Assembly: GCA_963693095.2 (NCBI GenBank)
Contig: OY843768.1
Coordinates: 192,001 to 256,000, forward strand
Length of the DNA stretch: 64,000 nucleotides
Source: Cenarchaeum sp.
GTDB lineage: Archaea; Thermoproteota; Nitrososphaeria; Nitrososphaerales; Nitrosopumilaceae
Direction of reading: 5' to 3'
Shown: piece by piece, positions 1-64,000 of the stretch
How the letters are laid out: the number at the start of each line of letters is the position of its first letter
Position numbering within the stretch: the first letter of the stretch is position 1
Program-made: the position numbers and the translations under genes
The notes under the pieces: generated by a model
Told to the model about the DNA's origin: nothing
Seen by the model: only the letters and a program-made list of their open reading frames with translations
The model's database searches: none

Positions 1-905
1 ATGCCGGCTATGGCCGCCTTTACGCTAGCTGCTGCAGCATCAAGGACACCGCGCTCGGCCTCGTCCAGGTCGAGCTCGACTATGCTCTCTACGCCGTTGC
101 GCCCTATGATGGCCGGCACGCCAAGCGCAATTCCCGAATGACCATACTCGCCCTCGAGGGGAGTCGAGACCGGTATGAGCTGCTTTTTGTCGCGCACGAT
201 CGACTCGATGAGCGCGGCTATGGCGTTTCCGGGGGCGTGAACAGTCGCGCCCTTTAGGGATATGACCTTGGCGGCGACCTTTTTTGTCGACTCTACGATC
301 TCGTCTAGCTTTTCGCGCGGGAGCATGTCAGTCAGCGGTATTCCGGAGACTGAGGAATGGCGGACGAGGGGCAGCATGTTCACGCCGTGCTCGCCGATGA
401 CTAGCCCCCTTATCGAGTCGCGCGACTTGCCAGTTGCCCCGTGTATGAACTCCCTAAAGCGCGACAGGTCAAGCATCCCGCCCATGCCCACGATGCGGCT
501 CCTCTCAAAGCCTGACTCCTTGTGGGCCACGTGAACCATGGGATCAAGCGGGTTTGTCACCGGTATTATGATCGAGTCTGGCGCGTGCCTTTTCGTCTCG
601 GCCACGACGCTTGTGACGACCTTTGAGTTTATCTTTAGGAGGTCCATGCGCGTCATGCCGGGCTTGCGACCTGCGCCGGCCACGACGACCACAATGTCCG
701 AACCGGCCATCTCGGCATAGTCGTTGGAGCCGCGGACATTGACGTCGATTCCCAGCTCGGCTAGCGCGTGGCTCGTGTCCATCGCCTCGCCCTGCGGGAG
801 GCCTTCTGCAATGTCGAGGAGGAGTATCTCGGTGTCTAGCCTGCGCAGCGCGCTAAAGAGGGCAGCGTCGCCGCCGACCTTGCCAGAGCCCACAATCGTG
901 ATCAT
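1..905 (-). CDS. mdh: Malate dehydrogenase (LDH-like), 3' end runs off the window
   Basis: Manual translation from ATG at 905: [15 protein letters not shown] (Rossmann), later [34 protein letters not shown]. Absent from the ORF track because it is truncated. Confidence 0.93.
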
Positions 906-955
906 CTGTGCGCAGGGGCTCTGTGCTGCGTAATTAAACCTAGTGTGGTCTTTGA

Positions 956-1047
956 GTGTGGGGCCGGCACCCATGTCAGCCTATGCCCGAATAGGCGTAG
1001 CGGCCAAGTAAACCGGCAGAATCAACGCCCATTTGACCAAATGGACA
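956..1047 (-). mobile_element. Degenerate copy of ~113-bp IS66-derived MITE (left end missing)
   Basis: Reverse complement (tgtccatttggtcaaatgggcgttgattctgccgg...ggtgccggccccacac) aligns with the intact copy at 46538-46650. Confidence 0.75.
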
Positions 1048-1051
1048 TTGC

Positions 1052-1651
1052 CTAGAGTGAGAATTCTCGATATTCTTGTGCCTGCGCGCTCTGTGTTCCG
1101 AGCAGAGACCCCGCAATGTCATCATACACCCTGGGCACGCGCTCTTGGTTGATTATGAACCAGCCGCGCGCCTCCTCGATCATCTCCTCGCGCGTGAGCG
1201 TCCTGCCCCCTGCGCGCATCTTGTCCTCAATATAGCACAGCGTCGAGGCGATCTCGAGCCACTCGACGTCATCGATGCGCTCGCGCGCGAGCTCAACAAA
1301 CTCTTCTCTGCGGCTCCATTCCTGCGCGGGCTCTGAGTGCAGGTCCTTGAGCCCCCAGATGTCAACCTCGAACCCAAACGCGTGGGGGCTGGTCATGCTC
1401 CAGTCATAGACGTACCTCTCCAGGTTGGGGCAGTCGAGCCTATGCTTTGCAAAGTAGACGAGTATGTTCAGGGACAGGCGCGTGGCGTTGCTCTTCCAGC
1501 TCTGATACATGTCGCACGGGATGACGCCGGCGTCACAGAGGACATGAAGTATGGGAACCGGGGATCCAGGGACGATCATGCCCCCGTTGGGGAGCGACTC
1601 GGTCGGCACCATCCTGTACCCCTCGACATTGACGTATCCCCGATCCTGCAT
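1052..1651 (-). CDS. Hypothetical protein, YwgA/Panacea(SocA)-like antitoxin fold suspected; paralog of 2393-2968
   Basis: Near-identical to 2393-2968. Motifs LVYFAK..YVYDW..SPH..EVDI and WLEIASTL resemble the YwgA/DUF4065 pattern (inference). Confidence 0.6.
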   Translation of the reverse strand: MQDRGYVNVEGYRMVPTESLPNGGMIVPGSPVPILHVLCDAGVIPCDMYQSWKSNATRLSLNILVYFAKHRLDCPNLERYVYDWSMTSPHAFGFEVDIWGLKDLHSEPAQEWSRREEFVELARERIDDVEWLEIASTLCYIEDKMRAGGRTLTREEMIEEARGWFIINQERVPRVYDDIAGSLLGTQSAQAQEYREFSL

Positions 1652-1805
1652 CGGACAGGAAACGGCCCCTGGAGCTTATAATCCTATCCTGAGATACTGC
1701 TTTAACCACGAATGTGCACGGGCAGTCGTCTCCCAAAGACTGACTACCGGATGGTGGAGTATTCGGGATTGGCCGCCATCTCTGCCACATGGCACAATAT
1801 CTGGG

Positions 1806-2396
1806 CTATGCGCGCGCTAGATCCTCGCGCACGTTCTTGCCCCGTGTCTCTCTAATGTACTTGGATATTTTCATTGCAGACCCTTGAATCCACTGGATAT
1901 CGGAGACGTGGACGGTGTCTTTTTGCAGGTTGCTTATCATCTGATCGACTATACGGAGCGGCTTTGTCTTGAAGCTGCGCTCCACCCTGGCGCTGACCAC
2001 TGCACTCTTTATGCTATAGACGTGCATTATGAACATCACCCTGTGGTGATCTGGGACAGTTGCCCTTTGTGGTTCTATAGACGACTTGAAGAGTGCCTCT
2101 ATGGTACGCTGGCACATCTTGTGCAGGGTTGATAGTGACTGGAGCACAGAGTCAGTCTCCTCGCCATACCGAAACCTCTCTGCCTGTTGGGTTATCGTGT
2201 AGCTGAACACGCCTAGCACGTATGCATAGTATCCGCATATGACGGCCACCCCTAGCGCCATCAGGGACGTTAGCAGCGAAATGGCGCCATAGACGCTTCC
2301 TGTTGCGATCAGCGTGCTCCAATAGATCGCCACTAGCCCGCCGCCTATGACTCCGGCGGGAAGCATTCCCAGGGTGAGAATTCTTGATATTCTCAT
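1806..2396 (-). CDS. Hypothetical membrane protein (2 N-terminal TM helices)
   Basis: 196 aa with hydrophobic N-terminus; ATGA overlap with the upstream gene 2393-2968; AT-richer than the backbone. Confidence 0.7.
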   Translation of the reverse strand: MRISRILTLGMLPAGVIGGGLVAIYWSTLIATGSVYGAISLLTSLMALGVAVICGYYAYVLGVFSYTITQQAERFRYGEETDSVLQSLSTLHKMCQRTIEALFKSSIEPQRATVPDHHRVMFIMHVYSIKSAVVSARVERSFKTKPLRIVDQMISNLQKDTVHVSDIQWIQGSAMKISKYIRETRGKNVREDLARA

Positions 2397-2968
2397 GGCT
2401 GTGTACCCCCAGTTCCGAGCAGCGACCCCACAATGTCGTCGTACACCTTGGGCACGCGCTCTTGGTTGATTATGAACCAGTTGTGCGCCTCCTCGATCAT
2501 CTCCTCGCGCGTGAGCGTCCTGGACTCTGCGCGCATCTTGTCTTCAATGTAGCACAGCGTCGAGGCGATCTCGAGCCACTCGACGTCATCGATGCGCTCG
2601 CGCGCAAGCTTGACAAACTCTTCGCTCCTGTCCCACTCTTGCGCGGGCTCTGTGTGCAGGTCCCTGAGCCCCCAGATGTCAACCTCGAACCCAAACGCGT
2701 GCGGGCTAGTCATGCCCCAGTCATAGACATACCTCTCCAGGTTGGGGCAGCCAAGCCTGTGCTTTGCAAAGTAGACGAGTATGTTCAGGGCCAGGGACAC
2801 GGCGTTGCTCTTCCAGCTCTGATACATGTCGCACGGGATGACGCCGGCGTCACAGAGGACGTGGAGTATGGGAACCGGGGATCCAGGGACGATCACGCCC
2901 CCGTTGGGGATCGACTCAGTAGGCACCATCCGGTATCCCTCGGCATTGACGTATCCCTGATCCTGCAT
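2393..2968 (-). CDS. Hypothetical protein, YwgA/Panacea-like; paralog of 1052-1651
   Basis: 191 aa; TTATAA TATA-like box upstream; duplicated. Confidence 0.65.
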   Translation of the reverse strand: MQDQGYVNAEGYRMVPTESIPNGGVIVPGSPVPILHVLCDAGVIPCDMYQSWKSNAVSLALNILVYFAKHRLGCPNLERYVYDWGMTSPHAFGFEVDIWGLRDLHTEPAQEWDRSEEFVKLARERIDDVEWLEIASTLCYIEDKMRAESRTLTREEMIEEAHNWFIINQERVPKVYDDIVGSLLGTGGTQP

Positions 2969-3017
2969 CGGACAGGAAGCGACCCCTGGAGCTTATAATC
3001 CTACCCTGAGATCCTGC

Positions 3018-3071
3018 GTATGGGAGCCGACACCACTGCCCATTCGGTCAAATGGGCATTGATCCTGCCGG
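3018..3071 (+). mobile_element. Partial copy of IS66-derived MITE (left part)
   Basis: gtatgggagccgacaccactgcccattcggtcaaatgggcattgatcctgccgg; 3037-3071 matches the reverse complement of 1013-1047 at 31/35 nt. Confidence 0.75.
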
Positions 3072-3137
3072 TGCGCTGGCATTATCATCGGCCACGCCCA
3101 CAACAATTTATATCATTTTTGTCGCGCACGGCCAGCC

Positions 3138-4352
3138 ATGGCGCTAGTCATAGACGCACAGGTTGCCGGAATATCCGGAGACATGCTCCTGTGCTCGCTG
3201 GTTCACATGGGGGCCGACCCCGCAAGGATAGAGTCTGCGCTCATGCGTGCGGCCTCTGGCCTCCAGGGCGAGGAGGTCAAGGGCATCTCCTTTGAGCGCG
3301 TGAGGCGCCATGGGCTCGAGGCTACTGCGCTGCGCGTTGACTCGTCTGGCGCGCCACACTCGCGCGCCGCCTCGGAGCTCGCAGCGCACATTGCGTCCTC
3401 GGCCGCATCATGCAAGATATCAGGGCAGGCCGCCTCGTTTGCCTCGCAGAGCGTCCAGACGCTCATCGCCGCCGAGTCGGCAGTTCACGGCGTTGGCGCA
3501 TCGTCGGTTCACCTCCACGAGGCTGCCGGAGTCGACACGCTCATTGACATACTCGGCACGGCAATTGCACTCGATGACCTGGGCCTCCTCTCGGAGCGCA
3601 TAACATGCACCCCCGTGGCAGTCGGCGGGGGACTCTTAGAGTTCTCACACGGCGTCGCATCCAACCCCGCCGGCGCGATACTCGAGATATTCCGCCGACG
3701 CGGCATTGAGATCCGCGGCGGGCCGGCCGGCGTGGAGCTCACGACACCGACTGGCGCTAGCATGCTCGTCAACCTCGCCTCCTCGTGCGAGCGGTTCTAC
3801 CCGCCACTCTCGCCGACTGGCATCGGATATGGCGCCGGCAGCGCCGAGCACGACGCGTTTGCAAACGTTCTCAAGGTCGTGCGCGGGACCGAGTCTGCCG
3901 CGCTTGCAGCCGACACGGTCCGCGTGCTTGAGACCAACCTCGATGACGTCACCGGCGAGCTCCTCGGCCACGTCATCGACGAGCTCATGCGCAAGGGTGC
4001 GCATGACGTGACTGTCTCGCCGGCGGTCACAAAAAAGGGGCGGCCCGCAAGCTTGCTGACTGCAATATGCGACGCGCGCTCGTATGATGACGTGCTGCGC
4101 GCGCTAGTCGAGGAGACCGGAACGCTCGGCGTGCGCGTGCGCGACTCGAACAGGGTTGTCGCAAGGAGGGACTCGGCGACTGTCAGGGTCACCGTGGAGG
4201 GCAGGCAGTTCGATGTGCGCCACAAGGCAGCGCGCGGTGGCATTCCAAAGGTGGAGCACGACGACGTGGCCCGCGTGGCCTCTGAGCTCGGCATGCCGCT
4301 GAGGAGAGCACGCCGCCTCCTCGATGATGCCGTGTCAGGGGGTCGGCAATGA
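3138..4352 (+). CDS. larC: Nickel pincer cofactor biosynthesis protein LarC
   Basis: GISGDMLL, AESAVHG..VHLHE, ELTTPTGA, LETNLDD, ETGTLGVR motifs. Confidence 0.92.
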   Translation: MALVIDAQVAGISGDMLLCSLVHMGADPARIESALMRAASGLQGEEVKGISFERVRRHGLEATALRVDSSGAPHSRAASELAAHIASSAASCKISGQAASFASQSVQTLIAAESAVHGVGASSVHLHEAAGVDTLIDILGTAIALDDLGLLSERITCTPVAVGGGLLEFSHGVASNPAGAILEIFRRRGIEIRGGPAGVELTTPTGASMLVNLASSCERFYPPLSPTGIGYGAGSAEHDAFANVLKVVRGTESAALAADTVRVLETNLDDVTGELLGHVIDELMRKGAHDVTVSPAVTKKGRPASLLTAICDARSYDDVLRALVEETGTLGVRVRDSNRVVARRDSATVRVTVEGRQFDVRHKAARGGIPKVEHDDVARVASELGMPLRRARRLLDDAVSGGRQ

Positions 4353-5146
4353 CGCGCATCGCCGCGCTGCGATCGTGGTTTGAGGGCCATGACTGCCCGC
4401 TAGTGGCGCTCTCTGGCGGCGTCGACAGCGCGCTAGTCGCCCACGCGGCCCACTCGGTGACGCCCCGCGCAATCGCGTTCACGGCCGACTATCAGGCGCT
4501 GCCTCGCGAGGATCTCGAGGCGGCGCGCAAGACGTGCGACGAGATTGGCATCGAGCACATGGTCGTGCAGTACGACGAGCTCCTCAACGAGTCCTATGCG
4601 ACAAACACGCCTGACCGCTGCTTTCACTGCCGCACAGAGCTCGGCGAGCGCCTAGTCGAGGCCGCGCGGCGCGTCACTGCCGATGTCATAGTCGACGGGA
4701 CGCATCTCGATGACATGGGCGACTATCGTCCCGGCCTTGAGGCCATGCGCGCTGCCGGCGTGCGCAGCCCGCTCGCCGAGTCTGGACTCACAAAGGACGA
4801 CGTGCGCGAGTGCGCGCGCGCCGTCGGGCTCTCGGCGTGCGACAGGCCTGCCAACTCGTGCCTCGCCTCGCGGATACCGTGGGGCCGGCGCGTCACTGCC
4901 GAGAGGCTCGCGCGCATAGAGCTTGCCGAGAGGATTGTGCGCCAGGCCACGGGCATTGGCATCGTGCGCGTTCGCGACACGGGTGATGAGACTGCGCGCA
5001 TCGAGGTTCCGCACGACAGCATCGGTGAGCTGCGGCGCTCGATGGACTCGCAGATATCGCCGCGCCTGCGCACACTGGGGTACCTCGAGGTGAGCGTGAG
5101 CGAGCGCGGATACTCGCAGGGCGGGGCAAACGCGGGGGCGCAATGA
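4349..5146 (+). CDS. larE: ATP-dependent sulfur transferase LarE
   Basis: PP-loop SGGVDS, RCFHCR, DYRPG, SCLASRIP. Confidence 0.92.
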   Translation: MTRIAALRSWFEGHDCPLVALSGGVDSALVAHAAHSVTPRAIAFTADYQALPREDLEAARKTCDEIGIEHMVVQYDELLNESYATNTPDRCFHCRTELGERLVEAARRVTADVIVDGTHLDDMGDYRPGLEAMRAAGVRSPLAESGLTKDDVRECARAVGLSACDRPANSCLASRIPWGRRVTAERLARIELAERIVRQATGIGIVRVRDTGDETARIEVPHDSIGELRRSMDSQISPRLRTLGYLEVSVSERGYSQGGANAGAQ

Positions 5147-6300
5147 TCTACCTCGACAATGCCGCATCGACGCCGATCCACGAGATCGTCCTTGAGGCGA
5201 TGATGCCGCACCTGAGCGCCGGCTATGGCAACCCGTCATCGATCCACCGCAGCGGGCGCGATGCGGCACGCGCAATCACTGCGGCGCGCGCACAGGTCGC
5301 GGCCCTCATTGGCGCCGCACCGCACGAGATCATATTCACGTCGGGCGGGACCGAGTCCAACAACATGGCGATACTCGGCCTCGCGCGCGCGCAGCCGAAC
5401 TCGCATGTGATAACGACGCAGATCGAGCACGAGGCGGTTCTTGAGCCGTGCGCGCTCCTCGAGTCAGAGGGCCACGATGTCACGCGCGTGCGTGCCGGCC
5501 ATGACGGGATCGTCGATCCGGCCGACGTTGCGTCTGCGATGACTGACAGGACATCGCTCGTGTCAGTCATGACGGCCAACAACGAGGTCGGCACGGTTCA
5601 GGACATTGCATCGATCGCCTCTGAGTGCGCGCGTCGCGGCGTGCCCCTCCACACCGACGCGGTCCAGGCAGTCGGCAAGATGCCAGTCAATGTCGTGGCG
5701 CTAGGCGTCTCGCTCCTCTCGCTCTCTTCGCACAAGATCAACGGCCCAAAGGGCGCTGGCGCCCTCTATGTGCGCGATGGCCTGCGCCCGTCGCCGATCG
5801 TGCGCGGCGGAGGACAGGAACGCGGCGTGCGCTCTGGAACCGAGAACGTCGCGGCGATCGTCGGCCTGGGGGCGGCGTGCGCGCTCGCCTCGGCACAGAT
5901 GGCCGATGACGCCACGCGCGTGGCTGCTATGCGCGACGCGCTAGTCGCCGGCGTCAGGGCGCGAATACCGCACTCGTCGCTCAACGGCGATGCCGCAAGG
6001 CGCCTGCCGGGCAACGCGCACTTTGCGTTCCTTGGCATCCAGGGCGAGGACCTGATAATAAAGCTCGACGAGTGCGGCGTCGCAGCATCGACTGGCTCGG
6101 CGTGCTCGATACACACGCAAAAAGAGTCGCACGTCCTGCGCGCGATGGGCATGGGCAAGGAGGCAATCGACGGCTCGCTGCGAATGACTGTCGGCCCGCA
6201 GAACACGCAGGCCGAGATCGACTCGGCCATAGGCGCACTCGAGTCATGCGTCGCGGATCTTCGGCGTGTCTCGCCGTTTAGGCAAAAGTACGGGTTTTAG
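5143..6300 (+). CDS. iscS: Cysteine desulfurase (IscS/NifS group I)
   Basis: YLDNAAST, TSGGTES, HTDAVQ, SSHKINGPKG, STGSACS. Confidence 0.93.
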   Translation: MIYLDNAASTPIHEIVLEAMMPHLSAGYGNPSSIHRSGRDAARAITAARAQVAALIGAAPHEIIFTSGGTESNNMAILGLARAQPNSHVITTQIEHEAVLEPCALLESEGHDVTRVRAGHDGIVDPADVASAMTDRTSLVSVMTANNEVGTVQDIASIASECARRGVPLHTDAVQAVGKMPVNVVALGVSLLSLSSHKINGPKGAGALYVRDGLRPSPIVRGGGQERGVRSGTENVAAIVGLGAACALASAQMADDATRVAAMRDALVAGVRARIPHSSLNGDAARRLPGNAHFAFLGIQGEDLIIKLDECGVAASTGSACSIHTQKESHVLRAMGMGKEAIDGSLRMTVGPQNTQAEIDSAIGALESCVADLRRVSPFRQKYGF

Positions 6301-7121
6301 GCCCGCGCAAAGCGCGCCGAGGCGACAGTTGCTGCCGCAATGGAGACTGCGAGCACGACCATGACCACGGCGCCGAACTCGGGTATCACGCACGTTCCGA
6401 CGACCTCTATTCTCCGCTCGCCCTCAAAAAAGCCCACGCTAAACGTGTTGGCCGACTCGCCGCGCTCGACGGTGTATCCGGCCGGCTCGTCGACCTGCCT
6501 GCCGTCAACTAGGACGATAAAGCCCTCGTCGCTGCCCTCGCATCCGGACGACCTTGCGTCAAAGTATGACCTGCTAGCCGTGAACGATATGTTCCCGTCA
6601 GAGACGGGGTTGACATAGACTGTGAGGCCCAGTGCCTCGCGGCTGATCGCCATGTCCGTGACAGTCCCGCCGGATATCGTGTACGCTATGCTGCCCTCCT
6701 CGCCGTCGCCAATGTCGACTGTGGATGTGCCCTCGACGGTCTCCGGACCGACCTCGACTGGCTCGAGGCTCAGCTCAAATGACTGCCGTGCCGTGACGCC
6801 CTCCTTGTACGATGCCTGGACGCTGTACTGACCCTCCTCCCAGACGTCGCCGTCGGTGTTGATTATTGTCGCAAACGACCCGTCGCGCGAGACGTCGAGC
6901 TGGTCGACTGCTATGACGTTGCTGCCCCACTTTACCTGGAGCGTTACGGGTATGTCCCCCACGCGCGGCTCGACGTTGCCTGATATGACGATCTTGTCCC
7001 CACGCTCATAGACGGCATCGAGCTCGACTACGGTGATGGTCTGGGCCGCTGCAGGAACGGCCATCGAGAGGGCCGCGATTGAGACAATGATTGCGAGATT
7101 TCTCACGCTGGCCATGGCCAT
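6297..7121 (-). CDS. PEFG-CTERM surface protein
   Basis: Signal peptide; C-terminal VIPEFG + TM helix + basic tail. Confidence 0.88.
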   Translation of the reverse strand: MAMASVRNLAIIVSIAALSMAVPAAAQTITVVELDAVYERGDKIVISGNVEPRVGDIPVTLQVKWGSNVIAVDQLDVSRDGSFATIINTDGDVWEEGQYSVQASYKEGVTARQSFELSLEPVEVGPETVEGTSTVDIGDGEEGSIAYTISGGTVTDMAISREALGLTVYVNPVSDGNISFTASRSYFDARSSGCEGSDEGFIVLVDGRQVDEPAGYTVERGESANTFSVGFFEGERRIEVVGTCVIPEFGAVVMVVLAVSIAAATVASARFARA

Positions 7122-7133
7122 GCGCGCAACGTC

Positions 7134-8000
7134 CTAGTATTTTGGCATTATGCCGATGCGGCCCCTGCTTGAGGCCACAACCACGGCGATCACTGCCAAA
7201 ACAAGAACCATCGCGGTGAGGGCGCCAAACTCGGGCACGACACACGCGCCGATGATCTCCACGCTGCTCGCGCCCGCAAAGAGGCTTACTGTGAGGCTGT
7301 CGCCGACCAGGCTGATGTCATCCCACTCTTGGCCGTCGACTAGGACGATATAGTTCGTGTCGCCACACGCCATCTTGTTGGGGAATATCGTCAGTGCGCC
7401 GGGCTCTGTTGCGTCAACGTTGAGTAGGAGTGCCGTTCCGCCGCCCTCGCCGGCATACATTGCCGACGCGCCAGTCACGCTTCCGCCGCTCATCGTGTAC
7501 TGCACACAGTCCGCGCCCACGCTGAGCTCGCCGGCGGCGCACTCTTGTGACATTCTCTCGGGCTCCATCATCTGCTCGTCCCTGACGGGGTTTGTTATCC
7601 CGCTGCCGGTGAGGTCGACATGAACCTTGTTGCTTGCGCCCTGGCCGACGCCATACTGGACCTTTATCGTGTAGCGGCCGTCATAGTTCCACAGGTTGCC
7701 CCCCGTGTTGATCGTCGTTGCGTACGTGTTCGTTGCGGGGTCGACGTCTAGCTGCTGGAGGTTGACGCGGTTTCCCTGCGGGCTGATGACGATTAGCGTG
7801 ACGGGCGTTCCGGGCTTGTATGTCTTTACTCCACCATTGACCTCTATGGTCGAGCTGTGGCTGTACTCTTGGGCATCGGTGTGAACGGTGATTGGTATGA
7901 TGACTGGCTCGAGGATGCCGCTCTGGGCCTGGACGGGGTGCGCGCCGATGAGCGAGGCGGCCGCCACTGCCATGAAGATATATGCGACTCTGCGATCCAT
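7134..8000 (-). CDS. PEFG-CTERM surface protein
   Basis: Likely start MDRRVAY (8000); signal peptide; C-terminal VVPEFG + TM helix. Confidence 0.88.
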   Translation of the reverse strand: MDRRVAYIFMAVAAASLIGAHPVQAQSGILEPVIIPITVHTDAQEYSHSSTIEVNGGVKTYKPGTPVTLIVISPQGNRVNLQQLDVDPATNTYATTINTGGNLWNYDGRYTIKVQYGVGQGASNKVHVDLTGSGITNPVRDEQMMEPERMSQECAAGELSVGADCVQYTMSGGSVTGASAMYAGEGGGTALLLNVDATEPGALTIFPNKMACGDTNYIVLVDGQEWDDISLVGDSLTVSLFAGASSVEIIGACVVPEFGALTAMVLVLAVIAVVVASSRGRIGIMPKY

Positions 8001-8138
8001 CAGGGCAAGCGCCCACCTATGGCTATTTATGTATATTTGATTGGCGTGGGCAGCCCACGCGGGGACTAGCCTTGCGGGCTCACGCACAGCCTCCCCTGCG
8101 CCAAAGGGCGCCAGTCAGGCTAAAAAGTTAGAGTGTGG

Positions 8139-8714
8139 TCAGATTACCTGCCACGGGCGCGTTGCGAACGTTATCACATAGCCCACGCCGATGATTATCG
8201 ACTGGTATGCGATGTTCGTGTACGGTATGGCCTTTATGATGTGCTCGCCGTCTACTATGACGGTCTGCCCCGGCCCGAGCCCCGGACCCACGCTGGCCAC
8301 GTTGAGCTGCGTGTGTACGTGGTATGCGCCTGGCTCGAGTGCCATTGCGCATATCTGGTACGGCAGTATCTCGTTGCCTCCTAGGTCAAAGACGTTGCCA
8401 GGAGGATCCCTTGAGAGGATCTCCCACCTGTTTCCAGCGTTCGTCGACTCTGCGAATATGGATATCCAGCCACGCAGGTCCCTCTCCACGAGGCTGACGA
8501 GCTCGCCGCTAAGGCACAGTGTCTCGCCAGTCGTGAGGGACTGCCTGGTGAACTCCTCGTTGTCTATCTCCACAAAGCGGCTCTGGAGCTGCGCCTGCAC
8601 GCCATGCGCGTCTGCGGATGGCAGGACAAACTCAACCCAGTCAAAGCCGACAGTGCCGAGCGCTAGTATTGCGCCTAGCCCGAAGACGATTGCCTTGTTG
8701 CTGTTTGCGTTCAC
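8139..8714 (-). CDS. amoB: Archaeal ammonia monooxygenase subunit B
   Basis: Signature AHGVQAQLQSRF, YHVHTQLN, TFATRPWQVI; GTG start at 8714 downstream of a TATA-like box. Confidence 0.95.
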   Translation of the reverse strand: MNANSNKAIVFGLGAILALGTVGFDWVEFVLPSADAHGVQAQLQSRFVEIDNEEFTRQSLTTGETLCLSGELVSLVERDLRGWISIFAESTNAGNRWEILSRDPPGNVFDLGGNEILPYQICAMALEPGAYHVHTQLNVASVGPGLGPGQTVIVDGEHIIKAIPYTNIAYQSIIIGVGYVITFATRPWQVI

Positions 8715-8770
8715 GGTGCCCCGCGGCCATCGGGGCGCGTTATATAGTTTTCCGGCTCCAGGGCCGCCCC

Positions 8771-9280
8771 TCACGCCTGAGATGCCCCCTTCCTGGCTCC
8801 CTGATCGCAGTCCTCAGGGGCCCAGCGCCTCGTTTGGGCGCCAAACCGGTACCTGAGGGGGCCCCAGACCCGTCGGCCGGCGAGGTGGTGCGGCATCGTC
8901 TCGACGACATTGTCGATCTTTTCGAGCGAGTTGTCAAAGAGGCCCCTGTCAGCCGAGTCGACGACAAAGGAGACGGCCGGCTCGCCGCCAAAGTCGAGGT
9001 TGACTATGAGCGAGCCGGCACCGCCGCCGCGCCTCCTCTTCATCTCCCTGAGGAGGGCCTTGAGCCTCTCCCACCTCTTGAACCCAAACCACGCAAAGAA
9101 CTCGTCGCCAAACTCGACGGGAAGCGCGATGCGCATACGGCTCGTCTCATCGTCGGCCGGCCCGTCGAGCTCGGACTCGGAGAGCTCAAAGACTGCGCCC
9201 AGGCACTCGTGGGCGACTTCGACCTCCCAGGGCGAGATGCCGTAAAACTCGACGATTGCAGTAAGGCTGCCGCCTGCCAT
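8771..9280 (-). CDS. Hypothetical protein
   Basis: Gene-like ORF (FYGISPWEVEV...) co-oriented between korB and amoB; start taken at ATG 9280. Confidence 0.7.
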   Translation of the reverse strand: MAGGSLTAIVEFYGISPWEVEVAHECLGAVFELSESELDGPADDETSRMRIALPVEFGDEFFAWFGFKRWERLKALLREMKRRRGGGAGSLIVNLDFGGEPAVSFVVDSADRGLFDNSLEKIDNVVETMPHHLAGRRVWGPLRYRFGAQTRRWAPEDCDQGARKGASQA

Positions 9281-9326
9281 CAGGCGCCGCGCGCGCGGCG
9301 TTTTGTAAAAAGCCTTTGCCGGCACG

Positions 9327-10289
9327 CTAGGCGCGCAGCGCGTCTAGCATCGCCGTGACGTCAGTTATCGCCCGCCCGCCAGACTCCACTGCCTGCAGGG
9401 CCGGCGGGTTTTCGGCATAGTTGTGTATCTGGTCGCGTATGCGCCCGCTGTATGGCGTGACAGTCTCGTTGCGGTAAAAGACTCCCGTCGGTATGCGCTC
9501 GCCCCACTCTAGTGACCTTGCGAGGGCCTGGCTGAGCTTTGCGTTGAGCTCGGCGGCGTCGGCAAAGTGGACTATGGGGTCATAGTCGGTGTCCTCTAGC
9601 CTGTATATGCGCGAGTGGCGCTCCCCGCCATCGCCCTCTAGCCCCTCGCCGGCAAACCAGTCGCGCGTGTTGATGTCATTGTATGTCGGGCACGGAGAGA
9701 GGACATCGACGAACGCAAGGCCCTCGTGGCTTATTGCGGCCTTTATGATCTCCTTTAGGTGCGCAACGTCATACGAGTATGCGCGCGCGACGAACGTAAA
9801 GCCGCTAGTCACGGCAAGGCCGACGGGGTTTACGTTATAGTTGACATTTGGCGCGGCAAGGGACTTTGTCTTTGTTCCAAGCTTTAGCGTGGGTGACGCC
9901 TGACCCTTTGTGAGCCCATAGACGCCATTGTCAAATATGATATACGCCATGTTGACGTTTCTCCTTCCGGCGGCGACAAAGTGGCCAGCGCCGATGCCGA
10001 GGCCGTCGCCGTCACCGCCGACTGCGACTATTCTCATGTTTGGGTTTGCGAGCGCTGCGCCCTGCGCAAAGGGCAGGACGCGGCCGTGGAGCGTGTGGAT
10101 GCCGCTGACGTTGACAAAGTGCGCAGTCTTGCCCGAGCAGCCTATTCCGGAGAATATCGCCGCCTCGTGGCGCGCAATGTCCATCTCGGCCAGGGCCATC
10201 TGCACGGCGTTGAGTATGCCAAAGTCGCCGCATCCGGGGCACCAGTCGTTGTGGACGTCAGTCTTGTAGTCGGCAAGCCTAGGCGCCAT
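9327..10289 (-). CDS. korB: 2-oxoacid:ferredoxin oxidoreductase beta subunit
   Basis: WCPGCGDFG, GIGCSG, HGR, GGDGD TPP motif, YGLTKGQASPT. Confidence 0.93.
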   Translation of the reverse strand: MAPRLADYKTDVHNDWCPGCGDFGILNAVQMALAEMDIARHEAAIFSGIGCSGKTAHFVNVSGIHTLHGRVLPFAQGAALANPNMRIVAVGGDGDGLGIGAGHFVAAGRRNVNMAYIIFDNGVYGLTKGQASPTLKLGTKTKSLAAPNVNYNVNPVGLAVTSGFTFVARAYSYDVAHLKEIIKAAISHEGLAFVDVLSPCPTYNDINTRDWFAGEGLEGDGGERHSRIYRLEDTDYDPIVHFADAAELNAKLSQALARSLEWGERIPTGVFYRNETVTPYSGRIRDQIHNYAENPPALQAVESGGRAITDVTAMLDALRA

Positions 10290-12201
10290 AGTCTAGAACC
10301 TCCCTTTTTGATGCCGTGCCGCCGGCAACCCTACGAAGCGCGCCGGCGACCTCTGTGCTCGTCATCGCGCGCCCCGTGTACTTTAGCACATAGTGATCCG
10401 GCTCGTGCCCCATGTTCTGCCGGAAGAGCGCGCCAAGCTGCGCCGTATAGTTTGACTCTATGTCCACTATTGTCGTTGCGCCCTCGAGGAGGTGCCTCAC
10501 ATAGTCGGCCGGAAACGGGTGGAGCATCTTTACCTGCACAAACCTGATGCGCGGTCCGCCGCCGGCCTGAACCTCGGCTATCGCGTCAAGTATTGGCCCC
10601 TTCGTCGATCCCCACCCGATGACTGCAATGTCGCCCTCGCCGTGCAGGACCGCCTGCTCGCCGTCAGGTATGGCGCGCAGCGCGAGGCTCTCCCTGGAGA
10701 GCCTCTTGCGCATCATCTCCGAGCGCATGACGGGGTCCTCGGTTATGTGGCCCACCTCGTCATGCTCATCGCCCGTGCACCAAAACTCGCCGTTCTCGAC
10801 GCCAAGGCGCGCGCGCTCTGACACGCCGTCCCCGCCGAGGGCAAACCTGCGATAGTCCCCCTCCATCTTGCCCGTGACAAGCTTGCCGCGGTCTATGGAT
10901 ATCCTGCCGGCATCAAAGCGCGCACAGGTCAGGACGGTGCTTGCCAGGTACTTGTCCATCATGTGTATGACGGGAACCTGGTAAACGTCCGCATAGTTAA
11001 AGCAGCGCGCCGTGTCGTAAAAGCTCTCCTCGACGTCGCCAGACGCATACACGATCCTCGGAAACTCGCCGTGGCCCGCATGGACCGCAAAGAGGAGGTC
11101 GTCCTGGCCGTGGCGCGTCGGCAGTCCGGTTGCCGGACCGCTCCGCTGGTAGAGCGTGATGACTAGGGGAACCTCGTTGATTCCTGCCCAGCCGAGGCAC
11201 TCGGCCATTAGCGAAAAGCCGGGTCCGGACGTGCATGTCGAGGATCGCGTGCCGGCGATCGCGCTCCCTATGGCCATGCCTATGGCGCTCAGCTCGTCCT
11301 CGCACTGGACCACGAGCGTCGAGCCGGGCCTGTGCCCGCTGACCTCAAGTGAGGGGTGGGACTCGAGATAGACGCTCTCATCGGATGCCGGCGTTATCGG
11401 ATAGTACGACTGGAAGCGGCACCCTGCGGCGATCTTGCCGATCGCCGTGCCGTGATACCCCTGCGCGAGAATCGTGCCATCCGGCGTCGCGCCACACGGT
11501 CCGAGGACGGCGCGCGCGCCGCCGAACTCGGCATCAGCTGACGCGTATGCGCGAGACGCTGCCATCTCGTTGAGCTCGGCTATTGCCGGCTTTGCGGCAA
11601 ACGCGTGCCGCACGGCCTCGCGTGTGCGCTCCTCGGGAACGCCGAGGGCCTTCATAGAGAGGGTCGCGCCGATGACGTTGAACATGCGCGTCATGCCGCG
11701 CAGCTTTGGGTTGCCTGCCGACTCGGCAAGTGACGCCAGTATTGACCGGAACGAGACTGCATGCGCTGCGACTCCGGCCTCGCGCGCCGCGCTGACTGCG
11801 CCCTCGACTCCGGCAGCACGGCCTGCGCCCTCGAGTGCGGCCCGCGCGCGCGCCGCATAGTGCTCATCCATCGTGCGAACGTCGTCGATCGACGCCTTTT
11901 CCATCGCCGAGTCGTAGATTATCGTGCCGCCGTCCCGAATGTCCGTATAGTGGCGCAGGAGCGTCTCGGCGTCATATGCGACCATGATATCCGCACCGCT
12001 GACATTGGAGTGTATCTCCTCACTAGATACCCTGACTACAAAATAGCTGTGCTCGCCCTTTATGTTGGAATAGAACTCGCGCTTGCCAAACACGTGATAC
12101 CCCATCGACGCGCACGCGCCGGCAAATATTCCGGCTGCTGACTCTACGCCGCTCCCCTGTGGACCGCCGACTAGCCATGACACGTCAACTCTATCCCCCA
12201 T
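10279..12201 (-). CDS. korA: 2-oxoacid:ferredoxin oxidoreductase alpha subunit
   Basis: YYPITPAS, EDELSA, TSGPGFSLM, QRSGPATGLPT. Confidence 0.93.
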   Translation of the reverse strand: MGDRVDVSWLVGGPQGSGVESAAGIFAGACASMGYHVFGKREFYSNIKGEHSYFVVRVSSEEIHSNVSGADIMVAYDAETLLRHYTDIRDGGTIIYDSAMEKASIDDVRTMDEHYAARARAALEGAGRAAGVEGAVSAAREAGVAAHAVSFRSILASLAESAGNPKLRGMTRMFNVIGATLSMKALGVPEERTREAVRHAFAAKPAIAELNEMAASRAYASADAEFGGARAVLGPCGATPDGTILAQGYHGTAIGKIAAGCRFQSYYPITPASDESVYLESHPSLEVSGHRPGSTLVVQCEDELSAIGMAIGSAIAGTRSSTCTSGPGFSLMAECLGWAGINEVPLVITLYQRSGPATGLPTRHGQDDLLFAVHAGHGEFPRIVYASGDVEESFYDTARCFNYADVYQVPVIHMMDKYLASTVLTCARFDAGRISIDRGKLVTGKMEGDYRRFALGGDGVSERARLGVENGEFWCTGDEHDEVGHITEDPVMRSEMMRKRLSRESLALRAIPDGEQAVLHGEGDIAVIGWGSTKGPILDAIAEVQAGGGPRIRFVQVKMLHPFPADYVRHLLEGATTIVDIESNYTAQLGALFRQNMGHEPDHYVLKYTGRAMTSTEVAGALRRVAGGTASKREVLDYGA

Positions 12202-12203
12202 GC

Positions 12204-12341
12204 CTAGCCGCCTCCAGTCGCCGAGTCAAAGAGCGCACACTCGCACGCGTCACGCTCGCCGCAAAACTCGCAGACGCACTTGCACGCGCTGAGCAGCTCC
12301 CCGCACGTGACGCAGCACGCATAGTCCTCCTTTTCTGCCAT
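12204..12341 (-). CDS. 45-aa Cys-rich microprotein leading the korAB operon
   Basis: MAEKEDYACCVTCGELLSACKCVCEFCGERDACECALFDSATGGG; TTTTATA box ~25 nt upstream; stop 2 nt before the korA ATG. Confidence 0.75.
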   Translation of the reverse strand: MAEKEDYACCVTCGELLSACKCVCEFCGERDACECALFDSATGGG

Positions 12342-12948
12342 CGACGCGCGCGCGTGGGACACGTTTGTATAAAAGTGCTTGAGTTGCGTGTTGGGAATAT
12401 GCCCTGCATTTGACCACGTGTGTTGCGGGCCTGCCAAGTCTGCGGTGTGATGGAAACTGGCTCCATTTTTGTGGATCACGTCCGCCTTTCCGAATCCGCA
12501 GGACGCTCGCTAGTGCGGGCATGTTGATGAACTCGACGTTCTTGCCGGGTTGCCCGTTAGGGACCACGGGTGTGGCACTAGGCGTCCTGTTGTCGAACGC
12601 TATGCAGCCAATGTGCTGTGTGTGTGTGTACGCGGTGCGGACTAGCGCGGTGTGTCGTGTGCTTGATGGATGCAGATTCAACGAGGTGCATGTTCGCCTT
12701 CTCTGCGTGACGTGATCGGGCAACGGGTTTATATTGATGTGGGAATTAACAATTATATATTGACGCGCATCCCCGCCTGTTGATGACTGACAGCGAGACA
12801 AAGACGACAATCTTTAGCAATCACAATCATGATAACTTCATACCGGTGGCTACTGCAGAACCACAGCTATCTGGCACCACCAAAACTAACATACCTGTTC
12901 ATCCCTCCATTACACAATCTAGCCAGCCTCGTGGTAAGGTGATACGTA

Positions 12949-13419
12949 TTGCGGGAGATTCCGAGTAAACCTGACAGCTCTGTGTCGCTCGGCTTTGAGG
13001 TGCTCAAAGAACCGTGGAACAAATGCCAACTATCCGACGGTTCCACACTTCGAATACGCAATGTGCTTAACACCGTCCGTCGTTATATGGAAAGAAACGT
13101 TCCAACATATGCGCCGTCTGCGGCATGCTCAATTAACATAATGTGCGCACCATCGTTAAGAGGCGTCCCGACTGACCATATTCCAGATCACGACACTCAG
13201 CTACGCTCCATAGAGCAAGCCGAGGTGGTATTTAATACGCTGTCTAATGACAACAATGACTATATCTTAAGCGATGACACTCGAATAAAGCTTCATCTTA
13301 ACTTGATAGAAATATCAAGAACAACACTGTATGACACTTTCGGCGATCGAGTTTACTTTATCAACCATTCCACGTTTCAAAGTATTAAATTGGCACCACA
13401 ATACCAGACCCAACAATAA
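12949..13419 (+). CDS. Hypothetical protein with internal two-domain repeat, in an AT-rich islet
   Basis: FEVLKEPWNKCQLSDGSTLRI and FNTLSNDNNDYILSDDTRIKL are related halves. Confidence 0.65.
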   Translation: MREIPSKPDSSVSLGFEVLKEPWNKCQLSDGSTLRIRNVLNTVRRYMERNVPTYAPSAACSINIMCAPSLRGVPTDHIPDHDTQLRSIEQAEVVFNTLSNDNNDYILSDDTRIKLHLNLIEISRTTLYDTFGDRVYFINHSTFQSIKLAPQYQTQQ

Positions 13420-13698
13420 TCAATTCTATCCACTCGTGTGTTATTCTGTAAAGGCGCACAAATCAACAGTCATGCTTTGACGCTTATCGCTCCTAGTTTT
13501 GTGGATATCTGTGGATGAAATGATCACCTCTGCCCTGTCAGTCATATGCGCAGACTGTATACGCGCAAAATCCCCTGCGTTGCCCATGTTCTCATTTGAG
13601 TGATCACGCATATGCAGTTGCGTCACACAATCCAGGAACGTTTGCAAAACTTGACTAGGCAAACTTTGGCCCGTGTGGGCTTTGGAATCCCCGCACGC

Positions 13699-14010
13699 TC
13701 ACATCATGCCGGCCTCGTGCATCGCCGTCGCATAGTCGCACTCGGCCCCCATGCGAAGGTACGGGATGAGGCGATAGTGTATCGAGTAGAGGTTGCCCTC
13801 GCGGAACAGGACTCCCTTTTGGGCCAGCGAGGCCAGGCCGCGAGCGGCCATGTGGACCTCGTCCCCGCTGCACTCCGCTGCCCGCCTCTTTTGGTACTGG
13901 GCCAGCGTAAAGGACGGCTCGCCGAGCTCGAGTATGAGGGGCCATATGACGCGGGTCCACACGAGCCTCCGCCGCTCGGTCGCCAGCGCGTACTTGCCCT
14001 TGCCACTCAT
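13699..14010 (-). CDS. Hypothetical protein (winged-helix-like)
   Basis: 103 aa; divergent from 14042 with a shared TTATAA box. Confidence 0.7.
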   Translation of the reverse strand: MSGKGKYALATERRRLVWTRVIWPLILELGEPSFTLAQYQKRRAAECSGDEVHMAARGLASLAQKGVLFREGNLYSIHYRLIPYLRMGAECDYATAMHEAGMM

Positions 14011-14041
14011 GCCATTAGCGTTATAATGTCCGCTACTATAT

Positions 14042-14764
14042 TTGGTTCACGTGTCCTCGCAGGAGGAGGTGCGCGAGTCCCTCGACGCCCTCATCAAGAT
14101 GGGGTGGGAAGTCGACCCAGCCATACGGGACCTCACGCTCGGCCGGGCGACTGCAGTCTCTGACCGGACCGTGAGGGTCGGCTCGGTGACGTACCACATA
14201 CCATACCTCGAGTCAGTCTCGCGCCACGTCCTCTGGAAGTGCCACTGGCCTGACTGCACCAACTGCTGCGAGCGCCAGGGCCGCCTCCCGCTCACGTCTG
14301 ATGACCTCATCACGATAGGGAGCGGCATGAAGTACGCGCGCGTCTCCGAGTTTGTCGCCGCCGAGACGCTCATCAGCACGTGGGGCGCGCAGGGCCCGTC
14401 AGGCTCCTCCTCGGCGACCATGACTAGCATCAACCTAAAGCGGTCTGCCGGCGAGACGGCCGCGCAGGACGGCACGCGCATACCGTGCCGCTTTCTTGGC
14501 AGTGATAGCGCATGCACGCTCCATCCTGGGCGGCCCGGCGTGTGCTATCTCTATCCGTTCACGACATGGCTAGAGAGCAACCATGGCGTGCCGCAGGTTC
14601 ATGCGACATTCCAGTTCACGGGGGACTGTCCGGGATTCTACCTTGCCGAGTCCATTGATGACATGCGCGCCACGCTTGAGGAGTATGCAGGAATCATCCA
14701 CGGGTACAACATGGCATACGCGCGCACGCAGCGCGAGGGCTATGCGTCCTCGGCGATGGACTAG
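14042..14764 (+). CDS. YkgJ-family cysteine-cluster (CxxCxxCC) protein
   Basis: CHWPDCTNCC...CRFL...CTLHPGRPGVCYLYPF...CPG. Confidence 0.85.
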   Translation: MVHVSSQEEVRESLDALIKMGWEVDPAIRDLTLGRATAVSDRTVRVGSVTYHIPYLESVSRHVLWKCHWPDCTNCCERQGRLPLTSDDLITIGSGMKYARVSEFVAAETLISTWGAQGPSGSSSATMTSINLKRSAGETAAQDGTRIPCRFLGSDSACTLHPGRPGVCYLYPFTTWLESNHGVPQVHATFQFTGDCPGFYLAESIDDMRATLEEYAGIIHGYNMAYARTQREGYASSAMD

Positions 14765-15771
14765 GCGCGTGCGACCTTTATGAGGTTGCGCATCTCTATG
14801 TCCATTCCAAACCGCGCCTCGTTCTTTTTCATATAGCGGTATATCGAGAGCATGTCAAGTCCCTGCCTTAGCATGCTAAACCTGCCCATTAGCTTTGCGT
14901 GTACAAACCTGAAGACCTTTGCGTACACCTCAAAGTGCTCGCGAACCTCGCGCTCGTATGCTGGCACGTTGCCAATGTTCCTGGTAAATATGTCCGCGCA
15001 GACCATGCTCGGTATTATGCCCTCGCCGAGCAGCGGGAACACCGTGCCGATCGACTCGCCAACGCCGACAACCTTGCCGTCGCTGTACGGCATGCACATG
15101 TTCGGAGTCGCCAGCCTTATTGGGCGGCCGACAGTCTTTGTTATCTTGCCGCCGTGCCTCTTCATAAACTCGCCTGTCTCCCTGACGTGCGCCTTTTGAT
15201 AGTCGCCGGCCCCAATGTGCGCCGAGTTCTTTCCTAGCGGAAAGTACCAGAAATACCCCGACATCCCGCGAAACGGCCTAATGTAAAAGTCATCAAAGGG
15301 CACGCCGTTCTCGTACTCGACCTTGTGCTCGTATGTCGGCAGGTAAAAGTCGTTCTTGATCTTTGGGAGGTATGACCTGTGAAACCCCGTGCAGTCGACT
15401 ATAACGTCAAAGTCGCGCTCTAGGTCGCTGCGCGTCGGTGCTGCCCCGTAGCGTATCTCGCAGCCGTCGACGAGGTCGCGTATGAGGCCGATCTTGTCAT
15501 ACGTGCACAGCCCGTCGAGGCCTATGTGGAACTTTTCCTGGCCGTCGACCTCTACGTGCATCCTCCTTCCGTCATGCGTGACATACTTTGCAAAGTCCAC
15601 GCCCGAGAGCGCGCAGAGCTCCTCCATCTTTGGCCTGCACGTGCCCCACGCGCATATCGAGTCATGCCTGTCTGCGCGCATCCGCTCAAAGCCGACGACC
15701 TCGTGCTCGCGCTTTAGCCTCGAGGCAAGATAGCTTCCCGCAACGCCAATGCCGGCTATTGCGACCCTCAT
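14761..15771 (-). CDS. FAD-dependent oxidoreductase, geranylgeranyl reductase-like
   Basis: MRVAIAGIGVAG, GYFWYFP, VGESIGTVFPLLGEGI. Confidence 0.85.
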   Translation of the reverse strand: MRVAIAGIGVAGSYLASRLKREHEVVGFERMRADRHDSICAWGTCRPKMEELCALSGVDFAKYVTHDGRRMHVEVDGQEKFHIGLDGLCTYDKIGLIRDLVDGCEIRYGAAPTRSDLERDFDVIVDCTGFHRSYLPKIKNDFYLPTYEHKVEYENGVPFDDFYIRPFRGMSGYFWYFPLGKNSAHIGAGDYQKAHVRETGEFMKRHGGKITKTVGRPIRLATPNMCMPYSDGKVVGVGESIGTVFPLLGEGIIPSMVCADIFTRNIGNVPAYEREVREHFEVYAKVFRFVHAKLMGRFSMLRQGLDMLSIYRYMKKNEARFGMDIEMRNLIKVARA

Positions 15772-15856
15772 GGGTGGGGCACGCCGGGCTCCTTGTAATA
15801 ACCTGTGCGCTGCTGCGCGCCTAGAGATATTAAGGGGTTTTCGCGCCTCGTGCGCA

Positions 15857-16306
15857 ATGCGCTCACACGTGCTGCAGGAGAGGCAATGGACACGCATGTG
15901 GCGGGAGAACTCGCCTGACCTGCGTGAGCGCGTCGTAAAGTGGCGCCGCGAGAACGCAGTCACTAGGATCGCGCGGCCCACGCGCCTGCAGAGGGCACGG
16001 CGCCTCGGGTACCGCGCAAAGCAGGGAATCGCAGTTGTCCGCATGCGAGTGGGCACCGGCGGCATGCGCAGGCAGCGCCCGCGCGGCGGCCGTAGGCCAA
16101 AGCACCTCGGCGTGACGAGGATAAAGGGTGATGACAGCCTAAAGACAGTGGCGCAGAGGCGCGTCCTTGAGCGCTTTCCAAACATGCTTCTCCTCGGATC
16201 GTACTTTGTCTACCGCGACGGCATACACTGCTGGTATGAGGTCATACTCGTGGATCCCGAGCACCCGAGAATATCTGGCGATCGCGAGCTCGCCGACCGC
16301 ATATAG
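15857..16306 (+). CDS. rpl15e: 50S ribosomal protein L15e
   Basis: RPTRLQRARRLGYRAKQG, WYEVILVDPEHP. Confidence 0.95.
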   Translation: MRSHVLQERQWTRMWRENSPDLRERVVKWRRENAVTRIARPTRLQRARRLGYRAKQGIAVVRMRVGTGGMRRQRPRGGRRPKHLGVTRIKGDDSLKTVAQRRVLERFPNMLLLGSYFVYRDGIHCWYEVILVDPEHPRISGDRELADRI

Positions 16307-16484
16307 CGCAGCGCGCGCCTCCCGCGGGGTGCCGGCATGATATCATTGATCTGGATTCTGGCCATTCCGGCCTGCCATGCATGTGGCGCAAGTCCGCCCT
16401 GCGTGCCTTTACGGGTCGCACGTGCGCCTAGCTAGAGCTAAAAAACCGACTGCTATTTAACGCGCCACGTCCTGCGACGATCGC

Positions 16485-17486
16485 ATGACTGCAAGGATGG
16501 TGATTGCAGCCGCAGCCACGGTGGCCGCACTGGGCCTGGCCGTTGCGCTGTATGCGGCAGCCGGCACGGGGGAGGCAGTGCGCGTGGCCTTTCTTCCCAG
16601 CGTGAGCCACGCCATACCGATCGTGGGCACAGAGCGCGCAACGTTTGCAGCCGCACTTGATCCGCTGCGCGTGGAGGCGCGCGTGCTTGAGAGCGGCACG
16701 CAGGCCGTACAGTCGCTGCTCTCCGGAAACCTCGAGCTCGCATATGTGGGACCCGGTCCGGCAGTAAACGCGTTTGTGCGATCTTCGGACGGCAATGTCG
16801 TGATCCTCTCGGGTGCGGCAAGCGGTGGCGTGAGCCTCGTCGCGCGCGCAGGCTCGGGAATATCGGGCATTGCGGATCTCGACGGCATGCGCGTTGCGGT
16901 TCCGCAGGTGGCCAACTCACAGGACGTCTCGCTGCGCCACCACCTCGCAGGGGCCGGCCTGGTTCCGGCTGACCGCGGCGGAACGGTGCAGGTTATCGCA
17001 GTCGCCGGTCCGGAGATGGTCACACTAGTATCGCGCGAGTTTATCGATGCCGCATGGGTCGCCGAGCCGTGGGCAACGCTCATCATAGAGTCAGCCGGCG
17101 CAGTCAGGGTTCTAGAGGAGTCTTCCCTCTGGCCAGAGTCGCGATTCTCCTCAGTCGTTCTCGTCGCGCGCGCCGACTATGTGCGCGAGATGCCCGAGGC
17201 CGTCTCGTCGTGGATTCAGGCGCACGAGGAGACGACCATGTGGATCGCCGCCAACCCGGGGCCCGCGCGTGAGGCGTACGCGTCATTTGCCGAGGGCGAG
17301 GCCCTCGCGGCCCTGCCGGCCGATGTCCTCGAGGAGTCGTTCTCACGCGTAGAGATCACCACAGACGCCCTCGAGCCGTCGATAGCCGAGTTCGCCGAGC
17401 GTGCCGCCTCACTCGGGTATCTGGGCCGCTCGCCGCCGGAGATCAGTGGGATATTTTACGGGGGCGCCGCAGCGCAGGGCGGCTAG
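16485..17486 (+). CDS. ABC transporter substrate-binding protein (SsuA/TauA/NrtA-like)
   Basis: N-terminal anchor, LAYVGPGPA, AAWVAEPW; operon with ATPase and permease. Confidence 0.88.
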   Translation: MTARMVIAAAATVAALGLAVALYAAAGTGEAVRVAFLPSVSHAIPIVGTERATFAAALDPLRVEARVLESGTQAVQSLLSGNLELAYVGPGPAVNAFVRSSDGNVVILSGAASGGVSLVARAGSGISGIADLDGMRVAVPQVANSQDVSLRHHLAGAGLVPADRGGTVQVIAVAGPEMVTLVSREFIDAAWVAEPWATLIIESAGAVRVLEESSLWPESRFSSVVLVARADYVREMPEAVSSWIQAHEETTMWIAANPGPAREAYASFAEGEALAALPADVLEESFSRVEITTDALEPSIAEFAERAASLGYLGRSPPEISGIFYGGAAAQGG

Positions 17487-17492
17487 GGAGAG

Positions 17493-18269
17493 ATGGCAAA
17501 GCTAGAGTCTCGTGGAATCACAAAGTCCTTTGGCGGGGGCGGGGGGTACACGCTGCGCGCACTCGGGGGAATCGACCTGTCCGTCGAGGCCGGAGAGTTT
17601 GTCTGCCTCGTCGGCCCGTCAGGGTGCGGCAAGTCGACGTTCCTGAGGATCGTCGCCGGACTCGACACGCCGGACTCTGGTGAGGTCATATTTGACGGGA
17701 GGCCAGTCGACGGGACCGGTCCGGAGCGCATCATGGTGTTCCAGGAGGGTGCGCTGTTCCCGTGGCTGAGCGTTGCTGACAATGTGTCATTTGGCCTCAG
17801 CGTCAACGGCGTGCCGGCCGCCGAGCGGGCCGAGATATCGGCGCGCTACCTCGAGATGATGCAGCTAGGCCAGTTCTCCTCCTACTATCCGCACCAGCTC
17901 TCAACTGGCATGAAGCAGCGTGTTGCGATCGCGCGCGCGCTTGCGATGGATCCTGACGTCCTCCTGATGGACGAGCCGTTTGCCGCACTAGACACGCAGA
18001 CGCGATACACGCTCATCGGCGAGATGCAGGAGATATGGCAGCGAACCAAAAAGACGATACTCTTTGTGACGCACAACGTCGCCGAGTCGGCCGCACTCGC
18101 CTCGCGCGTCGTGGTGTTTGGCAACAGGCCATCGCGCATCAGGGCAGAGTTTCGCATAGACCACCCGCGGCCGCGCCACGCCGAGGACGGCAGCCTCGCC
18201 TCGATACAGCGCGAGATACTCGCCGCGCTGCGCCCTGAGGTCACAAGGCAGGAGGGCCTAAATGGATAG
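17493..18269 (+). CDS. ABC transporter ATP-binding protein (SsuB/TauB-like)
   Basis: GPSGCGKST, LSTGMKQR, LLMDEPF. Confidence 0.92.
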   Translation: MAKLESRGITKSFGGGGGYTLRALGGIDLSVEAGEFVCLVGPSGCGKSTFLRIVAGLDTPDSGEVIFDGRPVDGTGPERIMVFQEGALFPWLSVADNVSFGLSVNGVPAAERAEISARYLEMMQLGQFSSYYPHQLSTGMKQRVAIARALAMDPDVLLMDEPFAALDTQTRYTLIGEMQEIWQRTKKTILFVTHNVAESAALASRVVVFGNRPSRIRAEFRIDHPRPRHAEDGSLASIQREILAALRPEVTRQEGLNG

Positions 18270-19020
18270 GCGTGCTGCGGCGCGCCGCGCCGCGTTCTAT
18301 GCGGCCATTGTCATATCGTGGCAGGCCGCCTCGTCTGCCGGAGTCCTGCCGCCTGACCTGCTGCCGTCTCCCTGGGAGGTCGCCGAGGATATCGCGCACG
18401 GCATTGCAGATGCGAGCCTGCTAGTTGGGATCGCCACGACGCTCTGGCGCCTCATAGTCGGCCTTGCCATCGCGATCGGCGCCGGCGTCCTCCTCGGCGT
18501 CGCCATGGCGAGGATCAGCCTAATCAACGAGACTATCGGCTCACTCGTCCTTGGCCTGCAGTCAATACCGTCCATAGCGTGGGTTCCCGTCGCGCTCATC
18601 TGGTTTGGCGTGAGCGATGCTGGAATAGTGTTTGTGACTGCAGTCGGCGCAGTCTTTGCCGTGACTACTAGCATATACTCTAGCGTGCGCAACATACACC
18701 CGCACTATGTCGAGGCGGCCCGAAACATGGGCGCGCGCGGGACGCAGCTAGTCACGCGCGTCCTCCTGCCGGCCGCGTTCCCGCACATGCTCTCGGGCTT
18801 TAAGCAGGGGTGGGCATTTGCGTGGCGCGGAGTCGTCGGCGCCGAGATGCTCTTTTCGTTTCTTGGCCTGGGATTTCTGCTCAACGTCGGGCGCCACACA
18901 GTCGACATATCGCAGGTCGTCGCGGTCCTCGTCGTTATAATGGCCATGGGCATGGCCCTCGACGTCGCCCTCTTTCGCCGCCTCGAGGATCGTGTCATGG
19001 GCCGCTGGGGGCTGCGCTAG
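18262..19020 (+). CDS. ABC transporter permease (SsuC/TauC-like)
   Basis: Multiple TM helices; EAARNMGA loop. Confidence 0.9.
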   Translation: MDRRAAARRAAFYAAIVISWQAASSAGVLPPDLLPSPWEVAEDIAHGIADASLLVGIATTLWRLIVGLAIAIGAGVLLGVAMARISLINETIGSLVLGLQSIPSIAWVPVALIWFGVSDAGIVFVTAVGAVFAVTTSIYSSVRNIHPHYVEAARNMGARGTQLVTRVLLPAAFPHMLSGFKQGWAFAWRGVVGAEMLFSFLGLGFLLNVGRHTVDISQVVAVLVVIMAMGMALDVALFRRLEDRVMGRWGLR

Positions 19021-19022
19021 GG

Positions 19023-19976
19023 TTGGCAAGGCAGGCCTTTGCTGACGCGCTGCGCGAGCGGATACTCGTCCTCGATGGCGCAATGGGCACGGAGATACAG
19101 CGCCTCGAGCCGACGGCCGAGGACTTTCCTGGAGGCCATGACGGGTTCAACGATGGCCTGGTCGCAAGCCGGCCTGACTGGATACGCCGCATACACCGCT
19201 CGTACCTCGAGGCCGGAGCCGACTGCGTCGAGACTGACACGTTTGGCTCAAACAGGATAAAGCTTGCCGAGTACGGGATGGGCGACAGAACCGTCGAGCA
19301 GAACCGCGAGGCCGCAGCACTCGCCGTCGCCGAGGCTGCCGCAGCGCCACCGCCAACGCGCTATGTCATCGGGACCATGGGGCCGACCGGATACCTGCCG
19401 AGCTCATCAGACGCCGACCTTGGCCAGATGCCACTAGACGAGATACGCGAGGCCTTTGCGCTCCAGGCCGAGGGCCTGGTGTCTGGCGGCGTTGATGCCA
19501 TACTCATCGAGACGAGCCAGGACATACTGGAGGTAAAGCTCGCCATACTAGGCGCAAGGGACGGCATGGCAAAGGTGCGGCGCGACGTGCCCATCATCGC
19601 AAACGTGACGCTTGACCGCTATGGCAAGATGCTACTTGGCACCGGTGTGCAGGCCGCATACACGACGGTGTGCGACATGGGCATAGACGTCTTTGGCCTC
19701 AACTGCTCGACCGGCCCTGAGGAGATGGAGCCTAGCGTGCGATGGCTTGACGAGAACGCCGCGCATCCGGTCCTCGTGGTCCCAAACGCCGGCATGCCCG
19801 AGAATGCCGACGGCGTGGCGATATACCGGATGGGGGCCGACGAGATGGCCGACCGCCTCTCCTCCTTTGTGGACACGTACTCGCGCGTGCGCATCATCGG
19901 CGGGTGTTGCGGGACGAGGCCGGCCCACATATCGCGTCTGCGCGCCGTAGTTGACGAGCGCGCCAAACACTCTTAA
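19023..19976 (+). CDS. metH: Homocysteine S-methyltransferase domain (stand-alone N-terminal module of a split MetH)
   Basis: LDGAMGT, GLNCSTGP, PNAGMP, IGGCCGT; TTG start; no pterin or B12 domains. Confidence 0.88.
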   Translation: MARQAFADALRERILVLDGAMGTEIQRLEPTAEDFPGGHDGFNDGLVASRPDWIRRIHRSYLEAGADCVETDTFGSNRIKLAEYGMGDRTVEQNREAAALAVAEAAAAPPPTRYVIGTMGPTGYLPSSSDADLGQMPLDEIREAFALQAEGLVSGGVDAILIETSQDILEVKLAILGARDGMAKVRRDVPIIANVTLDRYGKMLLGTGVQAAYTTVCDMGIDVFGLNCSTGPEEMEPSVRWLDENAAHPVLVVPNAGMPENADGVAIYRMGADEMADRLSSFVDTYSRVRIIGGCCGTRPAHISRLRAVVDERAKHS

Positions 19977-20007
19977 GCCAAACTGGGCAAGGCGCGATCC
20001 TAGAGAG

Positions 20008-20763
20008 TTGCTTCCGCTGCGTGATGAGAATCCACACCCTCCGGGATTCAAGCCAAAGGTGACAATATGCCTAATCATCGCCAACGTTGTGGTGTTCTTC
20101 TTCGAGGTGGCGATCACCGGACAGTTCTGGGAGTTTGGCAACAATGCGGCCGCGCGCATGTTCTACGAGTGGGGTGCCGTGCCGGCGTGCGTCACGGGCA
20201 CGGCTAGCATAGTCTCCTCGTGCCCCGAGATGCCATACTTTTCAATGCTGAGCTCGACGTTCATGCACGGCGGACTCATGCACCTTGGCGGCAACATGCT
20301 ATTTCTGTGGATATTTGGCGACAATATCGAGCTAAAGTTCGGTCGTGCGGCATTTTTGGCAATATACCTCGCATGGGGCATACTCGCCGGCCTTGCGCAT
20401 ATCGCAATAGACCCCGACAGCATGATTCCGGCCGTTGGCGCCTCTGGCGCAATATCAGGCGTGCTCGGCGCGTACCTTGTCCTTTTTCCGAGGGCAAAGA
20501 TAATGACATTCATGATGCTCGGCTTTTTTTGGCGCATGATGCACATTGAGGCAAAGTGGTTTCTGCCCTTTTGGCTCGTCTTTCAGAACCTCCTGCCGTT
20601 CTTTGTCAGCGGGTTTGGAATAGCGGGCGGCGGCGTGGCGTACATGGCACACATTGGCGGCTTTGTCGCCGGAGTCGCCGTCGCGTATGCGTACAAGAGA
20701 ACGCACCGCTCTGACTATATGTACGGGAGGCGGTACGGGTATGGGCATGGGCAAGAGGGCTAG
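20008..20763 (+). CDS. Rhomboid intramembrane serine protease
   Basis: HGGLMHLGGNML, GASGA, AHIGG. Confidence 0.92.
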   Translation: MLPLRDENPHPPGFKPKVTICLIIANVVVFFFEVAITGQFWEFGNNAAARMFYEWGAVPACVTGTASIVSSCPEMPYFSMLSSTFMHGGLMHLGGNMLFLWIFGDNIELKFGRAAFLAIYLAWGILAGLAHIAIDPDSMIPAVGASGAISGVLGAYLVLFPRAKIMTFMMLGFFWRMMHIEAKWFLPFWLVFQNLLPFFVSGFGIAGGGVAYMAHIGGFVAGVAVAYAYKRTHRSDYMYGRRYGYGHGQEG

Positions 20764-20818
20764 TGCGCCGGCCTCGCACATGCCCCGTGCGCATTTGCGC
20801 ATTCATGCGCGTTGGACA

Positions 20819-21257
20819 CTATTGCCCCTGGGCAGACATGAGGAGCCTACGGCTGCTGCGCCATATCTTTGGTCCCCACTCCCAAACCAAATAGCCAATG
20901 GACGAATACCCAAATGCGGCAAATGCAGTAACGAAAAACTCTCTCCATATGTTGTCCATGGGGAGAAGGAAAGGCCACGACAACCAGTATAGGATTTCAG
21001 AAATGTCCATGTCGTACATCTCGCGTCAGCTCTTGGCCGCGCGACCCAAAAATGATGGCGGCAATAACGGCTAGTCCGTTCACAGCGCCGATGATGCCTG
21101 TCTCGTATGTGCCTCGGCTGCGATTATGGGAGTCTTCAACGGACATGGAGTCATTGGGCTGTGCGGACGGCTTTACAAAGCCGGGCAACACCATTATTGG
21201 TTTCCCGCCGAGCAGTCTTTTCGGCGCGTTCGGCTGGAATGTTCCGGTTGTGGTCAT
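20819..21257 (-). pseudogene. Probable frameshifted small membrane protein (two overlapping ORFs)
   Basis: ORFs 20997-21257 and 20819-21019 both hydrophobic and overlapping out of frame; AT-richer DNA. Confidence 0.4.
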
Positions 21258-21569
21258 GAGGACACCCCGGGGAACGCAACACGTGGCATGAGCATATTGG
21301 CATGGATGACCGCACGAGCGCAGATCGCATTATTCATCAAGACGGCAAAGCGCACATTGCTATATCACTGTTGGCGCCGATCTCATGTGCTGCCTTGCAC
21401 GAAAAGTAGACTGGGCAGGAATGCCTGCAGGGCGCAGATCCGGAACCGCGCTGAACGACGAACACATGCGCCCACAAGACTCCCCTAGCGGGCAGTTGGC
21501 ACCTGCGCATGATCGGCTGCCTGCCCGCACCGACTCGGTTAAATTGGGCCACATGTGGCGCGCAGGACA

Positions 21570-21746
21570 ATGCCCCTCATAACAGTCTCAATGTACCCTG
21601 GGCGCAGCGCCGAGCAAAAGGAAAAGTTTGCCGCCGCCGTGACCGAGTCTGCCAAGAGCATCCTCGGCGCCGGCGAGTCGCACGTCATAGTGGTCTTTGA
21701 GGAGAACGAGCGCGAGAACTGGTACCAGGCCGGACGGCGCCTCTAG
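21570..21746 (+). CDS. 4-oxalocrotonate tautomerase family protein
   Basis: M-P-LITVSMYPGRS (catalytic Pro1); 58 aa. Confidence 0.9.
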   Translation: MPLITVSMYPGRSAEQKEKFAAAVTESAKSILGAGESHVIVVFEENERENWYQAGRRL

Positions 21747-22193
21747 GCAGTCATCCAAGATGTGCTTTCCGGACCACAAAATCCGCGGCAGGTCGGCGCG
21801 GGCGGAGCCCGCGCGGCGGAGTCGTGCCCCGTCACGTTTGCCGTCAGCGACCCCGGGGTCGACGTGGGGCGGTACGGCCTGCGCTGGGGAATCGGGTCGT
21901 GATCCGCGAGCTCGAGAGGGCACGCGTCCGGACGTCGTCCCGCAGGGTCGCAGCGCGCGCGATGTGCATGGGGCTCTCGCTGCTGGTCCTCAACGCGCGG
22001 GCCGAGGCCGGCGCGATGCTGGCCGCCGAGTCGTCGCAGGGGGTCGCCTCCGGGCTGCACATGCCGCACGCGGACTTTGCCCACGAGCTCACCAGCTGGC
22101 CTACGGGAGCCGACTGCGCCCGGAACCCCCGAGCAGATCCTGCCCCGGTACATCCAAGACGATTGTCACTGTGTGCGGCTATTGATTTGTTTA

Positions 22194-22925
22194 TCAGTTG
22201 TACGGCTGATTCTTTGATGATCCGTCCTTGGTTGTGTCGCCTTTGAGAATGCTGAGCACTTCGTGTAGTATCTTAACTGTGGCATCTTGTTTTTCTACCA
22301 GCAGTCGCATCAACCTGTTTGTGTCCTGTGTGAGGTAAAACATATTGGACTCGTGCCATAACTTGGCATGGACGTCTATGGTATTTAACACAATATCTAT
22401 GTTGGCCTCTGAGATTCCAGATTGCGAAAACATTGTGCGAATATTCGTTTCTGACCTTCCGCATGCACGATCATTAGAAAGTCTCATGTGTGCGCTGATA
22501 ATGTAGTTGATCTGCACACTTTTCAGTTTGTAGTGTTCGACCAACTCTTGTTTGTCCTTGCCGTCGATTATGTGGTCAGACACAATTTCCGGGTATTTGG
22601 CTCCAAAATCATTACCCAGTATTTGAACAACATTCTTTATCTGATAGCTTACTGTAGGCGCCTGCTCGATCATTTTATCGACAAGAAGTGTAGCATGCGT
22701 CCTGTCCATCCCGAGCTCGACTAGTCCGTCCATTATGTCCTGCTTGTCATACAATGACATATTGATGATTATGGATTGCAAAAGGGCATCCAACTTTTCT
22801 TGGTGAGGCTGCGTTAGGTTCACAGGATTGGTCAGTACGGTCACTTGTCCCTCACTGGAAAGCTTGGCGAAATATGCTATGGATTCTCGTATTTTTTCCT
22901 CTAGTGTGCTGTCAAATATGCTCAT
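22194..22925 (-). CDS. Hypothetical cargo protein (AT-rich)
   Basis: 243-aa ORF; ATGA overlap with the upstream ORF. Confidence 0.75.
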   Translation of the reverse strand: MSIFDSTLEEKIRESIAYFAKLSSEGQVTVLTNPVNLTQPHQEKLDALLQSIIINMSLYDKQDIMDGLVELGMDRTHATLLVDKMIEQAPTVSYQIKNVVQILGNDFGAKYPEIVSDHIIDGKDKQELVEHYKLKSVQINYIISAHMRLSNDRACGRSETNIRTMFSQSGISEANIDIVLNTIDVHAKLWHESNMFYLTQDTNRLMRLLVEKQDATVKILHEVLSILKGDTTKDGSSKNQPYN

Positions 22926-23179
22926 TCCTGCATCATCTCCTCCAGTTTGGCGAGCAATTTGTTAATTCTGGCAATTCGCAGGCGACGTCTAGTGTCCTCT
23001 GGCACCTGTTTGCGGCCTCTAACGCGTTGCCATTGCGCTGCATATGGCACGATGGTGCGGGTGTCATATTGTAGTGTCCATTGGTCTCCAAAGCGCCTCG
23101 TGCCCCAGAAATCTTGCTTGCTGCGCTCAAAAAACGTGCGATCCCACTCTGTAGCCTTGCGCCTGTCGTCCCAATCCAT
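22922..23179 (-). CDS. Small hypothetical cargo protein
   Basis: MDWDDRRKATEW...MMQE, 85 aa; TATTAA box upstream; coupled to 22194-22925. Confidence 0.6.
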   Translation of the reverse strand: MDWDDRRKATEWDRTFFERSKQDFWGTRRFGDQWTLQYDTRTIVPYAAQWQRVRGRKQVPEDTRRRLRIARINKLLAKLEEMMQE

Positions 23180-23575
23180 GGCGCCTTTGTGCCGGGGTGT
23201 GACATTAATACTTTGTCCGATATGTGGGCTTTTGCCGTGCGTAAATGGCAGGCTGGACGGGAACTGCCTGGTGGTGACACTGGTGTGCCCAGGCGGGCTC
23301 GCGATGGTAGGCAGGATGTTGCAGCGCGCGTTTGGGGAACCAGTGCCGGTGAGCCCTGTCGGCCGAGGCCGGCGCGATGCTGGCCGACGAGTCGTCATGG
23401 AAGGCCGCCTCCGGGCCGCATATGCCGCACGCGGACTTTGCCCACGAGATCAACCTGCTGGCCCATGGGGCCGGCCGCGCCCGGAGCCACGCCCGAGCCG
23501 ATCCTGCCCCAGCGCATCTGGGATGACTCTCTAGGGCACGATGCCTTATTTGGGGCGCGCCAGAGGCCGCAGGCC

Positions 23576-24370
23576 ATGACGCGCGTGGGAGTCGTGCAGA
23601 TGCGCGCCTCAACTGACAAGGTGGCCAACCTGGAGGGCATACTAGATGCGATCTCGCGTGCCGCCTCGATGCGCTGCGCGCTAGTGGCGTTTCCCGAGTA
23701 CATGATGTTCTATGTGGGCGCGCGCACGCCGCGCGAGGTTGCCAATGACGCCGAGGGGCTTGACGGCAACTTTGTCACGTCGATATCGCGCGTGGCGCGC
23801 GAGCGCAAAATCCATGTCATTGGGACGATATACGAAAAGAGCCGACTCGCCAACCGCGTGCATGACACGGCGTTTCATGTAAATTCGACCGGACGCCTTG
23901 CCGCAGCATACCAAAAGGCGCACCTCTATGACGCGCTGGGGACCAAAGAGTCGCGCATACTCTTGCGCGGCGACCGCTTTGCGCGACCACAGCCAACGCC
24001 GGCGGGCAGGACCGGGATGCTGATCTGCTATGACCTGCGCTTCCCCGAGGCCTCGCGCCGGCTCGCCCTGGACGGCTCGGACATGATAGTCGCGCCATCA
24101 GCCTGGGTTCGCGGGCCTGGAAAGGAGTCGCAATGGGTTGCGCTAAACCGCGCGCGCGCAATAGAGAACGGCTGCTATGTCATTGCGCCGGCGCACGTCG
24201 GAAACGCCTACTGCGGGAGGAGCCTTGCCGTTGACCCCTCCGGCAAGGTCCTCCTTGACATGAAAAAGCGACGCGGGATATCCACAGTCGACGTCTCGGC
24301 TGCAGTGGTGCGCCGCGTGCGCCGGGCAATGCCGCTACTTGCGAGCCGGCGAACCGACATGTACCGCTAG
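23576..24370 (+). CDS. Carbon-nitrogen hydrolase (nitrilase/Nit family)
   Basis: FPEY, YQKAHLYD, ICYDLRFPE triad, RAIENG. Confidence 0.92.
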   Translation: MTRVGVVQMRASTDKVANLEGILDAISRAASMRCALVAFPEYMMFYVGARTPREVANDAEGLDGNFVTSISRVARERKIHVIGTIYEKSRLANRVHDTAFHVNSTGRLAAAYQKAHLYDALGTKESRILLRGDRFARPQPTPAGRTGMLICYDLRFPEASRRLALDGSDMIVAPSAWVRGPGKESQWVALNRARAIENGCYVIAPAHVGNAYCGRSLAVDPSGKVLLDMKKRRGISTVDVSAAVVRRVRRAMPLLASRRTDMYR

Positions 24371-24843
24371 GGACTTGCGCGCGCGGGGCACTCGTGGTTT
24401 GTGCACATTCTGGTCCACTTTGCGGTTCGCGTATAGCGGTATATCGCCATGGGCCATGCGCACTCGGGGCACGCCTGCTTTAGGGCGCGCAGGCGCGCCC
24501 TCTGCGGCAGCGGCGAGGACGCGTCGCACCCGTTGAGATAGTTTGAGCACCCGATGAACCTCTTGCGCGTCCTGCGCGAGCGAACCAGCATGAGCATGCC
24601 CGTCCGGCACGAGGGGCACCTGACTAGCCCGCTGCGCGGCGAACGGGTTCCCAGGATCGTATAGACGCGCGCGCGGGCCGACCATGCGAGGTAGCCGCCG
24701 GTGTCAAGATACTCGTCGAGCTCAACCCTGAGCAGGCGCACGTCGCGCGCGCTGCTAGAGGCCGTGTGGCTTCCGGCGGGGCGCATTGCCACCACGCGCG
24801 CCGGTCCGGATGCCCGTCTTGCCATTGCCGCCCTCTCGGTCAC
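24367..24843 (-). CDS. Topoisomerase-type C4 zinc-finger protein
   Basis: CPSC..RFIGCSNY..C and CPEC..CTNHEC motifs. Confidence 0.8.
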   Translation of the reverse strand: MTERAAMARRASGPARVVAMRPAGSHTASSSARDVRLLRVELDEYLDTGGYLAWSARARVYTILGTRSPRSGLVRCPSCRTGMLMLVRSRRTRKRFIGCSNYLNGCDASSPLPQRARLRALKQACPECAWPMAIYRYTRTAKWTRMCTNHECPARASP

Positions 24844-24877
24844 GCGTTTTTATAGGGGCCCCAAGTCATCTTTCTTT

Positions 24878-26032
24878 GTGGAAAAGGTGTGTGTGCTGGG
24901 AGCCGGCAGCACGCGATATGGCAAGCTCGACGAAAGCCTCGTGGAGATGATAGTTGACTCGTCAGCCGGCGCCATGGGCGATGCGGGAATCGAGCCGCGC
25001 GAGATTGGCGCTGCCTACATATCCAACGTCTTTGGCATAGCCGACAAGCAGGTTCACCTCGGGCCAGTTATCATGAGCCGCCTTGGAATACCCGAGCGCC
25101 CGTCGCTGTCCATAGAGTCAGCATGCGGGAGCGGCTCGGTCTCGTTTCGCGAGGCATACGCCAATGTGGCAGCCGGTTTCTATGACGCGGTTCTCGTGAC
25201 TGGCGCAGAAAAGGTCACGCACACGGGCACGGCGTGGACCACGACCTACTTTGCCTACTGTTCGGACTTTTTCTACGAGGGCAGCGCCGGCGCGTCGTTT
25301 CCTGGACTCTTTGCGTCTATGGCCCGCGCGTACATGTCCGAATATGGGGCGACTGAGGAGGACTTTGCGCGCGTCGCAGTAAAGAACCACGACAATGGGA
25401 TACTCAACCCAAAGGCCCACCTGCGCAAAAAGATAAGCGTCGATGACGTTCTGGGCTCCGCAGTGGTCGCAAGCCCGCTAAAGCTGTATGACTGCTGCCC
25501 GTTCTCTGACGGCGCAAGCTCTGTCATACTCTGCAGCGAAAAGTTTGCAAGGGACCATGGCGGCAAGTACGTCGAGGTCGCCGGCTCTGGCCGCGGGGGC
25601 TCGCCGGCTGCGCTGCAGGACAGGGGGCACATGACTACGATCGACAGCACGCGCATAGCGTCTGAGGCGGCCTACAAGATGGCCGGCGTGAGGCCCTCTG
25701 ACATTGACTTTGCCGAGGTCCATGACTGCTTTACTATAGCCGAGGTCGTCAACAGCGAGGATCTCGGATTCTTTGAAAAGGGCAAGGGCGTAGAGGCCGC
25801 ACGCGACGGCAAGACGGCACGCGACGGCGAGATACCGCTAAACCCGTCTGGCGGCCTAAAGTCAAAGGGGCACCCCATTGGCGCCACTGGCGTGGGCCAG
25901 GTCGTCGAGGCATACGAGCAGCTAACCGGCGCTGCCGGCGAGCGCACGGTTTCTGGCGCCGAGGTTGGCCTGACACACAACTTTGGCGCAACGGGCGCAA
26001 GCTGCGCAGTCCACATATTCCGGAGCGTATGA
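24878..26032 (+). CDS. Thiolase (acetyl-CoA acetyltransferase, archaeal type)
   Basis: ESACGSG, EVHDCFT, NPSGGLKSKGHPIGATG. Confidence 0.92.
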   Translation: MEKVCVLGAGSTRYGKLDESLVEMIVDSSAGAMGDAGIEPREIGAAYISNVFGIADKQVHLGPVIMSRLGIPERPSLSIESACGSGSVSFREAYANVAAGFYDAVLVTGAEKVTHTGTAWTTTYFAYCSDFFYEGSAGASFPGLFASMARAYMSEYGATEEDFARVAVKNHDNGILNPKAHLRKKISVDDVLGSAVVASPLKLYDCCPFSDGASSVILCSEKFARDHGGKYVEVAGSGRGGSPAALQDRGHMTTIDSTRIASEAAYKMAGVRPSDIDFAEVHDCFTIAEVVNSEDLGFFEKGKGVEAARDGKTARDGEIPLNPSGGLKSKGHPIGATGVGQVVEAYEQLTGAAGERTVSGAEVGLTHNFGATGASCAVHIFRSV

Positions 26033-26400
26033 TCATGTCGACTAGGGGCGAGTTTTCAAGCAGCGCAAAATCCGGCAAGATTCTTGCCTCAAAGTGCCCA
26101 AAGTGCGGCACACTCCACCTTGCCATGTCGCTGTTCTGCTCAAAGTGCGGCGCGCGCGGGCTGGTGCCCGAGGAGGTTGCAGGGCGCGGAACTGTCGTGA
26201 CATACACCATAATCACCGTCGCCCCTGACGGATTTGAGGGCCACACGCCATACGCGTGGGTCGTCATGGCCATCGACGGCACGCCACTGCGCGTCTCGGG
26301 GTTTATGGCCGCCATCGCCACGCCGGCAGACCTTCCGGTGGGGACACGCGTGAAGATCGCCGGCCATGACGAGCGCGGCATACTCATAGAGCGCAGCTAG
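26029..26400 (+). CDS. DUF35 Zn-ribbon/OB-fold thiolase partner
   Basis: CPKCG..CSKCG, GTVVTYT, PY; overlaps the thiolase stop. Confidence 0.9.
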   Translation: MIMSTRGEFSSSAKSGKILASKCPKCGTLHLAMSLFCSKCGARGLVPEEVAGRGTVVTYTIITVAPDGFEGHTPYAWVVMAIDGTPLRVSGFMAAIATPADLPVGTRVKIAGHDERGILIERS

Positions 26401-26471
26401 AAACAATTTACGCGCATGCGCAACAAATTGCGATCCCACTGTTAATTACTCGCCACGTGCCACGCCTGCCC

Positions 26472-26639
26472 ATGTCAGTGGACATTGTCTGCGGCAAGTG
26501 CGGCAACCTCGTGCACAGGATGAGCATGCTAAAGCCCATCAAGGAGTCTGTGGCCGGAAAGAAAGAAACGTGCACCAAGTGCGGCAGCGTGCTCTCCACT
26601 AGCGAGTTCTCCGTTGACGCCCGCGAAATTGGCGAGTGA
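26472..26639 (+). CDS. Small Zn-ribbon protein
   Basis: CGKCG...CTKCG; TTAATTA box upstream. Confidence 0.7.
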   Translation: MSVDIVCGKCGNLVHRMSMLKPIKESVAGKKETCTKCGSVLSTSEFSVDAREIGE

Positions 26640-26941
26640 GCGCACGCTCGCTCCTCGGCCCGCCCATTCCGCGCGCTCGCAATCCTGCCACCGATGGGCC
26701 TTGATCGGCCCTGTCGCGGGAACCGGCTAGCCTGCCCCCGCCATGGACATTGTGGTGCCCAGGGGCTCCATGGTGCCGGCGTGTGCGGCAGGGGGTCATG
26801 GCGCGGCCATGGCGCCGAGCGTCGCCTGCCGTGCGCGAGCCGGGTCATGCCGTGCGCGCATGCGTTGCGGGAGGGCGGCGGCCCCATATGCCTGCCCCGC
26901 ATGGGCGCCATCGGCAAGACCTGCAGTCCGGTGCGGCGGCG

Positions 26942-27023
26942 CTGCGATCTAGATCGCACGCGACTCGATGATCCTGCGATCTAGATCGCACGCGACTCGA
27001 TGATCCTGCGATCTAGATCGCAG
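26942..27023. repeat. Tandem repeat, 32-bp unit x2.6, containing three copies of the 16-bp perfect palindrome TGCGATCTAGATCGCA
   Basis: Units ctgcgatctagatcgcacgcgactcgatgatc start at 26942, 26974 and 27006. Confidence 0.95.
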
Positions 27024-27239
27024 AATGTCGCCTCGCGCCGGATCCATGGCCGCACTGTGCGGCCCTCACGCCATAAACATTCCACGTTAGTGCTAAATAT
27101 GGCGCAAACCCTGAAAAATGTGGCGTGGAGCGCCCAAATTGTGCCAACGCTGATCGCCCAATGCCAAAAACTGCGATCACAAAAGCGCTCCGGGCACACT
27201 GCAAAAGTTTTATCTACAAGCCCTGTGCGCACGGTGCGC

Positions 27240-29324
27240 ATGGCCATGGAAGAGCAGAGCGAGCCGCAACGTCACGGCCTAGAGCGCTCGACATCACGGC
27301 GCGTTCGCATGATCTTCTCGGTCATGGCTAGCCCAAACCGCATAGACATCCTGCGAATACTCAACTCAAAGGGGCCACTCACCTACTCGGAGCTAAAGTC
27401 ACTGGCTGGATTCAAGTCAAAAAAGGAGAGCGGCAAGTTCGCCTACCACCTGCGCAAGCTCCTCAAGCAGGCCCTCGTGACGCTAAACAAGTCCGAAAAG
27501 CGCTACACCATAACCAACCTTGGCAAGCTCGTCCTGAGCCTTGCCCGCCAGATCGAGGAGCGCTCGATCATAGAGAGCGGCAAGATGTACGTGCGCACGT
27601 CGCACGAGTCCATAGAGGAGTTCAAGCCATACAGGATAACGCAGTCGCTGACCCGCGAGGGCGGCCTCCCGCCGGAGCTGGCACAAAAGATCACCGAGGA
27701 GGTCGAGAACCGCATCTACAAGTACCAGACGACATACCTGACTGGCTCGCTCATACGCGAGATGGTCAACTCTGTCCTCCTCGAGCACGGCAACGAAGAG
27801 TACCGCAACAAGCTCGCGCGACTTGGCCTGCCCGTCTATGACATAAACGAGATGCTCTCCAACGTGGTCAACGAGGACAATGGGGTCGAGGGACTGCTGT
27901 TCCGCACTGGCCAGGAGGTCTTCGCCGAGCACCTCCTCACGAACATGCTCTCAAAGGACGTTGCCGACTCGCACCTGTCTGGCGACCTGCACATAACAAA
28001 CCCCGGCGTCTGGTCAATGCTGCCTGACACGATATTTGTCAACATAAAGGACCTCCTCGAGGGGGGCATCGACCTTGGCGGCAAGCTTCCCGATGCGGCA
28101 CGCCCCGGCGCTCCAAAGTCCGCCGAGGACCTCGGAGCGCTCCTCTCAGTCGCGATATCGCTCCTCTCGCGCGAGGCCTCGCAAGAGCTTGTGATCGACG
28201 GCCTTGTGCCCATGATGACGAGGCACTCAAAGGAGGGTGTCGACCTTGAGAGGAGAATAGCTGACGCGCTAGTAACGTCATCTGTTGCGCCAAAGTACAA
28301 CTCGCATCCGACACTCGTGACGATTCGCGTTCCGCTGGGGCATGACACAAAGACCGTCTCGACGATCCTTGCCGCATACCTACACTATGCGCGCCTCACG
28401 CCGACGCCGCGCGTTGGGATACTGATCGACAACTCGCGTGGCAAGGTCTCTGACGTCTCAGATGCGGTCTCTGAGATTGTTGCGCTAGGCGGCCACGTTG
28501 CCTTTTCAAAGGGCCTGTCCTCGTGGGGCGGCATTGCAGTCGCGCCGCACGAGACCAACGGGTCGCTCTCCGTTCACCTCGCTTCTGTCTCGCTAAACCT
28601 CCCGCGCCTAGCCCTCGAGTCAAACAAGGACGAGGTGTACTTTCGTGCTAGGCTTGCGCTGCTGATGACGCCGGTTCTCGAGTCCATGGCCCACCGCAAA
28701 AAGGCCATCTCTGACCTGACTAGGCGCGGCCTCAACCCGATTCTGGCAAGAAACACGCAATATATGCAAAAAATCTCCTTTTCGCTCGACGTGAACATCA
28801 TAGGCCTGCGCGAGGCAGTCGCTGACATACTCCAGTGCGGCAACAGGACCGAGGCCGTCATGCAAAAGGTTCTCGAGACGACCCTTGATATCGCCTCCAA
28901 AAAGGGCAAGGAGACCGGAGACGACGTTCGCGTGAGCATGGTCGACAGCGACGCGAAGGGCCGCTTTGCGTCACTCGACGGCACAAAGTACGGCAAGAAC
29001 TCGCTGCTGAACATGCTCAACGCCGAGTCATACTCTGCAGGCGTCTCAGTCGAGGCGGCTGACCTGCCGGCCCTAAAGCCCAAGAGCGCCCCTGTCCTCG
29101 AGGCCGCCCGCATGTCCGCCGCGCTGGGGGGCAGCCTTCTCGTCTCGGTCAACCTGCCGGAGGGCTCTGAGCCATCTGCGATCAAGTCCGCCGTCGAGTC
29201 CGCCGCCGGCCTCTATGGCTCGTTCCGCCCGTCGATGAGGGTGCGCACGTGCGGCGAGTGCGGCCACAAGGGCGTCGCGGCGGGATCAAAGTGCCCCAAG
29301 TGCAAGTCTCCCTGCGTCGTCTAG
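27240..29324 (+). CDS. ArsR-type HTH + ATP-cone + degenerate class III RNR (NrdD-like) fusion protein
   Basis: N-terminal wHTH (RIDILRIL..TYSELK..FAYHLRKL); ATP-cone (YVRTS..EEF..RI..SL..E); HLSGDLHI; SLNLPRLA; C-terminal CxxC..CPKC with no glycyl-radical loop. Confidence 0.85.
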   Translation: MAMEEQSEPQRHGLERSTSRRVRMIFSVMASPNRIDILRILNSKGPLTYSELKSLAGFKSKKESGKFAYHLRKLLKQALVTLNKSEKRYTITNLGKLVLSLARQIEERSIIESGKMYVRTSHESIEEFKPYRITQSLTREGGLPPELAQKITEEVENRIYKYQTTYLTGSLIREMVNSVLLEHGNEEYRNKLARLGLPVYDINEMLSNVVNEDNGVEGLLFRTGQEVFAEHLLTNMLSKDVADSHLSGDLHITNPGVWSMLPDTIFVNIKDLLEGGIDLGGKLPDAARPGAPKSAEDLGALLSVAISLLSREASQELVIDGLVPMMTRHSKEGVDLERRIADALVTSSVAPKYNSHPTLVTIRVPLGHDTKTVSTILAAYLHYARLTPTPRVGILIDNSRGKVSDVSDAVSEIVALGGHVAFSKGLSSWGGIAVAPHETNGSLSVHLASVSLNLPRLALESNKDEVYFRARLALLMTPVLESMAHRKKAISDLTRRGLNPILARNTQYMQKISFSLDVNIIGLREAVADILQCGNRTEAVMQKVLETTLDIASKKGKETGDDVRVSMVDSDAKGRFASLDGTKYGKNSLLNMLNAESYSAGVSVEAADLPALKPKSAPVLEAARMSAALGGSLLVSVNLPEGSEPSAIKSAVESAAGLYGSFRPSMRVRTCGECGHKGVAAGSKCPKCKSPCVV

Positions 29325-29528
29325 GGCTCATTGCCGAAACTGCGGGCGAACTGGTGCGCCTGGCGCACATAAAATTGCGCTATTCGGCGCCATTTTGCTC
29401 CTTATCGCACGAATTCGCCACTTTTATCCGAATACCGCAGGTCAATTTTCTCTCTAGTCCCGGTTGATCCCTGATCACAAGTTAATCTTATAACCACAGG
29501 GGTTTGACCCCCTGCCGGTCAGCTCATT

Positions 29529-32171
29529 TTGGACACAACCCAGACCCAAACCCCGATCGAGGCGATCAGAAAACGCAATGGGGAGACGGCCACATTTGAT
29601 CGCACAAAGATCACCAGCGCAATAGAAAAGGCGTTCACCGCAGTCGGCCGCAGCGATCCAGAGGAGGCCGAGCGCCTGACCGAGAAGGTCATCAAAAAGC
29701 TCTACGTGCAGGGCTTTTCGGTCTCAAAGCCGAGCGTGGAGGACATCCAGGACATGGTCGAGTCGACGCTCATCGAGAACGAGCACAGCACGGTGGCCAA
29801 GGCGTTCATACTGTACAGGCACGAGCGCCGCAAGGTTCGCGACGAAAAGATGCGCGTCCTCAACACGGCATCCCTGGATCCCGTGGCCTCGGACTTTGAT
29901 GTCAACTCGCTGAGGGTCCTTGCGTCACGATACCTGCTGCGCAACAACCGCAGCGAGATAACCGAGTCGCCCTCGCAGATGTTCAGGCGCGTCGCCGTGC
30001 TCGTGAGCATAGCCGATGTCCTGCATGACCCGAGAATCTTTGAGCGCGACGGCAGGCACACGCAGAGCGTGGACGAGGCAGAGTCGTACATATCAAAGCT
30101 TGACAGCTTTGACCAAAAATTCCGCATAGGCGAGGATTATCTCAACAAGTGGCACTTTAGGGCGCTCATCAAGCACTATATCGCGCTTGCGCGCACGGGA
30201 TCGATGAAGATAGGCTTCAAGGACCTCCTGACGATGCTCGCGAGCAAAAAGTTCGACTCGTGCGCATCAAAGATTGAAGAGTACTATGACCTCATGGTGT
30301 CACAGGACTTTTTGCCAAACTCGCCGACGATGATGAACGCCGGATGCAGGCTCGGCCAGCTCTCGGCGTGCTTTGTGCTTGACATGCCTGACAACATGGA
30401 GGGGATCATGAAGTCGACGGCTGATGCGGCACTCATATTCCAGTCCGGCGGCGGTGTCGGCATCAACTATTCGCGCCTTCGACAGGAGGGCGACATTGTC
30501 GCATCGACGTCCGGTGTGGCATCAGGCCCAGTATCTTTCATGAACATCATAAACACGGTGACCGAGGTGGTAAAGCAGGGCGGAAAGCGCAGGGGCGCCA
30601 ACATGGGCATAATGGAGTCGTGGCATCCGGACGTTGAAAAGTTCGTGACAAACAAGACAAAGCCCGGCGTCCTTGAGAACTTTAACGTGAGCGTCGGGAT
30701 TTGGGCCGACTTTTGGAAGGCGCTCGTGGGCGGCGGCGACTCAAAGTACGTCCTGCGCAGTCCCCGTGACAGGTCTCCTGTGGGGGAGATCAGCGCGCAG
30801 CACCTCATAGACTCGATCGCCCAGTCGGCATGGAAGAGCGCCGAGCCGGGCCTCATATTCTTTGATCAGATAAACAAGTACAACGTCTTTGCCAAGGCCC
30901 GCGGCGAGCCGCTAAAGGCGACAAACCCGTGCGGTGAGCAGAGCCTATACCCGTACGAGTCATGCAACCTCGGCTCGATAAACCTCGCCAACCTCGTCAA
31001 GCGCCGTGCTGATGGCGAGTATGACTTTGACTGGCAGCGCTACGAGGAGGCCATCCGCAAGACGACAAGATTCCTCGACCACATCATCGACGTCAACCTC
31101 TATCCGATCACCGAGATCGACAAGGCCTCAAAGGACTCGCGCCGCATCGGCCTCGGCGTCATGGGCGTCGCAGACCTCCTCTACAAGCTGCGCATACCAT
31201 ACAACTCAAAGGAGGGCTATGACATGCAGTCAAAGCTCGCCGAGGCACTGACATACTATTCGATGGAGGAGAGTGTCGCAATAGCAAAGTCGCTTGGCGC
31301 CTTCCCGCTGTGCTCAAAGACCGAATATGCCGAGGGCAAGATACCTGTCGCCGCATACTATGAAAAGCCAAAGGAGCTCCACACGTACGACTGGGATGCG
31401 CTCATTGAAAAGATAAAGGTTCATGGCATACGCAACGTGCTCACGACGACTGTCGCGCCAACAGGCACGCTCTCGATGATAGCGCAGTGCTCCAACGGCA
31501 TGGAGCCAATGTTTGCGCTCGTCTTTGAAAAGCGCGTCACAGTCGGCAAGTTCCTCTACGCAAACAAGGTTCTCGAGGGAGTCTTGCGCGAGAACGGCAT
31601 GTACTCTGATGAGACGCTCGCGGCCGTGGCGTCCAACTATGGCTCGATGCGCGGCCTTGACTCGGTTCCCGAGTGGATGCAGAACGTGTTTGTGACGGCA
31701 ATGGACATACACTGGTCTGACCACCTCCTCGCGCAGGCCGTTTGGCAGCAGTGGATAGGCAACGCGATTGCAAAGACGATAAACATGCCATACGACGTGA
31801 CCGTGGATGACGTAAAGGCCGCGTACCTCCTGGCGCACGAGCTCGGCCTAAAGGGCATCACGATATACCGTGACGGCTCGCGCCACACGCAGGTTCTACA
31901 CATGACTGACGAGGGCGCCGAGAAAAAGTTCGACGTGCGCCCAAGCGAGTTTGTCACCGAGTTCGTCTCTGCGAACATAAAGAACGCGTACGTGCGCGAG
32001 CAGGTCGACAGGGCACTCGAGCTGCGCGCGCCCTCTGAGCACGCCCTGGAGACTGCCCCGACTGAGGTTCCCGAGGAGTCCCTCTGCCCGACGTGCAAGA
32101 ACACGCTCGTCTTTGCCGAGGGCTGCAACATCTGCATAGAGTGCGGCTTTAGCGGCTGCACGTCTGGCTAG
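29529..32171 (+). CDS. nrdJ: Adenosylcobalamin-dependent (class II) ribonucleotide reductase with ATP-cone
   Basis: IRKRNG ATP-cone, PNSPT, LSACF, TNPCGEQ, CNLGSINL, APTGT, KTIN, C-terminal Zn finger. Confidence 0.95.
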   Translation: MDTTQTQTPIEAIRKRNGETATFDRTKITSAIEKAFTAVGRSDPEEAERLTEKVIKKLYVQGFSVSKPSVEDIQDMVESTLIENEHSTVAKAFILYRHERRKVRDEKMRVLNTASLDPVASDFDVNSLRVLASRYLLRNNRSEITESPSQMFRRVAVLVSIADVLHDPRIFERDGRHTQSVDEAESYISKLDSFDQKFRIGEDYLNKWHFRALIKHYIALARTGSMKIGFKDLLTMLASKKFDSCASKIEEYYDLMVSQDFLPNSPTMMNAGCRLGQLSACFVLDMPDNMEGIMKSTADAALIFQSGGGVGINYSRLRQEGDIVASTSGVASGPVSFMNIINTVTEVVKQGGKRRGANMGIMESWHPDVEKFVTNKTKPGVLENFNVSVGIWADFWKALVGGGDSKYVLRSPRDRSPVGEISAQHLIDSIAQSAWKSAEPGLIFFDQINKYNVFAKARGEPLKATNPCGEQSLYPYESCNLGSINLANLVKRRADGEYDFDWQRYEEAIRKTTRFLDHIIDVNLYPITEIDKASKDSRRIGLGVMGVADLLYKLRIPYNSKEGYDMQSKLAEALTYYSMEESVAIAKSLGAFPLCSKTEYAEGKIPVAAYYEKPKELHTYDWDALIEKIKVHGIRNVLTTTVAPTGTLSMIAQCSNGMEPMFALVFEKRVTVGKFLYANKVLEGVLRENGMYSDETLAAVASNYGSMRGLDSVPEWMQNVFVTAMDIHWSDHLLAQAVWQQWIGNAIAKTINMPYDVTVDDVKAAYLLAHELGLKGITIYRDGSRHTQVLHMTDEGAEKKFDVRPSEFVTEFVSANIKNAYVREQVDRALELRAPSEHALETAPTEVPEESLCPTCKNTLVFAEGCNICIECGFSGCTSG

Positions 32172-32234
32172 GCCGCGCGTGGCCCACGCCCAATCGCAGC
32201 GTTTTTACAAGTATGCTGATCGCCCCGTGCGCAC

Positions 32235-33353
32235 ATGAGGACAGCCACGCTCGTCGTCGCCCTTGCAGTCTCGGCGGCCACGCTTGCGGCCGGAATCGCG
32301 TTCATCCTGGCTCCGGCCATGACCGCCGATGACGGGCCCATGGCCGGCCAGGGCATGCCGACAGACGTGGCGCTGCCGGACAGCTTTGGCGTCATCGTCA
32401 ACACGCCGGGCCGCGAGGCGAGCATCCTGGAGCTCAACTCGCTCTATGCCAAGGTCGCCGGCCTGGGAGCCACGCGCAGCAACGTGTACGTGTTCTGGAA
32501 CGCCCTAGAGCCCTCGCCGCGCGAGTACGCCTGGGCCCAGACGGATGCGATCATGACGATGCACGAGAGGCACGACCTTGCGGCGACACTCTTCTTTTCG
32601 CTGGTCAACGGGCGCACGCTCGGGCCACTGCCTGACTGGATGGGGCACCCGACGCTTGATGCCATACCGCCTGATGACGTCTCATCGGCGATCGGCGCAA
32701 TCCTTGCGAGATACCCGAGAATCGACACCGTCGTCATGGCCGGCGAGGCCGATTCGCACTTTGAGCGGTATCCGGGCATGCTCGATGCGTACAATGACCT
32801 CTTTGAGGATGTTCGCGACGACCTTGCCGCCGAGCACCCCGACGTCATGGTGGGAAACGCCATCTCCCTTGACCGCATCATCAACCGCGGCAATGAGCGC
32901 ATCGTCTCGGATCTTGCAGCGGGGGACTTTGTCGCCTTTACGTACCGGCCGCTAAACCTGCTCAACGAGGTCTCGCGCACGCCGCAGGATGCCATCGGCG
33001 ACATGGAGACGATGCTTCGCATCACCGGCGGCCAGCGCGTCGCGCTGCTCGAGGCCGGATGGAGCTCGTCTGCGGACATTGGCGGGGATCCCGTAGACCA
33101 GGCCGAGTTTGCCGTCGCGCTCTCCGAGCTCGCGTCCTCAGAGCCCCGCCTCGAGTTCGTCACGTGGTACAGGCTCCATGACAGGCCGGCGGGCTCATGC
33201 GATGTCGGACCGATAGACGATGACACCTCGCTCCTGAGCACCGACGGGGGCTCGTATGCCGCATCGAGCCTTGGGAGCTATATCTGCGGTGCTGGCCTCC
33301 TTGACGTTGATGGTGCGCCAAAGCCGGCGTGGGGCGCACTTGGCGGCCGCTGA
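32235..33353 (+). CDS. Membrane-anchored glycoside-hydrolase-like TIM barrel protein
   Basis: N-terminal anchor; W..LEP..EY.W, GE, LLEAGWSS, GLL..DG.PKPAW resemble clan GH-A. Confidence 0.6.
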   Translation: MRTATLVVALAVSAATLAAGIAFILAPAMTADDGPMAGQGMPTDVALPDSFGVIVNTPGREASILELNSLYAKVAGLGATRSNVYVFWNALEPSPREYAWAQTDAIMTMHERHDLAATLFFSLVNGRTLGPLPDWMGHPTLDAIPPDDVSSAIGAILARYPRIDTVVMAGEADSHFERYPGMLDAYNDLFEDVRDDLAAEHPDVMVGNAISLDRIINRGNERIVSDLAAGDFVAFTYRPLNLLNEVSRTPQDAIGDMETMLRITGGQRVALLEAGWSSSADIGGDPVDQAEFAVALSELASSEPRLEFVTWYRLHDRPAGSCDVGPIDDDTSLLSTDGGSYAASSLGSYICGAGLLDVDGAPKPAWGALGGR

Positions 33354-33485
33354 GGCGCAGGCTGCCATGCTGTCCTGCCGTGACATACTGCGGCCATGAC
33401 CCCGTGGCTGATCCCGCCCTGGCACGTCCGGTATGGCGCATGGGGAAAAAACAGTTAATTGCTGCGCGCCTGCGCCTGCGCCTGC

Positions 33486-33558
33486 GCGGTCATAGTATAG
33501 CCTGGTAGTACGCTGGCCTTCCAAGCCCGTCACCCGGGTTCGAATCCCGGTGACCGCA
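33486..33558 (+). tRNA. tRNA-Gly(TCC)
   Basis: GCGGTCA/TGACCGC acceptor stem, loop CT-TCC-AA, GTTCGAATC T-arm; one mismatch in the anticodon stem. Confidence 0.92.
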
Positions 33559-33600
33559 CCCACAACACTTAACGCACCCCCAGCGTGCGCACACACCCTG

Positions 33601-33993
33601 ATGCGCCAGAACCGAAAGGCAGTCGCCCTTGAGAGGATGCGCACGCTCGTGGCCAATGCCTCGGCAAACCTGCGCGCCGAGCCTGCCCTGGCCGAGCGCC
33701 AGGCGGCCCTCGCATGGAGGATATGCACGCACACGCGGACGCGCATGCCATACGAGCTTCGCATGGCGTTCTGCCGTAAGTGCAAGAGCTTTGTGGGGTA
33801 TGGCCGGCACGTGCGCATACGCGTCGGCAACGGCGAGGTTCGCCTGACCTGCGGCCTCTGCGGGCACGTGCGCCGCAAGGTGCTGCCTAGAGTCAGCACC
33901 ACTGGTTCTGCCTGCTCAAATGGGCGCGATTCCGCCGATCCATCTGGCACAGGGGCACCAGACGGGACAGCGGGCCTGCCGCGCCCTGGATAG
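33601..33993 (+). CDS. rnp4: Ribonuclease P protein component 4 (Rpp21) with MITE-derived C-terminal extension
   Basis: ALERMRTL, FCRKC, LTCGLCGHVRR; last ~35 codons lie in MITE-like DNA. Confidence 0.88.
   Translation: MRQNRKAVALERMRTLVANASANLRAEPALAERQAALAWRICTHTRTRMPYELRMAFCRKCKSFVGYGRHVRIRVGNGEVRLTCGLCGHVRRKVLPRVSTTGSACSNGRDSADPSGTGAPDGTAGLPRPG
33888..33950 (+). mobile_element. Degenerate IS66-derived MITE copy at the 3' end of rpp21
   Basis: agtcagcacc...ctcaaatgggcgcgattccgccgatccat matches ggtcagcacc...gtcaaataggcgcgatcctaccgatccat at 45245-45297. Confidence 0.7.
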
Positions 33994-34195
33994 AGCCGCC
34001 ACGCGCACGTTCCTGGCAGATGGCCGACCATGTGGTCGTGCCGCCACGTCCGGTGCCTGCCATGAAACTGCGTGCAGTCGATCCGTCACGGCGCCAGGGA
34101 CACCCGCTGGCCACTCCGGGCACAGGCCATTGCCAATCCCGGCATCAGGAGGGCACACAACTACAATGGAGACCGGGCGGGTCATTCACGTCCCG

Positions 34196-34432
34196 TCAAA
34201 ACTCCACTCTTACACTTATGCTGCTGACGTCCCTGCCCGCCAGCTCTATGAGCTCGTCCATGCGCGCCACGGCGTCGTCAGCGGAGGCAACCTCGCGCTC
34301 CCCGATATGGTGATATGCCGCATACGGCGAGGCGTCGCTCACCTTGCAGTCGTGCATCAGGGCCATTGTGCGCGCACACGCCTCCTTGTCGTCCTCGTTG
34401 CGGCATAAAACGCGAAACCATGCCTTTGCCAT
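34196..34432 (-). CDS. Small hypothetical protein
   Basis: MAKAWFRVLC...VRVEF, 78 aa; AATATAT box upstream. Confidence 0.55.
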   Translation of the reverse strand: MAKAWFRVLCRNEDDKEACARTMALMHDCKVSDASPYAAYHHIGEREVASADDAVARMDELIELAGRDVSSISVRVEF

Positions 34433-34516
34433 GACACACCGGCGAGTATGCGCGAGATATATTACCGATTGGGCGGATCCCGCGCGTGAGACCAGCATCC
34501 CACTGCCCACTTGTTC

Positions 34517-35625
34517 TATACTCACGAGCTAAAGTTCGTGTGACCTTCCACGACCTTCCTGTTCAGGTATGCGTAGATGTTCAGGTTGAACCGCTTGGTC
34601 CTGAGGTACTCGCCGACCGCGATCCTCAGCTCGTCCAGGGTTCGTGGTTGCCCCGGGACCCTGACGTCCCTCTTGAGTATGCGCCACGTCCCCTCGATGG
34701 CGCTTAGCTGCGGGGATCCCACCGGCAGCTCGATGAGCTTGATCTCGCCGTTGGCGCGCAGCAGGTTCTTGACCGCCCCCGCGCGGTGCTGGGGAGCCCT
34801 GTCGACGATGACGGCGATCTTGCCGAACTTCCCGTGCAGCTCCGCAAGGTACTGCGCGAACGTGTCCGCGTTGAACTTGTCGCGCGTCCGGAACGCCTGC
34901 CGCCCGTCCTCGGCGATCGCCCCGTACACGACGATCCGCTCGTGGCTCCCGGTGTACGGCTCGTAGACGGGCACCGTGCGCGGCGTCCAGTGCGTCGCCA
35001 TGCCCCCGGCGTCGTTCACGATGATCGACTCGTCCTGCACCAGCATCGTGTATCCCGCGCGCGCCAGGCGTGGCGCCGCCCCCGCAAGGCGCCGCTGCCA
35101 GCTGCGGACGGCGGACGCGCTCGCCCTGTTGACGTGGGCCTTTCGCGGCCTCTTGCGCGAGAGGCCGAACTCGCGCATGAGCCTCCTCACGCTGGCTATG
35201 TGGAACAGTGTCCCCGCCGCCCCGGCGATCCTGTCGCGGACCGCGGCCGGGGTCGTGGGGGATCCCGACGCGTCGGCGAGGATCCCGTCGAGCGCCGTTC
35301 GCGGCACGGCCAGCGGCCTCCCGGAGCGCGGGAGGTCGCGGAGGGCGGGAAGCCCGCCCTCCCGGTACCGCGCAACCCACTTGCCGACCCACCCCGGGCA
35401 CCGCATCAGCGTGTCCGCCGTGTCCTCGTGCGTCATGCCCATGTTGACCACGCAGTGCACGGCGAGCATCCTGTCCCTCACGTGCCCGCTCTTCTCGCTG
35501 TGGTGCGCGTCCCTCAGCTCCTCCCGCTTCCGGTCGTCCATGCCCTGGCGCGGGAGGGGGCGATCAATATAGCTGCGGGGTCGGGGAAACTTGATCATCT
35601 ATACGAACTTTAGCTCGTGAGTATA
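34517..35625 (-). mobile_element. Complete IS630-family insertion sequence
   Basis: 23-bp perfect inverted repeats TATACTCACGAGCTAAAGTTCGT (34517-34539 / 35603-35625) including the TA target. Confidence 0.93.
34522..35598 (-). CDS. IS630-family transposase (single ORF, DDE intact)
   Basis: HTH (W..RYREGG..L.D.PRSGRP), QDES, VDRAPQH, SPQLSAIE. Confidence 0.93.
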   Translation of the reverse strand: MIKFPRPRSYIDRPLPRQGMDDRKREELRDAHHSEKSGHVRDRMLAVHCVVNMGMTHEDTADTLMRCPGWVGKWVARYREGGLPALRDLPRSGRPLAVPRTALDGILADASGSPTTPAAVRDRIAGAAGTLFHIASVRRLMREFGLSRKRPRKAHVNRASASAVRSWQRRLAGAAPRLARAGYTMLVQDESIIVNDAGGMATHWTPRTVPVYEPYTGSHERIVVYGAIAEDGRQAFRTRDKFNADTFAQYLAELHGKFGKIAVIVDRAPQHRAGAVKNLLRANGEIKLIELPVGSPQLSAIEGTWRILKRDVRVPGQPRTLDELRIAVGEYLRTKRFNLNIYAYLNRKVVEGHTNFSS

Positions 35626-35922
35626 GGTGCGATCCTGCCGGTCTGCACCTGCCGAGTCGGCGCCTGTCTGGGCATGAGCGAGCCGTGGTGTTGAGCTCGT
35701 ACAGGGCACTGCCTGGCGTTGTTTCATAACCACGCTTAGGCGCCATCCGGCAGGCTCCGCGGCTCCGCTCCGCGCACGGCGCGCGGCTGCCACTACCGAA
35801 ACACAAATGGATCGGATCGCGCGGCTGCAACGCGTTGGCGAGCGACCGGAACGCAAAATACGTTGACAGGGATCGGGCGCAAGTAGCGGCTGAGCAACCG
35901 TGGCGAGTGGCTGCGGGACAAC

Positions 35923-36084
35923 GGCTACGGCCGGAGGTCGTCGGCAGAGACGGCGTTCTCCACGATCAAGCTGGTGTTCCGCGACCACGTGATGGCGCGG
36001 AACTGGGGCCAGGTGGTTCGCGAGCTGGTCTTCATGGCGTACGCGTACAACCGGCTGATCGACATGGCGGGCGATCCGTGGTGA
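35923..36084 (+). pseudogene. IS5-family transposase C-terminal remnant
   Basis: GYGRRSSAETAFSTIKLVFRDHVMARNW..VRELV..YAYNRL matches the IS5 Y-(2)-R-(3)-E-(6)-K signature. Confidence 0.82.
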
Positions 36085-36220
36085 GCCGCGGGAAGCGCGG
36101 CCTGTGGCGCCATGCGTGGCGCTCGTGGTCACTGGCTGTGAAACAACGTCCACCGGCGGCGCTCTTTATATGATGCCGAGCTGACAGTCGTGCGTGAGAT
36201 CTGCGATTGGGCTGCAGCAC

Positions 36221-38185
36221 ATGGCTAGGCTTGTGCCGGCCTTGGCCGCCGTGGCGGCCGCAATCGCCATGGCCGCCGCGCCTGCGGCGCTGGCGCAGCC
36301 CGGCGGCGCGCCGGGACTCGAGGCGCTCGTCGCCTGCGAGCCCAGGGGCACGCTCGTGGCGTTTATGGCGTCTAGCGAGCCCTACAGGATCGCCCTTCGC
36401 TCCGCCGGCGCCGCGGACGGCGAGGTGTCGTTCTCGCTCCGCGTGCTCCGGGTCGCGCACTGGACGGCGCAGGACGGCGACACGGGCGGCTCGCGGGTTG
36501 CCCTGGACGACCACGGGGCCGGCATGGCCACGGTCACCGTGGACAGGTCCGCCGCCGGCGAGCGCCTCGTGGAGATCACCGCGTCCGGCGCGCGCGGCGA
36601 GTCGCGGGCCGTGCACCTGCTGCGCATACTGCCCGCCTCCACGGCGGATCGGGACGCTGGCGCGCACAACTCCGAGCCCGAGCTCGAGGTGCTCCTCGGC
36701 GGCGTGCCGGTGCGGCGCGTGGACCTCGCCGAGTCGCCGGGGATCGCGTGCGTGGAGCTGAGGGCGCCGGACGCCGAGGGCGACGCGGTGGCCTTTTCGC
36801 TCAGGGTTCGGGAGACTGTGCCACTGGATCCCCTGGCAGGGGCGGGCATGCCGCCGGTGCTGGTAGACCACGGCGACGGGACGGCGACGGTCATGGTGGA
36901 CAGGTCTGCCGCCGGCGAGCGCCTCGTGGAGATCGCCGCCTCGGACATGCGCGGCGAGGGGTGGGACGCGTACGCGCTGGGCATGCTGTCCGCCGATGCC
37001 GGCGTCCGCCTCCTCCCGCGCGAGCAGCCCGTGCCCCAGTGGGACGCGTACGAGCTGCGCGTGCTCCCCGCCGATGCGGGCAGCCGGCCGCATGGCCACG
37101 CCGGCGGCCTCCCGCACGCCGTGGAGGGCAGGTCCACCGCCGGCGCCCCGCTGCCGCCGCGCCTCGTGGCCCAGGCGCACCGGCAGATGTGCCCGGACAC
37201 GCCGCACACGGCGGACACGTGGGGCGTGGACAGCCATCACCACAAGGACGTGCACAGGCTTGACTGGTCGGTGCGCCCCGCCATGTCCGGCGTGCCGCCG
37301 ATAGAGGGCACGTCAAAACAGAATGCCGGAATTTTTTACACTGATGGCAGAAACCCCTTTGACATCGGGGAGCGGAATTGGTGGGCGTGTCATACGCGAG
37401 CGTCGTTCGGGACTCAGGTGCCCCAGTGGGTAGTCCTGTGCGACGTGCCGGGCGATGACAGGACGCATTACTATATCCGAAATGACGCACCATCGGATTC
37501 GCCTCGTTCTCCAAAGTTGATAAACCCATACACGGGAAACATTGCGGATTTTGATAATAGCCCGCCCCGCACATATGCCGCAGCCCAGGAGCCACAATGG
37601 GTCAAATATAATAAAGATGATGTGCCCAAAAAGTCTGACATCTACAGGCAAATTCGCCCTGACGCGTACGTTCCTCCCAACCAACTGTTTGTAAAATCAG
37701 GGAATCATGCCATCTCCATTCACGCCTGGGTCGACGGCACATACTCCTCGGTGCCGGAGCTCCTCCCGTTCTCGGACAGGGTGGTGTTCCGGGCGACCGC
37801 ATTCCATGCGGATGACGTGACGTTCCACATAGTGGCGCTCAAGAGCATTCTCGGCGCGCCGGAGGGGAGGTCGCACGCGCTGGTAAACGGCATCCCGGCA
37901 CCGCTGAATACCGAGTCGATATGGCGATCCCCCGACGATGCGGAGATCCACGTTCCTGTCAGGGTGTCTGACATTGCGAAGGGCAACGGCATCTACATCA
38001 GGGGAATCAACGACGACGAGCGCACGGGTGACGGGGTGGTCAGGGATCTCCACGAGATAGAGCTCGTGGCCGAGATACCAGTCGTTGTGCCCGACAAGCA
38101 CAGGTATGAACCCATAGACCCAGCCTTTGCCATCGAGCCGTGGGGCTGCTGGCCGCTCCTCAACGGCACGGCCTGGGTCCCCTAG
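36221..38185 (+). CDS. Secreted protein with duplicated Ig/cadherin-like repeats (transposon cargo)
   Basis: Signal peptide MARLVPALAAVAAAIAMAAAPAALA; repeated DHG.G.ATV.VDRSAAGERLVEI; TTTATAT box upstream. Confidence 0.75.
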   Translation: MARLVPALAAVAAAIAMAAAPAALAQPGGAPGLEALVACEPRGTLVAFMASSEPYRIALRSAGAADGEVSFSLRVLRVAHWTAQDGDTGGSRVALDDHGAGMATVTVDRSAAGERLVEITASGARGESRAVHLLRILPASTADRDAGAHNSEPELEVLLGGVPVRRVDLAESPGIACVELRAPDAEGDAVAFSLRVRETVPLDPLAGAGMPPVLVDHGDGTATVMVDRSAAGERLVEIAASDMRGEGWDAYALGMLSADAGVRLLPREQPVPQWDAYELRVLPADAGSRPHGHAGGLPHAVEGRSTAGAPLPPRLVAQAHRQMCPDTPHTADTWGVDSHHHKDVHRLDWSVRPAMSGVPPIEGTSKQNAGIFYTDGRNPFDIGERNWWACHTRASFGTQVPQWVVLCDVPGDDRTHYYIRNDAPSDSPRSPKLINPYTGNIADFDNSPPRTYAAAQEPQWVKYNKDDVPKKSDIYRQIRPDAYVPPNQLFVKSGNHAISIHAWVDGTYSSVPELLPFSDRVVFRATAFHADDVTFHIVALKSILGAPEGRSHALVNGIPAPLNTESIWRSPDDAEIHVPVRVSDIAKGNGIYIRGINDDERTGDGVVRDLHEIELVAEIPVVVPDKHRYEPIDPAFAIEPWGCWPLLNGTAWVP

Positions 38186-38308
38186 GCCCCGGGGTGACGG
38201 GCATGCACGCGGCTCCGGTGCGCACCGGTTTGGATCGCACGATCACCGGTTATGAAACAACGCCCACTGCCTCATTGATTTATAACCCGCCGCGCGCGCG
38301 CAGCCCCG

Positions 38309-38767
38309 TTGGCAAAGGCGTATGACGTTCCGGCAGACAGGCTTATCGCACGCCTCGCCTCTGACCTGAGGGCAGAGGGCGTGAGCGCGCCAAAGTGGAC
38401 ACCGTTCGTAAAGACCGGAGTTCACGCCGACAGGCCGCCGCACGAGCGCGACTGGTGGCACACGCGCTGCGCCTCGCTCCTTCGCAAGATATACCTCAAC
38501 GGCCCGATAGGCGTGGGCAGGCTCTGCGCAAAGTATGGCGGCGCGTCTCGCTCCTCGCACGGCTATGGCTCGGCGTACCACCGTGACGCCAGCGGTGCGA
38601 TCATACGCGGCGCGATCCATGCCCTCGAGTCCCTCGGGTACGTCGAGCGCCACTCGACTGGCGGGCGCATAATATCTAGCGCGGGGATGAAAAAGATCGA
38701 CGGCGTCGCCACGGAGATCCTCAAGGAGATGGCAGTCGACGAGCCGACCCTAGGGCTGTACAGATAG
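38309..38767 (+). CDS. rps19e: 30S ribosomal protein S19e
   Basis: PKWTPFVKTG, DWWHTRCASLLRKIY, SGAIIR. Confidence 0.95.
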   Translation: MAKAYDVPADRLIARLASDLRAEGVSAPKWTPFVKTGVHADRPPHERDWWHTRCASLLRKIYLNGPIGVGRLCAKYGGASRSSHGYGSAYHRDASGAIIRGAIHALESLGYVERHSTGGRIISSAGMKKIDGVATEILKEMAVDEPTLGLYR

Positions 38768-38774
38768 GCCGGCA

Positions 38775-39074
38775 ATGAGCCAAAACCCGTATCCTGATGA
38801 CGTCGCAGGCAACCCTGCGGGAGACGCTGCGGGCAACGCCGAGACCATCGCGCAAAAGGACGCCGCACTCCGCATGATACTCGATCCCGACGCGCGCTCG
38901 AGGCTCTCCAACATACGCATGGTCCGCCCCGAGCTCGCCGCCGGAGTCGAGAACTATCTGCTCGGCCTCGCCTCGCAGGGGCGCGCGCCCTCGCAGATAA
39001 CTGACTCGCAGCTAAAGCAGATACTAGTCTCAATCCAGCAGCCGCGCCGCGACTTTAAGTTCAGCCGCGTCTGA
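38775..39074 (+). CDS. PDCD5-family DNA-binding protein
   Basis: ILDPDARSRLSNIRMVRPE..VENYL; conserved position after rps19e. Confidence 0.9.
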   Translation: MSQNPYPDDVAGNPAGDAAGNAETIAQKDAALRMILDPDARSRLSNIRMVRPELAAGVENYLLGLASQGRAPSQITDSQLKQILVSIQQPRRDFKFSRV

Positions 39075-39842
39075 TCCGCCCGCGCGCAGCCCGCGCGCAT
39101 AGACGCACTCGGCAGCATTCACTGCGGCCTCGCCGGCCTCGCCTCGCGAGGACGTGAGGCGCACGCCCGAGCCGCGCACTATTGCAATGGGGGTCGACTC
39201 GGAGCCCTCGCCCATCTCGTGGTTTGCCATCGTCGCAATGCTGTCTGCCACGGCGCTCTTTGTGACGGCAAGCGGCCTGCCGCGCAGGTCGAGCCTCCCC
39301 CTGCCGTCGCGGACCGCCTCGATTCCGGCAAACGCGACGGCGACGCCGCACGTGCCGGCCCTCATTGGCATGAGCCGGCTGTCAGAAAGTATGACGCCGA
39401 CGCGCACGCCGAGGCCGAGGAACGCCTTTCGGCGAACGTGCTCGGCGAGCTCGTGCGCGGCATCGGGATACAGTATGATCCTCCCCGCTCCGGCATTCGA
39501 GCTGTCGATTCCGGCGTTTGGGGCCAGGATTCCTCCGGTGACTGCCATGGCAAATCCGGCAACCCCGCCCATGACGTCCTCGGACTCGCGGATGACGGCC
39601 TCGGCGAGGCCTGTCCTCATGCCGAGGCGCCGTGCCAGCGCGCGCGCGGGCTCGGATGCGGCCACGGAGGACTCGAGGATCATGCGGCCCTGCGAGACGG
39701 CGGCGTACTTTGAGGAGACGACGAGGACATCGCCGTCGATGAGCGTCGTGCCCGAGGAGCCTAGCGAGTCGGCTATCTCGGCATAGAGGTCAAAGGGTCC
39801 GGTCTGGACGCGCGCGCGCAGCGCCATCGCCGTGGTGGCCAT
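39030..39842 (-). CDS. cofE: Coenzyme F420-0:L-glutamate ligase
   Basis: DGDVLVVSSK, NAGIDSSN, ILSDS, DLRGRPL, MGEGSESTP. Confidence 0.9.
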   Translation of the reverse strand: MATTAMALRARVQTGPFDLYAEIADSLGSSGTTLIDGDVLVVSSKYAAVSQGRMILESSVAASEPARALARRLGMRTGLAEAVIRESEDVMGGVAGFAMAVTGGILAPNAGIDSSNAGAGRIILYPDAAHELAEHVRRKAFLGLGVRVGVILSDSRLMPMRAGTCGVAVAFAGIEAVRDGRGRLDLRGRPLAVTKSAVADSIATMANHEMGEGSESTPIAIVRGSGVRLTSSRGEAGEAAVNAAECVYARGLRAGGSDAAELKVAARLLD

Positions 39843-39931
39843 GGGAGCAGCCCCATGCGCGGCCGGATTTTACCCTTTTGGGCACTCCCACCACAGGAGG
39901 GCCATTTGGCGACGGGCGTGGCAGGTCAGGA

Positions 39932-40010
39932 TGGTGCTCCCGCCGGGATTTGAACCCGGGATCACTGCCTTGAGAGGGCAGTATGCTTGACCGGACTACA
40001 CCACAGGAGC
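39932..40010 (-). tRNA. tRNA-Glu(CTC), CCA encoded
   Basis: Reverse complement GCTCCTG...CTGCC-CTCTCAA-GGCAG...GTTCAAATC...CGGGAGCACCA. Confidence 0.94.
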
Positions 40011-40061
40011 GTAAGCGTCGGCGCGCTGCGGTCTTAATTTAAATGCCGCGCCGCCTGCGCC

Positions 40062-40994
40062 ATGGCCGCATTGGGAAGCGCACCGGCCGCATGGCTGGCT
40101 GACTGCATCGACTCTGGCGCACCGGCCGCGCTTGGGGGGTGCCGGTGCGGCAAGGAGAGCTTTGGGTGCTGCGAGTACAACGTGACTGTCTTTGACGGGG
40201 GTCATGGGGTCGAGGAGGCAAGCCATGACGGCCAGACGGTGATCATTCGGCACGACTCGGTGACTGACCCGTCATCGGGGACGTTTGCGCACCTGGCCGG
40301 AATGCGCGTCATCGCCGATCCCGAGTGGGAGATAGGGCCGCGCCTCTCGGCAATGGCGGCCAGGCGCGAGTGGGCGTTTCGCCACGCGATGAAGTCGGCC
40401 TTGGTGGATGCGGGAATGATGGCCACCAGGGCACGCGCGTCACTGGGGCGCCATCCCGCAACTGCGCCGTTCTGGCTAAAGTGCGCCGCGTACAGCCTTG
40501 CTGACTCGATATCATATGGCAACATGGTCGAGCCGGGTCCGGCGCACATGATGGCGCGATTTCGCGCAATGCCAAAGTCTGCGACCAACGAGGGCCTCTC
40601 GGCAGTCGGCGAGTGCCTCGGCCTCGAGCGCGCGACGCCCTCGCTTCTTGACAGGATGGCAAAGTCGGCAGCCGGCTTTGCCGGCATGGCAGGCCTCGGC
40701 GAGCTTGCGGTGGCCGCGATGCTCGCAAAGGCGCGCCACCTCGAGTCCGAATCGCTCCTTGCGGACTGTCACTATTACATCGGATATGCGACGTGCTCGG
40801 CCCTGCGCTCGCGCCGCGAGTATGCGCGCGCGCTGCCTGATGCCGAGCTCTATGCGCTAAAGGTCGCCCTGGATCCCGAGGGCAACGCGCAGCGCGTGGA
40901 GAGGCAGATCGGCATGGTCGAGTCGGCCGCCGCAGCGCTCATGGCGCGCGCCCGCGCCGATGCAGCTGAGGATCCAAATCCTGCGCACGCTTAA
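40062..40994 (+). CDS. Hypothetical protein (degenerate nucleotidyltransferase-like N-terminus)
   Basis: 310 aa; LGGCR..CCEYNVTVFD; TTTAAA box upstream. Confidence 0.7.
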   Translation: MAALGSAPAAWLADCIDSGAPAALGGCRCGKESFGCCEYNVTVFDGGHGVEEASHDGQTVIIRHDSVTDPSSGTFAHLAGMRVIADPEWEIGPRLSAMAARREWAFRHAMKSALVDAGMMATRARASLGRHPATAPFWLKCAAYSLADSISYGNMVEPGPAHMMARFRAMPKSATNEGLSAVGECLGLERATPSLLDRMAKSAAGFAGMAGLGELAVAAMLAKARHLESESLLADCHYYIGYATCSALRSRREYARALPDAELYALKVALDPEGNAQRVERQIGMVESAAAALMARARADAAEDPNPAHA

Positions 40995-41069
40995 CAATGT
41001 TTGAGATTTTCTTATTAACTATGGCCATGTTCTAAACCTTTAAAATCCAGCCCATTGCGCGGGGCGCGC

Positions 41070-41213
41070 ATGACGGATCAAGCCTGCGGCTGCGAGGCCG
41101 ATAGCGGAGACCCAGACTACCAGTGCGACTGCGAGATGCAGGGGCACTGCATATGCAGCGCGGACTGTGGCTGCAACACAAAGACCTGCAAGGAAGCAGT
41201 GTCCTCTCTCTAG
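41070..41213 (+). CDS. Metallothionein-like microprotein (47 aa, 9 Cys)
   Basis: MTDQACGCEADSGDPDYQCDCEMQGHCICSADCGCNTKTCKEAVSSL; TTTTAAAA box ~25 nt upstream; below the ORF-track cutoff. Confidence 0.75.
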   Translation: MTDQACGCEADSGDPDYQCDCEMQGHCICSADCGCNTKTCKEAVSSL

Positions 41214-41235
41214 GGGGCACGCTTCCACTTTTTGT

Positions 41236-41400
41236 CTATTCGTCAGGCGCATAGCCCCACGACTTTACTAGCTCCTTTTGGAACTGGTCTGCCTGCTTGG
41301 CGCCAAGCGCGCTTCCGCAGTTCTTGTGCGTGGGGACTACCACCATTCCGGCGAGCTTGAACTCGACTTCGTACATGTGGACCTTGGGGCACTCGCACAC
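41236..41400 (-). CDS. Small hypothetical protein (CxC...HxxC)
   Basis: GTG start, (M)CECPKVHMYEVEFK..PTHKNCG; shares AT-rich divergent promoter ATTAATATTTAAT. Confidence 0.6.
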   Translation of the reverse strand: MCECPKVHMYEVEFKLAGMVVVPTHKNCGSALGAKQADQFQKELVKSWGYAPDE

Positions 41401-41455
41401 GATGCGCGCGCGCAGGGCAGCTCCATTAATATTTAATCGCCCCCACGCCTGCCTC

Positions 41456-42937
41456 ATGGTGGCCATGAATGCAGTCCTCCTCGCCTCACTGGCGGCGATC
41501 GCCTCGCTGGCCGCAGCCGCCTCGATCCCCGATGCGGCCGCACAGGCCCAGATCGGAGGCGTGAGCGTCGAGGGCGAGTGGTACGTCGGCGAGGGCCTCG
41601 GCGTCGGGGACTATTTCTCGTATAGCATGTGCCACACGGGATACAAGGAGTGCAAGGAGTTTCAAATTGACTTTTGGATAGAGGCCGACAGGCGCGTGAA
41701 CAACGAGAGCAAGTGGATAGCGCAGACTGTCGTGTATGACGGGACCAGGGTGTCAAAGGGCACGATGGAGCTCGGCAAGGTGGCGCCCGAGCCGACGGGC
41801 GGCTCGATCGACCTAGAGTACCGCAGCGCGTTCAAGTCATCAATCGTGTGGCTCTCGGCGTTTGCGACATCATATGGCGGCAGCGGCGGCGAGGGCCCAA
41901 AGAGGTTCGACGCGCCGGCGTGGGGCAAGATTGCCAACATTGGCGGCGAGCAGATACTCCCAAAGTCAGTGGAGCGAGTAAAGGTCAAGGGCGGCACGTT
42001 TGAAGAGTCAGTCATCGTGTCATGGCGGACCGGCGGCGCCGAGAGCAGGGTCTGGCTAGTCGACGAGTTTCCGTTCCCCGTAAAGGCGCACACGTGGGTT
42101 CACGTGTCCGAGGGAATACCGCCACAAGAGTACGCCTTTGAGCTCCTGGAATACGGCACAAGAGATTCCAACCCATATGCTGACGTTCTTGCAGTCGACG
42201 ATGCGGCAGCAGCCGAGTGGTGCCCCGAGACGCGTGAGCTTGTGCCAACAAAGCGCGCAACTGCAGGGGGCAAGTATCTCATCAACGTGCTCCACGGGCC
42301 AGAGATGCCCGTGGCCGGATGCGACATGACGCTCCTTGTCAGCTTTCACAGCAAGTATGACGAGACCGAGTTCCTAAACCAGGTCCAGTATGACATACTC
42401 GTGACTGACTCGTCTGACAGTGTAATTCACACGGTCTCTGAGGCCGAGGGTTCGAGAATTCTGTTCTCGGGCTCGGGCCAGACGCGCAACGACGAGACGT
42501 GGGTGCCTAACACGGCCGGCGAGTACACGTACGCCATAGTCATCCATGGCCTCGCCCCGCTCAACACGGTCACGCGCGCCGACGAGCTAGACGTGCTTCG
42601 CGTGCCGGTGACCGTGGTCGCCGCCGATCGCGGGCAGGTGCTGCCAGTCACGCCGCCGGCCGCCGCGGCGACGGTCCCGTCGTGGATAAAGCAGACGGCC
42701 GGATTCTGGGTTGACGGGCACACCGGCGATGCCGAGTTCGTCGCGGCGATCGAGTTCCTCATCTCCCGCGGCGTCATTGACGTCGGCCCGCAGGGCACGC
42801 CGGCGGGCAGCGGCGGGTCGGTCCCGTCGTGGATAAAGCAGACGGCCGGATTCTGGGTTGGCGGGCACACCGGCGATGCCGAGTTCGTCGCGGCGATCGA
42901 GTTCCTCGTGGGCCGTGGGGTCATCTCGGTCAGCTAG
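41456..42937 (+). CDS. Secreted protein with two C-terminal thaumarchaeal PSWIK..AGFW repeats
   Basis: Signal peptide; VPSWIKQTAGFWV.GHTGDAEFVAAIEFL twice. Confidence 0.82.
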   Translation: MVAMNAVLLASLAAIASLAAAASIPDAAAQAQIGGVSVEGEWYVGEGLGVGDYFSYSMCHTGYKECKEFQIDFWIEADRRVNNESKWIAQTVVYDGTRVSKGTMELGKVAPEPTGGSIDLEYRSAFKSSIVWLSAFATSYGGSGGEGPKRFDAPAWGKIANIGGEQILPKSVERVKVKGGTFEESVIVSWRTGGAESRVWLVDEFPFPVKAHTWVHVSEGIPPQEYAFELLEYGTRDSNPYADVLAVDDAAAAEWCPETRELVPTKRATAGGKYLINVLHGPEMPVAGCDMTLLVSFHSKYDETEFLNQVQYDILVTDSSDSVIHTVSEAEGSRILFSGSGQTRNDETWVPNTAGEYTYAIVIHGLAPLNTVTRADELDVLRVPVTVVAADRGQVLPVTPPAAAATVPSWIKQTAGFWVDGHTGDAEFVAAIEFLISRGVIDVGPQGTPAGSGGSVPSWIKQTAGFWVGGHTGDAEFVAAIEFLVGRGVISVS

Positions 42938-42992
42938 CGCACGCGCGTGCCCGCGCTATCCTTAAAATCAGGAGCCTGCGCGCGAGACGCCG

Positions 42993-43349
42993 ATGGTGAG
43001 CCTCTTTAGATACCCAAAGCGCAAGCTGCGCAAGCTGCTCAACGCCGGCGACTATGCCGAGGCGCTAGAGTACGGCAGGTCACTGGAGCCAAAGCACTCT
43101 GGCGATCCGGACTTCTTGTTCATCATGGGCAGCGCGCACTATGTGCTCGGTGATGCCAAGGAGTCAACGCGCTACTTTGAGCGGGCCATCGAGATAAACC
43201 CGTACGATGCCGACTCTATGCTGCTCCTTGCGCGACTCTGTGCGCACGCCGGCAATGCCGCTGAGGCGCGCCGGCTCTGCAAGCGCGTATTGGACGTGGA
43301 TGACGAGCGCGCCGATGCGCGCGAGCTCCTCGACGGCCTGCCCGAGTAG
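42993..43349 (+). CDS. TPR-repeat protein
   Basis: YFERAIEINP and related TPR consensus. Confidence 0.85.
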   Translation: MVSLFRYPKRKLRKLLNAGDYAEALEYGRSLEPKHSGDPDFLFIMGSAHYVLGDAKESTRYFERAIEINPYDADSMLLLARLCAHAGNAAEARRLCKRVLDVDDERADARELLDGLPE

Positions 43350-43352
43350 GGC

Positions 43353-43823
43353 CTACTCGCGCCCATAGACGTGGCGCATGAGCCACTCACAGTACGACGT
43401 CACAGCCGGCGTGAGCTCACACCAGACGTGGAGCGAGTGCGGTAGTATGTCGATTCGGCCACCGTCATGGAACACCTTGACGCCCTCCTTTCCCTCGTAC
43501 ATGTACGCGTCCTCGGTCCGCGCCCCGTGTATGTGCCGCACGGCCTCCTCCTTTACCTTTGCGCGCGGTATGGGAAAGCGCGTCCTCTCCCTGTCCACAA
43601 TTACGCTCAGGTCGCGCCTTCCGTACATAGAGTACTCGGAGATCTTGTCGCGTCCGGGAAAGTTGACGACTAGCCTCACGCCGTGCCTCTTGCCCACACC
43701 CTCGCCAATCTCGACGATTCGGGCGTATGCCATGGCCGGATTGCGCAAGAGCAGGAGGCGAACCTGCGCCATGTCCGAGGCGAGGGCGCGCTGCAGGTCT
43801 GTGGCCATGCCGGCAAATCCCAT
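43353..43823 (-). CDS. Hypothetical protein
   Basis: Gene-like ORF (DAYMYEGKEG..RIDILPHSLHVWC). Confidence 0.7.
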   Translation of the reverse strand: MGFAGMATDLQRALASDMAQVRLLLLRNPAMAYARIVEIGEGVGKRHGVRLVVNFPGRDKISEYSMYGRRDLSVIVDRERTRFPIPRAKVKEEAVRHIHGARTEDAYMYEGKEGVKVFHDGGRIDILPHSLHVWCELTPAVTSYCEWLMRHVYGRE

Positions 43824-43901
43824 ACGCGCGCGCGTGCCGCACTGCCGAGTTATATTCATGGCGTAGTGTTTTTTATGTGCCCCGCGCACGCCGCAGCGCA
43901 G

Positions 43902-44543
43902 ATGGCGCTTCCTATGGCCGGTCAGGGCGGATATGGCGACGAGTTCTCCGAGCGCGCAAGCAGCCTAGAGGACTACAAGGTGACGTGCATACGGTTCGTG
44001 CGCGACATATCGACTGACTATCTTGCGTGGGTGGACCGCTATGCGCTAGAGTCCGCCGAGGACGCGCTCCGGCGCGAGGGCATAACGTCAGTTGTGGGCA
44101 GGGCCGATGAGTGGATATCGCGCGTTGCGCGCTCGATAAAGGGCGTCGACGTTGTCATGAACGACGCGATCCAAAAGATGGCCGAGGCCACTGCGGGCAG
44201 GCCGTTTCCCATAGACGTCACAGTCGGAGGACTCTCCGCATACACGCGCGCAAGGCCGGGTCCGGTGGACATACGCCTCAGGGCGAGTGCGCGAGACGGG
44301 CGCACGGCACTCCTGGGCCACCACTCGCGCGATGAGCGGTTTCGGATCGAGTCGACGTTTCCGGCCTCCATTGACGAGGGGGGCATCGAGGGGACGCCAG
44401 ATGCGGCAGACCTTGCGCTTCGCCTCGACGCGTCATCCTCGGCGCATGATGACGTCGTCTCCTTTACCGTCATTGTGCGAGAGACTGACGGCAATGTCGA
44501 GACAGAGAGGCGCGGCGTGAGCACCATAGTCCATATCAGCTAG
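43902..44543 (+). CDS. Hypothetical protein
   Basis: Gene-like ORF; TTTTAT box upstream; start uncertain. Confidence 0.65.
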   Translation: MALPMAGQGGYGDEFSERASSLEDYKVTCIRFVRDISTDYLAWVDRYALESAEDALRREGITSVVGRADEWISRVARSIKGVDVVMNDAIQKMAEATAGRPFPIDVTVGGLSAYTRARPGPVDIRLRASARDGRTALLGHHSRDERFRIESTFPASIDEGGIEGTPDAADLALRLDASSSAHDDVVSFTVIVRETDGNVETERRGVSTIVHIS

Positions 44544-44652
44544 TGCGGCCACGCGCCGGTCAAGTAATTTTGCGCACAAGGCTGAAAACAATAACACTCT
44601 TGCTCATAAGCGCACATTCGGATGCGTGCGCATGGCAGCAAGGCTGGCAGGC

Positions 44653-45084
44653 ATGCCCAAGAACGTGACGACCACGCGTGACTTTACCGGACGCCGCGTC
44701 GTTGACAGGGAGGGCATCGAGTACGGGCGCGTCAGGCGCGTCCACATCGACGAGGACACGCTCGGCGTGGCCGGCATGACGGTCAGCTATGGATTTCTCA
44801 AAAAATACTATCTCCCGCGCTCTAGCGTGTCGCGGATCACAGACGAGAGCGTCCTTCTCACGACCCCGCCGATCCGCACCGGAGTCAGGGTCGATGATGT
44901 CGACGGCCACAAGATTGGCCGCGTGCGCCGCGTCAACCGCAACACCGAGACTGGTGATGTCGAGTCGATCCTGGTGTCACATGGCATGTTTAGATCAAAG
45001 GTAGTATCGCTTGCCTCGATATGGGGCGTCGGCAAGGCCGTCACGCTAAAGATGACGCGCTCCGAGTTCGCCTCGCGCTCCTAG
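44653..45084 (+). CDS. Tandem PRC-barrel domain protein
   Basis: GRRVVDREG..YGRV and GVRVDDVDGHKIGRV. Confidence 0.85.
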   Translation: MPKNVTTTRDFTGRRVVDREGIEYGRVRRVHIDEDTLGVAGMTVSYGFLKKYYLPRSSVSRITDESVLLTTPPIRTGVRVDDVDGHKIGRVRRVNRNTETGDVESILVSHGMFRSKVVSLASIWGVGKAVTLKMTRSEFASRS

Positions 45085-45188
45085 CGCTCCCTTGCCCTTG
45101 CCTCTAGGCACGTGCGGCATATGGTCATCGCGCCATCCATGGTGACCTCGACGTTTGAGGCAAGGCACTTGTCGCACAGGCCCTTCAT
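45081..45188 (-). CDS. 35-aa zinc-finger microprotein
   Basis: MKGLCDKCLASNVEVTMDGAMTICRTCLEARARER; TTTTAT box ~25 nt upstream; CTAG stop overlap with the PRC gene. Confidence 0.65.
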   Translation of the reverse strand: MKGLCDKCLASNVEVTMDGAMTICRTCLEARARER

Positions 45189-45238
45189 GGGCGCGCGCGC
45201 GACCCTGCTGCGATAAAACGGTTTGTGGGGGCGCCCCG

Positions 45239-45566
45239 GTATGGGGTCAGCACCCCTCGGCTCATTTGGTCAAATAGGCGCGATCCTACCGATCCATTTG
45301 CCGCGGGGGGCGTGGCCAGGCTCCGCCGCACCGCGCCGCAGATGTTCGCGTTCTGCGAGCACGCCGGCGTCGCGCCCACGAACAACGCCGCCGAGAGGGA
45401 GCTGCGCGACGTGGTTGTGCGCCGCAAGGTGAGCGGCCAGCTCAAGGGGGGCGCGCCGGCTGCCAGGCGCATGTCTATCCTCCTGACGTGCTTCCTGACG
45501 TGGAGGGCCATTGGGAAGAGTGTGGTGGCCGAGGTCATGCGTGCGGTCTAGGTGCTGACCTCATAC
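45239..45566 (+). mobile_element. Internally deleted IS66 (ISBst12-like) with transposase C-terminal stub
   Basis: TIR GTATG(G/A)GGTCAGCACC at both ends; PTNNAAERELRDVVVRRKVSG is the IS66 transposase signature; stop codon abuts the right TIR. Confidence 0.88.
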
Positions 45567-45615
45567 CGCCATGCCCACGATATATTTATAAAAGCGGCAA
45601 GTCCCCAGGCTACTG

Positions 45616-45711
45616 ATGAGCGAGAGTGAGGCTGATGACAAGGTCAAGCCTACCAAGTCAAAGAAAAAGTACGAGGTTCCAGAATTTGGCGGCCTCATAC
45701 GCGACAATTGA
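45616..45711 (+). CDS. 31-aa leader peptide ORF
   Basis: MSESEADDKVKPTKSKKKYEVPEFGGLIRDN, directly after the TTTATAAA box. Confidence 0.45.
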   Translation: MSESEADDKVKPTKSKKKYEVPEFGGLIRDN

Positions 45712-45747
45712 GTCGGGATTTCCGCGGGGCGCTCCGGAGGTGCCCAG

Positions 45748-46317
45748 TTGAACTCCAGGAACGCCTATCATGAGCTAAGGGAGCAGATTCGCGACCACGA
45801 CACGGTTTTGGGTTATCAGAAGGCAAGGGCACGGGCGCTGCTCGGAGCCAGCGCCGTGCTTCTCGGGATTATGGGCATCAGCCTAGGCAACTTTGCCGGA
45901 TTTGTCCTTGGGAATTATGGTGTTGTGGGAGAGGCTGGAATGTTCCCAATTTATGCAATAGTCACCACAATTATGCTCGGCATGGCGGGACTTGCGGGGG
46001 CGATGATATCGATGATCTTTTCTGCGCGTGCGCTAGCTGTATCATACACACACCAGCCCATGGCGTCTGAAAATTTTGGAACAGGCGGCAACGTGGACGA
46101 CAAGATTTTAGATCGCGTGATGGAGGCGCCCGATCATTATGTATACGTGAGCCTAATCAAGTCTTGCATCAGGGCACTGCACAGCCGTGAGCAAAACATA
46201 GCCAGAGTCGGGGCGCGCTCGGCGGTGGCACAACTGAGCCTCCTGTCCGGACTGATGCTTGCCGGCATTGGCGCCATAGTTGCGCTCTCTGTGATTGCTC
46301 TGGCGTTCCTGCTCTAG
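45748..46317 (+). CDS. Hypothetical membrane protein (3 TM), cargo between IS66-derived elements
   Basis: Shine-Dalgarno GGAGGTG before TTG; hydrophobic helices; AT-richer DNA. Confidence 0.75.
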   Translation: MNSRNAYHELREQIRDHDTVLGYQKARARALLGASAVLLGIMGISLGNFAGFVLGNYGVVGEAGMFPIYAIVTTIMLGMAGLAGAMISMIFSARALAVSYTHQPMASENFGTGGNVDDKILDRVMEAPDHYVYVSLIKSCIRALHSREQNIARVGARSAVAQLSLLSGLMLAGIGAIVALSVIALAFLL

Positions 46318-46537
46318 GGAGCCCCGCGGGATCCGCGACCGCCGACCTTGCCGTCTCGTCACGTCTGTTCACCTGTGACCACCCAGTCCGTGGCAGTCAT
46401 GCCGTGCGAGCGTGCCACGACCGCCTCGGACACAGGATCGCTCCCCGCAGCCATCGCCCAATCGTTCTGCGCGCATTTCAGGCCGACTCTCAGGAAGCCA
46501 TTTTGGTCCCGGCCTCGCGCAGGTGACCAACCACCGG

Positions 46538-46650
46538 CTATGAGGTCAGCACCCTCCTGCTCATTTGGCCAAATAGGCGTGATCCTGTCGATCTACGTGC
46601 CGCTTCGGCACCTGTCTAGGCATGAACGGGCAGAGGTGCTGACCTCATAC
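46538..46650 (+). mobile_element. Intact ~113-bp IS66-derived MITE
   Basis: TATGAGGTCAGCACC...GGTGCTGACCTCATA perfect 15-bp TIR; left interior matches 45239-45300. Confidence 0.9.
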
Positions 46651-46831
46651 GGCGCCCTGCAGTCGCGTGTGGGCTCACCGGCCGGTGGGGTCACGCCATC
46701 AGGCGATTCGAACCACGTGGCCTTGCAGGGCTGTCTCGGGGCACGAGGGGAACCCTTGGGGAGTCTAGGGCACATGTTAGACTGCCGATGAGCACAATCG
46801 GTTTATAATCACGCAATGCGCGCGCACGCCC

Positions 46832-47827
46832 GTGCTGGCAATTCAGACAGAGTCGCTCGTAAAGACGTACGGCAGCTCCAATGCCGTCGACAACATCAGC
46901 ATAGGCGTCGAGGAGGGCGAGATATTTGGCTTTCTGGGCACAAACGGGGCCGGCAAGTCGACTACGATGATGATCCTCACGACGCTCCTAAAGCCCACAT
47001 CGGGCCGCGCAAGCGTCGTGGGCCATGACGTTGTGGACAGCCCAAAGGAGGTCCGGCGCAACATCGGCTATGTGCAGCAGGACACGGCAGTCGACGAGTT
47101 CCTCACGGGCCGCGACAACCTTGTCCTGCAGGCCCGCCTCAACCGCCTGCCGGCTGACGTGCGCAACTCGCGCATAGACGAGATACTAGAGATGATCGAG
47201 CTCGGCGAGCGCGCCGATGACGCGACGGTAAAGTATTCTGGCGGCATGAGAAAGCGCCTCGACATAGCCGGCGGCCTCCTCCACATGCCGCGTGTCCTCT
47301 TTCTTGACGAGCCGACTGTGGGCCTTGACATACAGACGCGGCGCAAGATATGGGAGTACATCAAGCGCGTCCATGACGAGTATGGCATGACGATATTCCT
47401 GACGACGCACTATATGGAGGAGGCCGACAGCCTGTGCGACAGGGTCGGCATAATCGACCGCGGGCGCATAAGGACGGTGGACTCGCCGTCGTCACTAAAG
47501 TCTGCCATGGGCAGCGAGGTCATCACGATGCGCGTCGAGGGCAACGCCGAGGCGCTCGTCTCCTCGATACACGCGCTGCCCGGCATACGCGAGATGTCGC
47601 GCGACGGCGAGGAGATCACCGTCTACACGTATGACGGGACATCGGTAATACCAAAGATATTTCGCGAGTCAGCTGACGTTGGCGCGAGGATTGGATCAAT
47701 ATCGCTAAAGCAGCCGACGCTCGATGACGTGTTCATATCATATACCGGCCACGAGCTGCGCGACGGCGAGGAGGCCGGCTTTGACAGAAAAAAGGCGTAC
47801 AGAAAGACGCGGGAGCTGCGCACATAA
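46832..47827 (+). CDS. ABC-2/DrrA-type exporter ATP-binding protein
   Basis: GTNGAGKST, YSGGMRKR, FLDEPTVGLD, TTHYMEEA, PTLDDVF. Confidence 0.92.
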   Translation: MLAIQTESLVKTYGSSNAVDNISIGVEEGEIFGFLGTNGAGKSTTMMILTTLLKPTSGRASVVGHDVVDSPKEVRRNIGYVQQDTAVDEFLTGRDNLVLQARLNRLPADVRNSRIDEILEMIELGERADDATVKYSGGMRKRLDIAGGLLHMPRVLFLDEPTVGLDIQTRRKIWEYIKRVHDEYGMTIFLTTHYMEEADSLCDRVGIIDRGRIRTVDSPSSLKSAMGSEVITMRVEGNAEALVSSIHALPGIREMSRDGEEITVYTYDGTSVIPKIFRESADVGARIGSISLKQPTLDDVFISYTGHELRDGEEAGFDRKKAYRKTRELRT

Positions 47828-48627
47828 TGGGGGGCACTAGTGCGCTCATGCCGCATATCGTCCATGACACGTATACGGTGTTCTGGCGCGAGCTAAAGCG
47901 GTACCGCAAGTCGCGCAGCGGCATACTCATCAGGATGATTCAGCCGGCGATATGGATCATCGTTATCGGCAACACGTTTGCCGGCACGCAGCCGCTCATC
48001 GAGTCAGTCGGCTTTGACGGCAAGTACATCGACTTTATGGCACCGGGCGTCATAATCCTCACTGCCATATTCACGAGCATCTTTGGCGGCGTCAACACGC
48101 TCTGGGACCGACGCTATGGGTTTATGGCCAAGACGATAACGTCGCCGATCTCGCGCTCGGCCATAGCGCTCGGCAAGATGGGCGCCATATCGCTCGTCGC
48201 CGCAATGCAGGCCGGCATCATACTTGCGATCGCCCTCCTCATCGGCGTTGACATGGACCTCTTTGCGGTAATGCCAATCATGGCCATAGTCATCCTCTTT
48301 TCACTGGGCTTTTCGGGCATATCGGTGAGCGTCGCGGCCCTGGCAAAGTCGCAAGAGACGTTCTGGGGACTCATCAACTTTTTGGGAATGCCGCTCTTTA
48401 TGCTCAGCCCAGCGCTCTTTCCGCTCGAGCTCCTCCCCGACTGGCTTGCTGCCGCAGCCAGCGTGAATCCCGTGACGTATGCGATACTCATCGTGCGCGG
48501 CCTCATGTCCGGCACGCTCGATGCGGCCACGGCGATCCTTGCCATGGGCGTCATCTCGGCCTTTGTCGCCATCATGGTCGGCGTGACGACGTACGTCTTT
48601 ATGCGCGAGGTCAGCAGGCCGTTCTAG
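47827..48627 (+). CDS. ABC-2 type permease
   Basis: 6 TM helices; DRRYGF; NPVTY. Confidence 0.9.
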   Translation: MGGTSALMPHIVHDTYTVFWRELKRYRKSRSGILIRMIQPAIWIIVIGNTFAGTQPLIESVGFDGKYIDFMAPGVIILTAIFTSIFGGVNTLWDRRYGFMAKTITSPISRSAIALGKMGAISLVAAMQAGIILAIALLIGVDMDLFAVMPIMAIVILFSLGFSGISVSVAALAKSQETFWGLINFLGMPLFMLSPALFPLELLPDWLAAAASVNPVTYAILIVRGLMSGTLDAATAILAMGVISAFVAIMVGVTTYVFMREVSRPF

Positions 48628-48731
48628 TGGCCGGCGCGTGCCGGCACCGCCACTCCGAGTTGGTCAATTTGACCCAATCGGCAACAAATAATGACGCACG
48701 TGCCCATTTTTGGCCTCCGAGACCCACGCCT

Positions 48732-51700
48732 ATGGGAGCCCCCACACTCGCAGCAGTGGCACTCGTCGCCCTCGCGGCGCTATACGCGGTGCCTGCGGCA
48801 GCCGAGGGGCCGGCCCACGAGTTCATCACGTCATGGGGCTCCCTTGGGGCCTCCGGCGAGGGCAGGTTTAGCGGCCCGACGGGCATCGCCTCTGACCACG
48901 AGGGCAGCGTCTATGTGACTGACACGGGCAACGGCCGCATCCAAAAGTTCAACAACTCGGGGGGCTTTGTGGCCGAGTGGAGCGCCATGGGCAACTCGAC
49001 AGAGTCACTCTCCTCGCCCATGGGCATTGCGGTTCTCGACAACAGGGTCTATGTCATTGACAGCATTCTCGAGTCAGTCGTCGTGTACGACCTTGATGGC
49101 GCCTATGTCTCGACATGGGGATCGCACGGGGGCGATGCGGGTGAGTTTTTGCAGCCGCGCGGGATAGCCGCCGGAGGCGGAAAGGTCTATGTTGCTGACA
49201 CGGGCAACTCGCGTGTCCAGGCGTTTAGCGCAGCGGGGGATCACATATCCACGTTTGGCACGGACAGGGACGAGGCGGCACACCTCCGGTCACCGGTGGG
49301 CATTGCAGTCGCCAATGACGCAAGCGTGTTTATCGTTGATCCGGGCAAGATGTCACTCTTTCACTATGGCGTTGACGGGGAGCTACTCGATGTCTTTGAC
49401 GGCACGGTGGCCGGCAAGTCATTGCGCGCCAGGGGCATGACAGTCGACTCTGATGGCAAGCTCTATGTGGCCGATGCCCGAAACGACCGCGTTCTGCGCC
49501 TCGAGCCTGGCGGCCTGACGCTCTCGGCATGGGGGGATGCCGGTGCAGGCGCGTACAAGTACCTGATGCCGACTGATGTCACCGTTGACATATACGGGCA
49601 GCTCTTTGTCGTGGACTCGGGCGGGCACTCGATAAAGAAATACTCCACACCGCTTGCGCTAGATGACTCTGAGCGCATCGCCGCGCACGAGGAGGCCGCC
49701 AGGCAGTTTAGGGTATCACAGGGCCTAGAGGAGCCCGAGCAGGCCGCCGAGCCCGCACAAGAGCCGGCGCCACCGGCGGCTCGACCCGCGCCACCGCCGG
49801 CGCAGCCGCCAGCACAGCCCGCACCGACGGCGCCAGTCGCGCGCTCTGCCCCGCCGGCGACGCCACAGGCAGCGCAGCCTGCCCCCGTCGCGACGGCGCA
49901 GCCGCAGGTTCAGCAGCAGCCCATGGCCACGGCCCAGCCCGCGCGCGTCGTGGCAGTGCCCGGCGACCTCACAAAGCCGACGATATACGCCCCGCATGAC
50001 ATCACGGCCGAGGCCTCCGGCCCGCTCACGAGGATAAACGTCGGAATGGCCACTGCGAGCGACGAGAGCGGCATACGCTCGATCACGAGCAACGCGCCCT
50101 CCGAGTTCTCGCTGGGCACGAGCCTGGTGATCTGGACGGCCATAGACGGTGCGGGCAACCTGGCAATCGCAAGGCAGGAGGTCACCGTCTCGGACACGAC
50201 GCCGCCGGTCATGGCAGGCGTGGCTGACATCTCCGTTGAGGCCGTCAGCCCTGACCGCAACTATATCGAGATTCGCGCCCCCGTTGCCACCGACGCAGTC
50301 GGCGTGCTCGACGTCTCCTCTGATGCGCCAGACCACTATCCGGTCGGGCAGACGACGATCACGTGGACGGCCCGCGACATCTCGGGCAACACGGCATCAG
50401 CCGCGCAGGTCGTGAGCGTCCTGGACACGTCGGCCCCGCAGATCGTCGCGCCGCCAGAGATCACCGCCGAGGCGACAAGCCTGGATGCGACAGCGGTCTT
50501 TCTGGGTGACGCAAGCGTGGTCGACAATGGCCGCATAGTCTCAGTCACGAATGACGCGCCACCGTCATTTGCGCTTGGCAACACGACTGTCATGTGGACC
50601 GCGACTGACTCGTCGGGAAACCGCTCGCATGATGCGCAGGCTGTGACCATAGTCGACACGACACCGCCGGAGATCATCGTTCGCGAGGGAACCGTGGTGG
50701 AGGCCGAGTCAGCCGACTCTAACACCGTGGACCTCGAGGAGCCTGAGGTCAGCGATGTCCAGCGCGTGAGGCTCACAAGCGACGCGCCAGACACATTTGC
50801 CCTCGGCGAGACGACAGTCACGTGGACGGCGACGGACCCCTCGGGCAACACGTCGACTTCTGCACAGCTAGTCACGGTGGCTGACACGACACCGCCGACC
50901 ATCGACATCACGCGCACAATCACCGCTGAGGCCAGCAGGTCTGAGGGCAACACCGTCAGCCTCGGCGAGGTTGCAGTCACTGACGTGAGCGAGATTGCGG
51001 GACTTGCCAATGACGCGCCCGAGTCATACGCGCTAGGCGAGACGACAGTCACGTGGAACGCCACGGACATACACGGCAACACGGCCACAGCAGAACAGAC
51101 AGTGATCCTAGTCGACACGGTCTCCCCGTCGATCTTTGCGCCAGCTGACGTGACGGCCGAGTATGCCGGCGAGGCCGGAAACAGCGTAAACGTCGGCAGT
51201 CCGGTCGCCGCAGACCGCGTGGGCGTCGCCTCGGTGTCAAGCGACGCGCCAGACACATTTGCCCTCGGCGAGACGACAGTCACGTGGACCGCGACGGACA
51301 CGTCAGGCAACGAGTCGACTGCATTGCAGACAATCACAATAGTGGACACGCTGGCCCCTGCCATACGCCCGCCGCCAGACGTGAGCGCCGAGGCCACTGC
51401 AGAGTCCGGCACGGCCGTTGAGGTGGGCCGGGCCACTGCCGCAGACGAGTCCGGCGAGGTCACAGTCACAAGCGACGCGCCTGCGCTCTTTGGGCTCGGA
51501 ACCACGACAGTCACGTGGACGGCGACTGACACGTCAGGCAACACGATGAACGCGACGCAGAGGGTGAGCGTGACTGACACGATCGCCCCAGAGATAAGCG
51601 CACCTGCGGACATACGTGCAGAGGCTGACTCGGAGGACGCAAACACCGTGGATCTCGGCACGGCCCGCGCAACTGACGCCGCAGGCGGCGTCACGGTGAC

Positions 51701-53768
51701 AAGCGACGCGCCACCGGCGTTCCCCGTGGGCACCACGACAGTCACGTGGACCGCGACTGACTCGTCAGGAAACGAGTCCATTGGCACGCAAGAGATCACG
51801 TTTGTGGACACGACGAAACCGACAGTTTACGCGCCCGGTGACATTACGGCCGAGGCCGGTCCGGACGTGCGCCTTGACATAGGCGAGGCCACGGCCACTG
51901 ACGCCGTGGGCGTGGATGCGATAACGAGTGACGCGCCAGGCTCGTTTGGGCCCGGCGAGACGACAGTCACGTGGACCGCGACGGATGCGGCGGGAAACTC
52001 GGCGAGCGCAACGCACACTGTGACGATAATTGACACGACGCAGCCGCTCATCGTGCCGCCGCTGGCGCGCACCATTGAGGCGATCTCTGAGGACGGCAGT
52101 GCCGCAGACATTGGGTGGCCAACGCACTCTGATGCGGGCGGCGGCGTCACGATCGAGGGCAACGCGCCTGCAATGTTTCCCATCGGCGTGACTGTGGTGA
52201 CGTGGACTGCAACAGATGCGGCAGGCAACTTGCGCTCGGCCACGCAGAGCGTGACTGTCTCGGACACGATCGCCCCGTCAGTCACCCCGCCTGCTGACAT
52301 TACCGCCGAGGCGAGCTCGCGCAACTCGACTGCAGTCGAGATCGGCGAGGCCACGGCCACTGATGCCGTGGGCGTGGTTGCGATAACGAGCGACGCGCCG
52401 GAGGCCTTTGCGCTCGGCGAGACGACAGTCGCGTGGACCGCGACGGATGCGGCAGGAAACTCTGCTAGCGGCCTTCAGATTGTCACCATAGTCGACACGA
52501 CCCCGCCGAGCCTCTCGGCGCCTGCCGACGTGACTGCCGAGGCCTCCTCCTCGGGCACGACTAGCGTGGATATCGGCGCGCCCGAGTCCACTGACACGGT
52601 CTCTGAGGAGATTGTAATCACCAGTGACGCGCCAGACGGCTATGGCCTCGGCGAGACGACAGTCACGTGGACCGCGACGGATGCGGCAGGCAACTCTGCC
52701 TCGCATGAGCAGCTTGTGACGGTGGAGGACACGACCCCGCCGACAGTTGTGCCGCCGGCTGACATTGTGGCCGAGGCCGAGTCATCAGGCGGCGCAGTCG
52801 TGAACGTTGGGATTGCCGGAACGGAGGACTCTGTTGGCACGATCTCACTCACAAGTGATGAGCCGGCACTCTTTCCAATCGGCGAGACGACAGTCACGTG
52901 GACCGCGACGGATGCGGCAGGCAACGAGGGAACCGCAGAACAGCTCGTGACTGTCACTGACACCGTTGCGCCGCGCATCGTCTCACCGATTGACATTGTT
53001 GCCGAGTCCACATCGACGAACGGCACGCGCATTGCCCTGGGTGACGCATCCACGTCTGATGACGTTGGCGTGACGTCCGTGTCCAATGACGCGCCCGAGC
53101 TCTTTGGGCTGGGCAGGACGATGGTCACGTGGGAGGCAGTGGACGAGGCAGGCAACATTGCCGTCGCGCTCCAGTCCGTGACCCTCCGCGACACTGTCGC
53201 CCCGCAGATTGAGACTCCTTCAGGCATGACACTCAACGCAACGGCGCCGTTCACGTCAGTCACGCTATCCATACCCATCTTGTCTGACGCGGTGGACACC
53301 TCGCCTGTCCTGGTCTCTGATGCGCCTGACTCGTTTGCGCTCGGAACGACCATGGTGACCTGGAACGCAACAGACGCGGCCGGCAACACATCAAGCGTCG
53401 TCCAGCCAGTCACAATCCTTGCGTGCGGCACTGCGCACTCGACGTACAACGTGATACGCGGCACGGCCGGCGATGACTCGCTAGTCGGCACCAGCGCCGC
53501 TGACCTGATCTTTGCGCTAGCGGGCAACGACGTCATTAGCGCCGGCGGTGGCAATGACTGCGTGATCGCCGGCGACGGTGATGACGTTGTCATCGGCGGC
53601 GACGGTGAGGACATCCTTGGCGGCAACGCCGGCGATGACGTTGTGCGCGGCCAGGACGGCGATGACCTGCTTGACGGCGGCGAGGGCTCTGATGTCATCG
53701 ACGGCGGCGACGGCTCTGACTCGTGCGTGGCCTCTGCAGGCGACTCTGTCCTCCGCTGCGAGGCGTAG
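48732..53768 (+). CDS. Large surface adhesin: NHL beta-propeller + Pro/Ala/Gln linker + 15 HYR-like repeats + RTX-type Ca-binding repeats
   Basis: F.GP.GIA..G.VYV.DTGN.RIQ.F NHL repeats; 15x DT..P...SDAP..F..G.T.V.W.A.D..GN; C-terminal GGxGxD nonapeptides. Confidence 0.9.
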   Translation: MGAPTLAAVALVALAALYAVPAAAEGPAHEFITSWGSLGASGEGRFSGPTGIASDHEGSVYVTDTGNGRIQKFNNSGGFVAEWSAMGNSTESLSSPMGIAVLDNRVYVIDSILESVVVYDLDGAYVSTWGSHGGDAGEFLQPRGIAAGGGKVYVADTGNSRVQAFSAAGDHISTFGTDRDEAAHLRSPVGIAVANDASVFIVDPGKMSLFHYGVDGELLDVFDGTVAGKSLRARGMTVDSDGKLYVADARNDRVLRLEPGGLTLSAWGDAGAGAYKYLMPTDVTVDIYGQLFVVDSGGHSIKKYSTPLALDDSERIAAHEEAARQFRVSQGLEEPEQAAEPAQEPAPPAARPAPPPAQPPAQPAPTAPVARSAPPATPQAAQPAPVATAQPQVQQQPMATAQPARVVAVPGDLTKPTIYAPHDITAEASGPLTRINVGMATASDESGIRSITSNAPSEFSLGTSLVIWTAIDGAGNLAIARQEVTVSDTTPPVMAGVADISVEAVSPDRNYIEIRAPVATDAVGVLDVSSDAPDHYPVGQTTITWTARDISGNTASAAQVVSVLDTSAPQIVAPPEITAEATSLDATAVFLGDASVVDNGRIVSVTNDAPPSFALGNTTVMWTATDSSGNRSHDAQAVTIVDTTPPEIIVREGTVVEAESADSNTVDLEEPEVSDVQRVRLTSDAPDTFALGETTVTWTATDPSGNTSTSAQLVTVADTTPPTIDITRTITAEASRSEGNTVSLGEVAVTDVSEIAGLANDAPESYALGETTVTWNATDIHGNTATAEQTVILVDTVSPSIFAPADVTAEYAGEAGNSVNVGSPVAADRVGVASVSSDAPDTFALGETTVTWTATDTSGNESTALQTITIVDTLAPAIRPPPDVSAEATAESGTAVEVGRATAADESGEVTVTSDAPALFGLGTTTVTWTATDTSGNTMNATQRVSVTDTIAPEISAPADIRAEADSEDANTVDLGTARATDAAGGVTVTSDAPPAFPVGTTTVTWTATDSSGNESIGTQEITFVDTTKPTVYAPGDITAEAGPDVRLDIGEATATDAVGVDAITSDAPGSFGPGETTVTWTATDAAGNSASATHTVTIIDTTQPLIVPPLARTIEAISEDGSAADIGWPTHSDAGGGVTIEGNAPAMFPIGVTVVTWTATDAAGNLRSATQSVTVSDTIAPSVTPPADITAEASSRNSTAVEIGEATATDAVGVVAITSDAPEAFALGETTVAWTATDAAGNSASGLQIVTIVDTTPPSLSAPADVTAEASSSGTTSVDIGAPESTDTVSEEIVITSDAPDGYGLGETTVTWTATDAAGNSASHEQLVTVEDTTPPTVVPPADIVAEAESSGGAVVNVGIAGTEDSVGTISLTSDEPALFPIGETTVTWTATDAAGNEGTAEQLVTVTDTVAPRIVSPIDIVAESTSTNGTRIALGDASTSDDVGVTSVSNDAPELFGLGRTMVTWEAVDEAGNIAVALQSVTLRDTVAPQIETPSGMTLNATAPFTSVTLSIPILSDAVDTSPVLVSDAPDSFALGTTMVTWNATDAAGNTSSVVQPVTILACGTAHSTYNVIRGTAGDDSLVGTSAADLIFALAGNDVISAGGGNDCVIAGDGDDVVIGGDGEDILGGNAGDDVVRGQDGDDLLDGGEGSDVIDGGDGSDSCVASAGDSVLRCEA

Positions 53769-53870
53769 GCGCGTTTAGGGCCAATTTTCTATATAGTTAA
53801 TGGCCAAATACCATATTTTCCTATATTCCATGTGTCAGGTATATATCCAGTGCGATGTGGGAAGAGGCCA

Positions 53871-55418
53871 GTGCGACCCGCCACTGCCCTCATTATTGCG
53901 ATCACGGCAACGCTTGCGGCCGCTGCGCTAGGCGGGGCGGCCCACGGGCAGCTCGCCGCGCCAAACCCGTCAGTGGACTTTTCGATCAACGCCGCAGGCG
54001 CGACCTTTCCGTTCCCGCTCATCGACAAGTGGCGCGTAGAGTACGCCAAAGAGTACCCGAACGTGAGCCTCAACTACCAGTCGATCGGCAGCGGCGGGGG
54101 CATAAAGCAGCACATCGAGAAGACCGTCAACTTTGCGGCCAGCGACGCTCCGATGAGGTCAAGCGAGGCGGCCCTTGCGCCAGACACGCTGCACATCCCC
54201 GAGTCGCTTGGCGCAGTGACAGTCGCGTACAACGTCCCCGAGATTCCGGATAGCGGACTGCGCCTTGATGGCCAGACTGTTGCGATGATCTACCTTGGCG
54301 AGATTACGCGCTGGAACGACGAGCGCATAGCGGGGCTCAACCCCGGCATTGAGCTTCCCGACGCCGAGATCATCTCAGTGCAGCGCGCTGATGGCTCGGG
54401 GACTACGTTTGTCTTTACTGACTATCTCTCTGCCGTGTCAGCCGAGTTTGAGGAGATGATCGGCAAGGGCAAGAGCGTTCCGTGGCCAGTCGGCGTGTCC
54501 TCACCGGGCAACGAGGGGGTTGCCGGAACCGTGCGCTCGACGCCATACTCTGTGGGGTATGTGGAGCTCGCCTATGCCTTCCAGACGAGCATGTCATACG
54601 CGTATATCCAGAACGGTGACGGCACCGCATACGTAGAGCCGTCGATCATGTCGATAGGCGCAGCATCAGCCGGCGCGTCCACGTCGCTTCCCGAGGCGGC
54701 CGAGTCCTGGGAGGGCGTGAGCATAGTCAACGCGCAGGGCGCTGACTCGTACCCGATATCGAGCCTGACGTACCTCCTCGTGTACAGTGACCTCGGCGAC
54801 GTCACGGACTCGATCGACGAGGCACATGCCGTGGTCCACATCATAGACTGGATGCTCACAAGCGGCCAGGCCCACTCCGAGTCGCTCCTCTACGTCCCGC
54901 TCCCAGAGGACGTCGTGCGCATTGGCACAGACGCGCTGCGGCTCATCACGTACAATGGCCGGTCAGTGTGGGCACTAGAGCCTGCCACGGCTGCCGAGGG
55001 TGCGGCGTCGCCGGCGCCAGGCGAGGGGACCGGCGGGGGCGGATGCCTCATAGCCACGGCCGCATACGGCACGGAGATGGCCCCGCAGGTCCAGGCACTG
55101 CGCGAGATCCGCGACTCGACGCTGCTCGCCACGCCCTCAGGCTCGGCGTTCATGTCGCACTTTAACGGCGTCTACTATGCGCTCTCGCCGGCAGTCGCCG
55201 ACCTTGAGAGGCAGAGCCCCGAGTTTAGGCATCTCGTGCGCGCCCTCATCACTCCGATGATATCGTCGCTTGCGATAATGTCGCTTGCCGACGGTGGCTC
55301 GGATGCTGACGTTCTTGCGCTTGGCCTCTCTGTCATTGCGCTAAACGTGGGCATGTACGTCGCCATGCCGGCTGCCATATCGTCGTGGGCATGGCGCGCA
55401 TCGCGCAGGCGGGCGTGA
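53871..55418 (+). CDS. pstS: Phosphate ABC transporter substrate-binding protein with CFI-box-CTERM tail
   Basis: GATFPFP, GSGGG, FAASDAP, RADGSGTT; C-terminal GGGCLIATAAYG...LREIRD + TM helix. Confidence 0.93.
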   Translation: MRPATALIIAITATLAAAALGGAAHGQLAAPNPSVDFSINAAGATFPFPLIDKWRVEYAKEYPNVSLNYQSIGSGGGIKQHIEKTVNFAASDAPMRSSEAALAPDTLHIPESLGAVTVAYNVPEIPDSGLRLDGQTVAMIYLGEITRWNDERIAGLNPGIELPDAEIISVQRADGSGTTFVFTDYLSAVSAEFEEMIGKGKSVPWPVGVSSPGNEGVAGTVRSTPYSVGYVELAYAFQTSMSYAYIQNGDGTAYVEPSIMSIGAASAGASTSLPEAAESWEGVSIVNAQGADSYPISSLTYLLVYSDLGDVTDSIDEAHAVVHIIDWMLTSGQAHSESLLYVPLPEDVVRIGTDALRLITYNGRSVWALEPATAAEGAASPAPGEGTGGGGCLIATAAYGTEMAPQVQALREIRDSTLLATPSGSAFMSHFNGVYYALSPAVADLERQSPEFRHLVRALITPMISSLAIMSLADGGSDADVLALGLSVIALNVGMYVAMPAAISSWAWRASRRRA

Positions 55419-55424
55419 GCCATA

Positions 55425-56378
55425 ATGCTGCATGCGTCACGGCCACGGCGAGCAATATCTGACAAGATATTCAAGGTTGGCGCCACAATCGCCGGCGCAT
55501 ACGTCCTGGTCGTCATCGTGCTCATGGTCTTTGAGCTCACGACCGAGTCAGCACCCGCACTCACCGAGTATGGCCTAGAGTTTGTGACGGGCACGGACTG
55601 GAATGCAGTCGAGGGCCGCGAGTCCTTTGGCGTCCTGCCGTACCTCTTTGGCACGCTAATCACGTCGGCGATGGCGATGGCAATAGGCGTCCCGCTCAGC
55701 ATAGGGATCGCGATGTTCATATCCGATGCGCCTGCGCGCATAGGGCGGCCGCTGGGGTTCGTAGTCGAGCTCCTCGCCGCGGTCCCGAGCGTCATATACG
55801 GACTCTGGGGTCTCTATGTGTTTCGCGATTACTTTGTCGATTGGGTCGAGAGGCCGCTCCATGCCGTTCTCGGCGACAGCGTGTGGCTCTTTTCGGGCAC
55901 GCCATTTGGCCTCGACGTGCTCACCGCAAGCGTCGTGCTCGCCATCATGATAATACCGACAGTCTCGGCCGTCTCGCGCGAGGTCATGGCCGCAGTCCCG
56001 CAGCAGCAAAAGGAGGCAGCATTCATGCTCGGCGCGACGCGCTGGGAGATGTTTCGCCTCGCGATATTCCCCTACTCGCGCATTGGCCTTGCCGGCGCCG
56101 CAATCCTGGGCCTCGGGCGCGCCGTGGGCGAGACGATGGCAGTGACGATGCTCATAGGCAACGCAAAGGGCGCCTCGGCGTTTCCGGCCTCGCTCTTTTC
56201 GCCGAGCCAGACGATGTCGAGCATCATCGCCAACGAGTTCGTCGAGGCCTCGCCGGCATCGCTCCACCTGCCGGCGCTCATCGGCGTGGGCCTCATCCTA
56301 CTGGCCACGGCGGTCCTGATAAACGTCGTTGCGCACCTGCTAGTCAGCCGCATGCGATCCTCGCGGGGGGGACTCTAG
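55425..56378 (+). CDS. pstC: Phosphate ABC transporter permease
   Basis: ELLAAVPSVIYGLWG, GRAVGETMAV. Confidence 0.93.
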   Translation: MLHASRPRRAISDKIFKVGATIAGAYVLVVIVLMVFELTTESAPALTEYGLEFVTGTDWNAVEGRESFGVLPYLFGTLITSAMAMAIGVPLSIGIAMFISDAPARIGRPLGFVVELLAAVPSVIYGLWGLYVFRDYFVDWVERPLHAVLGDSVWLFSGTPFGLDVLTASVVLAIMIIPTVSAVSREVMAAVPQQQKEAAFMLGATRWEMFRLAIFPYSRIGLAGAAILGLGRAVGETMAVTMLIGNAKGASAFPASLFSPSQTMSSIIANEFVEASPASLHLPALIGVGLILLATAVLINVVAHLLVSRMRSSRGGL

Positions 56379-57302
56379 GTGGACGCGTCGCAAAAGCGCC
56401 TAAAGTACAGGGCGCTCTTTAGGCAGAACGTGCGCGGGCGCCTGATAAAGGACAAGGCCGTGCGCTGCGTCGTCATCGCGTGCGTCATAGTGGCCATAGT
56501 CCCGCTTGGCAGCATACTCGCCGAGGTCGTGGCAAACGGCGCAATGGCGCTCAGCGTGGGATTCATCACGGAGGTTCCCGGCTCGGCCGGCTCTGGCGAG
56601 GGCGGAGTCGGGCCGGCGATACAGGGGACGCTCATCATCGTCGGCCTCGCAAGCCTCATGGGCGTGCCCATCGGCATCATGTCGGGCATATTCCTCTCCG
56701 AGTACGGCACGAGCAGGCTTGCCGGCGCCGTGCGATTTTTCACCGACGTCTTTATGCAGTTCCCCTCGATCGTCATGGGGATATTTGCGTTCTTTGTCAT
56801 CGTTCTCGCCCTCGGGCACTTTTCGGCATGGGCCGGCGCCTTTGCGCTCTCGCTCATCATGTTTCCGATAGTGTCGCGCACGACTGAGGAGTCGCTTCGC
56901 CTAGTGCAGGGAACGTACCGCGAGGCCGGAGTCGCCCTCGGCCTCAAAAAGTGGACAGTCACGGTGCGCATAGTCATGGCCGCAGCAAGGGACGGCATGG
57001 TCACGGGCATACTCCTCTCCGTCTCCCGCGTCGCCGGCGAGACGGCCCCGCTAATCATGACGATACTCGGCAGCAGCCAGTTCTTTGGCGGGTTTGGCGG
57101 GCCAATGGATGCGCTCCCGCTGCGCATATGGCGCCTCTCGCTCCTGCCCTATGACAGCGCGCAGCTCCACGGGTGGGGCTCGGCCCTGGTCCTCATTGCG
57201 ATAATACTCGTCGTCAACGTCTGCGTGCGCTATGCCTTTTCTGGCAGAAACCATGGCGCACTCGCCATGGCCATCAGGCGGCGCATGGGGGCGCGGCCTT
57301 GA
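56379..57302 (+). CDS. pstA: Phosphate ABC transporter permease
   Basis: [19 protein letters not shown]. Confidence 0.93.
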
Positions 57303-58165
57303 GCACAGTCGGCCTCGAGCCCGGGACCGCGGCCGCGCAGCGTGGCAGCGCCGTGTCAGCTGGTGGAGGGTCGCCTGAGGCGCACGTCGGCAAGGATTCC
57401 GGCGAGGCCTCGTACAAGATGACTGCCGAGGGCGTCGGCGTCTCGTACTCGGGCAAGCAGGCAGTGCGCGACGTCACGATGGGATTCAGGGAGCGCTCAG
57501 TCACGGCACTCATTGGGCCGTCCGGATGCGGCAAGACGACGTTTCTGCGCTGCCTGAACCGCATGCACGACATGACGCCTGGCGCGACGGTGACGGGCAA
57601 GATAATGATAGACGGCGTTGACATGTACTCTGGTGACGTTGACCCGATATACCACAGGCGCAAGGTCGGCATGGTGTTTCAAAAGCCAAACCCGTTTCCG
57701 ACAATGTCAGTCTATGACAACGTCGTCGCCGGCCTGCGCCTCAACGGCGTGCGTGACAGGAGGGCACTCGACGAGATAGCCGAGGACTCGCTGCGCATGG
57801 CGTTCCTCTGGGACGAGGTGAGCGACTCGCTCTCAAAGCCGGCAATCGAGCTCTCCGGCGGGCAGCAGCAGCGCCTCTGCATAGCGCGCGCGCTGGCAAT
57901 ACAGCCCGAGGTTCTCCTAATGGACGAGCCGGCCTCGGCCCTTGACCCGATAGCGACACAAAAGATAGAGGAGGCCATAGTCGACCTAAAGCGCGAGCTT
58001 GCCATAATCATTGTCACGCACAACATGCAGCAGGCCGTGCGCGTGTCTGACTATACGGGGTTTATGTACATGGGTGATCTCGTCGAGTTTCGTGACACGC
58101 GCAAGCTCTTCACTGACCCGCGCCACGAGCTCACCGAGCAGTATGTAAAGGGGAACTTTGGGTGA
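57299..58165 (+). CDS. pstB: Phosphate ABC transporter ATP-binding protein
   Basis: [39 protein letters not shown]. Confidence 0.95.
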
Positions 58166-58168
58166 TGT

Positions 58169-58852
58169 GTGATGACTAGGCTGATAGAACCCCACATGGA
58201 GCGACTCTCACTCCTAATGTCGAGCATGGGCGACATGGTAGTCGAGTCAGTATCGCTTGCGATGGACTCGTACCTCGAGGGCGCCGACACAATGGCCCGC
58301 GTCATTGCGCTCTCGGACTCTATACGATCAAAGTACTATGAGGTTGAGGACCTCACATTTGAGATGCTCCTGCGCTTTCAGCCAGTTGCTGATGACTTTA
58401 GGATGATCCGCTCGTCCACTGAGATATCGTATGCGTTCTCGAGGTTTGGGCGCTATGCGTATGACATTGCGCAGGTCCGTGACACGTTTGGTGACCTCAC
58501 CGAGTGCCGCAATGCCGCGATGTACGAGGCCTCAAAGAAGGTTCGCCATCTCATCCGCGAGGCAATACTCTCGTTCGCCGAGCTCGACGTGCGCCGCGCG
58601 CAAAAGATACGCGAGGACGAGGAGTTTATCGACAAGATATACATCGAGCGCATGGGACACCTGATCGAGTCGCGCGACACGCGCTGCGCACTCGCCGAGG
58701 CCCTCCTCCTGAGATACCTCGAGAGGATTGGGGACCACGCCGTCTTTATGAGCGACGCGGTAAACTATATCGTCACCGGCAAGCACAGGCCAAGCAAGGA
58801 GCGCATCGATGCGCGCACTGCGCGCGGGCTTGCGCGCCACGGCGAGCGCTAG
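58169..58852 (+). CDS. phoU: Phosphate uptake regulator
   Basis: QPVADDFR, LERIGDHA; follows pstB. Confidence 0.92.
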   Translation: MMTRLIEPHMERLSLLMSSMGDMVVESVSLAMDSYLEGADTMARVIALSDSIRSKYYEVEDLTFEMLLRFQPVADDFRMIRSSTEISYAFSRFGRYAYDIAQVRDTFGDLTECRNAAMYEASKKVRHLIREAILSFAELDVRRAQKIREDEEFIDKIYIERMGHLIESRDTRCALAEALLLRYLERIGDHAVFMSDAVNYIVTGKHRPSKERIDARTARGLARHGER

Positions 58853-58916
58853 GCCGGCCGGATCGGCACGGCGCGCTCCAAGGGTTAAATAGAAACGGCA
58901 CGACGCGCCTGATCTG

Positions 58917-59783
58917 ATGACAGCGACTAGGATGGACGGCATCGCCGTGGCCGATGCGGTAAAGTCGCGCGTTGCCGCCGCAGTCGCCGACCTGCGCGAG
59001 CGCGGCACGTCGCCGTGCCTGGCCACGGTTCTCGTCGGCGATGACGCGGCATCTGCGACATACGTGCGCAACAAGCACGCCGCGTGCAAAAAGGCCGGCA
59101 TACTGACGCGCGACCACCGCCTCCAAGGATCAACCACGCAGGCAGAGCTCGCCTCGGTCATCGACGCGCTCAACACCGAGGCCGCAGTCCACGGCATACT
59201 CGTGCAGCTACCACTCCCGCAGCAGATCGACGAGTTCTCATCGACATCGCGCATACTCCCGCCAAAGGACGTCGACGGGCTGACGCCGTTTAGCGCCGGA
59301 ATGCTCGCAGTCAGAAAGGCGGTCCTTGCGCCATGCACGCCCTCGGGAATAATCGAGATGCTCGACCATTATGACATCGGGATCGCCGGCAAGCGCGTGG
59401 CCATCATAAACAGGAGCAACCTCATAGGCAAGCCGCTCTCGCAGATGCTCCTTGCGCGAGACGCGACGGTGACGGTCTGCCATTCCAAAACGCGCGACAT
59501 TGCGCGCCACACGCGCGATGCCGACATTGTCATCAGCGCAGTGGGTGACAGGCAGCGCTTTGAGCTCACACCGGACATGGTCGCCGAGGGCGCCGTGGTC
59601 ATTGACGCCGCAATCCAGAGGCACATGGGCAAGCTTGCCGGCGATGCCGACTATGGCCCGATGGCCGAAAGGGCCTCGCATATCACGCCGGTTCCCGGCG
59701 GCGTCGGGCCGATGACTGTGGCAATGCTCCTGAAAAACACGGTAACTGCGGCCTCGATGATCGCCAATGTCAGTGGAAGCTAA
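58917..59783 (+). CDS. folD: Methylenetetrahydrofolate dehydrogenase/cyclohydrolase
   Basis: YVRNK, HGILVQLPLP, KDVDG, PCTP, TPVPGGVGPMT. Confidence 0.95.
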   Translation: MTATRMDGIAVADAVKSRVAAAVADLRERGTSPCLATVLVGDDAASATYVRNKHAACKKAGILTRDHRLQGSTTQAELASVIDALNTEAAVHGILVQLPLPQQIDEFSSTSRILPPKDVDGLTPFSAGMLAVRKAVLAPCTPSGIIEMLDHYDIGIAGKRVAIINRSNLIGKPLSQMLLARDATVTVCHSKTRDIARHTRDADIVISAVGDRQRFELTPDMVAEGAVVIDAAIQRHMGKLAGDADYGPMAERASHITPVPGGVGPMTVAMLLKNTVTAASMIANVSGS

Positions 59784-60372
59784 AAAGGCCGCGCTGCGCG
59801 CGACGCTTGGCGCGCGGCGCGATGCGCTCTCGCATGACATGGTCACGCTCTGCGAGGAGCATGTCCGCCGGCGCCTTGTGCGCATCGGCGCATACAAGGA
59901 GTCGCGCACCATCGCATGCTATTGGTCAGCCGAGGGCGAGCTTCCCACGCGCAGGGTCGTCCTCGGCGCGCTCTCCGAGGGGAGGCGCGTGTGCCTTCCT
60001 CGCGTGCGCGACGGCGAGCTAGAGTTTGCCGCCGTGAGCGGGCCGGATGATCTCGTGCGCGGCGGCCTCGGGATGCGCGAGCCGGCCCCGCACTGTGAGC
60101 CATGCGGGACCGCCGACATTGCGATCGTGCCGGCCGTTGGCCTCACGCGAGACGGCGCGCGCCTCGGGCGCGGAGGCGGCCACTATGACAGGTTTCTGGC
60201 GGGGTTTTCCGGCGCGTCAATAGCGCTGGCATTTTCAATCCAGGTCGTGCGCTCGCTGCCCGAGGATGCGCATGACATGCGCGTTGACTGGGTGGTGACC
60301 GAGGACTCTGCGTTCGGGCCACTAGGCGCGCGCAATGCCGGCGGCCCCAATGTCGCTGCGGCAGAATCTTGA
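59767..60372 (+). CDS. 5-formyltetrahydrofolate cyclo-ligase
   Basis: K.ALR, EP, VPAVG, RLGRGGGHYDR, HD..VD.VVTE. Confidence 0.92.
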   Translation: MSVEAKKAALRATLGARRDALSHDMVTLCEEHVRRRLVRIGAYKESRTIACYWSAEGELPTRRVVLGALSEGRRVCLPRVRDGELEFAAVSGPDDLVRGGLGMREPAPHCEPCGTADIAIVPAVGLTRDGARLGRGGGHYDRFLAGFSGASIALAFSIQVVRSLPEDAHDMRVDWVVTEDSAFGPLGARNAGGPNVAAAES

Positions 60373-61572
60373 TGCCCACGATATGGGCTCCGCTCGCGCG
60401 TACGCGGCACCCACGGCGCCCTCTAGCGTGTCGCCGAGGGCAGTGACCCCGAGAACCCTTCCGCCTGACGTGAGTGTGCGCCCACCCTCACGCCTGGTGC
60501 CGGCGTGAAAGACTACAGAGTCCTCCGAGTCAGCACCGATTCCGGATATCTCCTCGCCGGTTGGGTATTTGCCGGGATAGCCGCGCGAGGCGAGCACGAC
60601 GCATGCGGCGTGGCGCGCACTCCAGCGCATGGGCTCCATCGACGCAAGCCTGCCGCGCGCGGCCGCATCAAGGTACGCATGGAGGTCAAAGTCGGCCCGT
60701 GCCATTATTGCCTGGCACTCTGGATCCCCCATCCTTGCGTTGAACTCGAGAACGCTAATCTCACCACCCTCGCCGATCATGACTCCCGCATACATGAATC
60801 CGCAAAACGGCATCCCCTCCTCGCGCATTCCGGCCATCGCGCGCTCTATGACGCCAGATTGTATAGAGTCGGCAACACTGCCGTCCACAAACGGCGTCGG
60901 CGAGTACGCGCCCATGCCGCCCGTGTTCGGGCCAGTGTCAGCATCGCCTGCGCGCTTGTGGTCCTGGCTTGCGGCCATTGGCATCGCCGTCGTCCCGTCG
61001 CACAGCGCGATGAACGAGGCCTCGACGCCCTCGAGTCGCTCCTCGAGGACGACGCGCCTGACTCCTGCGCCCATCATGCGCACTATCTCGGCCTCGGCCT
61101 CTGCGGCACTCGAGCATACGCTCACGCCCTTGCCGGCTGCAAGGCCGTCGGCCTTTACGACTAGTGGGCCGGCGCACTCCCTTGCATGGGCGACTGCGCC
61201 ATCCACGTCATCAAATGACGCGTGGGATGGCGTGGGTATGCCGTGGCGCAGCATGAACTCCTTTGACCATGACTTGCTTGACTCTAGGCGCGTCGCGGCG
61301 CTAGTGGGTCCGACAATGCGCAGGCCGACTGCGACAAACTCGTCGGTGATGCCGGCTGCCAGCGGGGCCTCCGGACCGACGACTGTCAGGCATTCATTCT
61401 CGCGCGCAAAGTCGGCGAGCGCGCCTGTGTCGCCGGCCTGTATGTCGACGCTGTTCCTCGTGCCGCCGTTGCCCGGCGCAACGTACACGGTTCCTGCGCC
61501 CCTGCTCTTCGAGAGCCTCCACGCCAGCGCGTGCTCGCGACCGCCAGAGCCCACGACAAGGACATTGCCCAA
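60322..61572 (-). CDS. purD: Phosphoribosylamine--glycine ligase
   Basis: VGSGGREHA, GPEAPL, KADGLAAGKGV, GPNTGGMG, EFNARMGDPE; TTG start inferred. Confidence 0.95.
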   Translation of the reverse strand: MGNVLVVGSGGREHALAWRLSKSRGAGTVYVAPGNGGTRNSVDIQAGDTGALADFARENECLTVVGPEAPLAAGITDEFVAVGLRIVGPTSAATRLESSKSWSKEFMLRHGIPTPSHASFDDVDGAVAHARECAGPLVVKADGLAAGKGVSVCSSAAEAEAEIVRMMGAGVRRVVLEERLEGVEASFIALCDGTTAMPMAASQDHKRAGDADTGPNTGGMGAYSPTPFVDGSVADSIQSGVIERAMAGMREEGMPFCGFMYAGVMIGEGGEISVLEFNARMGDPECQAIMARADFDLHAYLDAAARGRLASMEPMRWSARHAACVVLASRGYPGKYPTGEEISGIGADSEDSVVFHAGTRREGGRTLTSGGRVLGVTALGDTLEGAVGAAYARAEPISWASRFCRSDIGAAGIARA

Positions 61573-61789
61573 CGGCGCGGTGCTGCCGCACGCGTCAATA
61601 TATTCCAAGTAGGGGCGTGCCGGCGCGCGCCCTCGTGATGCCCGCAGTTGCGAGCCTGCGAGGACCAGATGCCCTGCCTCAAAGCGCGCCAGTTCCATGA
61701 AAAGCAGGCGCATCCTGCCGACTCTCGAAAAGGGCGTGTTTGAGGCGAGGTCGTGAGGGTGGTTCGGGTGCTGACTTTGTGCCTAGAAT

Positions 61790-62332
61790 ATGCGCCAAAC
61801 TTTAAAACAGAAGTTAGAGTCTGTTTGGCCAATGGCCAAGCAGGTTACCTTTCCTGATCCCGTGCTCGCTGACAACCAAAAGACCGTGGAACTTCTCATA
61901 AAGAGTGCAAACGGAGACATGGCAAGGATTAGTGAAATCAACGAATGGGGAGTGGCACGCCAAAACAGGATCGACATGCTGTGCCGCTTTGCCGGACTCT
62001 TGGAGAAACATGGCATCATTGGAGGAGACGGCAAGATGAGCAAGATCATGACAGACTTTGTCACAACCCAATGCTTTGCGATTGCCACGCGGCATGGACT
62101 TGATGGCATGGAATACGAGTTCAACGACAGCGAGTCCGGCCCCCTCTCCTCGGATCTCAACATCGACCTCCAGGCCGTCGAGCCAACGCCGGTGGTGTCG
62201 CCCACAGGGCTGTTTGATGCCCCCGAGAACGAGCTGCGATTTCTCGATGCCGTCAGGGGCAAGAATGTTCACGAGCTTGGCGGGATGGCTAGACTGTGCG
62301 TTATAGATGAGAGATACCGCATATACGCATAG
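61790..62332 (+). CDS. Hypothetical protein, YwgA/Panacea-like motif
   Basis: FAIA..HG...YEF...SGPLSSDL..DL resembles the Y.F....GP.S..L..D pattern; AT-richer DNA. Confidence 0.6.
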   Translation: MRQTLKQKLESVWPMAKQVTFPDPVLADNQKTVELLIKSANGDMARISEINEWGVARQNRIDMLCRFAGLLEKHGIIGGDGKMSKIMTDFVTTQCFAIATRHGLDGMEYEFNDSESGPLSSDLNIDLQAVEPTPVVSPTGLFDAPENELRFLDAVRGKNVHELGGMARLCVIDERYRIYA

Positions 62333-62455
62333 CGTGGACATGTCCTCTGATCATGCCTGTATCTACGCACACCGACGTGCCCACAAGCTAAATTCCATAA
62401 ACGCGCCGTGAAGCTTTTTCTGACCGTGGGTGAAAAATCCACCCCCTGTGACCGC

Positions 62456-62617
62456 ATGGCGATGGATTCGCAAAGGGTCGCCCCTATGGCCTCAAGCCAG
62501 TCGTTCCACTCGGAGTGCATGGAGTACCTTGAGCACCTGCGCCGGACGGGCAGGGAGGACTATGCGTTTGAGGACGAGTACTATTTCACGATGCCAGCAG
62601 TCTCCGGCTCTACCTGA
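62456..62617 (+). CDS. Small hypothetical protein
   Basis: FHSECMEYLEHLRRTGREDYAFEDEYYFTMP; backbone-like codon usage. Confidence 0.5.
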   Translation: MAMDSQRVAPMASSQSFHSECMEYLEHLRRTGREDYAFEDEYYFTMPAVSGST

Positions 62618-63136
62618 GACGAGCTGCCGATTGGTGCTGTAGTGTGTGTTACGCCCCCGGGAACAGTTCTTAATCCTTTTTTCCGCGTCCTCAAAGGGAT
62701 CATACTTTTTCTTTCTCGTCCAATACATCGGCTCGGTGATATCCCAGTCCTTGATCATCCTAGTGGCCCACTCGGCATCTGTCTCCTTTCCGTCCTTGTA
62801 TGGCACGACCTCCCTTGCGCGACGGCTCATTTGAGCATTATGCGAATTTTGGCTCTGTTTCACAACCCGGTTCCAGACGCGCCGCCCTAGCGCCTTTATC
62901 GGCAATCTGTACTTTCTTGACGTGTCGTTTGTGCTCAGTTGCCTATCCTGTTTTTGGCCACCCTCATGACCAGATCTCAACCTTTCTTCCTCTTCCTCGA
63001 AAGGATCGCGCTTTTTCTTTCTCGTCCAATACATCGGCTCGGTGATATCCCAGTCCTTGATCATCCTGGTGGCCCATTCCTCCTTTGTCTCCTTTCCGTC
63101 CTTGTCTGGCACGACCCCTATTACGCGACGGCTCAT
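62492..63136 (-). CDS. Hypothetical protein formed from a 306-bp tandem duplication
   Basis: MSRR..VVP.KDGKET..EWATRMIKDWDITEPMYWTRKKK.DPFE occurs twice (ATGs at 63136 and 62830). Confidence 0.55.
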   Translation of the reverse strand: MSRRVIGVVPDKDGKETKEEWATRMIKDWDITEPMYWTRKKKRDPFEEEEERLRSGHEGGQKQDRQLSTNDTSRKYRLPIKALGRRVWNRVVKQSQNSHNAQMSRRAREVVPYKDGKETDAEWATRMIKDWDITEPMYWTRKKKYDPFEDAEKRIKNCSRGRNTHYSTNRQLVSGRAGDCWHREIVLVLKRIVLPARPAQVLKVLHALRVERLA

Positions 63137-63164
63137 TTAGGCATTATGCAAATTTTGACGCACA

Positions 63165-63275
63165 GGGCAGGCATTCCCGACCCGCCCTTGCTAGTGCGGG
63201 CGTTGTCTAGGTGTGGGTAGTTCGGCAGGATCGCGCCTATTTGACCAAGTGGGCAGAGCGGTGATAACCGCATAC
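63165..63275 (-). mobile_element. Degenerate IS66-derived MITE copy
   Basis: Reverse complement begins gtatgcggttatcaccgctctgcccacttggtcaaataggcgcgatcctgccg; distal boundary uncertain. Confidence 0.78.
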
Positions 63276-63484
63276 ATTTTGACGTCCGAGGCCTAGTTGT
63301 GGGCAGGTCGGCGCGCCCTGTCCGTCCATGCCTCCGCTCACCCGGCTTTCGTTCACACGGGATGACCACGCGCGCACAATCCCGGCGCAAGATGGCGCCC
63401 ATCTCTGATGCCCATCGGGTGTCCGGCCGGACGGCTGACCCGTCCGCCATTAAGTTATAACGAGCCAGATTGTGCCGTCCTGCA

Positions 63485-64000
63485 ATGCTCAAGGTTGTAG
63501 CCGACGCAGGCGCCATGGCAAGCGGGGAGCTTGGACGGATGCTCGAGTCCGGCGAGCTGCGAGGCTCGGGAATCATCGTTCCGGCCGCGGTGATCGACGA
63601 GCTTCACGCGATGGCGACCTCGGGGGACTCGCGCGGCACGCGAGGACTAGACGAGATTGCGCAACTCCAGCGCAGCGCAGCCGAGGCCGGAACGTCGATC
63701 AGGGTGGTCGGCGAGGGCGCCCCGTTCACCGACAATGCGCCCTCTGACAGGGCCGCAGTTGCGGCCACGGTGCGAAAGATCGCCCTAGAGTCCGGCGCGA
63801 CCCTGTGCACAGCGAGCCGCGCGCACGAGCTTGCGGCGGCCGCGGCCGGAATTGCAGTCAAGAGGTGCAGGGTTCAGGGCCAGGGCGAGCGCCCGTGGTT
63901 TCTGCGATACTTTGATGAGACGACGATGAGCGTTCACATAAAGGAGGGCCTGCCGCCAATGGCAAAACGCGGAAAGCCGGGCAGCGTGTCACTCGTCGAG
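63485..64000 (+). CDS. PIN-domain ATPase (PINA/VapC-ATPase) N-terminus, runs off the window
   Basis: MLKVVAD..IIVPAAVIDEL...GTRGLDEI..L; YFDETTMSVHIKEGLPPMAKRGKPG. Confidence 0.85.
   Translation, partial: MLKVVADAGAMASGELGRMLESGELRGSGIIVPAAVIDELHAMATSGDSRGTRGLDEIAQLQRSAAEAGTSIRVVGEGAPFTDNAPSDRAAVAATVRKIALESGATLCTASRAHELAAAAAGIAVKRCRVQGQGERPWFLRYFDETTMSVHIKEGLPPMAKRGKPGSVSLVE

Follow-up and report, generated by a model that had tools for sequence, protein, structure and literature searches.

Within a 64,000-nucleotide stretch of a Cenarchaeum sp. genome (contig OY843768.1, positions 192,001 to 256,000; here called the window), three units combine the ends of insertion sequences (IS) with passenger genes, raising the question of whether IS derivatives devoid of a transposase gene have carried accessory genes to new sites in an ammonia-oxidizing archaeon. 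Unit A (IS5-like, positions 35715 to 38264), unit B (ISH3-like, 21748 to 23530), and unit C (IS66-like, 45239 to 46650) share the order left inverted repeat, transposase C-terminal remnant, inner right end, passenger gene(s), and outer right end. We consider each to be probably a non-autonomous, passenger-carrying transposon, in which one or two accessory genes are bracketed by the left end of an IS with an internal deletion and by an additional right end, the outer one, from the same IS family.

The coordinates and layout that a sequence-only reading of the window had given to the three units were borne out when the sequence was read again, as was the base composition ascribed to their cargo (43 to 45% GC in unit B, 74 to 77% falling along the gene to 55 to 59% in unit A, and 52 to 55% in unit C, against a background of about 60%). 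That reading had also credited the units with the same architecture, which holds for the order of ends, stub, and cargo, but they are better read as decay states of one kind of composite, made of two IS derivatives in direct orientation: both inner ends are retained in unit C, whereas in units A and B the second element survives only as its right tip.

Structure of the units

Unit A is bounded by terminal inverted repeats (GGCGTTGTTTCATAACC) that match at 17 of 17 positions and by the 8-bp target duplication that had been claimed for it, which is perfect (CACTGCCT at 35707 to 35714 and again at 38265 to 38272). Its 436-bp shell (35715 to 36150, plus strand) is an internal-deletion derivative of a 1286-bp IS5-family IS and consists of the left repeat (35715 to 35731), a transposase remnant, and an inner right end (36134 to 36150) with a 14/17 match, in keeping with the earlier view that the inner end is decayed and the outer end a perfect counterpart of the left one. 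The remnant is a 65-amino-acid frame (35887 to 36084), still open and undamaged, that bears the Y-x2-R-x3-E-x6-K end of a DDE_Tnp_1 transposase. The cargo gene (36221 to 38185, plus strand) encodes a 654-amino-acid protein with two internal repeats of ~119 amino acids and a hydrophobic N-terminal leader, by eye a putative signal peptide; only 6 homologs, at 48 to 66% identity, were recovered from 5.8 billion proteins. The gene is followed by a 78-bp outer right-end fragment (38187 to 38264, plus strand; terminal repeat at 38248 to 38264) that matches a solo end elsewhere in the same genome (G000, contig C1, 716288 to 716365) at 88%. Because the inner and outer right ends belong to different IS5 sublineages, the unit was assembled from two IS-derived pieces and not duplicated in place.

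Nested insertions are present in the region beside unit A. An IS630-family IS (34517 to 35625, minus strand; 358-amino-acid transposase, 24-bp perfect inverted repeats, TA target), which lies outside the units, is nested in an older IS66-type miniature element (MITE; about 34484 to 34516 and 35627 to 35702). Seven further copies of this IS are listed in G000, at an identity that rounds to 100%; it is absent from the sister reference genome (G004), where the surrounding MITE is uninterrupted.

Unit B has CTCTAGG on both sides (21741 to 21747, a copy that takes in the TAG stop codon of the tautomerase gene upstream, and 23529 to 23535), which agrees with the CTAG[G] flanks first noted. The shell (21748 to 22172, plus strand) contains the left inverted repeat (CAGTCATCCAAGATGTGCT), a frameshifted transposase C-terminal remnant (about 21860 to 22160), and the inner right end. 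Between the left and outer right 18-mers, 16 of 18 positions agree, and these two sites are the only ones in the genome within 3 mismatches of that 18-mer. The last ~170 bp of the unit are duplicated (22000 to 22172 and 23361 to 23530, 84% identity), the outer segment running from 23361 to 23528 on the plus strand with its terminal repeat at 23511 to 23528. At its tip, the inner copy has lost its resemblance to the left end, in line with the earlier observation that the inner end is the more decayed of the two. The remnant matches no profile in Pfam, NCBIfam, or PHROGs; the ISH3 label derives from 32% identity over 77 amino acids to an ISH3-type transposase encoded in the same genome, together with a CAGT tip. 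Cargo gene 1 (22194 to 22925, minus strand; 243 amino acids, all-alpha) has homologs in 7 others of the 301 genomes of the order (six at 27 to 32% identity and one at 18%), and a fold search with its AlphaFold model (pLDDT of 80.9) returned no match. Cargo gene 2 (22922 to 23398, minus strand) is a 158-amino-acid open reading frame (ORF) whose upstream end enters the outer right-end repeat and whose conserved part is the last ~114 amino acids; a paralog with 55% amino acid identity at ~515.4 kb on contig C1 of G000 adjoins a remnant of cargo gene 1.

The 9-bp flanks of unit C, GGCGCCCCG (45230 to 45238) and GGCGCCCTG (46651 to 46659), match at 8 of 9 positions, as reported from the sequence, and none of 1980 non-cognate IS66-type end combinations taken from the genome as a control reaches this value. 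A point against the transposon reading is that this duplication is 9 bp with one mismatch, compared with 8 bp in the four intact IS66 copies. The 328-bp shell (45239 to 45566, plus strand) is an internal-deletion derivative of a 1516-bp IS66-family IS, of which it keeps the left 71 bp and the right 264 bp at 96% identity to the intact copies. Decay of the inner right end (45551 to 45566) is ruled out in this unit by its perfect 16/16 match to the consensus. The cargo (45567 to 46537, plus strand) comprises a promoter-like TTTATAA box, two ORFs, encoding 31 amino acids (45616 to 45711) and a 189-amino-acid predicted membrane protein (45748 to 46317), and a 220-bp spacer. It gave only a weak match to PHROGs and has paralogs at ~1016.4 kb and ~1037.3 kb on contig C1 of G000 (60 to 64% at the amino acid level); the junction of IS66 end and cassette promoter recurs at a paralogous cassette (~1037.8 kb in G000 and ~841.4 kb in G004). 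The outer element (46538 to 46650, plus strand) is a complete 113-bp IS66-type MITE, whose own left end has C in place of G as its first base and whose right end is the outer right end of the unit; unit C is therefore a composite of two miniature elements. Paired MITE copies of ~110 bp are present at roughly 15 other sites in the genome.

Insertion as whole units

The sister reference, a complete genome of the same genus that is collinear with the window (flanking blocks 93 to 97% identical), provides the empty sites that the sequence-only reading had proposed to look for. At all three places it has a single target copy (CACTGCCT for unit A, CTCTAGG for unit B, and GGCGCCTG for unit C) and nothing between the flanks, reading gacactgcctcattga, cgcctctagggcacg, and gggggcgcctgcag, respectively; at unit B, the gap measures 1781 bp in the window versus -7 in G004. 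From these unit-free, single-target sites, it follows that each unit inserted whole. By coordinates, units A and C are each absent from 4 of 4 outgroup congeners, and unit B from the 2 of 2 that are informative (its flanks lie on two contigs in G002, and G001 has no usable flanks). Contigs from public runs also contain the joined, unit-less form for unit A (35706 to 38265, with 8 letters fitting both sides) and unit B (21740 to 23529, with 7 letters fitting both sides); these are among contigs ~3% divergent from the window and probably represent the sister lineage and not within-strain polymorphism.

It could be argued that the units were assembled in place, with a short IS derivative or MITE arriving first, the cargo and second end being added by separate insertions or illegitimate recombination, and the flanks matching by coincidence. 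IS66-type ends are indeed dense and clustered (the 16-mer matches at 91 sites when up to 3 mismatches are allowed), and the nested insertions beside unit A would suit such a history, but we regard it as very improbable. The duplications sit at the outermost ends (8/9 and 8/8) and not at the sub-elements, whose own flanks match at 1/8 (328-bp element), 3/8 (MITE), and 5/8 (436-bp element); the flanks are directly joined around one target copy at all three G004 sites; no control combination equals the flank match of unit C; and an 8/8 match such as that of unit A would, by our own arithmetic, arise by chance about 3 times in 100,000 at this base composition. Even less credible is the converse, that the ancestor of the genus already had the units and that they were later precisely excised from G004 and other congeners. 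Cut-and-paste elements are capable of excising, and the same public runs also contain the sister lineage, but excision by DDE transposases usually leaves a duplication or footprint, and this scenario requires footprint-free loss at three G004 sites and then again in the outgroups.

The layout also recalls ISEcp1, whose one-ended mobilization of adjacent genes gives the same order of left end, own right end, cargo, and alternative right end. Read-through transposition of this type, in which the transposase skips its own right end for a chance look-alike downstream, is no more plausible than ancestral presence, since the alternative ends of the units are true IS ends with extended homology (78 bp in unit A, ~170 bp in unit B, and a whole 113-bp MITE in unit C) and are closer to the left ends than the inner ends are. 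Furthermore, the units lack the transposase gene, and an origin of the outer ends from ordinary host sequence is contradicted by the G004 empty sites.

Source of the transposase

No unit contains a transposase gene, and we infer that the units were already without one when they moved as passenger-carrying transposons of composite origin, with the transposase for that move supplied in trans. On this view, a DDE enzyme produced elsewhere in the cell would pair the two outermost ends of a unit, and everything between them would be moved and inserted at a staggered cut, whose repair would leave a target duplication of 8 bp (IS5-like unit), 9 bp (IS66-like unit), or 5 to 7 bp (ISH3-like unit). In all three, the transposase would skip the inner right end, which has decayed in units A and B and which in unit C is intact and would do no more than compete. 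The units would most likely have originated as two directly oriented IS derivatives flanking a gene, both still visible in unit C, with the second element worn down to its right tip in units A and B.

Autonomous partners, anticipated from the sequence, are present in the genome for the IS66-like and IS5-like shells; the expectation failed for unit B, which has only a distant ISH3-like relative. The IS66 family has four full copies (1515 to 1516 bp), each with a perfect 8-bp duplication, and the copy that was read encodes an intact 472-amino-acid transposase (NCBIfam IS66, 229 bits versus a cutoff of 180). One complete IS5-type IS is found on contig C2 (1286 bp, with a 379-amino-acid DDE_Tnp_1 transposase and an 8-bp duplication), and its ends agree with those of unit A at 16 to 17 of 17 positions; its transposase, a candidate partner, scores 117, below the curated NCBIfam cutoff of 140, and has a nine-fold GGNAD repeat. 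No cognate transposase for unit B was detected in its own genome, in the 301 genomes of the order, by a protein search, or by scanning metagenomes for the repeat; the nearest relative is an ISH3-type IS of 1305 bp, present in two copies, whose ends, compared by eye, agree with those of unit B at ~10/19 positions. Action in trans is made plausible by two of the paired ~110-bp IS66-type MITEs, each of which is flanked by its own perfect duplication (ACTGATTT, 8 bp, and TATGGGCAG, 9 bp).

The principal rival, less probable but still a serious one, is that the units were composite or passenger transposons with an intact transposase in the left IS, that the cargo moved in cis, and that the internal deletions arose later in place. 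The 436-bp and 328-bp shells have deletion junctions with no counterpart in the rest of G000 or in the G004 loci that were retrieved, so that nothing dates these deletions before the insertions; in units A and C, loss of the transposase gene may have followed insertion. Moreover, other IS66 derivatives in the genome (284, 270, and 493 bp) have differing junctions, which indicates that such deletions are frequent, and the remnant in unit A is undamaged. Autonomy at insertion nevertheless needs three independent later deletions, each sparing both ends and the cargo; the two paired MITEs with their own duplications attest to trans mobilization in this lineage; and the remnant in unit B is frameshifted and invisible to profiles, yet its target duplication is perfect. 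Were this alternative correct, the cargo would still have been moved by IS ends, but the idea of a transposase-less shuttle would be wrong.

The claim that this archaeon repeatedly uses IS shells as shuttles gained no support from a search for paired ends with different cargo. Units A, B, and C are each single-copy in the genome, none of the shells was found with a second cargo, and among 41 IS66-type and 3 IS5-type end pairs up to 8 kb apart, scanned genome-wide, no other pair both enclosed cargo and had a target duplication.

Relation to known systems

MIC231 of Bacillus cereus is reportedly a mobile insertion cassette moved by the transposase of IS231A. The units resemble it in having IS-type inverted repeats around one or more passengers, no transposase gene, a target duplication, and a putative dependence on a transposase in trans, and differ in their archaeal host, in involving three other IS families, in retaining a stub of the transposase and an inner right end that is redundant, and in being single-copy. 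In Tn5 and Tn10 (IS-cargo-IS), as in the units, the outermost ends of two IS-derived elements cooperate and the inner ends are dispensable, but in the units, neither flanking element encodes the transposase. Mobile insertion cassettes are the subject of Chen et al. 1999 and De Palmenaer et al. 2004, as cited in PMC2266710 and PMC6542083.

TIME-COMP elements of Pseudomonas, composite-like transposons bounded by miniature elements (PMC4133298; PMC13367494), and Acinetobacter integrons with MITE flanks (PMC10969869) are exactly like unit C in that two non-autonomous derivatives of the same family mobilize the unrelated DNA between them as a block, with one target duplication. They are bacterial, belong to Tn3 or other families, are often plasmid borne, and carry resistance or replication modules; units A and B depart from them further, their second element being only a right-end fragment.

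Within the same phylum, a survey of IS-like transposons of Thaumarchaeota cataloged 13 IS families, most with DDE transposases, the elements having one or two genes that include the transposase (PMC6563490). That survey states that composite transposons carrying passenger genes had so far not been detected in archaea, which fits the earlier suggestion that this mode is undescribed for ammonia-oxidizing archaea, and a limited literature search found no description of such units in archaea. The movement of gene cassettes by transposase-less IS ends, well known in bacteria, is hardly documented in archaea.

Empty sites for the three units in related genomes

The sequence-only reading had singled out three transposase-less insertion sequence (IS) units: an IS5-like one at 35715-38264 (unit A), an ISH3-like one at 21748-23528/30 (unit B), and an IS66-like one at 45239-46650 (unit C). 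It proposed a comparison with sister genomes as a check. The closest of these, the same-genus genome G004, is complete on one contig of 1.64 Mb and is collinear with the whole window, with 93 to 97% identity in the blocks around the units, and its alignment breaks cleanly at each of units A, B, and C. The gap at unit B spans 1,781 bases in the window against -7 in G004, the gap that takes in an IS630 copy together with unit A spans 3,746 against 81, and the gap at unit C spans 1,458 against 59. At the level of single bases, CACTGCCT, CTCTAGG, and GGCGCCTG each occur once in G004 at these places, between flanks that read as in the window. The sister genome therefore has a single target copy at all three units, as the sequence-only reading had predicted; cargo genes without IS ends were not seen at these sites, and each unit was inserted as a whole.

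Judged by coordinates, units A and C are both absent from the three more distant congeners (G001, G002, and G003), and unit B is absent from G003; the flanks of unit B lie on two contigs in G002, and G001 has no usable flanks. Contigs from four public sequencing runs bridge 21740 to 23529, with 7 letters common to the two sides, and 35706 to 38265, with 8 such letters, and further contigs from the same runs span the units without any difference. Divergence from the window is about 3% for the majority of contigs in these runs, so those that bridge the units probably belong to the sister lineage and carry no weight as independent evidence. Another joint in these runs, from 23516 to 34515, has short sides and is probably repeat driven, and we set it aside.

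The window differs from G004 at several other places. An IS630-family IS at 34517-35625, with perfect 24-bp repeats and a TA target, lies inside an older IS66-type miniature element (MITE; about 34484-34516 and 35627-35702), 4 bp from the target of unit A; the MITE is uninterrupted in G004, and the IS has seven further copies in the source genome at a rounded identity of 100%, which looks like a recent burst. At 61613-62381, a 769-bp segment specific to the source genome, in which we saw neither inverted repeats nor a duplication, stands in place of 83 bp in G004 and encodes a 180-amino-acid (aa) open reading frame (ORF); diverged copies of its family number at least 25 in the source genome, many of them at 14-45 kb of contig C1 (which holds the window) and near a MITE cluster at 1658-1666 kb. 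A second noncollinear block, at 12416-13693, has 1,278 bp in the window and 2,134 bp in G004. At 26942-27026 of the window, where a 774-aa ORF begins, 32 bp are repeated exactly in tandem (26942-26973 and 26974-27005) and contain palindromic CTGCGATCTAGATCGCA motifs.

Ends, transposase remnants, and target duplications

The left and outer right inverted repeats of unit A agree at 17/17 positions (GGCGTTGTTTCATAACC), and the unit is bounded by a perfect 8-bp duplication, the target sequence that is single in G004. Its first 436 bp (the shell, comprising left end, transposase remnant, and inner right end) are an internal-deletion derivative of a 1,286-bp IS on contig C2, in which about 157 bp from the left side of the IS are fused to about 280 bp from its right side. 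The remnant is an open frame of 65 aa with Y-x2-R-x3-E-x6-K spacing (read by eye) and scores 18 bits against Pfam DDE_Tnp_1, under the cut-off. The IS on C2 encodes a 379-aa transposase that scores 47.6 bits against the same profile (cut-off 23) and has IS5 as its best NCBIfam family (117 bits, under the cut-off of 140); an 8-bp duplication, CTGCCTCT, flanks this IS, whose ends match those of unit A at 16 to 17 of 17 positions. The description of the inner end as decayed and the outer end as perfect relative to the left end holds, at 14/17 versus 17/17. The outer 78 bp share 88% identity with a solo end at 716 kb of C1, and the inner right end clusters apart from them, together with copies at 1038 kb and 321 kb. 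This separate grouping indicates that the two right ends derive from distinct IS copies, a result that speaks against duplication in place. The C2 transposase also carries nine GGNAD repeats. At C2 25995-27705 (locus L029), a second left end follows directly after the 8-bp target copy of the full IS and runs to the contig end, which may reflect two IS in tandem or a loop in the assembly.

Unit C begins with a 328-bp deletion derivative of a 1,516-bp IS66-family element, whose left 71 bp are 92% and whose right 264 bp are 96% identical to intact copies, and a MITE of that family, complete at 113 bp, forms its outer part. Between the left and outer right ends, 15/16 positions agree, and the flanks, GGCGCCCCG and GGCGCCCTG, are 9 bp long with one mismatch. 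The remnant comprises about 80 aa of the transposase C terminus (Pfam, 29.9 bits versus a cut-off of 23.1); the intact IS encodes a 472-aa transposase recognized both by NCBIfam transpos_IS66 (229 bits; cut-off 180) and by Pfam DDE_Tnp_IS66 (E = 1e-38). The layout proposed for this unit thus stands as to the ends, remnant, cargo, and outer end, but there is an extra internal left end, and the inner right end is intact.

An 8-bp target duplication is typical of the IS66 family, and a perfect one is present in all four of the intact copies of 1,515 to 1,516 bp. Among the 41 pairs of IS66-type ends no more than 8 kb apart, matches of at least 7/8 in register occur just for these four IS copies and one MITE; at 9 bp, unit C (8/9) and one MITE (9/9) alone stand out, and none of 1,980 noncognate end combinations reaches 8/9. 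Neither sub-element of unit C is flanked by its own duplication (1/8 and 3/8). Of the three pairs of IS5-type ends, those of the full IS and of unit A score 8/8 and that of the 436-bp sub-element scores 5/8.

The left and outer right 18-mers of unit B agree at 16/18 positions, and the only two sites in the source genome within 3 mismatches of this 18-mer are the unit's own ends, so that no copy of them exists elsewhere in that genome. Two copies of the last ~170 bp exist, 84% identical to each other, of which the inner one has lost the terminal repeat; the left tip reads CAGT, and the flank repeat is 5 to 7 bp. The transposase remnant is a frameshifted piece without a profile match of its own, but in a pairwise comparison it has 32% identity over 77 aa (E = 4e-7) to the C terminus of the transposase of a 1,305-bp IS, which occurs in two copies in the source genome with CAGT tips and 5-bp duplications. 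The best NCBIfam match of that IS is ISH3 (123 bits, under the cut-off of 225). ISH3 elements are described as having CRGT ends, a duplication of 4 to 5 bp, a size of 1,225 to 1,500 bp, and a Y-x2-R-x3-E motif (PMC2266710), and the 1,305-bp IS fits the end, size, and duplication features of that description. Its ends agree with those of unit B at just about half of the positions. The family of unit B, assigned as ISH3/IS4-like from the tip and the similarity to an ISH3-type protein, is weakly established. Searches for relatives of the unit yielded DNA matches to the shell of at most 51 bp across 301 genomes of the order, no longer protein among 415 candidates for the 87-aa remnant, and 66 single matches to a degenerate 18-mer in a metagenome scan, none of which extends beyond 24 bp and which we therefore regard as chance matches.

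Functional transposase genes are absent from all three units, in which C-terminal remnants alone are found. The genome-wide search for ends, which the sequence-only reading had suggested would uncover autonomous partners and paired ends with different cargo, succeeded in part: the source genome encodes candidate partner transposases of the IS5 and IS66 types for units A and C, but none was found for unit B, each unit is single copy, and no shell with other cargo was found. The proposal that this archaeon repeatedly uses such shells as a habitual shuttle system accordingly goes beyond the evidence. The units could instead have been autonomous when they inserted and have lost their transposase genes afterwards, as the deletion junctions of the 436-bp and 328-bp shells are unique, no other copy having them; we consider this unlikely, in that two IS66-type MITEs of about 110 bp have duplications of their own, and action in trans therefore occurs in this genome. 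A one-ended unit of the ISEcp1 kind, in which a weakly similar host sequence would serve by chance as the outer end and the transposase would be encoded inside, was rejected, given that the outer ends are IS derived over 78 to 170 bp and that no transposase gene lies inside.

Cargo genes and their paralogs

All cargo ORFs are open. Comparison with Pfam, NCBIfam, PADLOC, and PHROGs linked none of them to a transposition family; for the 31-aa ORF of unit C, the comparison covered PADLOC and PHROGs. The same four libraries returned nothing usable on function for any cargo protein, the best match being that of the unit C membrane protein to a PHROGs entry of unknown function (E = 0.0017), and a protein atlas gave no usable match for the unit A cargo or for the first cargo protein of unit B. 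The GC contents originally reported for the cargo genes were reproduced.

The protein encoded by the cargo of unit A has 654 aa, two internal repeats, and, as judged by eye, a leader at its N terminus. It is single copy in the source genome and has just 6 relatives, at 48 to 66% identity, among 5.8 billion proteins. Homologs are present in G004 (three genes), G001, and G002, and no IS5-type ends were found near these relatives; an exact-match metagenome scan for the junction between cargo and outer end gave 0 matches.

Unit B carries two genes of 43 to 45% GC, encoding 243 and 158 aa. The larger protein has relatives at 18 to 32% identity in 7 others of the 301 genomes of the order, and its AlphaFold model, built from a 6-sequence alignment, is all helices (pLDDT 80.9), with no match in the PDB by Foldseek at E <= 0.001. 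A paralog of the smaller gene (55%) at 515 kb of the source genome adjoins a remnant of the larger one, in a region without a counterpart in G004. A piece similar to a ~55-bp element also adjoins this paralog; the element itself lies at about 21390-21443, a short way upstream of the unit B site, is present in G004 in some 20 copies of 80 to 92% identity, and is probably another miniature repeat family.

The cargo of unit C consists of a 31-aa ORF and a gene for a predicted membrane protein of 189 aa, with paralogs at 1016 and 1037 kb. The junction between the IS66 end and cgCCATGcCC...TATTTATAA recurs within 0 to 2 bp at the paralogous cassette at about 1037.8 kb and at its counterpart in G004, which indicates that the cassette family and IS66 ends share a history. 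At about 1015.7-1016.2 kb of C1 (locus L031), the promoter and small-ORF module of unit C is repeated three times in tandem upstream of a paralogous membrane protein gene. A further locus, at about 779.5-786.7 kb of C1 (L048), is a tandem array of about six units of ~1,193 bp that are 85 to 89% alike, each with an IS66-type remnant and right end plus, on the other strand, an ORF of about 186 aa whose family was not recognized; this array may be another link of IS66 derivatives with a small gene, amplified in tandem.

Relation to known elements and implications

Two kinds of bacterial elements come nearest to the three units. Like mobile insertion cassettes (MIC231), they combine the inverted repeats of an IS family with passenger ORFs, lack a functional transposase gene, and show a duplication around the whole unit and an empty site. 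The second kind comprises composite-like elements bounded by miniature derivatives, such as TIME-COMPs (PMC4133298) and MITE-flanked integrons (PMC10969869). As a composite of two IS-derived elements, each with both ends, unit C fits, being two complete miniature elements around the cargo, whereas the second element in units A and B is a right-end fragment (78 bp and ~170 bp, respectively). We read the three units as stages of one process, in which two directly oriented IS derivatives would come to flank a gene, after which the outermost ends would stay working and the inner ends and transposase genes would decay.

The source genome (2.0 Mb in two contigs, 60% GC) encodes archaeal AmoA, and the window, which covers C1:192001-256000, encodes ribosomal protein S19e, so the designation of the host as an ammonia-oxidizing archaeon stands. 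The suggestion that this mode of gene movement had not been described for such archaea agrees with a statement in a survey of the thaumarchaeal mobilome that passenger-carrying composite transposons were not detected in archaea (PMC6563490). A term search of a 2026 survey of archaeal IS found neither "passenger" nor "composite" (PMC13343696), and a limited search of the literature found no archaeal case of such cassettes. The kind of element is known. What is new, as far as we have checked, is that an archaeon has it, and has it three times over within 25 kb, with three IS families. A broader reading, which we offer tentatively and regard as possible but doubtful, is that these are the first IS cassettes with passengers and without a transposase to be documented in Archaea, that the convergence of three IS families on the order left end, remnant, dead right end, cargo, and live right end points to a general route of capture by recruitment of a second right end, and that co-resident strains of symbiotic ammonia oxidizers exchange lineage-specific secreted and membrane proteins in this way, with transposases provided by active IS copies.

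All three units, which represent three IS families, correspond to clean empty sites in a sister genome, and this indicates that IS ends move nontransposase genes in an ammonia-oxidizing archaeon; the mechanism is ordinary for bacteria, and the surprise is therefore modest. Annotation of IS through transposase genes alone misses such traffic. Transposon mutagenesis is not known to exist for this group, to which the units offer natural pairs of ends, along with candidate transposases, that might be tested as genetic tools. The units also provide a concrete route by which such genomes can come by their strain-specific orphan genes, such as the unit A cargo with its 6 relatives.

Follow-up and report, generated by a model that had tools for sequence, protein, structure and literature searches.

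To our knowledge, the transcriptional control of RNR genes in archaea is largely unknown. Trigger enzymes and pseudo-enzymes such as PutA and BirA use a metabolic enzyme fold as the ligand sensor of a DNA-binding regulator of their own pathway, and the box recognized by NrdR is a pair of 16-bp palindromes. NrdR is found in most bacteria and in only some archaea, with oligomers controlled by ATP and dATP (according to part of PMC9110341), and NrdR boxes depend on helical phase (according to part of PMC12051234). Here, we describe a 694-aa protein encoded next to nrdJ in an archaeal DNA stretch of 64,000 nucleotides, hereafter the window, meaning the whole stretch analysed. The protein probably regulates transcription of nrdJ and of its own gene in response to nucleotides, acting as a functional NrdR analogue, and the locus most likely represents an archaeal switch for the synthesis of DNA precursors that has so far gone undescribed. 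No description of the protein family was found in the literature searched, which excludes most subscription journals, and passages of PMC3019208 and PMC2795772 make no mention of it.

The candidate regulator resembles NrdR in that an ATP-cone is joined to a DNA-binding module, the gene lies beside RNR genes, candidate sites stand at whole helical turns in its own and the RNR promoters, and the host genome is devoid of NrdR (no TIGR00244 match in the genome). However, its DNA-binding domain is an ArsR-like winged helix-turn-helix (wHTH), whereas that of NrdR is an N-terminal Zn ribbon, and it carries about 490 additional residues of an inactivated class III RNR barrel, closed at the C-terminus by a Zn ribbon. 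The canonical Lys-Arg is missing from the regulator's ATP-cone, the candidate boxes are short GATC-centred repeats arranged in arrays, and homology to NrdR is limited to the ATP-cone, TIGR00244 being blank. The ArsR/SmtB-type proteins (HlyU, ArsR, NolR) are related to the N-terminal domain, which matches HTH_20 and HTH_5 and gives weak profile matches to HlyU/ArsR/NolR structures (E about 1e-3). ArsR-type proteins are metal sensors of roughly 100 residues; in contrast, the wHTH described here is fused to a 600-residue sensor body, and the Pfam family that it matches best, DUF7347, is uncharacterised. NrdD structures (T4 1H78/1H79, Thermotoga maritima 4COI, P. copri 8P23, S. thermophilus 9D3X) are homologous over the barrel and Zn ribbon, and the motifs ADAHLSGxIHI and NLPR are common to both, but the regulator has no thiyl-radical Cys, second Cys, NxN flap, glycyl-radical domain or activase and has a wHTH added. 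The difference from known trigger enzymes is that the enzyme part is fully inactivated, comes from a radical enzyme and has as its proposed target another class of the same enzyme family.

Layout of the candidate regulator and nrdJ genes

The coding features and their intergenic region are as follows, in window coordinates.

27240..29324, + strand: candidate regulator gene, 694 aa, with wHTH, ATP-cone, predicted dead NrdD-like barrel and Zn ribbon
27312..27536, + strand: ArsR-like winged helix-turn-helix, residues 25-99 (DUF7347, HTH_20, AF2 model)
27585..27803, + strand: ATP-cone, residues 116-188, V-R-T-S variant of the canonical V-x-K-R (Pfam; hhalign to the nrdJ ATP-cone)
27840..29219, + strand: NrdD-like alpha/beta barrel, residues about 201-660, without NxN flap, top-face Cys and finger-loop Cys pair
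29250..29303, + strand: C-terminal Cys4 Zn ribbon, C671, C674, C685 and C688 (alignment)
29325..29528, + strand: spacer between the regulator gene and nrdJ, containing the nrdJ promoter and GATC boxes at 29466-29469 and 29473-29476
29529..32171, + strand: nrdJ, adenosylcobalamin-dependent class II RNR with an N-terminal canonical ATP-cone (TIGR02504, 712 bits against a cut-off of 400)

The open reading frame itself spans 27000-29324, and the longer start at 27000 was dropped in favour of ATG 27240, because all relatives begin at 27240 and the alignment of upstream regions places a conserved BRE/TATA-like element about 29 nt before it. The initial annotation had described a wHTH, an ATP-cone and an NrdD-like body stopping just past a Zn ribbon, an architecture that both Pfam and the alignment bear out. 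DUF7347 scored 41.6 bits (cut-off 27.6) over residues 25-99 and HTH_20 scored 33.5 bits (cut-off 27) in the N-terminus, followed by the Pfam ATP-cone with 34.9 bits (cut-off 25.8) over residues 116-188. The NRDD model reached 74 bits (cut-off 26.2), over profile positions 277-529 of 562 only, and NCBIfam NrdD TIGR02487 gave 64 bits against a cut-off of 326. In the AF2 model, the N-terminal domain has helices at 13-76 and a beta wing at 80-91, which together with the Pfam scores identifies a winged helix-turn-helix of the ArsR/HTH_20 type, with GFKSKKESGKFAYHLRKL as its recognition helix. In the ATP-cone, hhalign against the nrdJ cone places T120-S121 at the phosphate-binding Lys-Arg of canonical cones, and the V-R-T-S variant is common to a true archaeal NrdD (T_L050). 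The Pfam ATP-cone was matched by 51 of 52 relatives at E <= 0.001; the regulator's own cone, a putative ATP/dATP-binding domain, lies only 9 bits above the cut-off, and the cone stretch as a lone query against PDB sequences matched no ATP-cone.

The neighbouring nrdJ, separated from the regulator gene by 204 bp, is the only RNR found in the genome (2.0 Mb, 99.55% complete) with the NrdD and ATP-cone models and is the presumed target of the regulator. Two ATP-cones occur genome-wide, one in the regulator gene and one in nrdJ. The direct succession of the two genes had been pointed out initially, with the suggestion of a synteny survey, and our survey found the same arrangement well beyond the window: nrdJ lies immediately 3' on the same strand at 28 of 30 loci, at every evaluable named locus (69/69) and, in the other families of the order, at 19 of 20 loci. 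The regulator gene itself was detected in 87 of the 91 genomes of the host order.

Catalytic residues and the pattern of constraint

The AF2 model of the regulator (pLDDT 88.5) retrieved class III RNRs as all of its best 35 Foldseek matches, with 9d3x at 4.6e-20 and TM values of 0.5-0.65. A family profile was needed to recover this relationship from sequence searches; it matched PDB NrdDs at E 8e-42 (range to 5e-31), and whole-protein phmmer against PDB sequences gave only marginal NrdD matches (E 0.025-0.25). The regulator has 37 residues in common with true archaeal NrdDs, 17 in the ATP-cone and 20 outside it, including the Zn ribbon. The ribbon Cys are kept in 69-71 of 72 family members, as expected of an NrdD ribbon. 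The protein ends in ...CPKCKSPCVV, six residues past the fourth ribbon Cys, and because the chain stops there it contains no RxxGY glycyl-radical loop; the glycyl-radical domain is missing from the short forms as a whole. The alignment to NrdD that the initial annotation had proposed for locating the catalytic Cys and Gly was run with three true archaeal NrdDs. Their finger-loop CC aligns to G431-I432 and their top-face Cys to T264, and the ENAN columns of their NxN flap are a gap in 69-72 of the 72 members, depending on the column. This flap lies over the substrate in NrdD (according to part of PMC11226230). Among the 72 members, the top-face Cys occurs in none (0/72), a finger-loop Cys in one at each of two columns (1/72 each), and a Gly in the radical-Gly column in 11. 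None of these 11 carries a finger-loop Cys, and both members that do carry one lack the radical Gly, so the combination was found in 0/72, which sustains the original remark that the RxxGY loop and the catalytic Cys are absent. These residues rule the protein out as a class III RNR, and it is classified as a catalytically dead pseudo-enzyme.

The rest of the genome agrees with this classification. The absence of nrdG near the locus, noted initially, extends to the whole genome, in which no NrdG exceeded the cut-off (best scores 29.7 against 126 bits for TIGR02491 and 50.8 against 131 for TIGR02495). A true NrdD is likewise not in the genome, the regulator gene being the sole NRDD match, and across the host family the TIGR02487 cut-off was reached in 0 of 61 genomes (best 87 bits), with the pseudo-NrdD present in 60 of the 61. 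That the protein is still an enzyme, be it a reductase similar to class III or some other enzyme with a barrel, working by different chemistry or with an unrecognised activase, would accord with the public label 'anaerobic RNR', the NrdD fold and the occasional radical-column Gly, but this idea is barely credible given the missing top-face Cys, flap and glycyl domain, the lack of any member with both Cys and Gly, the lack of NrdG, and an active-site region that is conserved least of all parts. The lifestyle of the hosts also speaks against it: their named relatives are ammonia-oxidising archaea, and ammonia-oxidising archaea are known as aerobes. The glycyl radical is destroyed by oxygen (according to part of PMC2795772).

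In our comparison of 28 other-genus sequences, conservation was highest in the wHTH (96% identity), followed by the ATP-cone (88%), both well above the barrel (42-66%). Across 30 Nitrosopumilaceae, 88 of 92 wHTH columns and 68 of 88 ATP-cone columns are invariant, and in the phylum-wide alignment 14 of the 20 invariant columns fall within residues 1-200. Measured against the closest relative, G036, the full-length protein has a dN/dS of 0.058, with values of 0.019 in the wHTH, 0.022 in the ATP-cone and 0.059 in the body. The whole protein is under purifying selection, and from the near-invariance of the wHTH we infer that this domain binds DNA in a sequence-specific manner. The barrel is strongly constrained and should therefore be more than a passive scaffold. 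This constraint, the 20 residues outside the ATP-cone that are common with true NrdDs, and the adjacency of RNR genes would also suit a role in protein-protein contact, in which the regulator might, for instance, control NrdJ (or a true NrdD in anaerobes) allosterically without catalysis of its own, or sequester it as a subunit, the wHTH being secondary. We regard such a role as very improbable, since the wHTH is the part under the tightest conservation and NrdJ belongs to another RNR class.

GATC arrays at the two promoters

The region upstream of the regulator gene contains three further features.

26942..27025, no strand: tandem 32-bp repeat with three palindromes GCGATCTAGATCGC, candidate distal operator array
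27152..27178, no strand: pair of GATC boxes near the promoter, 27152-27155 at -53 and 27175-27178 at -30 relative to the TATA-like element
27203..27215, + strand: BRE/TATA-like element AAAAGTTTTATCT, about 29 nt 5' of ATG 27240

The alignment of 30 upstream regions gave the promoter family consensus GTCAyAAGTCTTAtTTAc, and the distance of about 29 nt between the TATA-like element and ATG 27240 implies a leaderless or near-leaderless transcript. The palindrome copies at 26944-26957, 26976-26989 and 27008-27021 are three helical turns apart and lie 220-300 bp upstream of the regulator gene. Genome-wide, the exact 14-mer GCGATCTAGATCGC occurs at those three sites alone, plus one copy with one mismatch elsewhere, and the closest relative G036 has two copies. 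The GATC box at -30/-31 is the position most often retained across Nitrosopumilaceae. At the nrdJ promoter, both GATC boxes stand immediately upstream of the TATA-like AATCTTATAA (29484-29493); the corresponding region of AT-rich relatives carries GATC boxes about 187, 166, 148 and 65 bp before the start of nrdJ. An Rfam search of positions 26000-30000 returned nothing near any gathering score.

Over 64 loci, the 200 bp preceding the regulator gene contained GATC at a density of 19.3/kb and the regulator-nrdJ intergenic region at 13.9/kb, whereas 114 other intergenic segments from these loci reached 5.2/kb and coding sequence 3.4-5.3/kb. The spacing is phased as well, with 43 of 74 adjacent pairs separated by 10-11, 20-22 or 31-32 bp against 22% expected. 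The pattern GATCN{6,7}GATCN{6,7}GATC occurs at seven sites in five genomes, six of them directly upstream of the regulator gene and one within a coding region, and GATCN{16,17}GATCN{14,16}GATC at six sites in five genomes, every one at the regulator locus; five long-form genomes contained no such arrays. Of the 68 named upstream regions, just 5 contained the strict 10-11-bp triple. The window's own genome is GC-rich, and in it the regulator upstream region ranks only joint third among GATC-rich 300-bp intervals; the other GATC-rich regions, located beside DUF3800, hemerythrin-like and unknown genes, were not counted as a regulon. The phased arrays are operator-like and may serve as candidate operators; they lie in the two regions that the initial annotation had put forward for EMSA. 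In G257, where nrdJ has been relocated 4.9 kb away, GATC is still found at -152, -236 and -246.

The arrays are limited to Nitrosopumilaceae, at both promoters. In the other families of the order, 13 of 20 loci showed no more than one GATC upstream, and several loci lacked it in both regions. Searches for operators outside Nitrosopumilaceae with 7-mers common to the upstream and RNR-proximal regions were uninformative, and a 6-mer presence test on 19 other-family loci returned A/T-rich promoter-like words only, with no common motif. The regulator could be real while the arrays are read by something else, the true operator being another motif; the other reader might be the protein of a small Zn-ribbon gene lying upstream, or a factor tied to GATC methylation or replication timing. 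We consider this unlikely, although two observations lend it some weight. Of 17 other short-form cluster representatives, named Nitrososphaerota/Thaumarchaeota wherever a name was checked, 15 show 85-95% identity in the recognition helix, and yet the arrays are absent outside Nitrosopumilaceae. Moreover, the small gene, located at 26472-26639 in the window and encoding a Cys4 Zn ribbon of 53-55 aa, lies immediately upstream of the regulator gene at 78 of 80 Nitrosopumilaceae loci and, like the arrays, was not found outside this family (20 loci, about 600 bp upstream covered). Its protein, however, has no family match above the cut-off, and the stringent arrays are essentially confined to the regulator locus, one of the seven short-spaced sites excepted. 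Confinement to one locus fits a locally encoded single-locus regulator, for which the wHTH protein is the obvious DNA-binding candidate. A 183-aa open reading frame at 26408-26959 on the minus strand was rejected, being the antisense shadow cast by a small gene on the plus strand.

Proposed switch and the wider family

Taking the protein as a regulator of nrdJ and of itself, we propose that it is a paralogue of a class III RNR (NrdD) of archaea equipped with an ATP-cone, and that it gained the N-terminal ArsR-like wHTH and lost all elements of radical chemistry. The ATP-cone would sense the ATP/dATP state, and the dead barrel, probably still dimeric as in NrdD, may contribute to sensing. The nucleotide state could then alter the presentation or oligomerisation of the wHTH domains, and in Nitrosopumilaceae the protein would bind the GATC-box arrays, spaced at whole turns, just upstream of both core promoters. 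The analogy with NrdR suggests repression at high dATP; activation is equally possible because all boxes are located upstream of the TATA element.

The protein family extends beyond Nitrososphaerota, with longer relatives in Bathyarchaeota-like lineages encoded beside nrdJ, nrdD or pyrBI. Among 20 long-form loci from 18 other families, nrdJ or a true nrdD is adjacent in five, pyrB and/or pyrI is among the two nearest neighbours in nine, and an amino-acid-kinase-fold gene is among them in three; the regions upstream of these 20 genes show no GATC enrichment. Such neighbours raise the prospect of a general regulator of nucleotide metabolism, covering pyrimidine and RNR genes, in which the link to nrdJ would be lineage-specific wiring in ammonia oxidisers. 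We find this decidedly unlikely: the pyrBI genes and the long forms are mostly arranged tail-to-tail and therefore have no common promoter, so that adjacency does not show co-regulation, the nrdJ link is near-invariant in the host order, and the stringent GATC arrays mark the nrd locus only, bar the one coding-region site.

A broader version of the nrdJ-regulator hypothesis is possible, and we offer it tentatively because, taken as a whole, it is rather doubtful. It would hold that a glycyl-radical RNR was wholly converted into a transcription factor, giving rise to an ancient family spread over ammonia-oxidising Nitrososphaerota, Bathyarchaeota and Aigarchaeota-like lineages. The ATP-cone would read ATP/dATP and the constrained barrel would read dNTPs at the former specificity or substrate sites, integrating the size and the balance of the pool. 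Cooperative assembly on one DNA face at phased boxes would control class II/III RNR genes and, in some lineages, pyrimidine genes, making the family the missing archaeal counterpart of NrdR, independently invented from the enzyme that it regulates.

If the proposed regulation holds, the locus would offer a concrete, testable view of dNTP homeostasis in a group abundant worldwide, complete with regulator, operator and target, and a clear case of a radical enzyme recycled as a ligand-sensing transcription factor. It would also entail a correction to genome annotation and to metabolic inference from metagenomes, since the label 'anaerobic RNR', routinely given to the closest relatives, would wrongly imply an anaerobic capacity in presumed aerobes. 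The expectation that such proteins are misannotated in this way proved justified in public records, in which the names of relatives are split three ways, among 'anaerobic ribonucleoside-triphosphate reductase', 'helix-turn-helix domain-containing protein' and 'ArsR family transcriptional regulator'.

Architecture of the gene preceding nrdJ

Within the ORF at 27000–29324, the true start of the candidate regulator gene (hereafter the regulator) is the ATG at 27240, the equivalent residue beginning 120 of 120 relatives among the matches listed, and the product is a 694-aa protein of four parts. The initial annotation had described the ORF, winged helix-turn-helix (wHTH), ATP-cone, NrdD-like body, Zn-ribbon end, and nrdJ correctly in all points.

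Features of the candidate regulator gene and nrdJ
27203–27215: BRE/TATA-like element AAAAGTTTTATCT, about 29 nt 5' of ATG 27240, conserved; family consensus GTCAyAAGTCTTAtTTAc
27240–29324, plus strand: regulator gene, encoding an ArsR-like wHTH (DUF7347 41.6 bits, HTH_20 33.5 bits), an ATP-cone (34.9 bits against a cut-off of 25.8), a partial NRDD match (74 bits, profile positions 277–529 of 562), and a Cys4 Zn ribbon (C671, C674, C685, C688), with the protein end at most six residues beyond
29529–32171: nrdJ, after a 204-bp spacer, with a canonical ATP-cone and class II RNR (TIGR02504 712 bits against 400)

Pfam lists the HTH of the regulator as a domain of unknown function. In its ATP-cone, T120-S121 occupies the position of Lys-Arg in canonical cones, including that of nrdJ, and this V-R-T-S variant is also present in a true archaeal NrdD. 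The family and true NrdD enzymes have 37 residues in common, 17 of them in the ATP-cone. A profile built from 52 relatives matched solved NrdDs with E-values from 8e-42 to 5e-31, and the AlphaFold2 model of the regulator (pLDDT 88.5, pTM 0.80), when searched against the PDB, returned solely class III RNRs as top matches (9d3x 4.6e-20, TM 0.5–0.65).

Our alignment, which set three true NrdDs of this phylum (Pfam NRDD 482–534 bits) against 72 members of the family, revealed the fate of the catalytic residues. The top-face Cys is kept in none of the 72 (T264 in the regulator), each of the two finger-loop positions is Cys in one of the 72 (G431-I432 in the regulator), and the radical Gly column holds G in 11 and a gap in 23, the latter being the short forms, which lack the glycyl-radical domain; no member combines the Cys with the radical Gly. 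The columns of the NxN flap, which in P. copri NrdD closes on the substrate according to PMC11226230, are gaps in 69–72 members, and the Zn-ribbon cysteines are kept in 69–71. This comparison, proposed in the initial annotation, upheld its claim that the glycyl-radical loop and catalytic Cys have been lost, with the regulator ending after the Zn ribbon. The protein is homologous to NrdD, yet of seven defining features tested it lacks five, and it is almost certainly not an RNR. Across the genome of the window (2.0 Mb, 99.55% complete), there was no other NRDD match, no NrdR, and no NrdG above cut-off, which extends to the whole genome the earlier remark that nrdG is missing nearby; the only two ATP-cones are those of the regulator gene and nrdJ. 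The pseudo-NrdD was present in 60 of 61 same-family genomes, and the NrdD equivalog cut-off was reached in none of the 61.

Gene order and selection

The suggested synteny survey found nrdJ as the next gene downstream, on the same strand, in 28 of 30 Nitrosopumilaceae loci (of the other two, one is truncated at a contig end and one rearranged), in 69 of 69 evaluable named loci (11 truncated loci excluded), and in 19 of the 20 loci sampled in the order's other families, with a spacer of 197–243 bp in 25 of the 28. Within the order, 87 of 91 genomes carry the full-length short form, and every one of the 48 genera is represented. Among the best 80 named records, those closest to the regulator were from Cenarchaeum sp. 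assemblies, at 97% and 89% identity; most of the others are Nitrosopumilus, Nitrosarchaeum, Nitrosotenuis, and related records. Upstream of the regulator, at 24701–26400 on the plus strand, lie a thiolase gene and a ChsH2/DUF35-like OB-fold/Zn-ribbon gene; the same pair precedes a long-form homologue in a distant family (locus L049), pointing to an ancient arrangement. A DDE_3-family transposase gene with HTH domains (34522–35598, minus strand) lies 2.3 kb downstream of nrdJ, and the ORFs in between had no Pfam match.

Long forms, of about 740–780 aa and with a vestigial, Gly-less radical tail, were matched in 225 of 301 genomes from other families of the phylum; Candidatus Bathyarchaeota is the name attached to one cluster, and Candidatus Terraquivivens to a shorter one. 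Among the two nearest genes on each side at 20 long-form loci from 18 families, we found pyrB and/or pyrI at nine, an amino-acid-kinase-fold gene at three, true nrdD at three (two with glutaredoxin), and nrdJ at two, a neighbourhood theme of nucleotide metabolism that is wider than RNR. In anaerobe-type genomes (loci L043, L057 (family f33), and L050), true nrdD lies directly downstream of the dead long form, so that pseudo-enzyme and enzyme paralogues are tandem neighbours; a glutaredoxin gene precedes this arrangement at L043 and L057.

Across 30 Nitrosopumilaceae, including AT-rich loci and loci of up to 60% G+C, the wHTH is 96% identical to that of the window protein (88 of 92 columns invariant), the ATP-cone 88% (68 of 88), and the barrel 42–66% (151 of 460). 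Against the sister genome, dN/dS was 0.058 overall (wHTH 0.019, ATP-cone 0.022, barrel 0.059), and selection on the gene is strongest over the N-terminal domains. As read from these sequences, the pattern would be that of a ligand-controlled DNA-binding protein, an enzyme being expected to give the reverse. The barrel is still constrained and so serves some purpose, perhaps dimerisation, relay of a signal, or a second site for a ligand. We favour, with moderate confidence, a function of the product as transcription regulator of the nrd locus. One Nitrosopumilaceae genome carries a second, broken wHTH copy with two internal stops (G012:C1:1091136-1091381; 68% identity to residues 5–86 of protein P0134), ~6.5 kb from the intact gene.

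GATC arrays as a candidate operator

GATC elements in the window
26944–27021: GCGATCTAGATCGC, three copies with a 32-bp period, upstream of the regulator
27152 and 27175: GATC, upstream of the regulator
29466 and 29473: two GATC, directly before the nrdJ TATA-like element

At 64 AT-rich Nitrosopumilaceae loci, GATC density per kb was 19.3 in the 200 bp upstream of the regulator and 13.9 in the regulator-nrdJ intergenic region, against 5.2 in 114 further intergenic segments at these loci and 3.4–5.3 in coding DNA; in the window's own, GC-rich genome the regulator upstream region ranks only joint third. Adjacent GATC spacings fell at 10–11, 20–22, or 31–32 bp in 43 of 74 cases versus 22% expected, the loci being related and the comparison carrying no P-value, and the spacing follows the DNA helix. 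Relative to the regulator's TATA-like element, GATC typically stands at -31, -21, and -11; relative to the start of nrdJ, at -187, -166, -148, and -65. Since all candidate boxes lie upstream of core promoters, either sign of regulation is allowed.

In five relatives, GATCN{6,7}GATCN{6,7}GATC had seven genome-wide matches, six directly upstream of the regulator and one inside an unrelated ORF, and GATCN{16,17}GATCN{14,16}GATC had six, all at the regulator locus; no such arrays occurred in five long-form genomes. In genome G257, where nrdJ lies 4.9 kb away after an insertion or inversion, it still has GATC at -152, -236, and -246. Only five of the 68 upstream regions of named loci hold the strict 10–11-bp triple; among the spacers, 29 of 69 hold the 21/19-type triple.

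At the 20 loci sampled in the order's other families, the arrays are sparse or absent, ending at the family border, and no other motif came to light there. Yet 15 of the 17 other cluster representatives of the short form (Nitrososphaerota/Thaumarchaeota where the name was checked) have a recognition helix 85–95% identical to GFKSKKESGKFAYHLRKL, so the boxes may instead be recognised through less conserved parts or be read by another factor. A candidate for the latter is a 53–55-aa Zn-ribbon gene, which immediately precedes the regulator in 78 of 80 Nitrosopumilaceae loci and, like the arrays, was not seen outside this family in the roughly 600 bp upstream that the 20 other-family loci covered.

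26472–26639, plus strand: gene encoding this small Zn-ribbon protein (Cys4, 55 aa; MSVDIVCGKCG...CTKCG...), between the ChsH2/DUF35-like gene and the regulator

Its product had no Pfam family match above cut-off, and a 183-aa minus-strand ORF (26408–26959) was rejected as its antisense shadow. That the arrays are the operator of the regulator itself is, in our estimation, an evenly balanced proposition.

Likeness to NrdR and further GATC-rich regions

Like NrdR, the regulator joins an ATP-cone to a predicted DNA-binding module that would act at RNR promoters, the proposed shared function being an analogy; it differs in having neither the N-terminal Zn ribbon nor a TIGR00244 match and is not an NrdR member. 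The abstract of PMC12051234 describes NrdR boxes as functional only at whole helical turns, a spacing common to the candidate GATC boxes. We rate the protein as a candidate nucleotide-sensing RNR regulator of a known general kind, newly built from a recycled enzyme: an NrdD that would now control RNR genes in an NrdR-like manner. In the literature searched, mostly the main text of non-subscription papers, no protein combining wHTH, ATP-cone, and NrdD parts is described.

GATC is densest in the window's genome in a 300-bp stretch outside the window (G000:C1:1588326-1588625, L058), where six tandem 17-bp repeats tgcGATCtagggttggt and then GATCGATCGATC stand upstream of ORFs of 165 and 679 aa, neither with a Pfam match; this repeat and the palindrome upstream of the regulator have TGCGATCTAG in common. 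Two paralogous GATC-rich intergenic regions (G000:C1:1688484-1688783 and 1674857-1675156; L059, L060) lie beside DUF3800 genes. The 14-mer GCGATCTAGATCGC has no other copy in the genome except one with a single mismatch, in one of these two regions. Within the window, a near-perfect 15-bp palindrome, GTGCGCCTGGCGCAC (29354–29368), lies 30 bp past the regulator stop, is less perfect in the sister genome, and could be a terminator-like hairpin or a further binding site.

Follow-up and report, generated by a model that had tools for sequence, protein, structure and literature searches.

A probable non-autonomous IS5-derived cassette carrying a gene for a predicted secreted protein in Cenarchaeum

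A 64,000-nt stretch of a 1,976,240-bp contig of Cenarchaeum, an archaeon of the sponge-symbiont type (hereafter the window), contains a bounded, transposase-less unit of 2550 bp (∼2.55 kb; 35715–38264), enclosed by perfect 17-bp inverted repeats and by an exact 8-bp target-site duplication. We read it, with a probability of about 0.78, as a non-autonomous IS5-derived cassette, to which the terms mobile insertion cassette (MIC) and decayed compound transposon apply equally well. It is made up of a 436-bp deleted IS5-family element on the left, 2.08 kb of captured DNA that is ordinary chromosomal DNA in character and carries a single gene, and a solo IS right end of ∼35 nt. Elements of this sort are known but have seldom been documented in archaea. 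At this locus one can follow, at single-base level, how a defective IS together with a stray IS end can package and move a chromosomal gene, in a lineage from which such elements have hardly been described. An earlier sequence-only reading of the window had observed the bounded unit without a transposase gene, and that observation is confirmed here.

The outer boundaries could be read directly. Copies of CACTGCCT abut both outer tips, as had been claimed, and the two terminal repeats match each other without a mismatch (Table 1). Allowing up to three mismatches, the 17-mer end was matched four times in the 64-kb window, against 0.07 matches expected, and none of 100 shuffles produced at least four. 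The combination of an inverted pair of 17-mers <3 kb apart, an abutting 8-bp repeat and an IS5 remnant inside cannot reasonably have arisen by chance. Both ends have relatives at other loci in Cenarchaeum. The first 33 nt from the left terminal inverted repeat (IRL) match the left ends of loci L022 and L030 of a Cenarchaeum MAG at 31 of 33 positions in each case, and the terminal 30 nt of the outer right end match the right end at L026 at 27 positions. Beyond its ∼35 nt, similarity of the outer right end to the IS 3′ region was not significant (145 of 2000 shuffles reached the score). Two other end-like sites were set aside. The fourth match in the window (62851–62867, three mismatches) is partnerless, with flanks unlike the IS, and is either chance or an old solo end; a site in L022 with four mismatches (9758–9774) comes without a matching duplication and was ascribed to chance.

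Table 1. Features of the unit and its borders, in window coordinates
Feature	Position	Strand	Basis
Left target-site duplication, 8 bp, CACTGCCT	35707..35714	.	Direct reading; identical to 38265-38272
IRL, left terminal inverted repeat, GGCGTTGTTTCATAACC	35715..35731	+	0 mismatches
Left module, 436-bp internally deleted IS5-family element	35715..36150	+	Similarity to L022 and L026
Transposase N-terminal remnant, 12 codons, TTG start	35835..35870	+	tblastn and DNA match to L022
Putative deletion junction, short imperfect repeat, ACGTTGACAGGGA	35860..35872	.	Overlap of L022-type and L026-type similarities
Transposase C-terminal remnant, ∼73 codons	35863..36084	+	NF033579 match; tblastn to P0008
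IRR′, inner degenerate right inverted repeat	36134..36150	-	14/17 match
TATA-like box, CTTTATAT	36164..36171	+	Sequence reading; ∼50 nt upstream of the cargo ATG, inside the captured DNA
Cargo gene, 654 aa	36221..38185	+	Intact ORF from ATG 36221; six homologues
Outer right end, solo IS right end, ∼35 nt	38230..38264	-	30/35 identical to L026 right end
IRR, right terminal inverted repeat	38248..38264	-	Exact reverse complement of IRL, 0 mismatches
Right target-site duplication, 8 bp, CACTGCCT	38265..38272	.	Direct reading

The left module is a patchwork of the two extremities of an IS. Positions 35715–35871 are 80% identical to L022, which spans the left end and transposase N-terminus, and positions 35860–36148 are 90% identical over 289 nt to L026, which spans the transposase C-terminus and right end. 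The two similarities overlap at an imperfect repeat of the ACGTTGACAGGGA type that the intact IS carries in its N-terminal as well as its C-terminal coding part, and the deletion probably formed through this 13-nt microhomology. Two intact relatives of the transposase, P0008 (365 aa) and P0009 (384 aa), both encoded on related metagenome contigs and 86–87% identical to the remnant, served as references; measured against the 365-aa protein, the module lacks approximately residues 13–293. The intact IS itself is predicted to measure ∼1.28 kb. The N-terminal remnant has 50% identity to P0008 residues 1–22 by tblastn, a match that is weak alone (E 0.68); what anchors it is the DNA-level similarity to L022, where the sequence runs on into a coding region for P0008 residues 1–213 (64%, E 1e-71). 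The C-terminal remnant matches NCBIfam NF033579 at positions 235–287 of 289 (E 4.8e-12) and Pfam DDE_Tnp_1 (E 0.0026). By tblastn, positions 35848–36078 are 78% identical to P0008 residues 288–364, the remnant proper starting from the junction at about residue 293. This piece is out of frame with the N-terminal one, has an in-frame TAG at 35884–35886 and ends at the natural stop (36082–36084); it holds a Y-(2)-R-(3)-E-(6)-K pattern, with the spacing read from the sequence.

The module also brings its own right end, IRR′, which had been described as a degenerate internal end and proved to be one. Its three mismatches are all transitions, at positions 2, 13 and 15 from the tip, and we take it for a genuine right end because the stretch that includes it has the 90% identity to the L026 right end given above. 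After 36150, IRR′ is followed by CACCGGCG and not by CACTGCCT, so that the left module lacks its own target duplication. Taken alone, the module reads as a MITE-like internal deletion derivative.

The duplication flanks the outer ends and is absent from the inner pair, so all 2550 bp travelled together in the last transposition. Transposition of the unit as a whole, which the sequence-only reading had proposed, is thus well supported. The same reading held that this happened recently, a claim that we do not carry over, as eight duplicated bases have almost no dating power.

The insertion is intergenic: it falls 5–6 nt past a palindromic repeat element of ∼115 nt, and the gene for ribosomal protein S19e has its TATA-like box 7 nt downstream of the insertion site. 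Both this repeat and an IS630 element lie within 1.2 kb of the locus. The pre-insertion site would have read ...GTACAGGG-CACTGCCT-CATTGATTTATAA..., with one copy of CACTGCCT. Rfam gave no match to the palindromic repeat, and two tRNAs only across the window. A likeness seen by eye between the palindromic repeat and the flank of L030 was dropped, with an alignment score of 17.

The cargo gene is real and intact. The ORF starts at ATG 36221, with an alternative GTG start at 36194 that would give 663 aa, and has six homologues at 48–66% identity and 95–97% coverage. Cargo paralogues P0002, P0004 and P0006 lie on OY843584.1; P0003, P0005 and P0007 are further paralogues. The TATA-like box upstream of it may serve as the gene's own promoter, carried within the captured DNA. 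The sole strongly hydrophobic stretch of the protein is at the N-terminal residues 1–25, followed by ALA-Q, and we predict a signal-peptide-like N-terminus from it, in agreement with the ∼655-aa signal-peptide protein reported before. AF2 models and profile matches suggest two beta-sandwich (Ig-like) repeats and a conserved beta-rich C-terminal region without assigned function. The modelling was poor for the whole protein (pLDDT 47.2); the C-terminal 355 aa reached pLDDT 64.8 and pTM 0.70. Foldseek of this C-terminal model against the PDB returned no match at E ≤ 0.001, the best TM being 0.17 and all hits generic beta-sandwiches. Look-alikes in the ESM Atlas scored 0.81, which is the chance level, and neither Pfam nor NCBIfam has a family for the protein. 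Separately, phmmer of P0036 against PDB sequences gave no match. The earlier label of "surface protein" is kept in part: the signal-peptide-like N-terminus and the Ig-like repeats fit it, and no membrane anchor was found in the sequence.

The gene is the sole member of its 7-protein family on the window's contig, and its protein cluster consists of a single member sequence. Its GC3 of 0.82 falls inside the host-gene range, so the composition gives no sign of import. In a family tree of 11 rows, four of eight inner branches were open, which leaves the tree silent on orthology or transfer.

The backbone of the unit is assigned to the IS5 family on its transposase remnant, and the 17/17 inverted repeats and fixed 8-bp duplication are also IS5-family features. 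The intact relatives P0008 and P0009 match PF01609 above its cut-off; their matches to NF033579 (E 5e-33 and 1e-33) score 115–117 bits, below the curated cut-off of 140. Within the IS5 family, an 8-bp duplication is typical of the archaeal ISH1 subgroup, and the IS903 subgroup makes 9-bp duplications. The sequence-only reading had likened the ends to the IS903 group. That placement was not confirmed: the duplication is 8 bp, and a tblastn search with P0008 of 72,556 plasmid records gave no match at E ≤ 1e-5.

We searched for the 17-mer end in 596 billion bases and found it at 35 loci. Three were on one 1.64-Mb Cenarchaeum MAG, where ∼2e-4 would be expected; each of the remaining 32 was a lone match in an unrelated bacterium that lacked any relative of the transposase. 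Judged by this distribution, the end is family-specific. All three perfect ends in the MAG lie on broken IS fragments. It had been suggested that cargo paralogues be sought between such ends; in this MAG none of the three ends has one within 5 kb, and its three cargo paralogues therefore look like ordinary chromosomal genes. The three loci also hold no homologues of the genes neighbouring the unit in the window. A search for an intact IS5 transposase, likewise proposed, was made with a word-based method over a set of 5.8 billion proteins. None of the seven transposase-family proteins found lies on the window's contig, and neither does any of the three found with the remnant as query.

From these parts we reconstruct a two-step origin, from a deletion derivative and a solo end. 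An internally deleted IS copy on the left would have kept a functional-looking left end while its own right end, IRR′, was crippled. An intact copy of this IS would have provided transposase in trans, and the left end would have paired with the distal intact right end, bypassing the crippled proximal IRR′; the distal end may have been preferred because IRR′ is defective. The whole segment would then have inserted into the intergenic site and generated the 8-bp duplication. Because the IS family has a decayed look in these genomes today, the cassette has probably become immobile.

Other histories of the locus have to be weighed against this one. A small deletion derivative might have inserted first, making the CACTGCCT duplication, and the cargo and inner right end might have been recombined in later, never transposing, by homologous recombination or gene conversion between IS right-end sequences. 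IRR′ and IRR are possible substrates for such an exchange, having the same orientation and 24 of 35 terminal bases in common, and neither the 64-kb window nor the three MAG loci contain another cassette copy that would prove mobility of the unit. Yet this route calls for an extra donor, in which cargo has right-end sequence on both sides, and for a precise double exchange within ∼35 nt of right-side homology. The interiors of the right ends are alike no more than by chance (493 of 2000 shuffles reached the score), and a single transposition of the outer pair accounts for the whole arrangement in one step. We consider late entry of the cargo quite unlikely. It is very improbable that the cargo is the resident, with the deletion derivative upstream and the solo end downstream arriving separately, and the 8-bp match either coincidental or belonging to a compound formed in situ that has not moved. 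The locus, with its IS630 element and palindromic repeat, is an insertion hotspot, and the host-like composition of the cargo would suit a resident gene. Against this, identical 8-bp stretches abutting the two outer tips would be expected by chance in ∼1 of 65,000 cases, the inner end is without such a duplication, and the cargo sits between an intact S19e promoter region and the upstream repeat element, as insertion predicts.

If a cassette transposed as a whole, as we prefer, it could also be still active, multicopy and spreading its gene, with an intact partner IS elsewhere in the 1.98-Mb genome; this was the full sequence-only reading, including the claim that the unit "disseminates" its cargo. 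Perfect ends and a perfect duplication speak for it, as do the intact transposase relatives on related metagenome contigs. Present activity is nonetheless unlikely: neither the cassette nor its ends, left module or cargo occurs a second time in the window, the contig carries none of the seven transposase-family proteins, the cargo cluster has one member, and the related MAG holds broken copies only.

A 2019 survey of the thaumarchaeal mobilome describes IS copies of 1–2 genes, places passenger-bearing composite transposons with the element types "not detected in archaea, including thaumarchaea", and gives 0 IS for Cenarchaeum symbiosum A (PMC6563490). No thaumarchaeal mobile insertion cassette or passenger-carrying composite transposon was found in the literature searched. 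Among ammonia-oxidising archaea (Thaumarchaeota/Nitrososphaerota), the unit may be the first DDE transposon documented with a passenger gene. Enrichment in transposases and the presence of eukaryotic-like proteins have been reported for sponge-associated Thaumarchaeota (PMC7848895). A cassette with a secreted Ig-like protein would be a concrete, testable link between the two. A broader idea, which we hold to be unlikely, is that cassettes built from Cenarchaeum-specific IS5 debris, mobilised in trans now or recently, shuttle secreted Ig-like genes between sponge-symbiont loci and genomes. If true, the secreted Ig-like proteins would be candidate host-interaction factors. IS annotation based on transposases is blind to elements of this kind.

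The unit shares features with several known systems. At 2550 bp and coding, with a left module that has no duplication of its own, it is no MITE, these being <∼0.6 kb, non-coding, bounded by inverted ends and flanked by their own duplication. Compound transposons of the IS5 family are exemplified by the IS903-flanked kanamycin transposon, bounded by two IS copies. As there, the passenger of our unit is enclosed by a pair of ends from one and the same IS, was moved by the outer ends and is flanked by a duplication of fixed length. Unlike there, the flanks are incomplete IS (436 bp on the left, ∼35 nt on the right), no transposase is present and the duplication is 8 bp; in the strict sense of two complete IS copies, the unit is not a compound transposon. 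ISEcp1-type units have an intact IS, with transposase acting in cis, and use a poor look-alike as distal end. The likeness is in the bypassing of the IS's own right end, the use of a distal right end, the capture of adjacent host DNA and a duplication bracketing the larger unit. Here, by contrast, the IS is gutted, its transposase deleted, its proximal end poor (14/17) and the distal end perfect, which sets the unit apart from that type.

Transporter IS (tIS) are IS copies with passenger genes (PMC3129680; PMC7986276), and our unit is similarly an IS framework bearing a gene unrelated to transposition; tIS retain their transposase, whereas the unit does not. The closest comparison is with MICs, defined by two IRs, no transposase gene, at least one CDS, a size of ∼0.7–3 kb and mobilisation in trans (PMC6199540; PMC3129680), with MIC231 of Bacillus cereus (IS231, IS4 family) given as prototype (PMC6199540). 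The unit has two IS-type inverted repeats, one passenger CDS and no transposase gene, lies within the 0.7–3 kb range and is flanked by a target duplication. It keeps IS-derived sequence beside its left end, and its movement would presumably require a cognate transposase acting in trans. A further mark of MICs, multiple copies that differ in their duplications, was not seen: there is one copy in the window and none at the three MAG loci. The unit differs from MIC231 in belonging to the IS5 family, not IS4, and in its archaeal host, and from MICs in general by its extra, internal degenerate right end and its transposase remnants. These last two features make it look like a decayed compound structure, not a clean replacement of the transposase gene by a passenger.

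The last event at this locus is a DDE transposition of a whole 2550-bp unit, the length between the copies of its target duplication. An exact 8-bp duplication lies directly at both outer tips of a pair of perfect 17-bp inverted ends, both as the sequence-only reading had described them; since this duplication brackets the outer ends and not the inner one, the claim that the unit moved as a whole also stands. Matches to the 17-mer end at up to 3 mismatches number four in the window, where 0.07 are expected, and none of 100 shuffles reached four. The fourth match, at 62851–62867 (3 mismatches), has neither a partner nor an IS-like flank and is probably chance or an old solo end. This look-alike lies where two tandem copies of a small minus-strand ORF without a Pfam match meet (62675–63157; 88% identical, 306 nt apart); a further unannotated ORF is found just upstream, in a stretch of low GC (61790–62332).

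Features of the unit, of the ~115-nt repeat and of related IS pieces in the Cenarchaeum sp. MAG OY843584.1
Feature	Position	Strand	Remarks
Target duplication (8 bp)	35707–35714 and 38265–38272		CACTGCCT; abuts both tips
Left inverted end (17-mer)	35715–35731	+	GGCGTTGTTTCATAACC; read in sequence
Right inverted end	38248–38264	-	exact reverse complement of GGCGTTGTTTCATAACC; read in sequence
Left module	35715–36150	+	internal-deletion derivative of IS
Inner right end (IRR')	36134–36150	-	degenerate third copy of the end, 14/17
Captured DNA	36151–38229		cargo gene, 654-aa product, ATG at 36221
~115-nt repeat, full copy	46539–46651
~115-nt repeat, copy split by IS630 element	34487–34515 plus 35627–35701
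~115-nt repeat, partial copies	1012–1050 (-), 3034–3072, 33881–33950, 45235–45304, 63222–63275 (-)
~115-nt repeat, MAG copy	L026 4496–4612
L022			left end + transposase residues 1–213, then unrelated DNA
L026			transposase residues 285–359 + right end
L030			left end + ~56 nt

The transposase is indeed only a remnant. Its first 12 residues are encoded at 35835–35870 from a TTG start, and a C-terminal piece follows in a different frame, matching residues 288–364 of P0008, a full-length relative, over 35848–36078 (78% identity, tblastn), with an in-frame TAG at 35884–35886 and the natural stop at 36082–36084. DNA at 35715–35871 matches the left-end piece L022 at 80%, and DNA at 35860–36148 matches the right-end piece L026 at 90% over 289 nt. 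These two similarities overlap at ACGTTGACAGGGA (35860–35872), a short imperfect repeat found in both the N-terminal and the C-terminal coding parts of the transposase. Because an L022-like N-terminal part is here joined to an L026-like C-terminal part and right end, the left module is an internal-deletion derivative from which approximately residues 13–293 are gone; the intact IS would be ~1.28 kb long. Its inner right end, recognized as degenerate in the sequence-only reading and again here, departs from the canonical sequence at positions 2, 13 and 15. Beyond it follows the octamer CACCGGCG (36151–36158), which differs from the target duplication CACTGCCT. The two octamers have 5/8 positions in common, which may be chance (roughly 5%) or may be a trace of IS target preference, dating from an earlier insertion of the deletion derivative.

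At the outer right end, the terminal 17–20 nt are identical to the right end of L026, and the match is 27/30 over the terminal 30 nt and 30/35 over the terminal 35 (38230–38264). Further inward, likeness to L026 does not exceed chance (its score was equalled or beaten in 145 of 2000 shuffles), ruling out a second IS copy as the right boundary; with similarity limited to the terminal ~35 nt, the boundary is a solo right end. Such an arrangement could have originated from two IS copies flanking a gene, with deletions afterwards, or from a deletion derivative beside a gene that had a chance stray right end downstream. Transposition of the whole unit paired the deletion derivative's left end with the solo right end on the far side, and the transposase must have been supplied in trans, since the unit encodes none. 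Tip bases are required for cleavage in related IS, as known from work on IS903. In IRR' the second base from the tip is substituted, which would explain why the distal right end was used and the intervening gene thereby captured.

A TATA-like CTTTATAT (36164–36171) upstream of the cargo ATG may act as its promoter. The sole strongly hydrophobic stretch of the product is residues 1–25, followed by ALA-Q, in agreement with the ~655-aa signal-peptide protein proposed earlier; of the further proposal of a surface protein, the signal-peptide-like N-terminus stood, and surface location was not borne out, there being no other membrane-spanning stretch. The protein matches no Pfam or NCBIfam family. 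In a 5.8-billion-protein set its family numbers seven including the window's own (48–66% identity, 95–97% coverage); three are on the 1.64-Mb Cenarchaeum MAG and only the window's own is on the 1,976,240-bp contig of the window genome. Searched with a profile, 1.84 billion representatives yielded 27 proteins at E <= 1e-3, of which 16 reach E <= 1e-10 and 7 reach E <= 1e-30. A Pfam scan of 17 of these, covering all but two members of the family and eight short fragments, shows the N-terminal repeat region of the cargo (profile positions 150–270) again at the C-termini of other proteins, which have NHL repeats, a subtilase domain plus P-domain, or weak matches to Big_9, Invasin_D3 or cadherin-like domains.

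AF2 modeling gave two beta-sandwich repeats (residues 32–137 and 156–242; pLDDT 47.2) and a better predicted C-terminal beta-rich domain (pLDDT 64.8, pTM 0.70; ~80–90 in the last 160 residues); Foldseek found nothing significant for the model in PDB. An internal repeat in the gene, 36503–36637 versus 36860–36994 (80% identity, 357-nt spacing), matches the two Ig-like domains. A 78-nt tandem duplication (36961–37008 versus 37039–37086) makes a 25-residue insertion private to the window copy, present in none of six homologues. The GC3 of the gene (0.82) is inside the range of its neighbors, and its GC, 0.76 over the N-terminal half, drops to 0.52 at 37291–37720. We read the cargo as an intact gene for a predicted secreted protein with Ig-like repeats, confined to Cenarchaeum-like archaea.

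The window has 62% GC and archaeal gene content, including ribosomal protein S19e (38309–38767), F420-0:gamma-glutamyl ligase, the RNase P Rpp21 subunit, tRNA-Gly and tRNA-Glu. Relatives that share the ends or the transposase suggest a Cenarchaeum-like ammonia-oxidizing archaeon as its source. An ABC-2 transporter pair is followed at 48627–53768 (+) by the gene for a protein of 1713 aa, which combines NHL repeats and RTX calcium-binding repeats with no fewer than 8 HYR domains, the latter encoded by 12–14 tandem 231-nt repeats; eukaryotic-like or adhesion proteins of this sort have been reported in sponge symbionts. Directly upstream of the cassette is an apparently intact IS630-family element (34516–35626), with inverted arms of 24 nt at 100% (34516–34539 / 35603–35626), or alternatively 21-nt repeats with TA on each side. 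Its 358-aa transposase (minus strand, 34522–35598; NF033545 at E 1.6e-42, above cut-off; Pfam DDE_3) has a GC3 of 0.92, above that of surrounding genes. The available text of a 2019 survey reports IS630 in one thaumarchaeal species only and zero IS in C. symbiosum A (PMC6563490).

The IS630 element sits within a ~115-nt palindromic repeat, and the cassette duplication begins 5–6 nt past the terminal stem of that same copy; on its other side, 7 nt separate it from a TATA-like TTTATAA (38279–38285) preceding S19e. With repeat, IS630 element and cassette in one place, the intergenic space upstream of S19e has been hit by three separate insertions. The repeat has 14-nt terminal inverted repeats, an internal palindrome (CATTTGG.CAAATGG) and a predicted fold energy of -56 kcal/mol; ~7 full or partial copies occur in the 64 kb, each intergenic or at a gene end. 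It is ~83% conserved in the related MAG, adjoining an IS5 remnant there too, and matches nothing in Rfam; a MITE, a structured RNA or a regulatory element are candidate identities.

Scanning genome contigs (596 billion bases) with the 17-mer gave 35 loci, the window's own two ends not among them; its genome is either missing from that collection or hidden there in this region, and such a genome contributed no further locus. Single matches in unrelated bacteria make up 32, against ~70 expected by chance on our own estimate; none of these has a transposase relative, and a second end-like site occurs at just one, on the same strand. The other three are on OY843584.1 (1,644,826 bp; ~2e-4 expected), the only related genome found to share the ends, and all three are on broken IS pieces. 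The idea that cargo paralogues occupy other end pairs failed in this MAG, where the three ends have none at a distance of up to 5 kb. Directly past the right-end fragment of L026 is a lower-GC block (5099–8853) whose translations read as a 326-aa protein without assignment, a 253-aa PAPS-reductase-like protein and a 536-aa helicase-like protein; it could be a defence-type island edged by IS debris.

Full-length relatives of the remnant (P0008, 365 aa; P0009, 384 aa; P0010, 314 aa) are 86–90% identical to it. Their catalytic domain holds an inserted low-complexity array of a pentapeptide (GNADA or GNADG; ~6, 10 and 12 repeats), unusual for an IS5-family transposase; the more distant P0036 and P0037 (47–48% identical) lack it, as judged by their reduced length (323 and 332 aa). 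The P0008 protein search found seven family members, one a 223-aa fragment on the Cenarchaeum MAG and none on the contig of the window genome; one relative is attributed by name to a glass-sponge Cenarchaeum symbiont. With real ends outside the window found only in the MAG, all of them on broken pieces, and no family protein on the contig of the window genome, the IS lineage appears restricted to Cenarchaeum-like genomes and, in both genomes seen, mostly decayed. The lead towards the IS903 group is unsupported, given a duplication of 8 bp and the lack of any match to P0008 at E <= 1e-5 in 72,556 plasmid records.

Mobile insertion cassettes (MICs) are defined, in the available text of the sources, by two inverted repeats, no transposase gene, at least one CDS, ~0.7–3 kb and mobilization in trans (PMC6199540; also PMC3129680). 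The unit has this structure, occurs once in the window and would be mobilized in trans. Unlike a compound transposon it has no complete flanking IS, unlike a transporter IS, which as far as the text available states keeps its transposase (PMC7986276), it has none, and it is too long, and coding, for a MITE. Bypass of the proximal end is something the cassette shares with ISEcp1-type units, without being one of them. The thaumarchaeal mobilome survey, in its available text, describes IS of 1–2 genes, places composite transposons with passenger genes among classes undetected in archaea, and lacks the words MITE, non-autonomous and cargo (PMC6563490). Our literature search on archaeal MICs and passenger-carrying composite transposons found no example from thaumarchaea; archaeal MICs may be described in Filée et al. 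2007, which lies outside that search. The reported enrichment of transposases and eukaryotic-like proteins in sponge thaumarchaea (PMC7848895, available portion) lends the cassette some biological context. As far as these searches show, the kind of element is already known and the host lineage is new.
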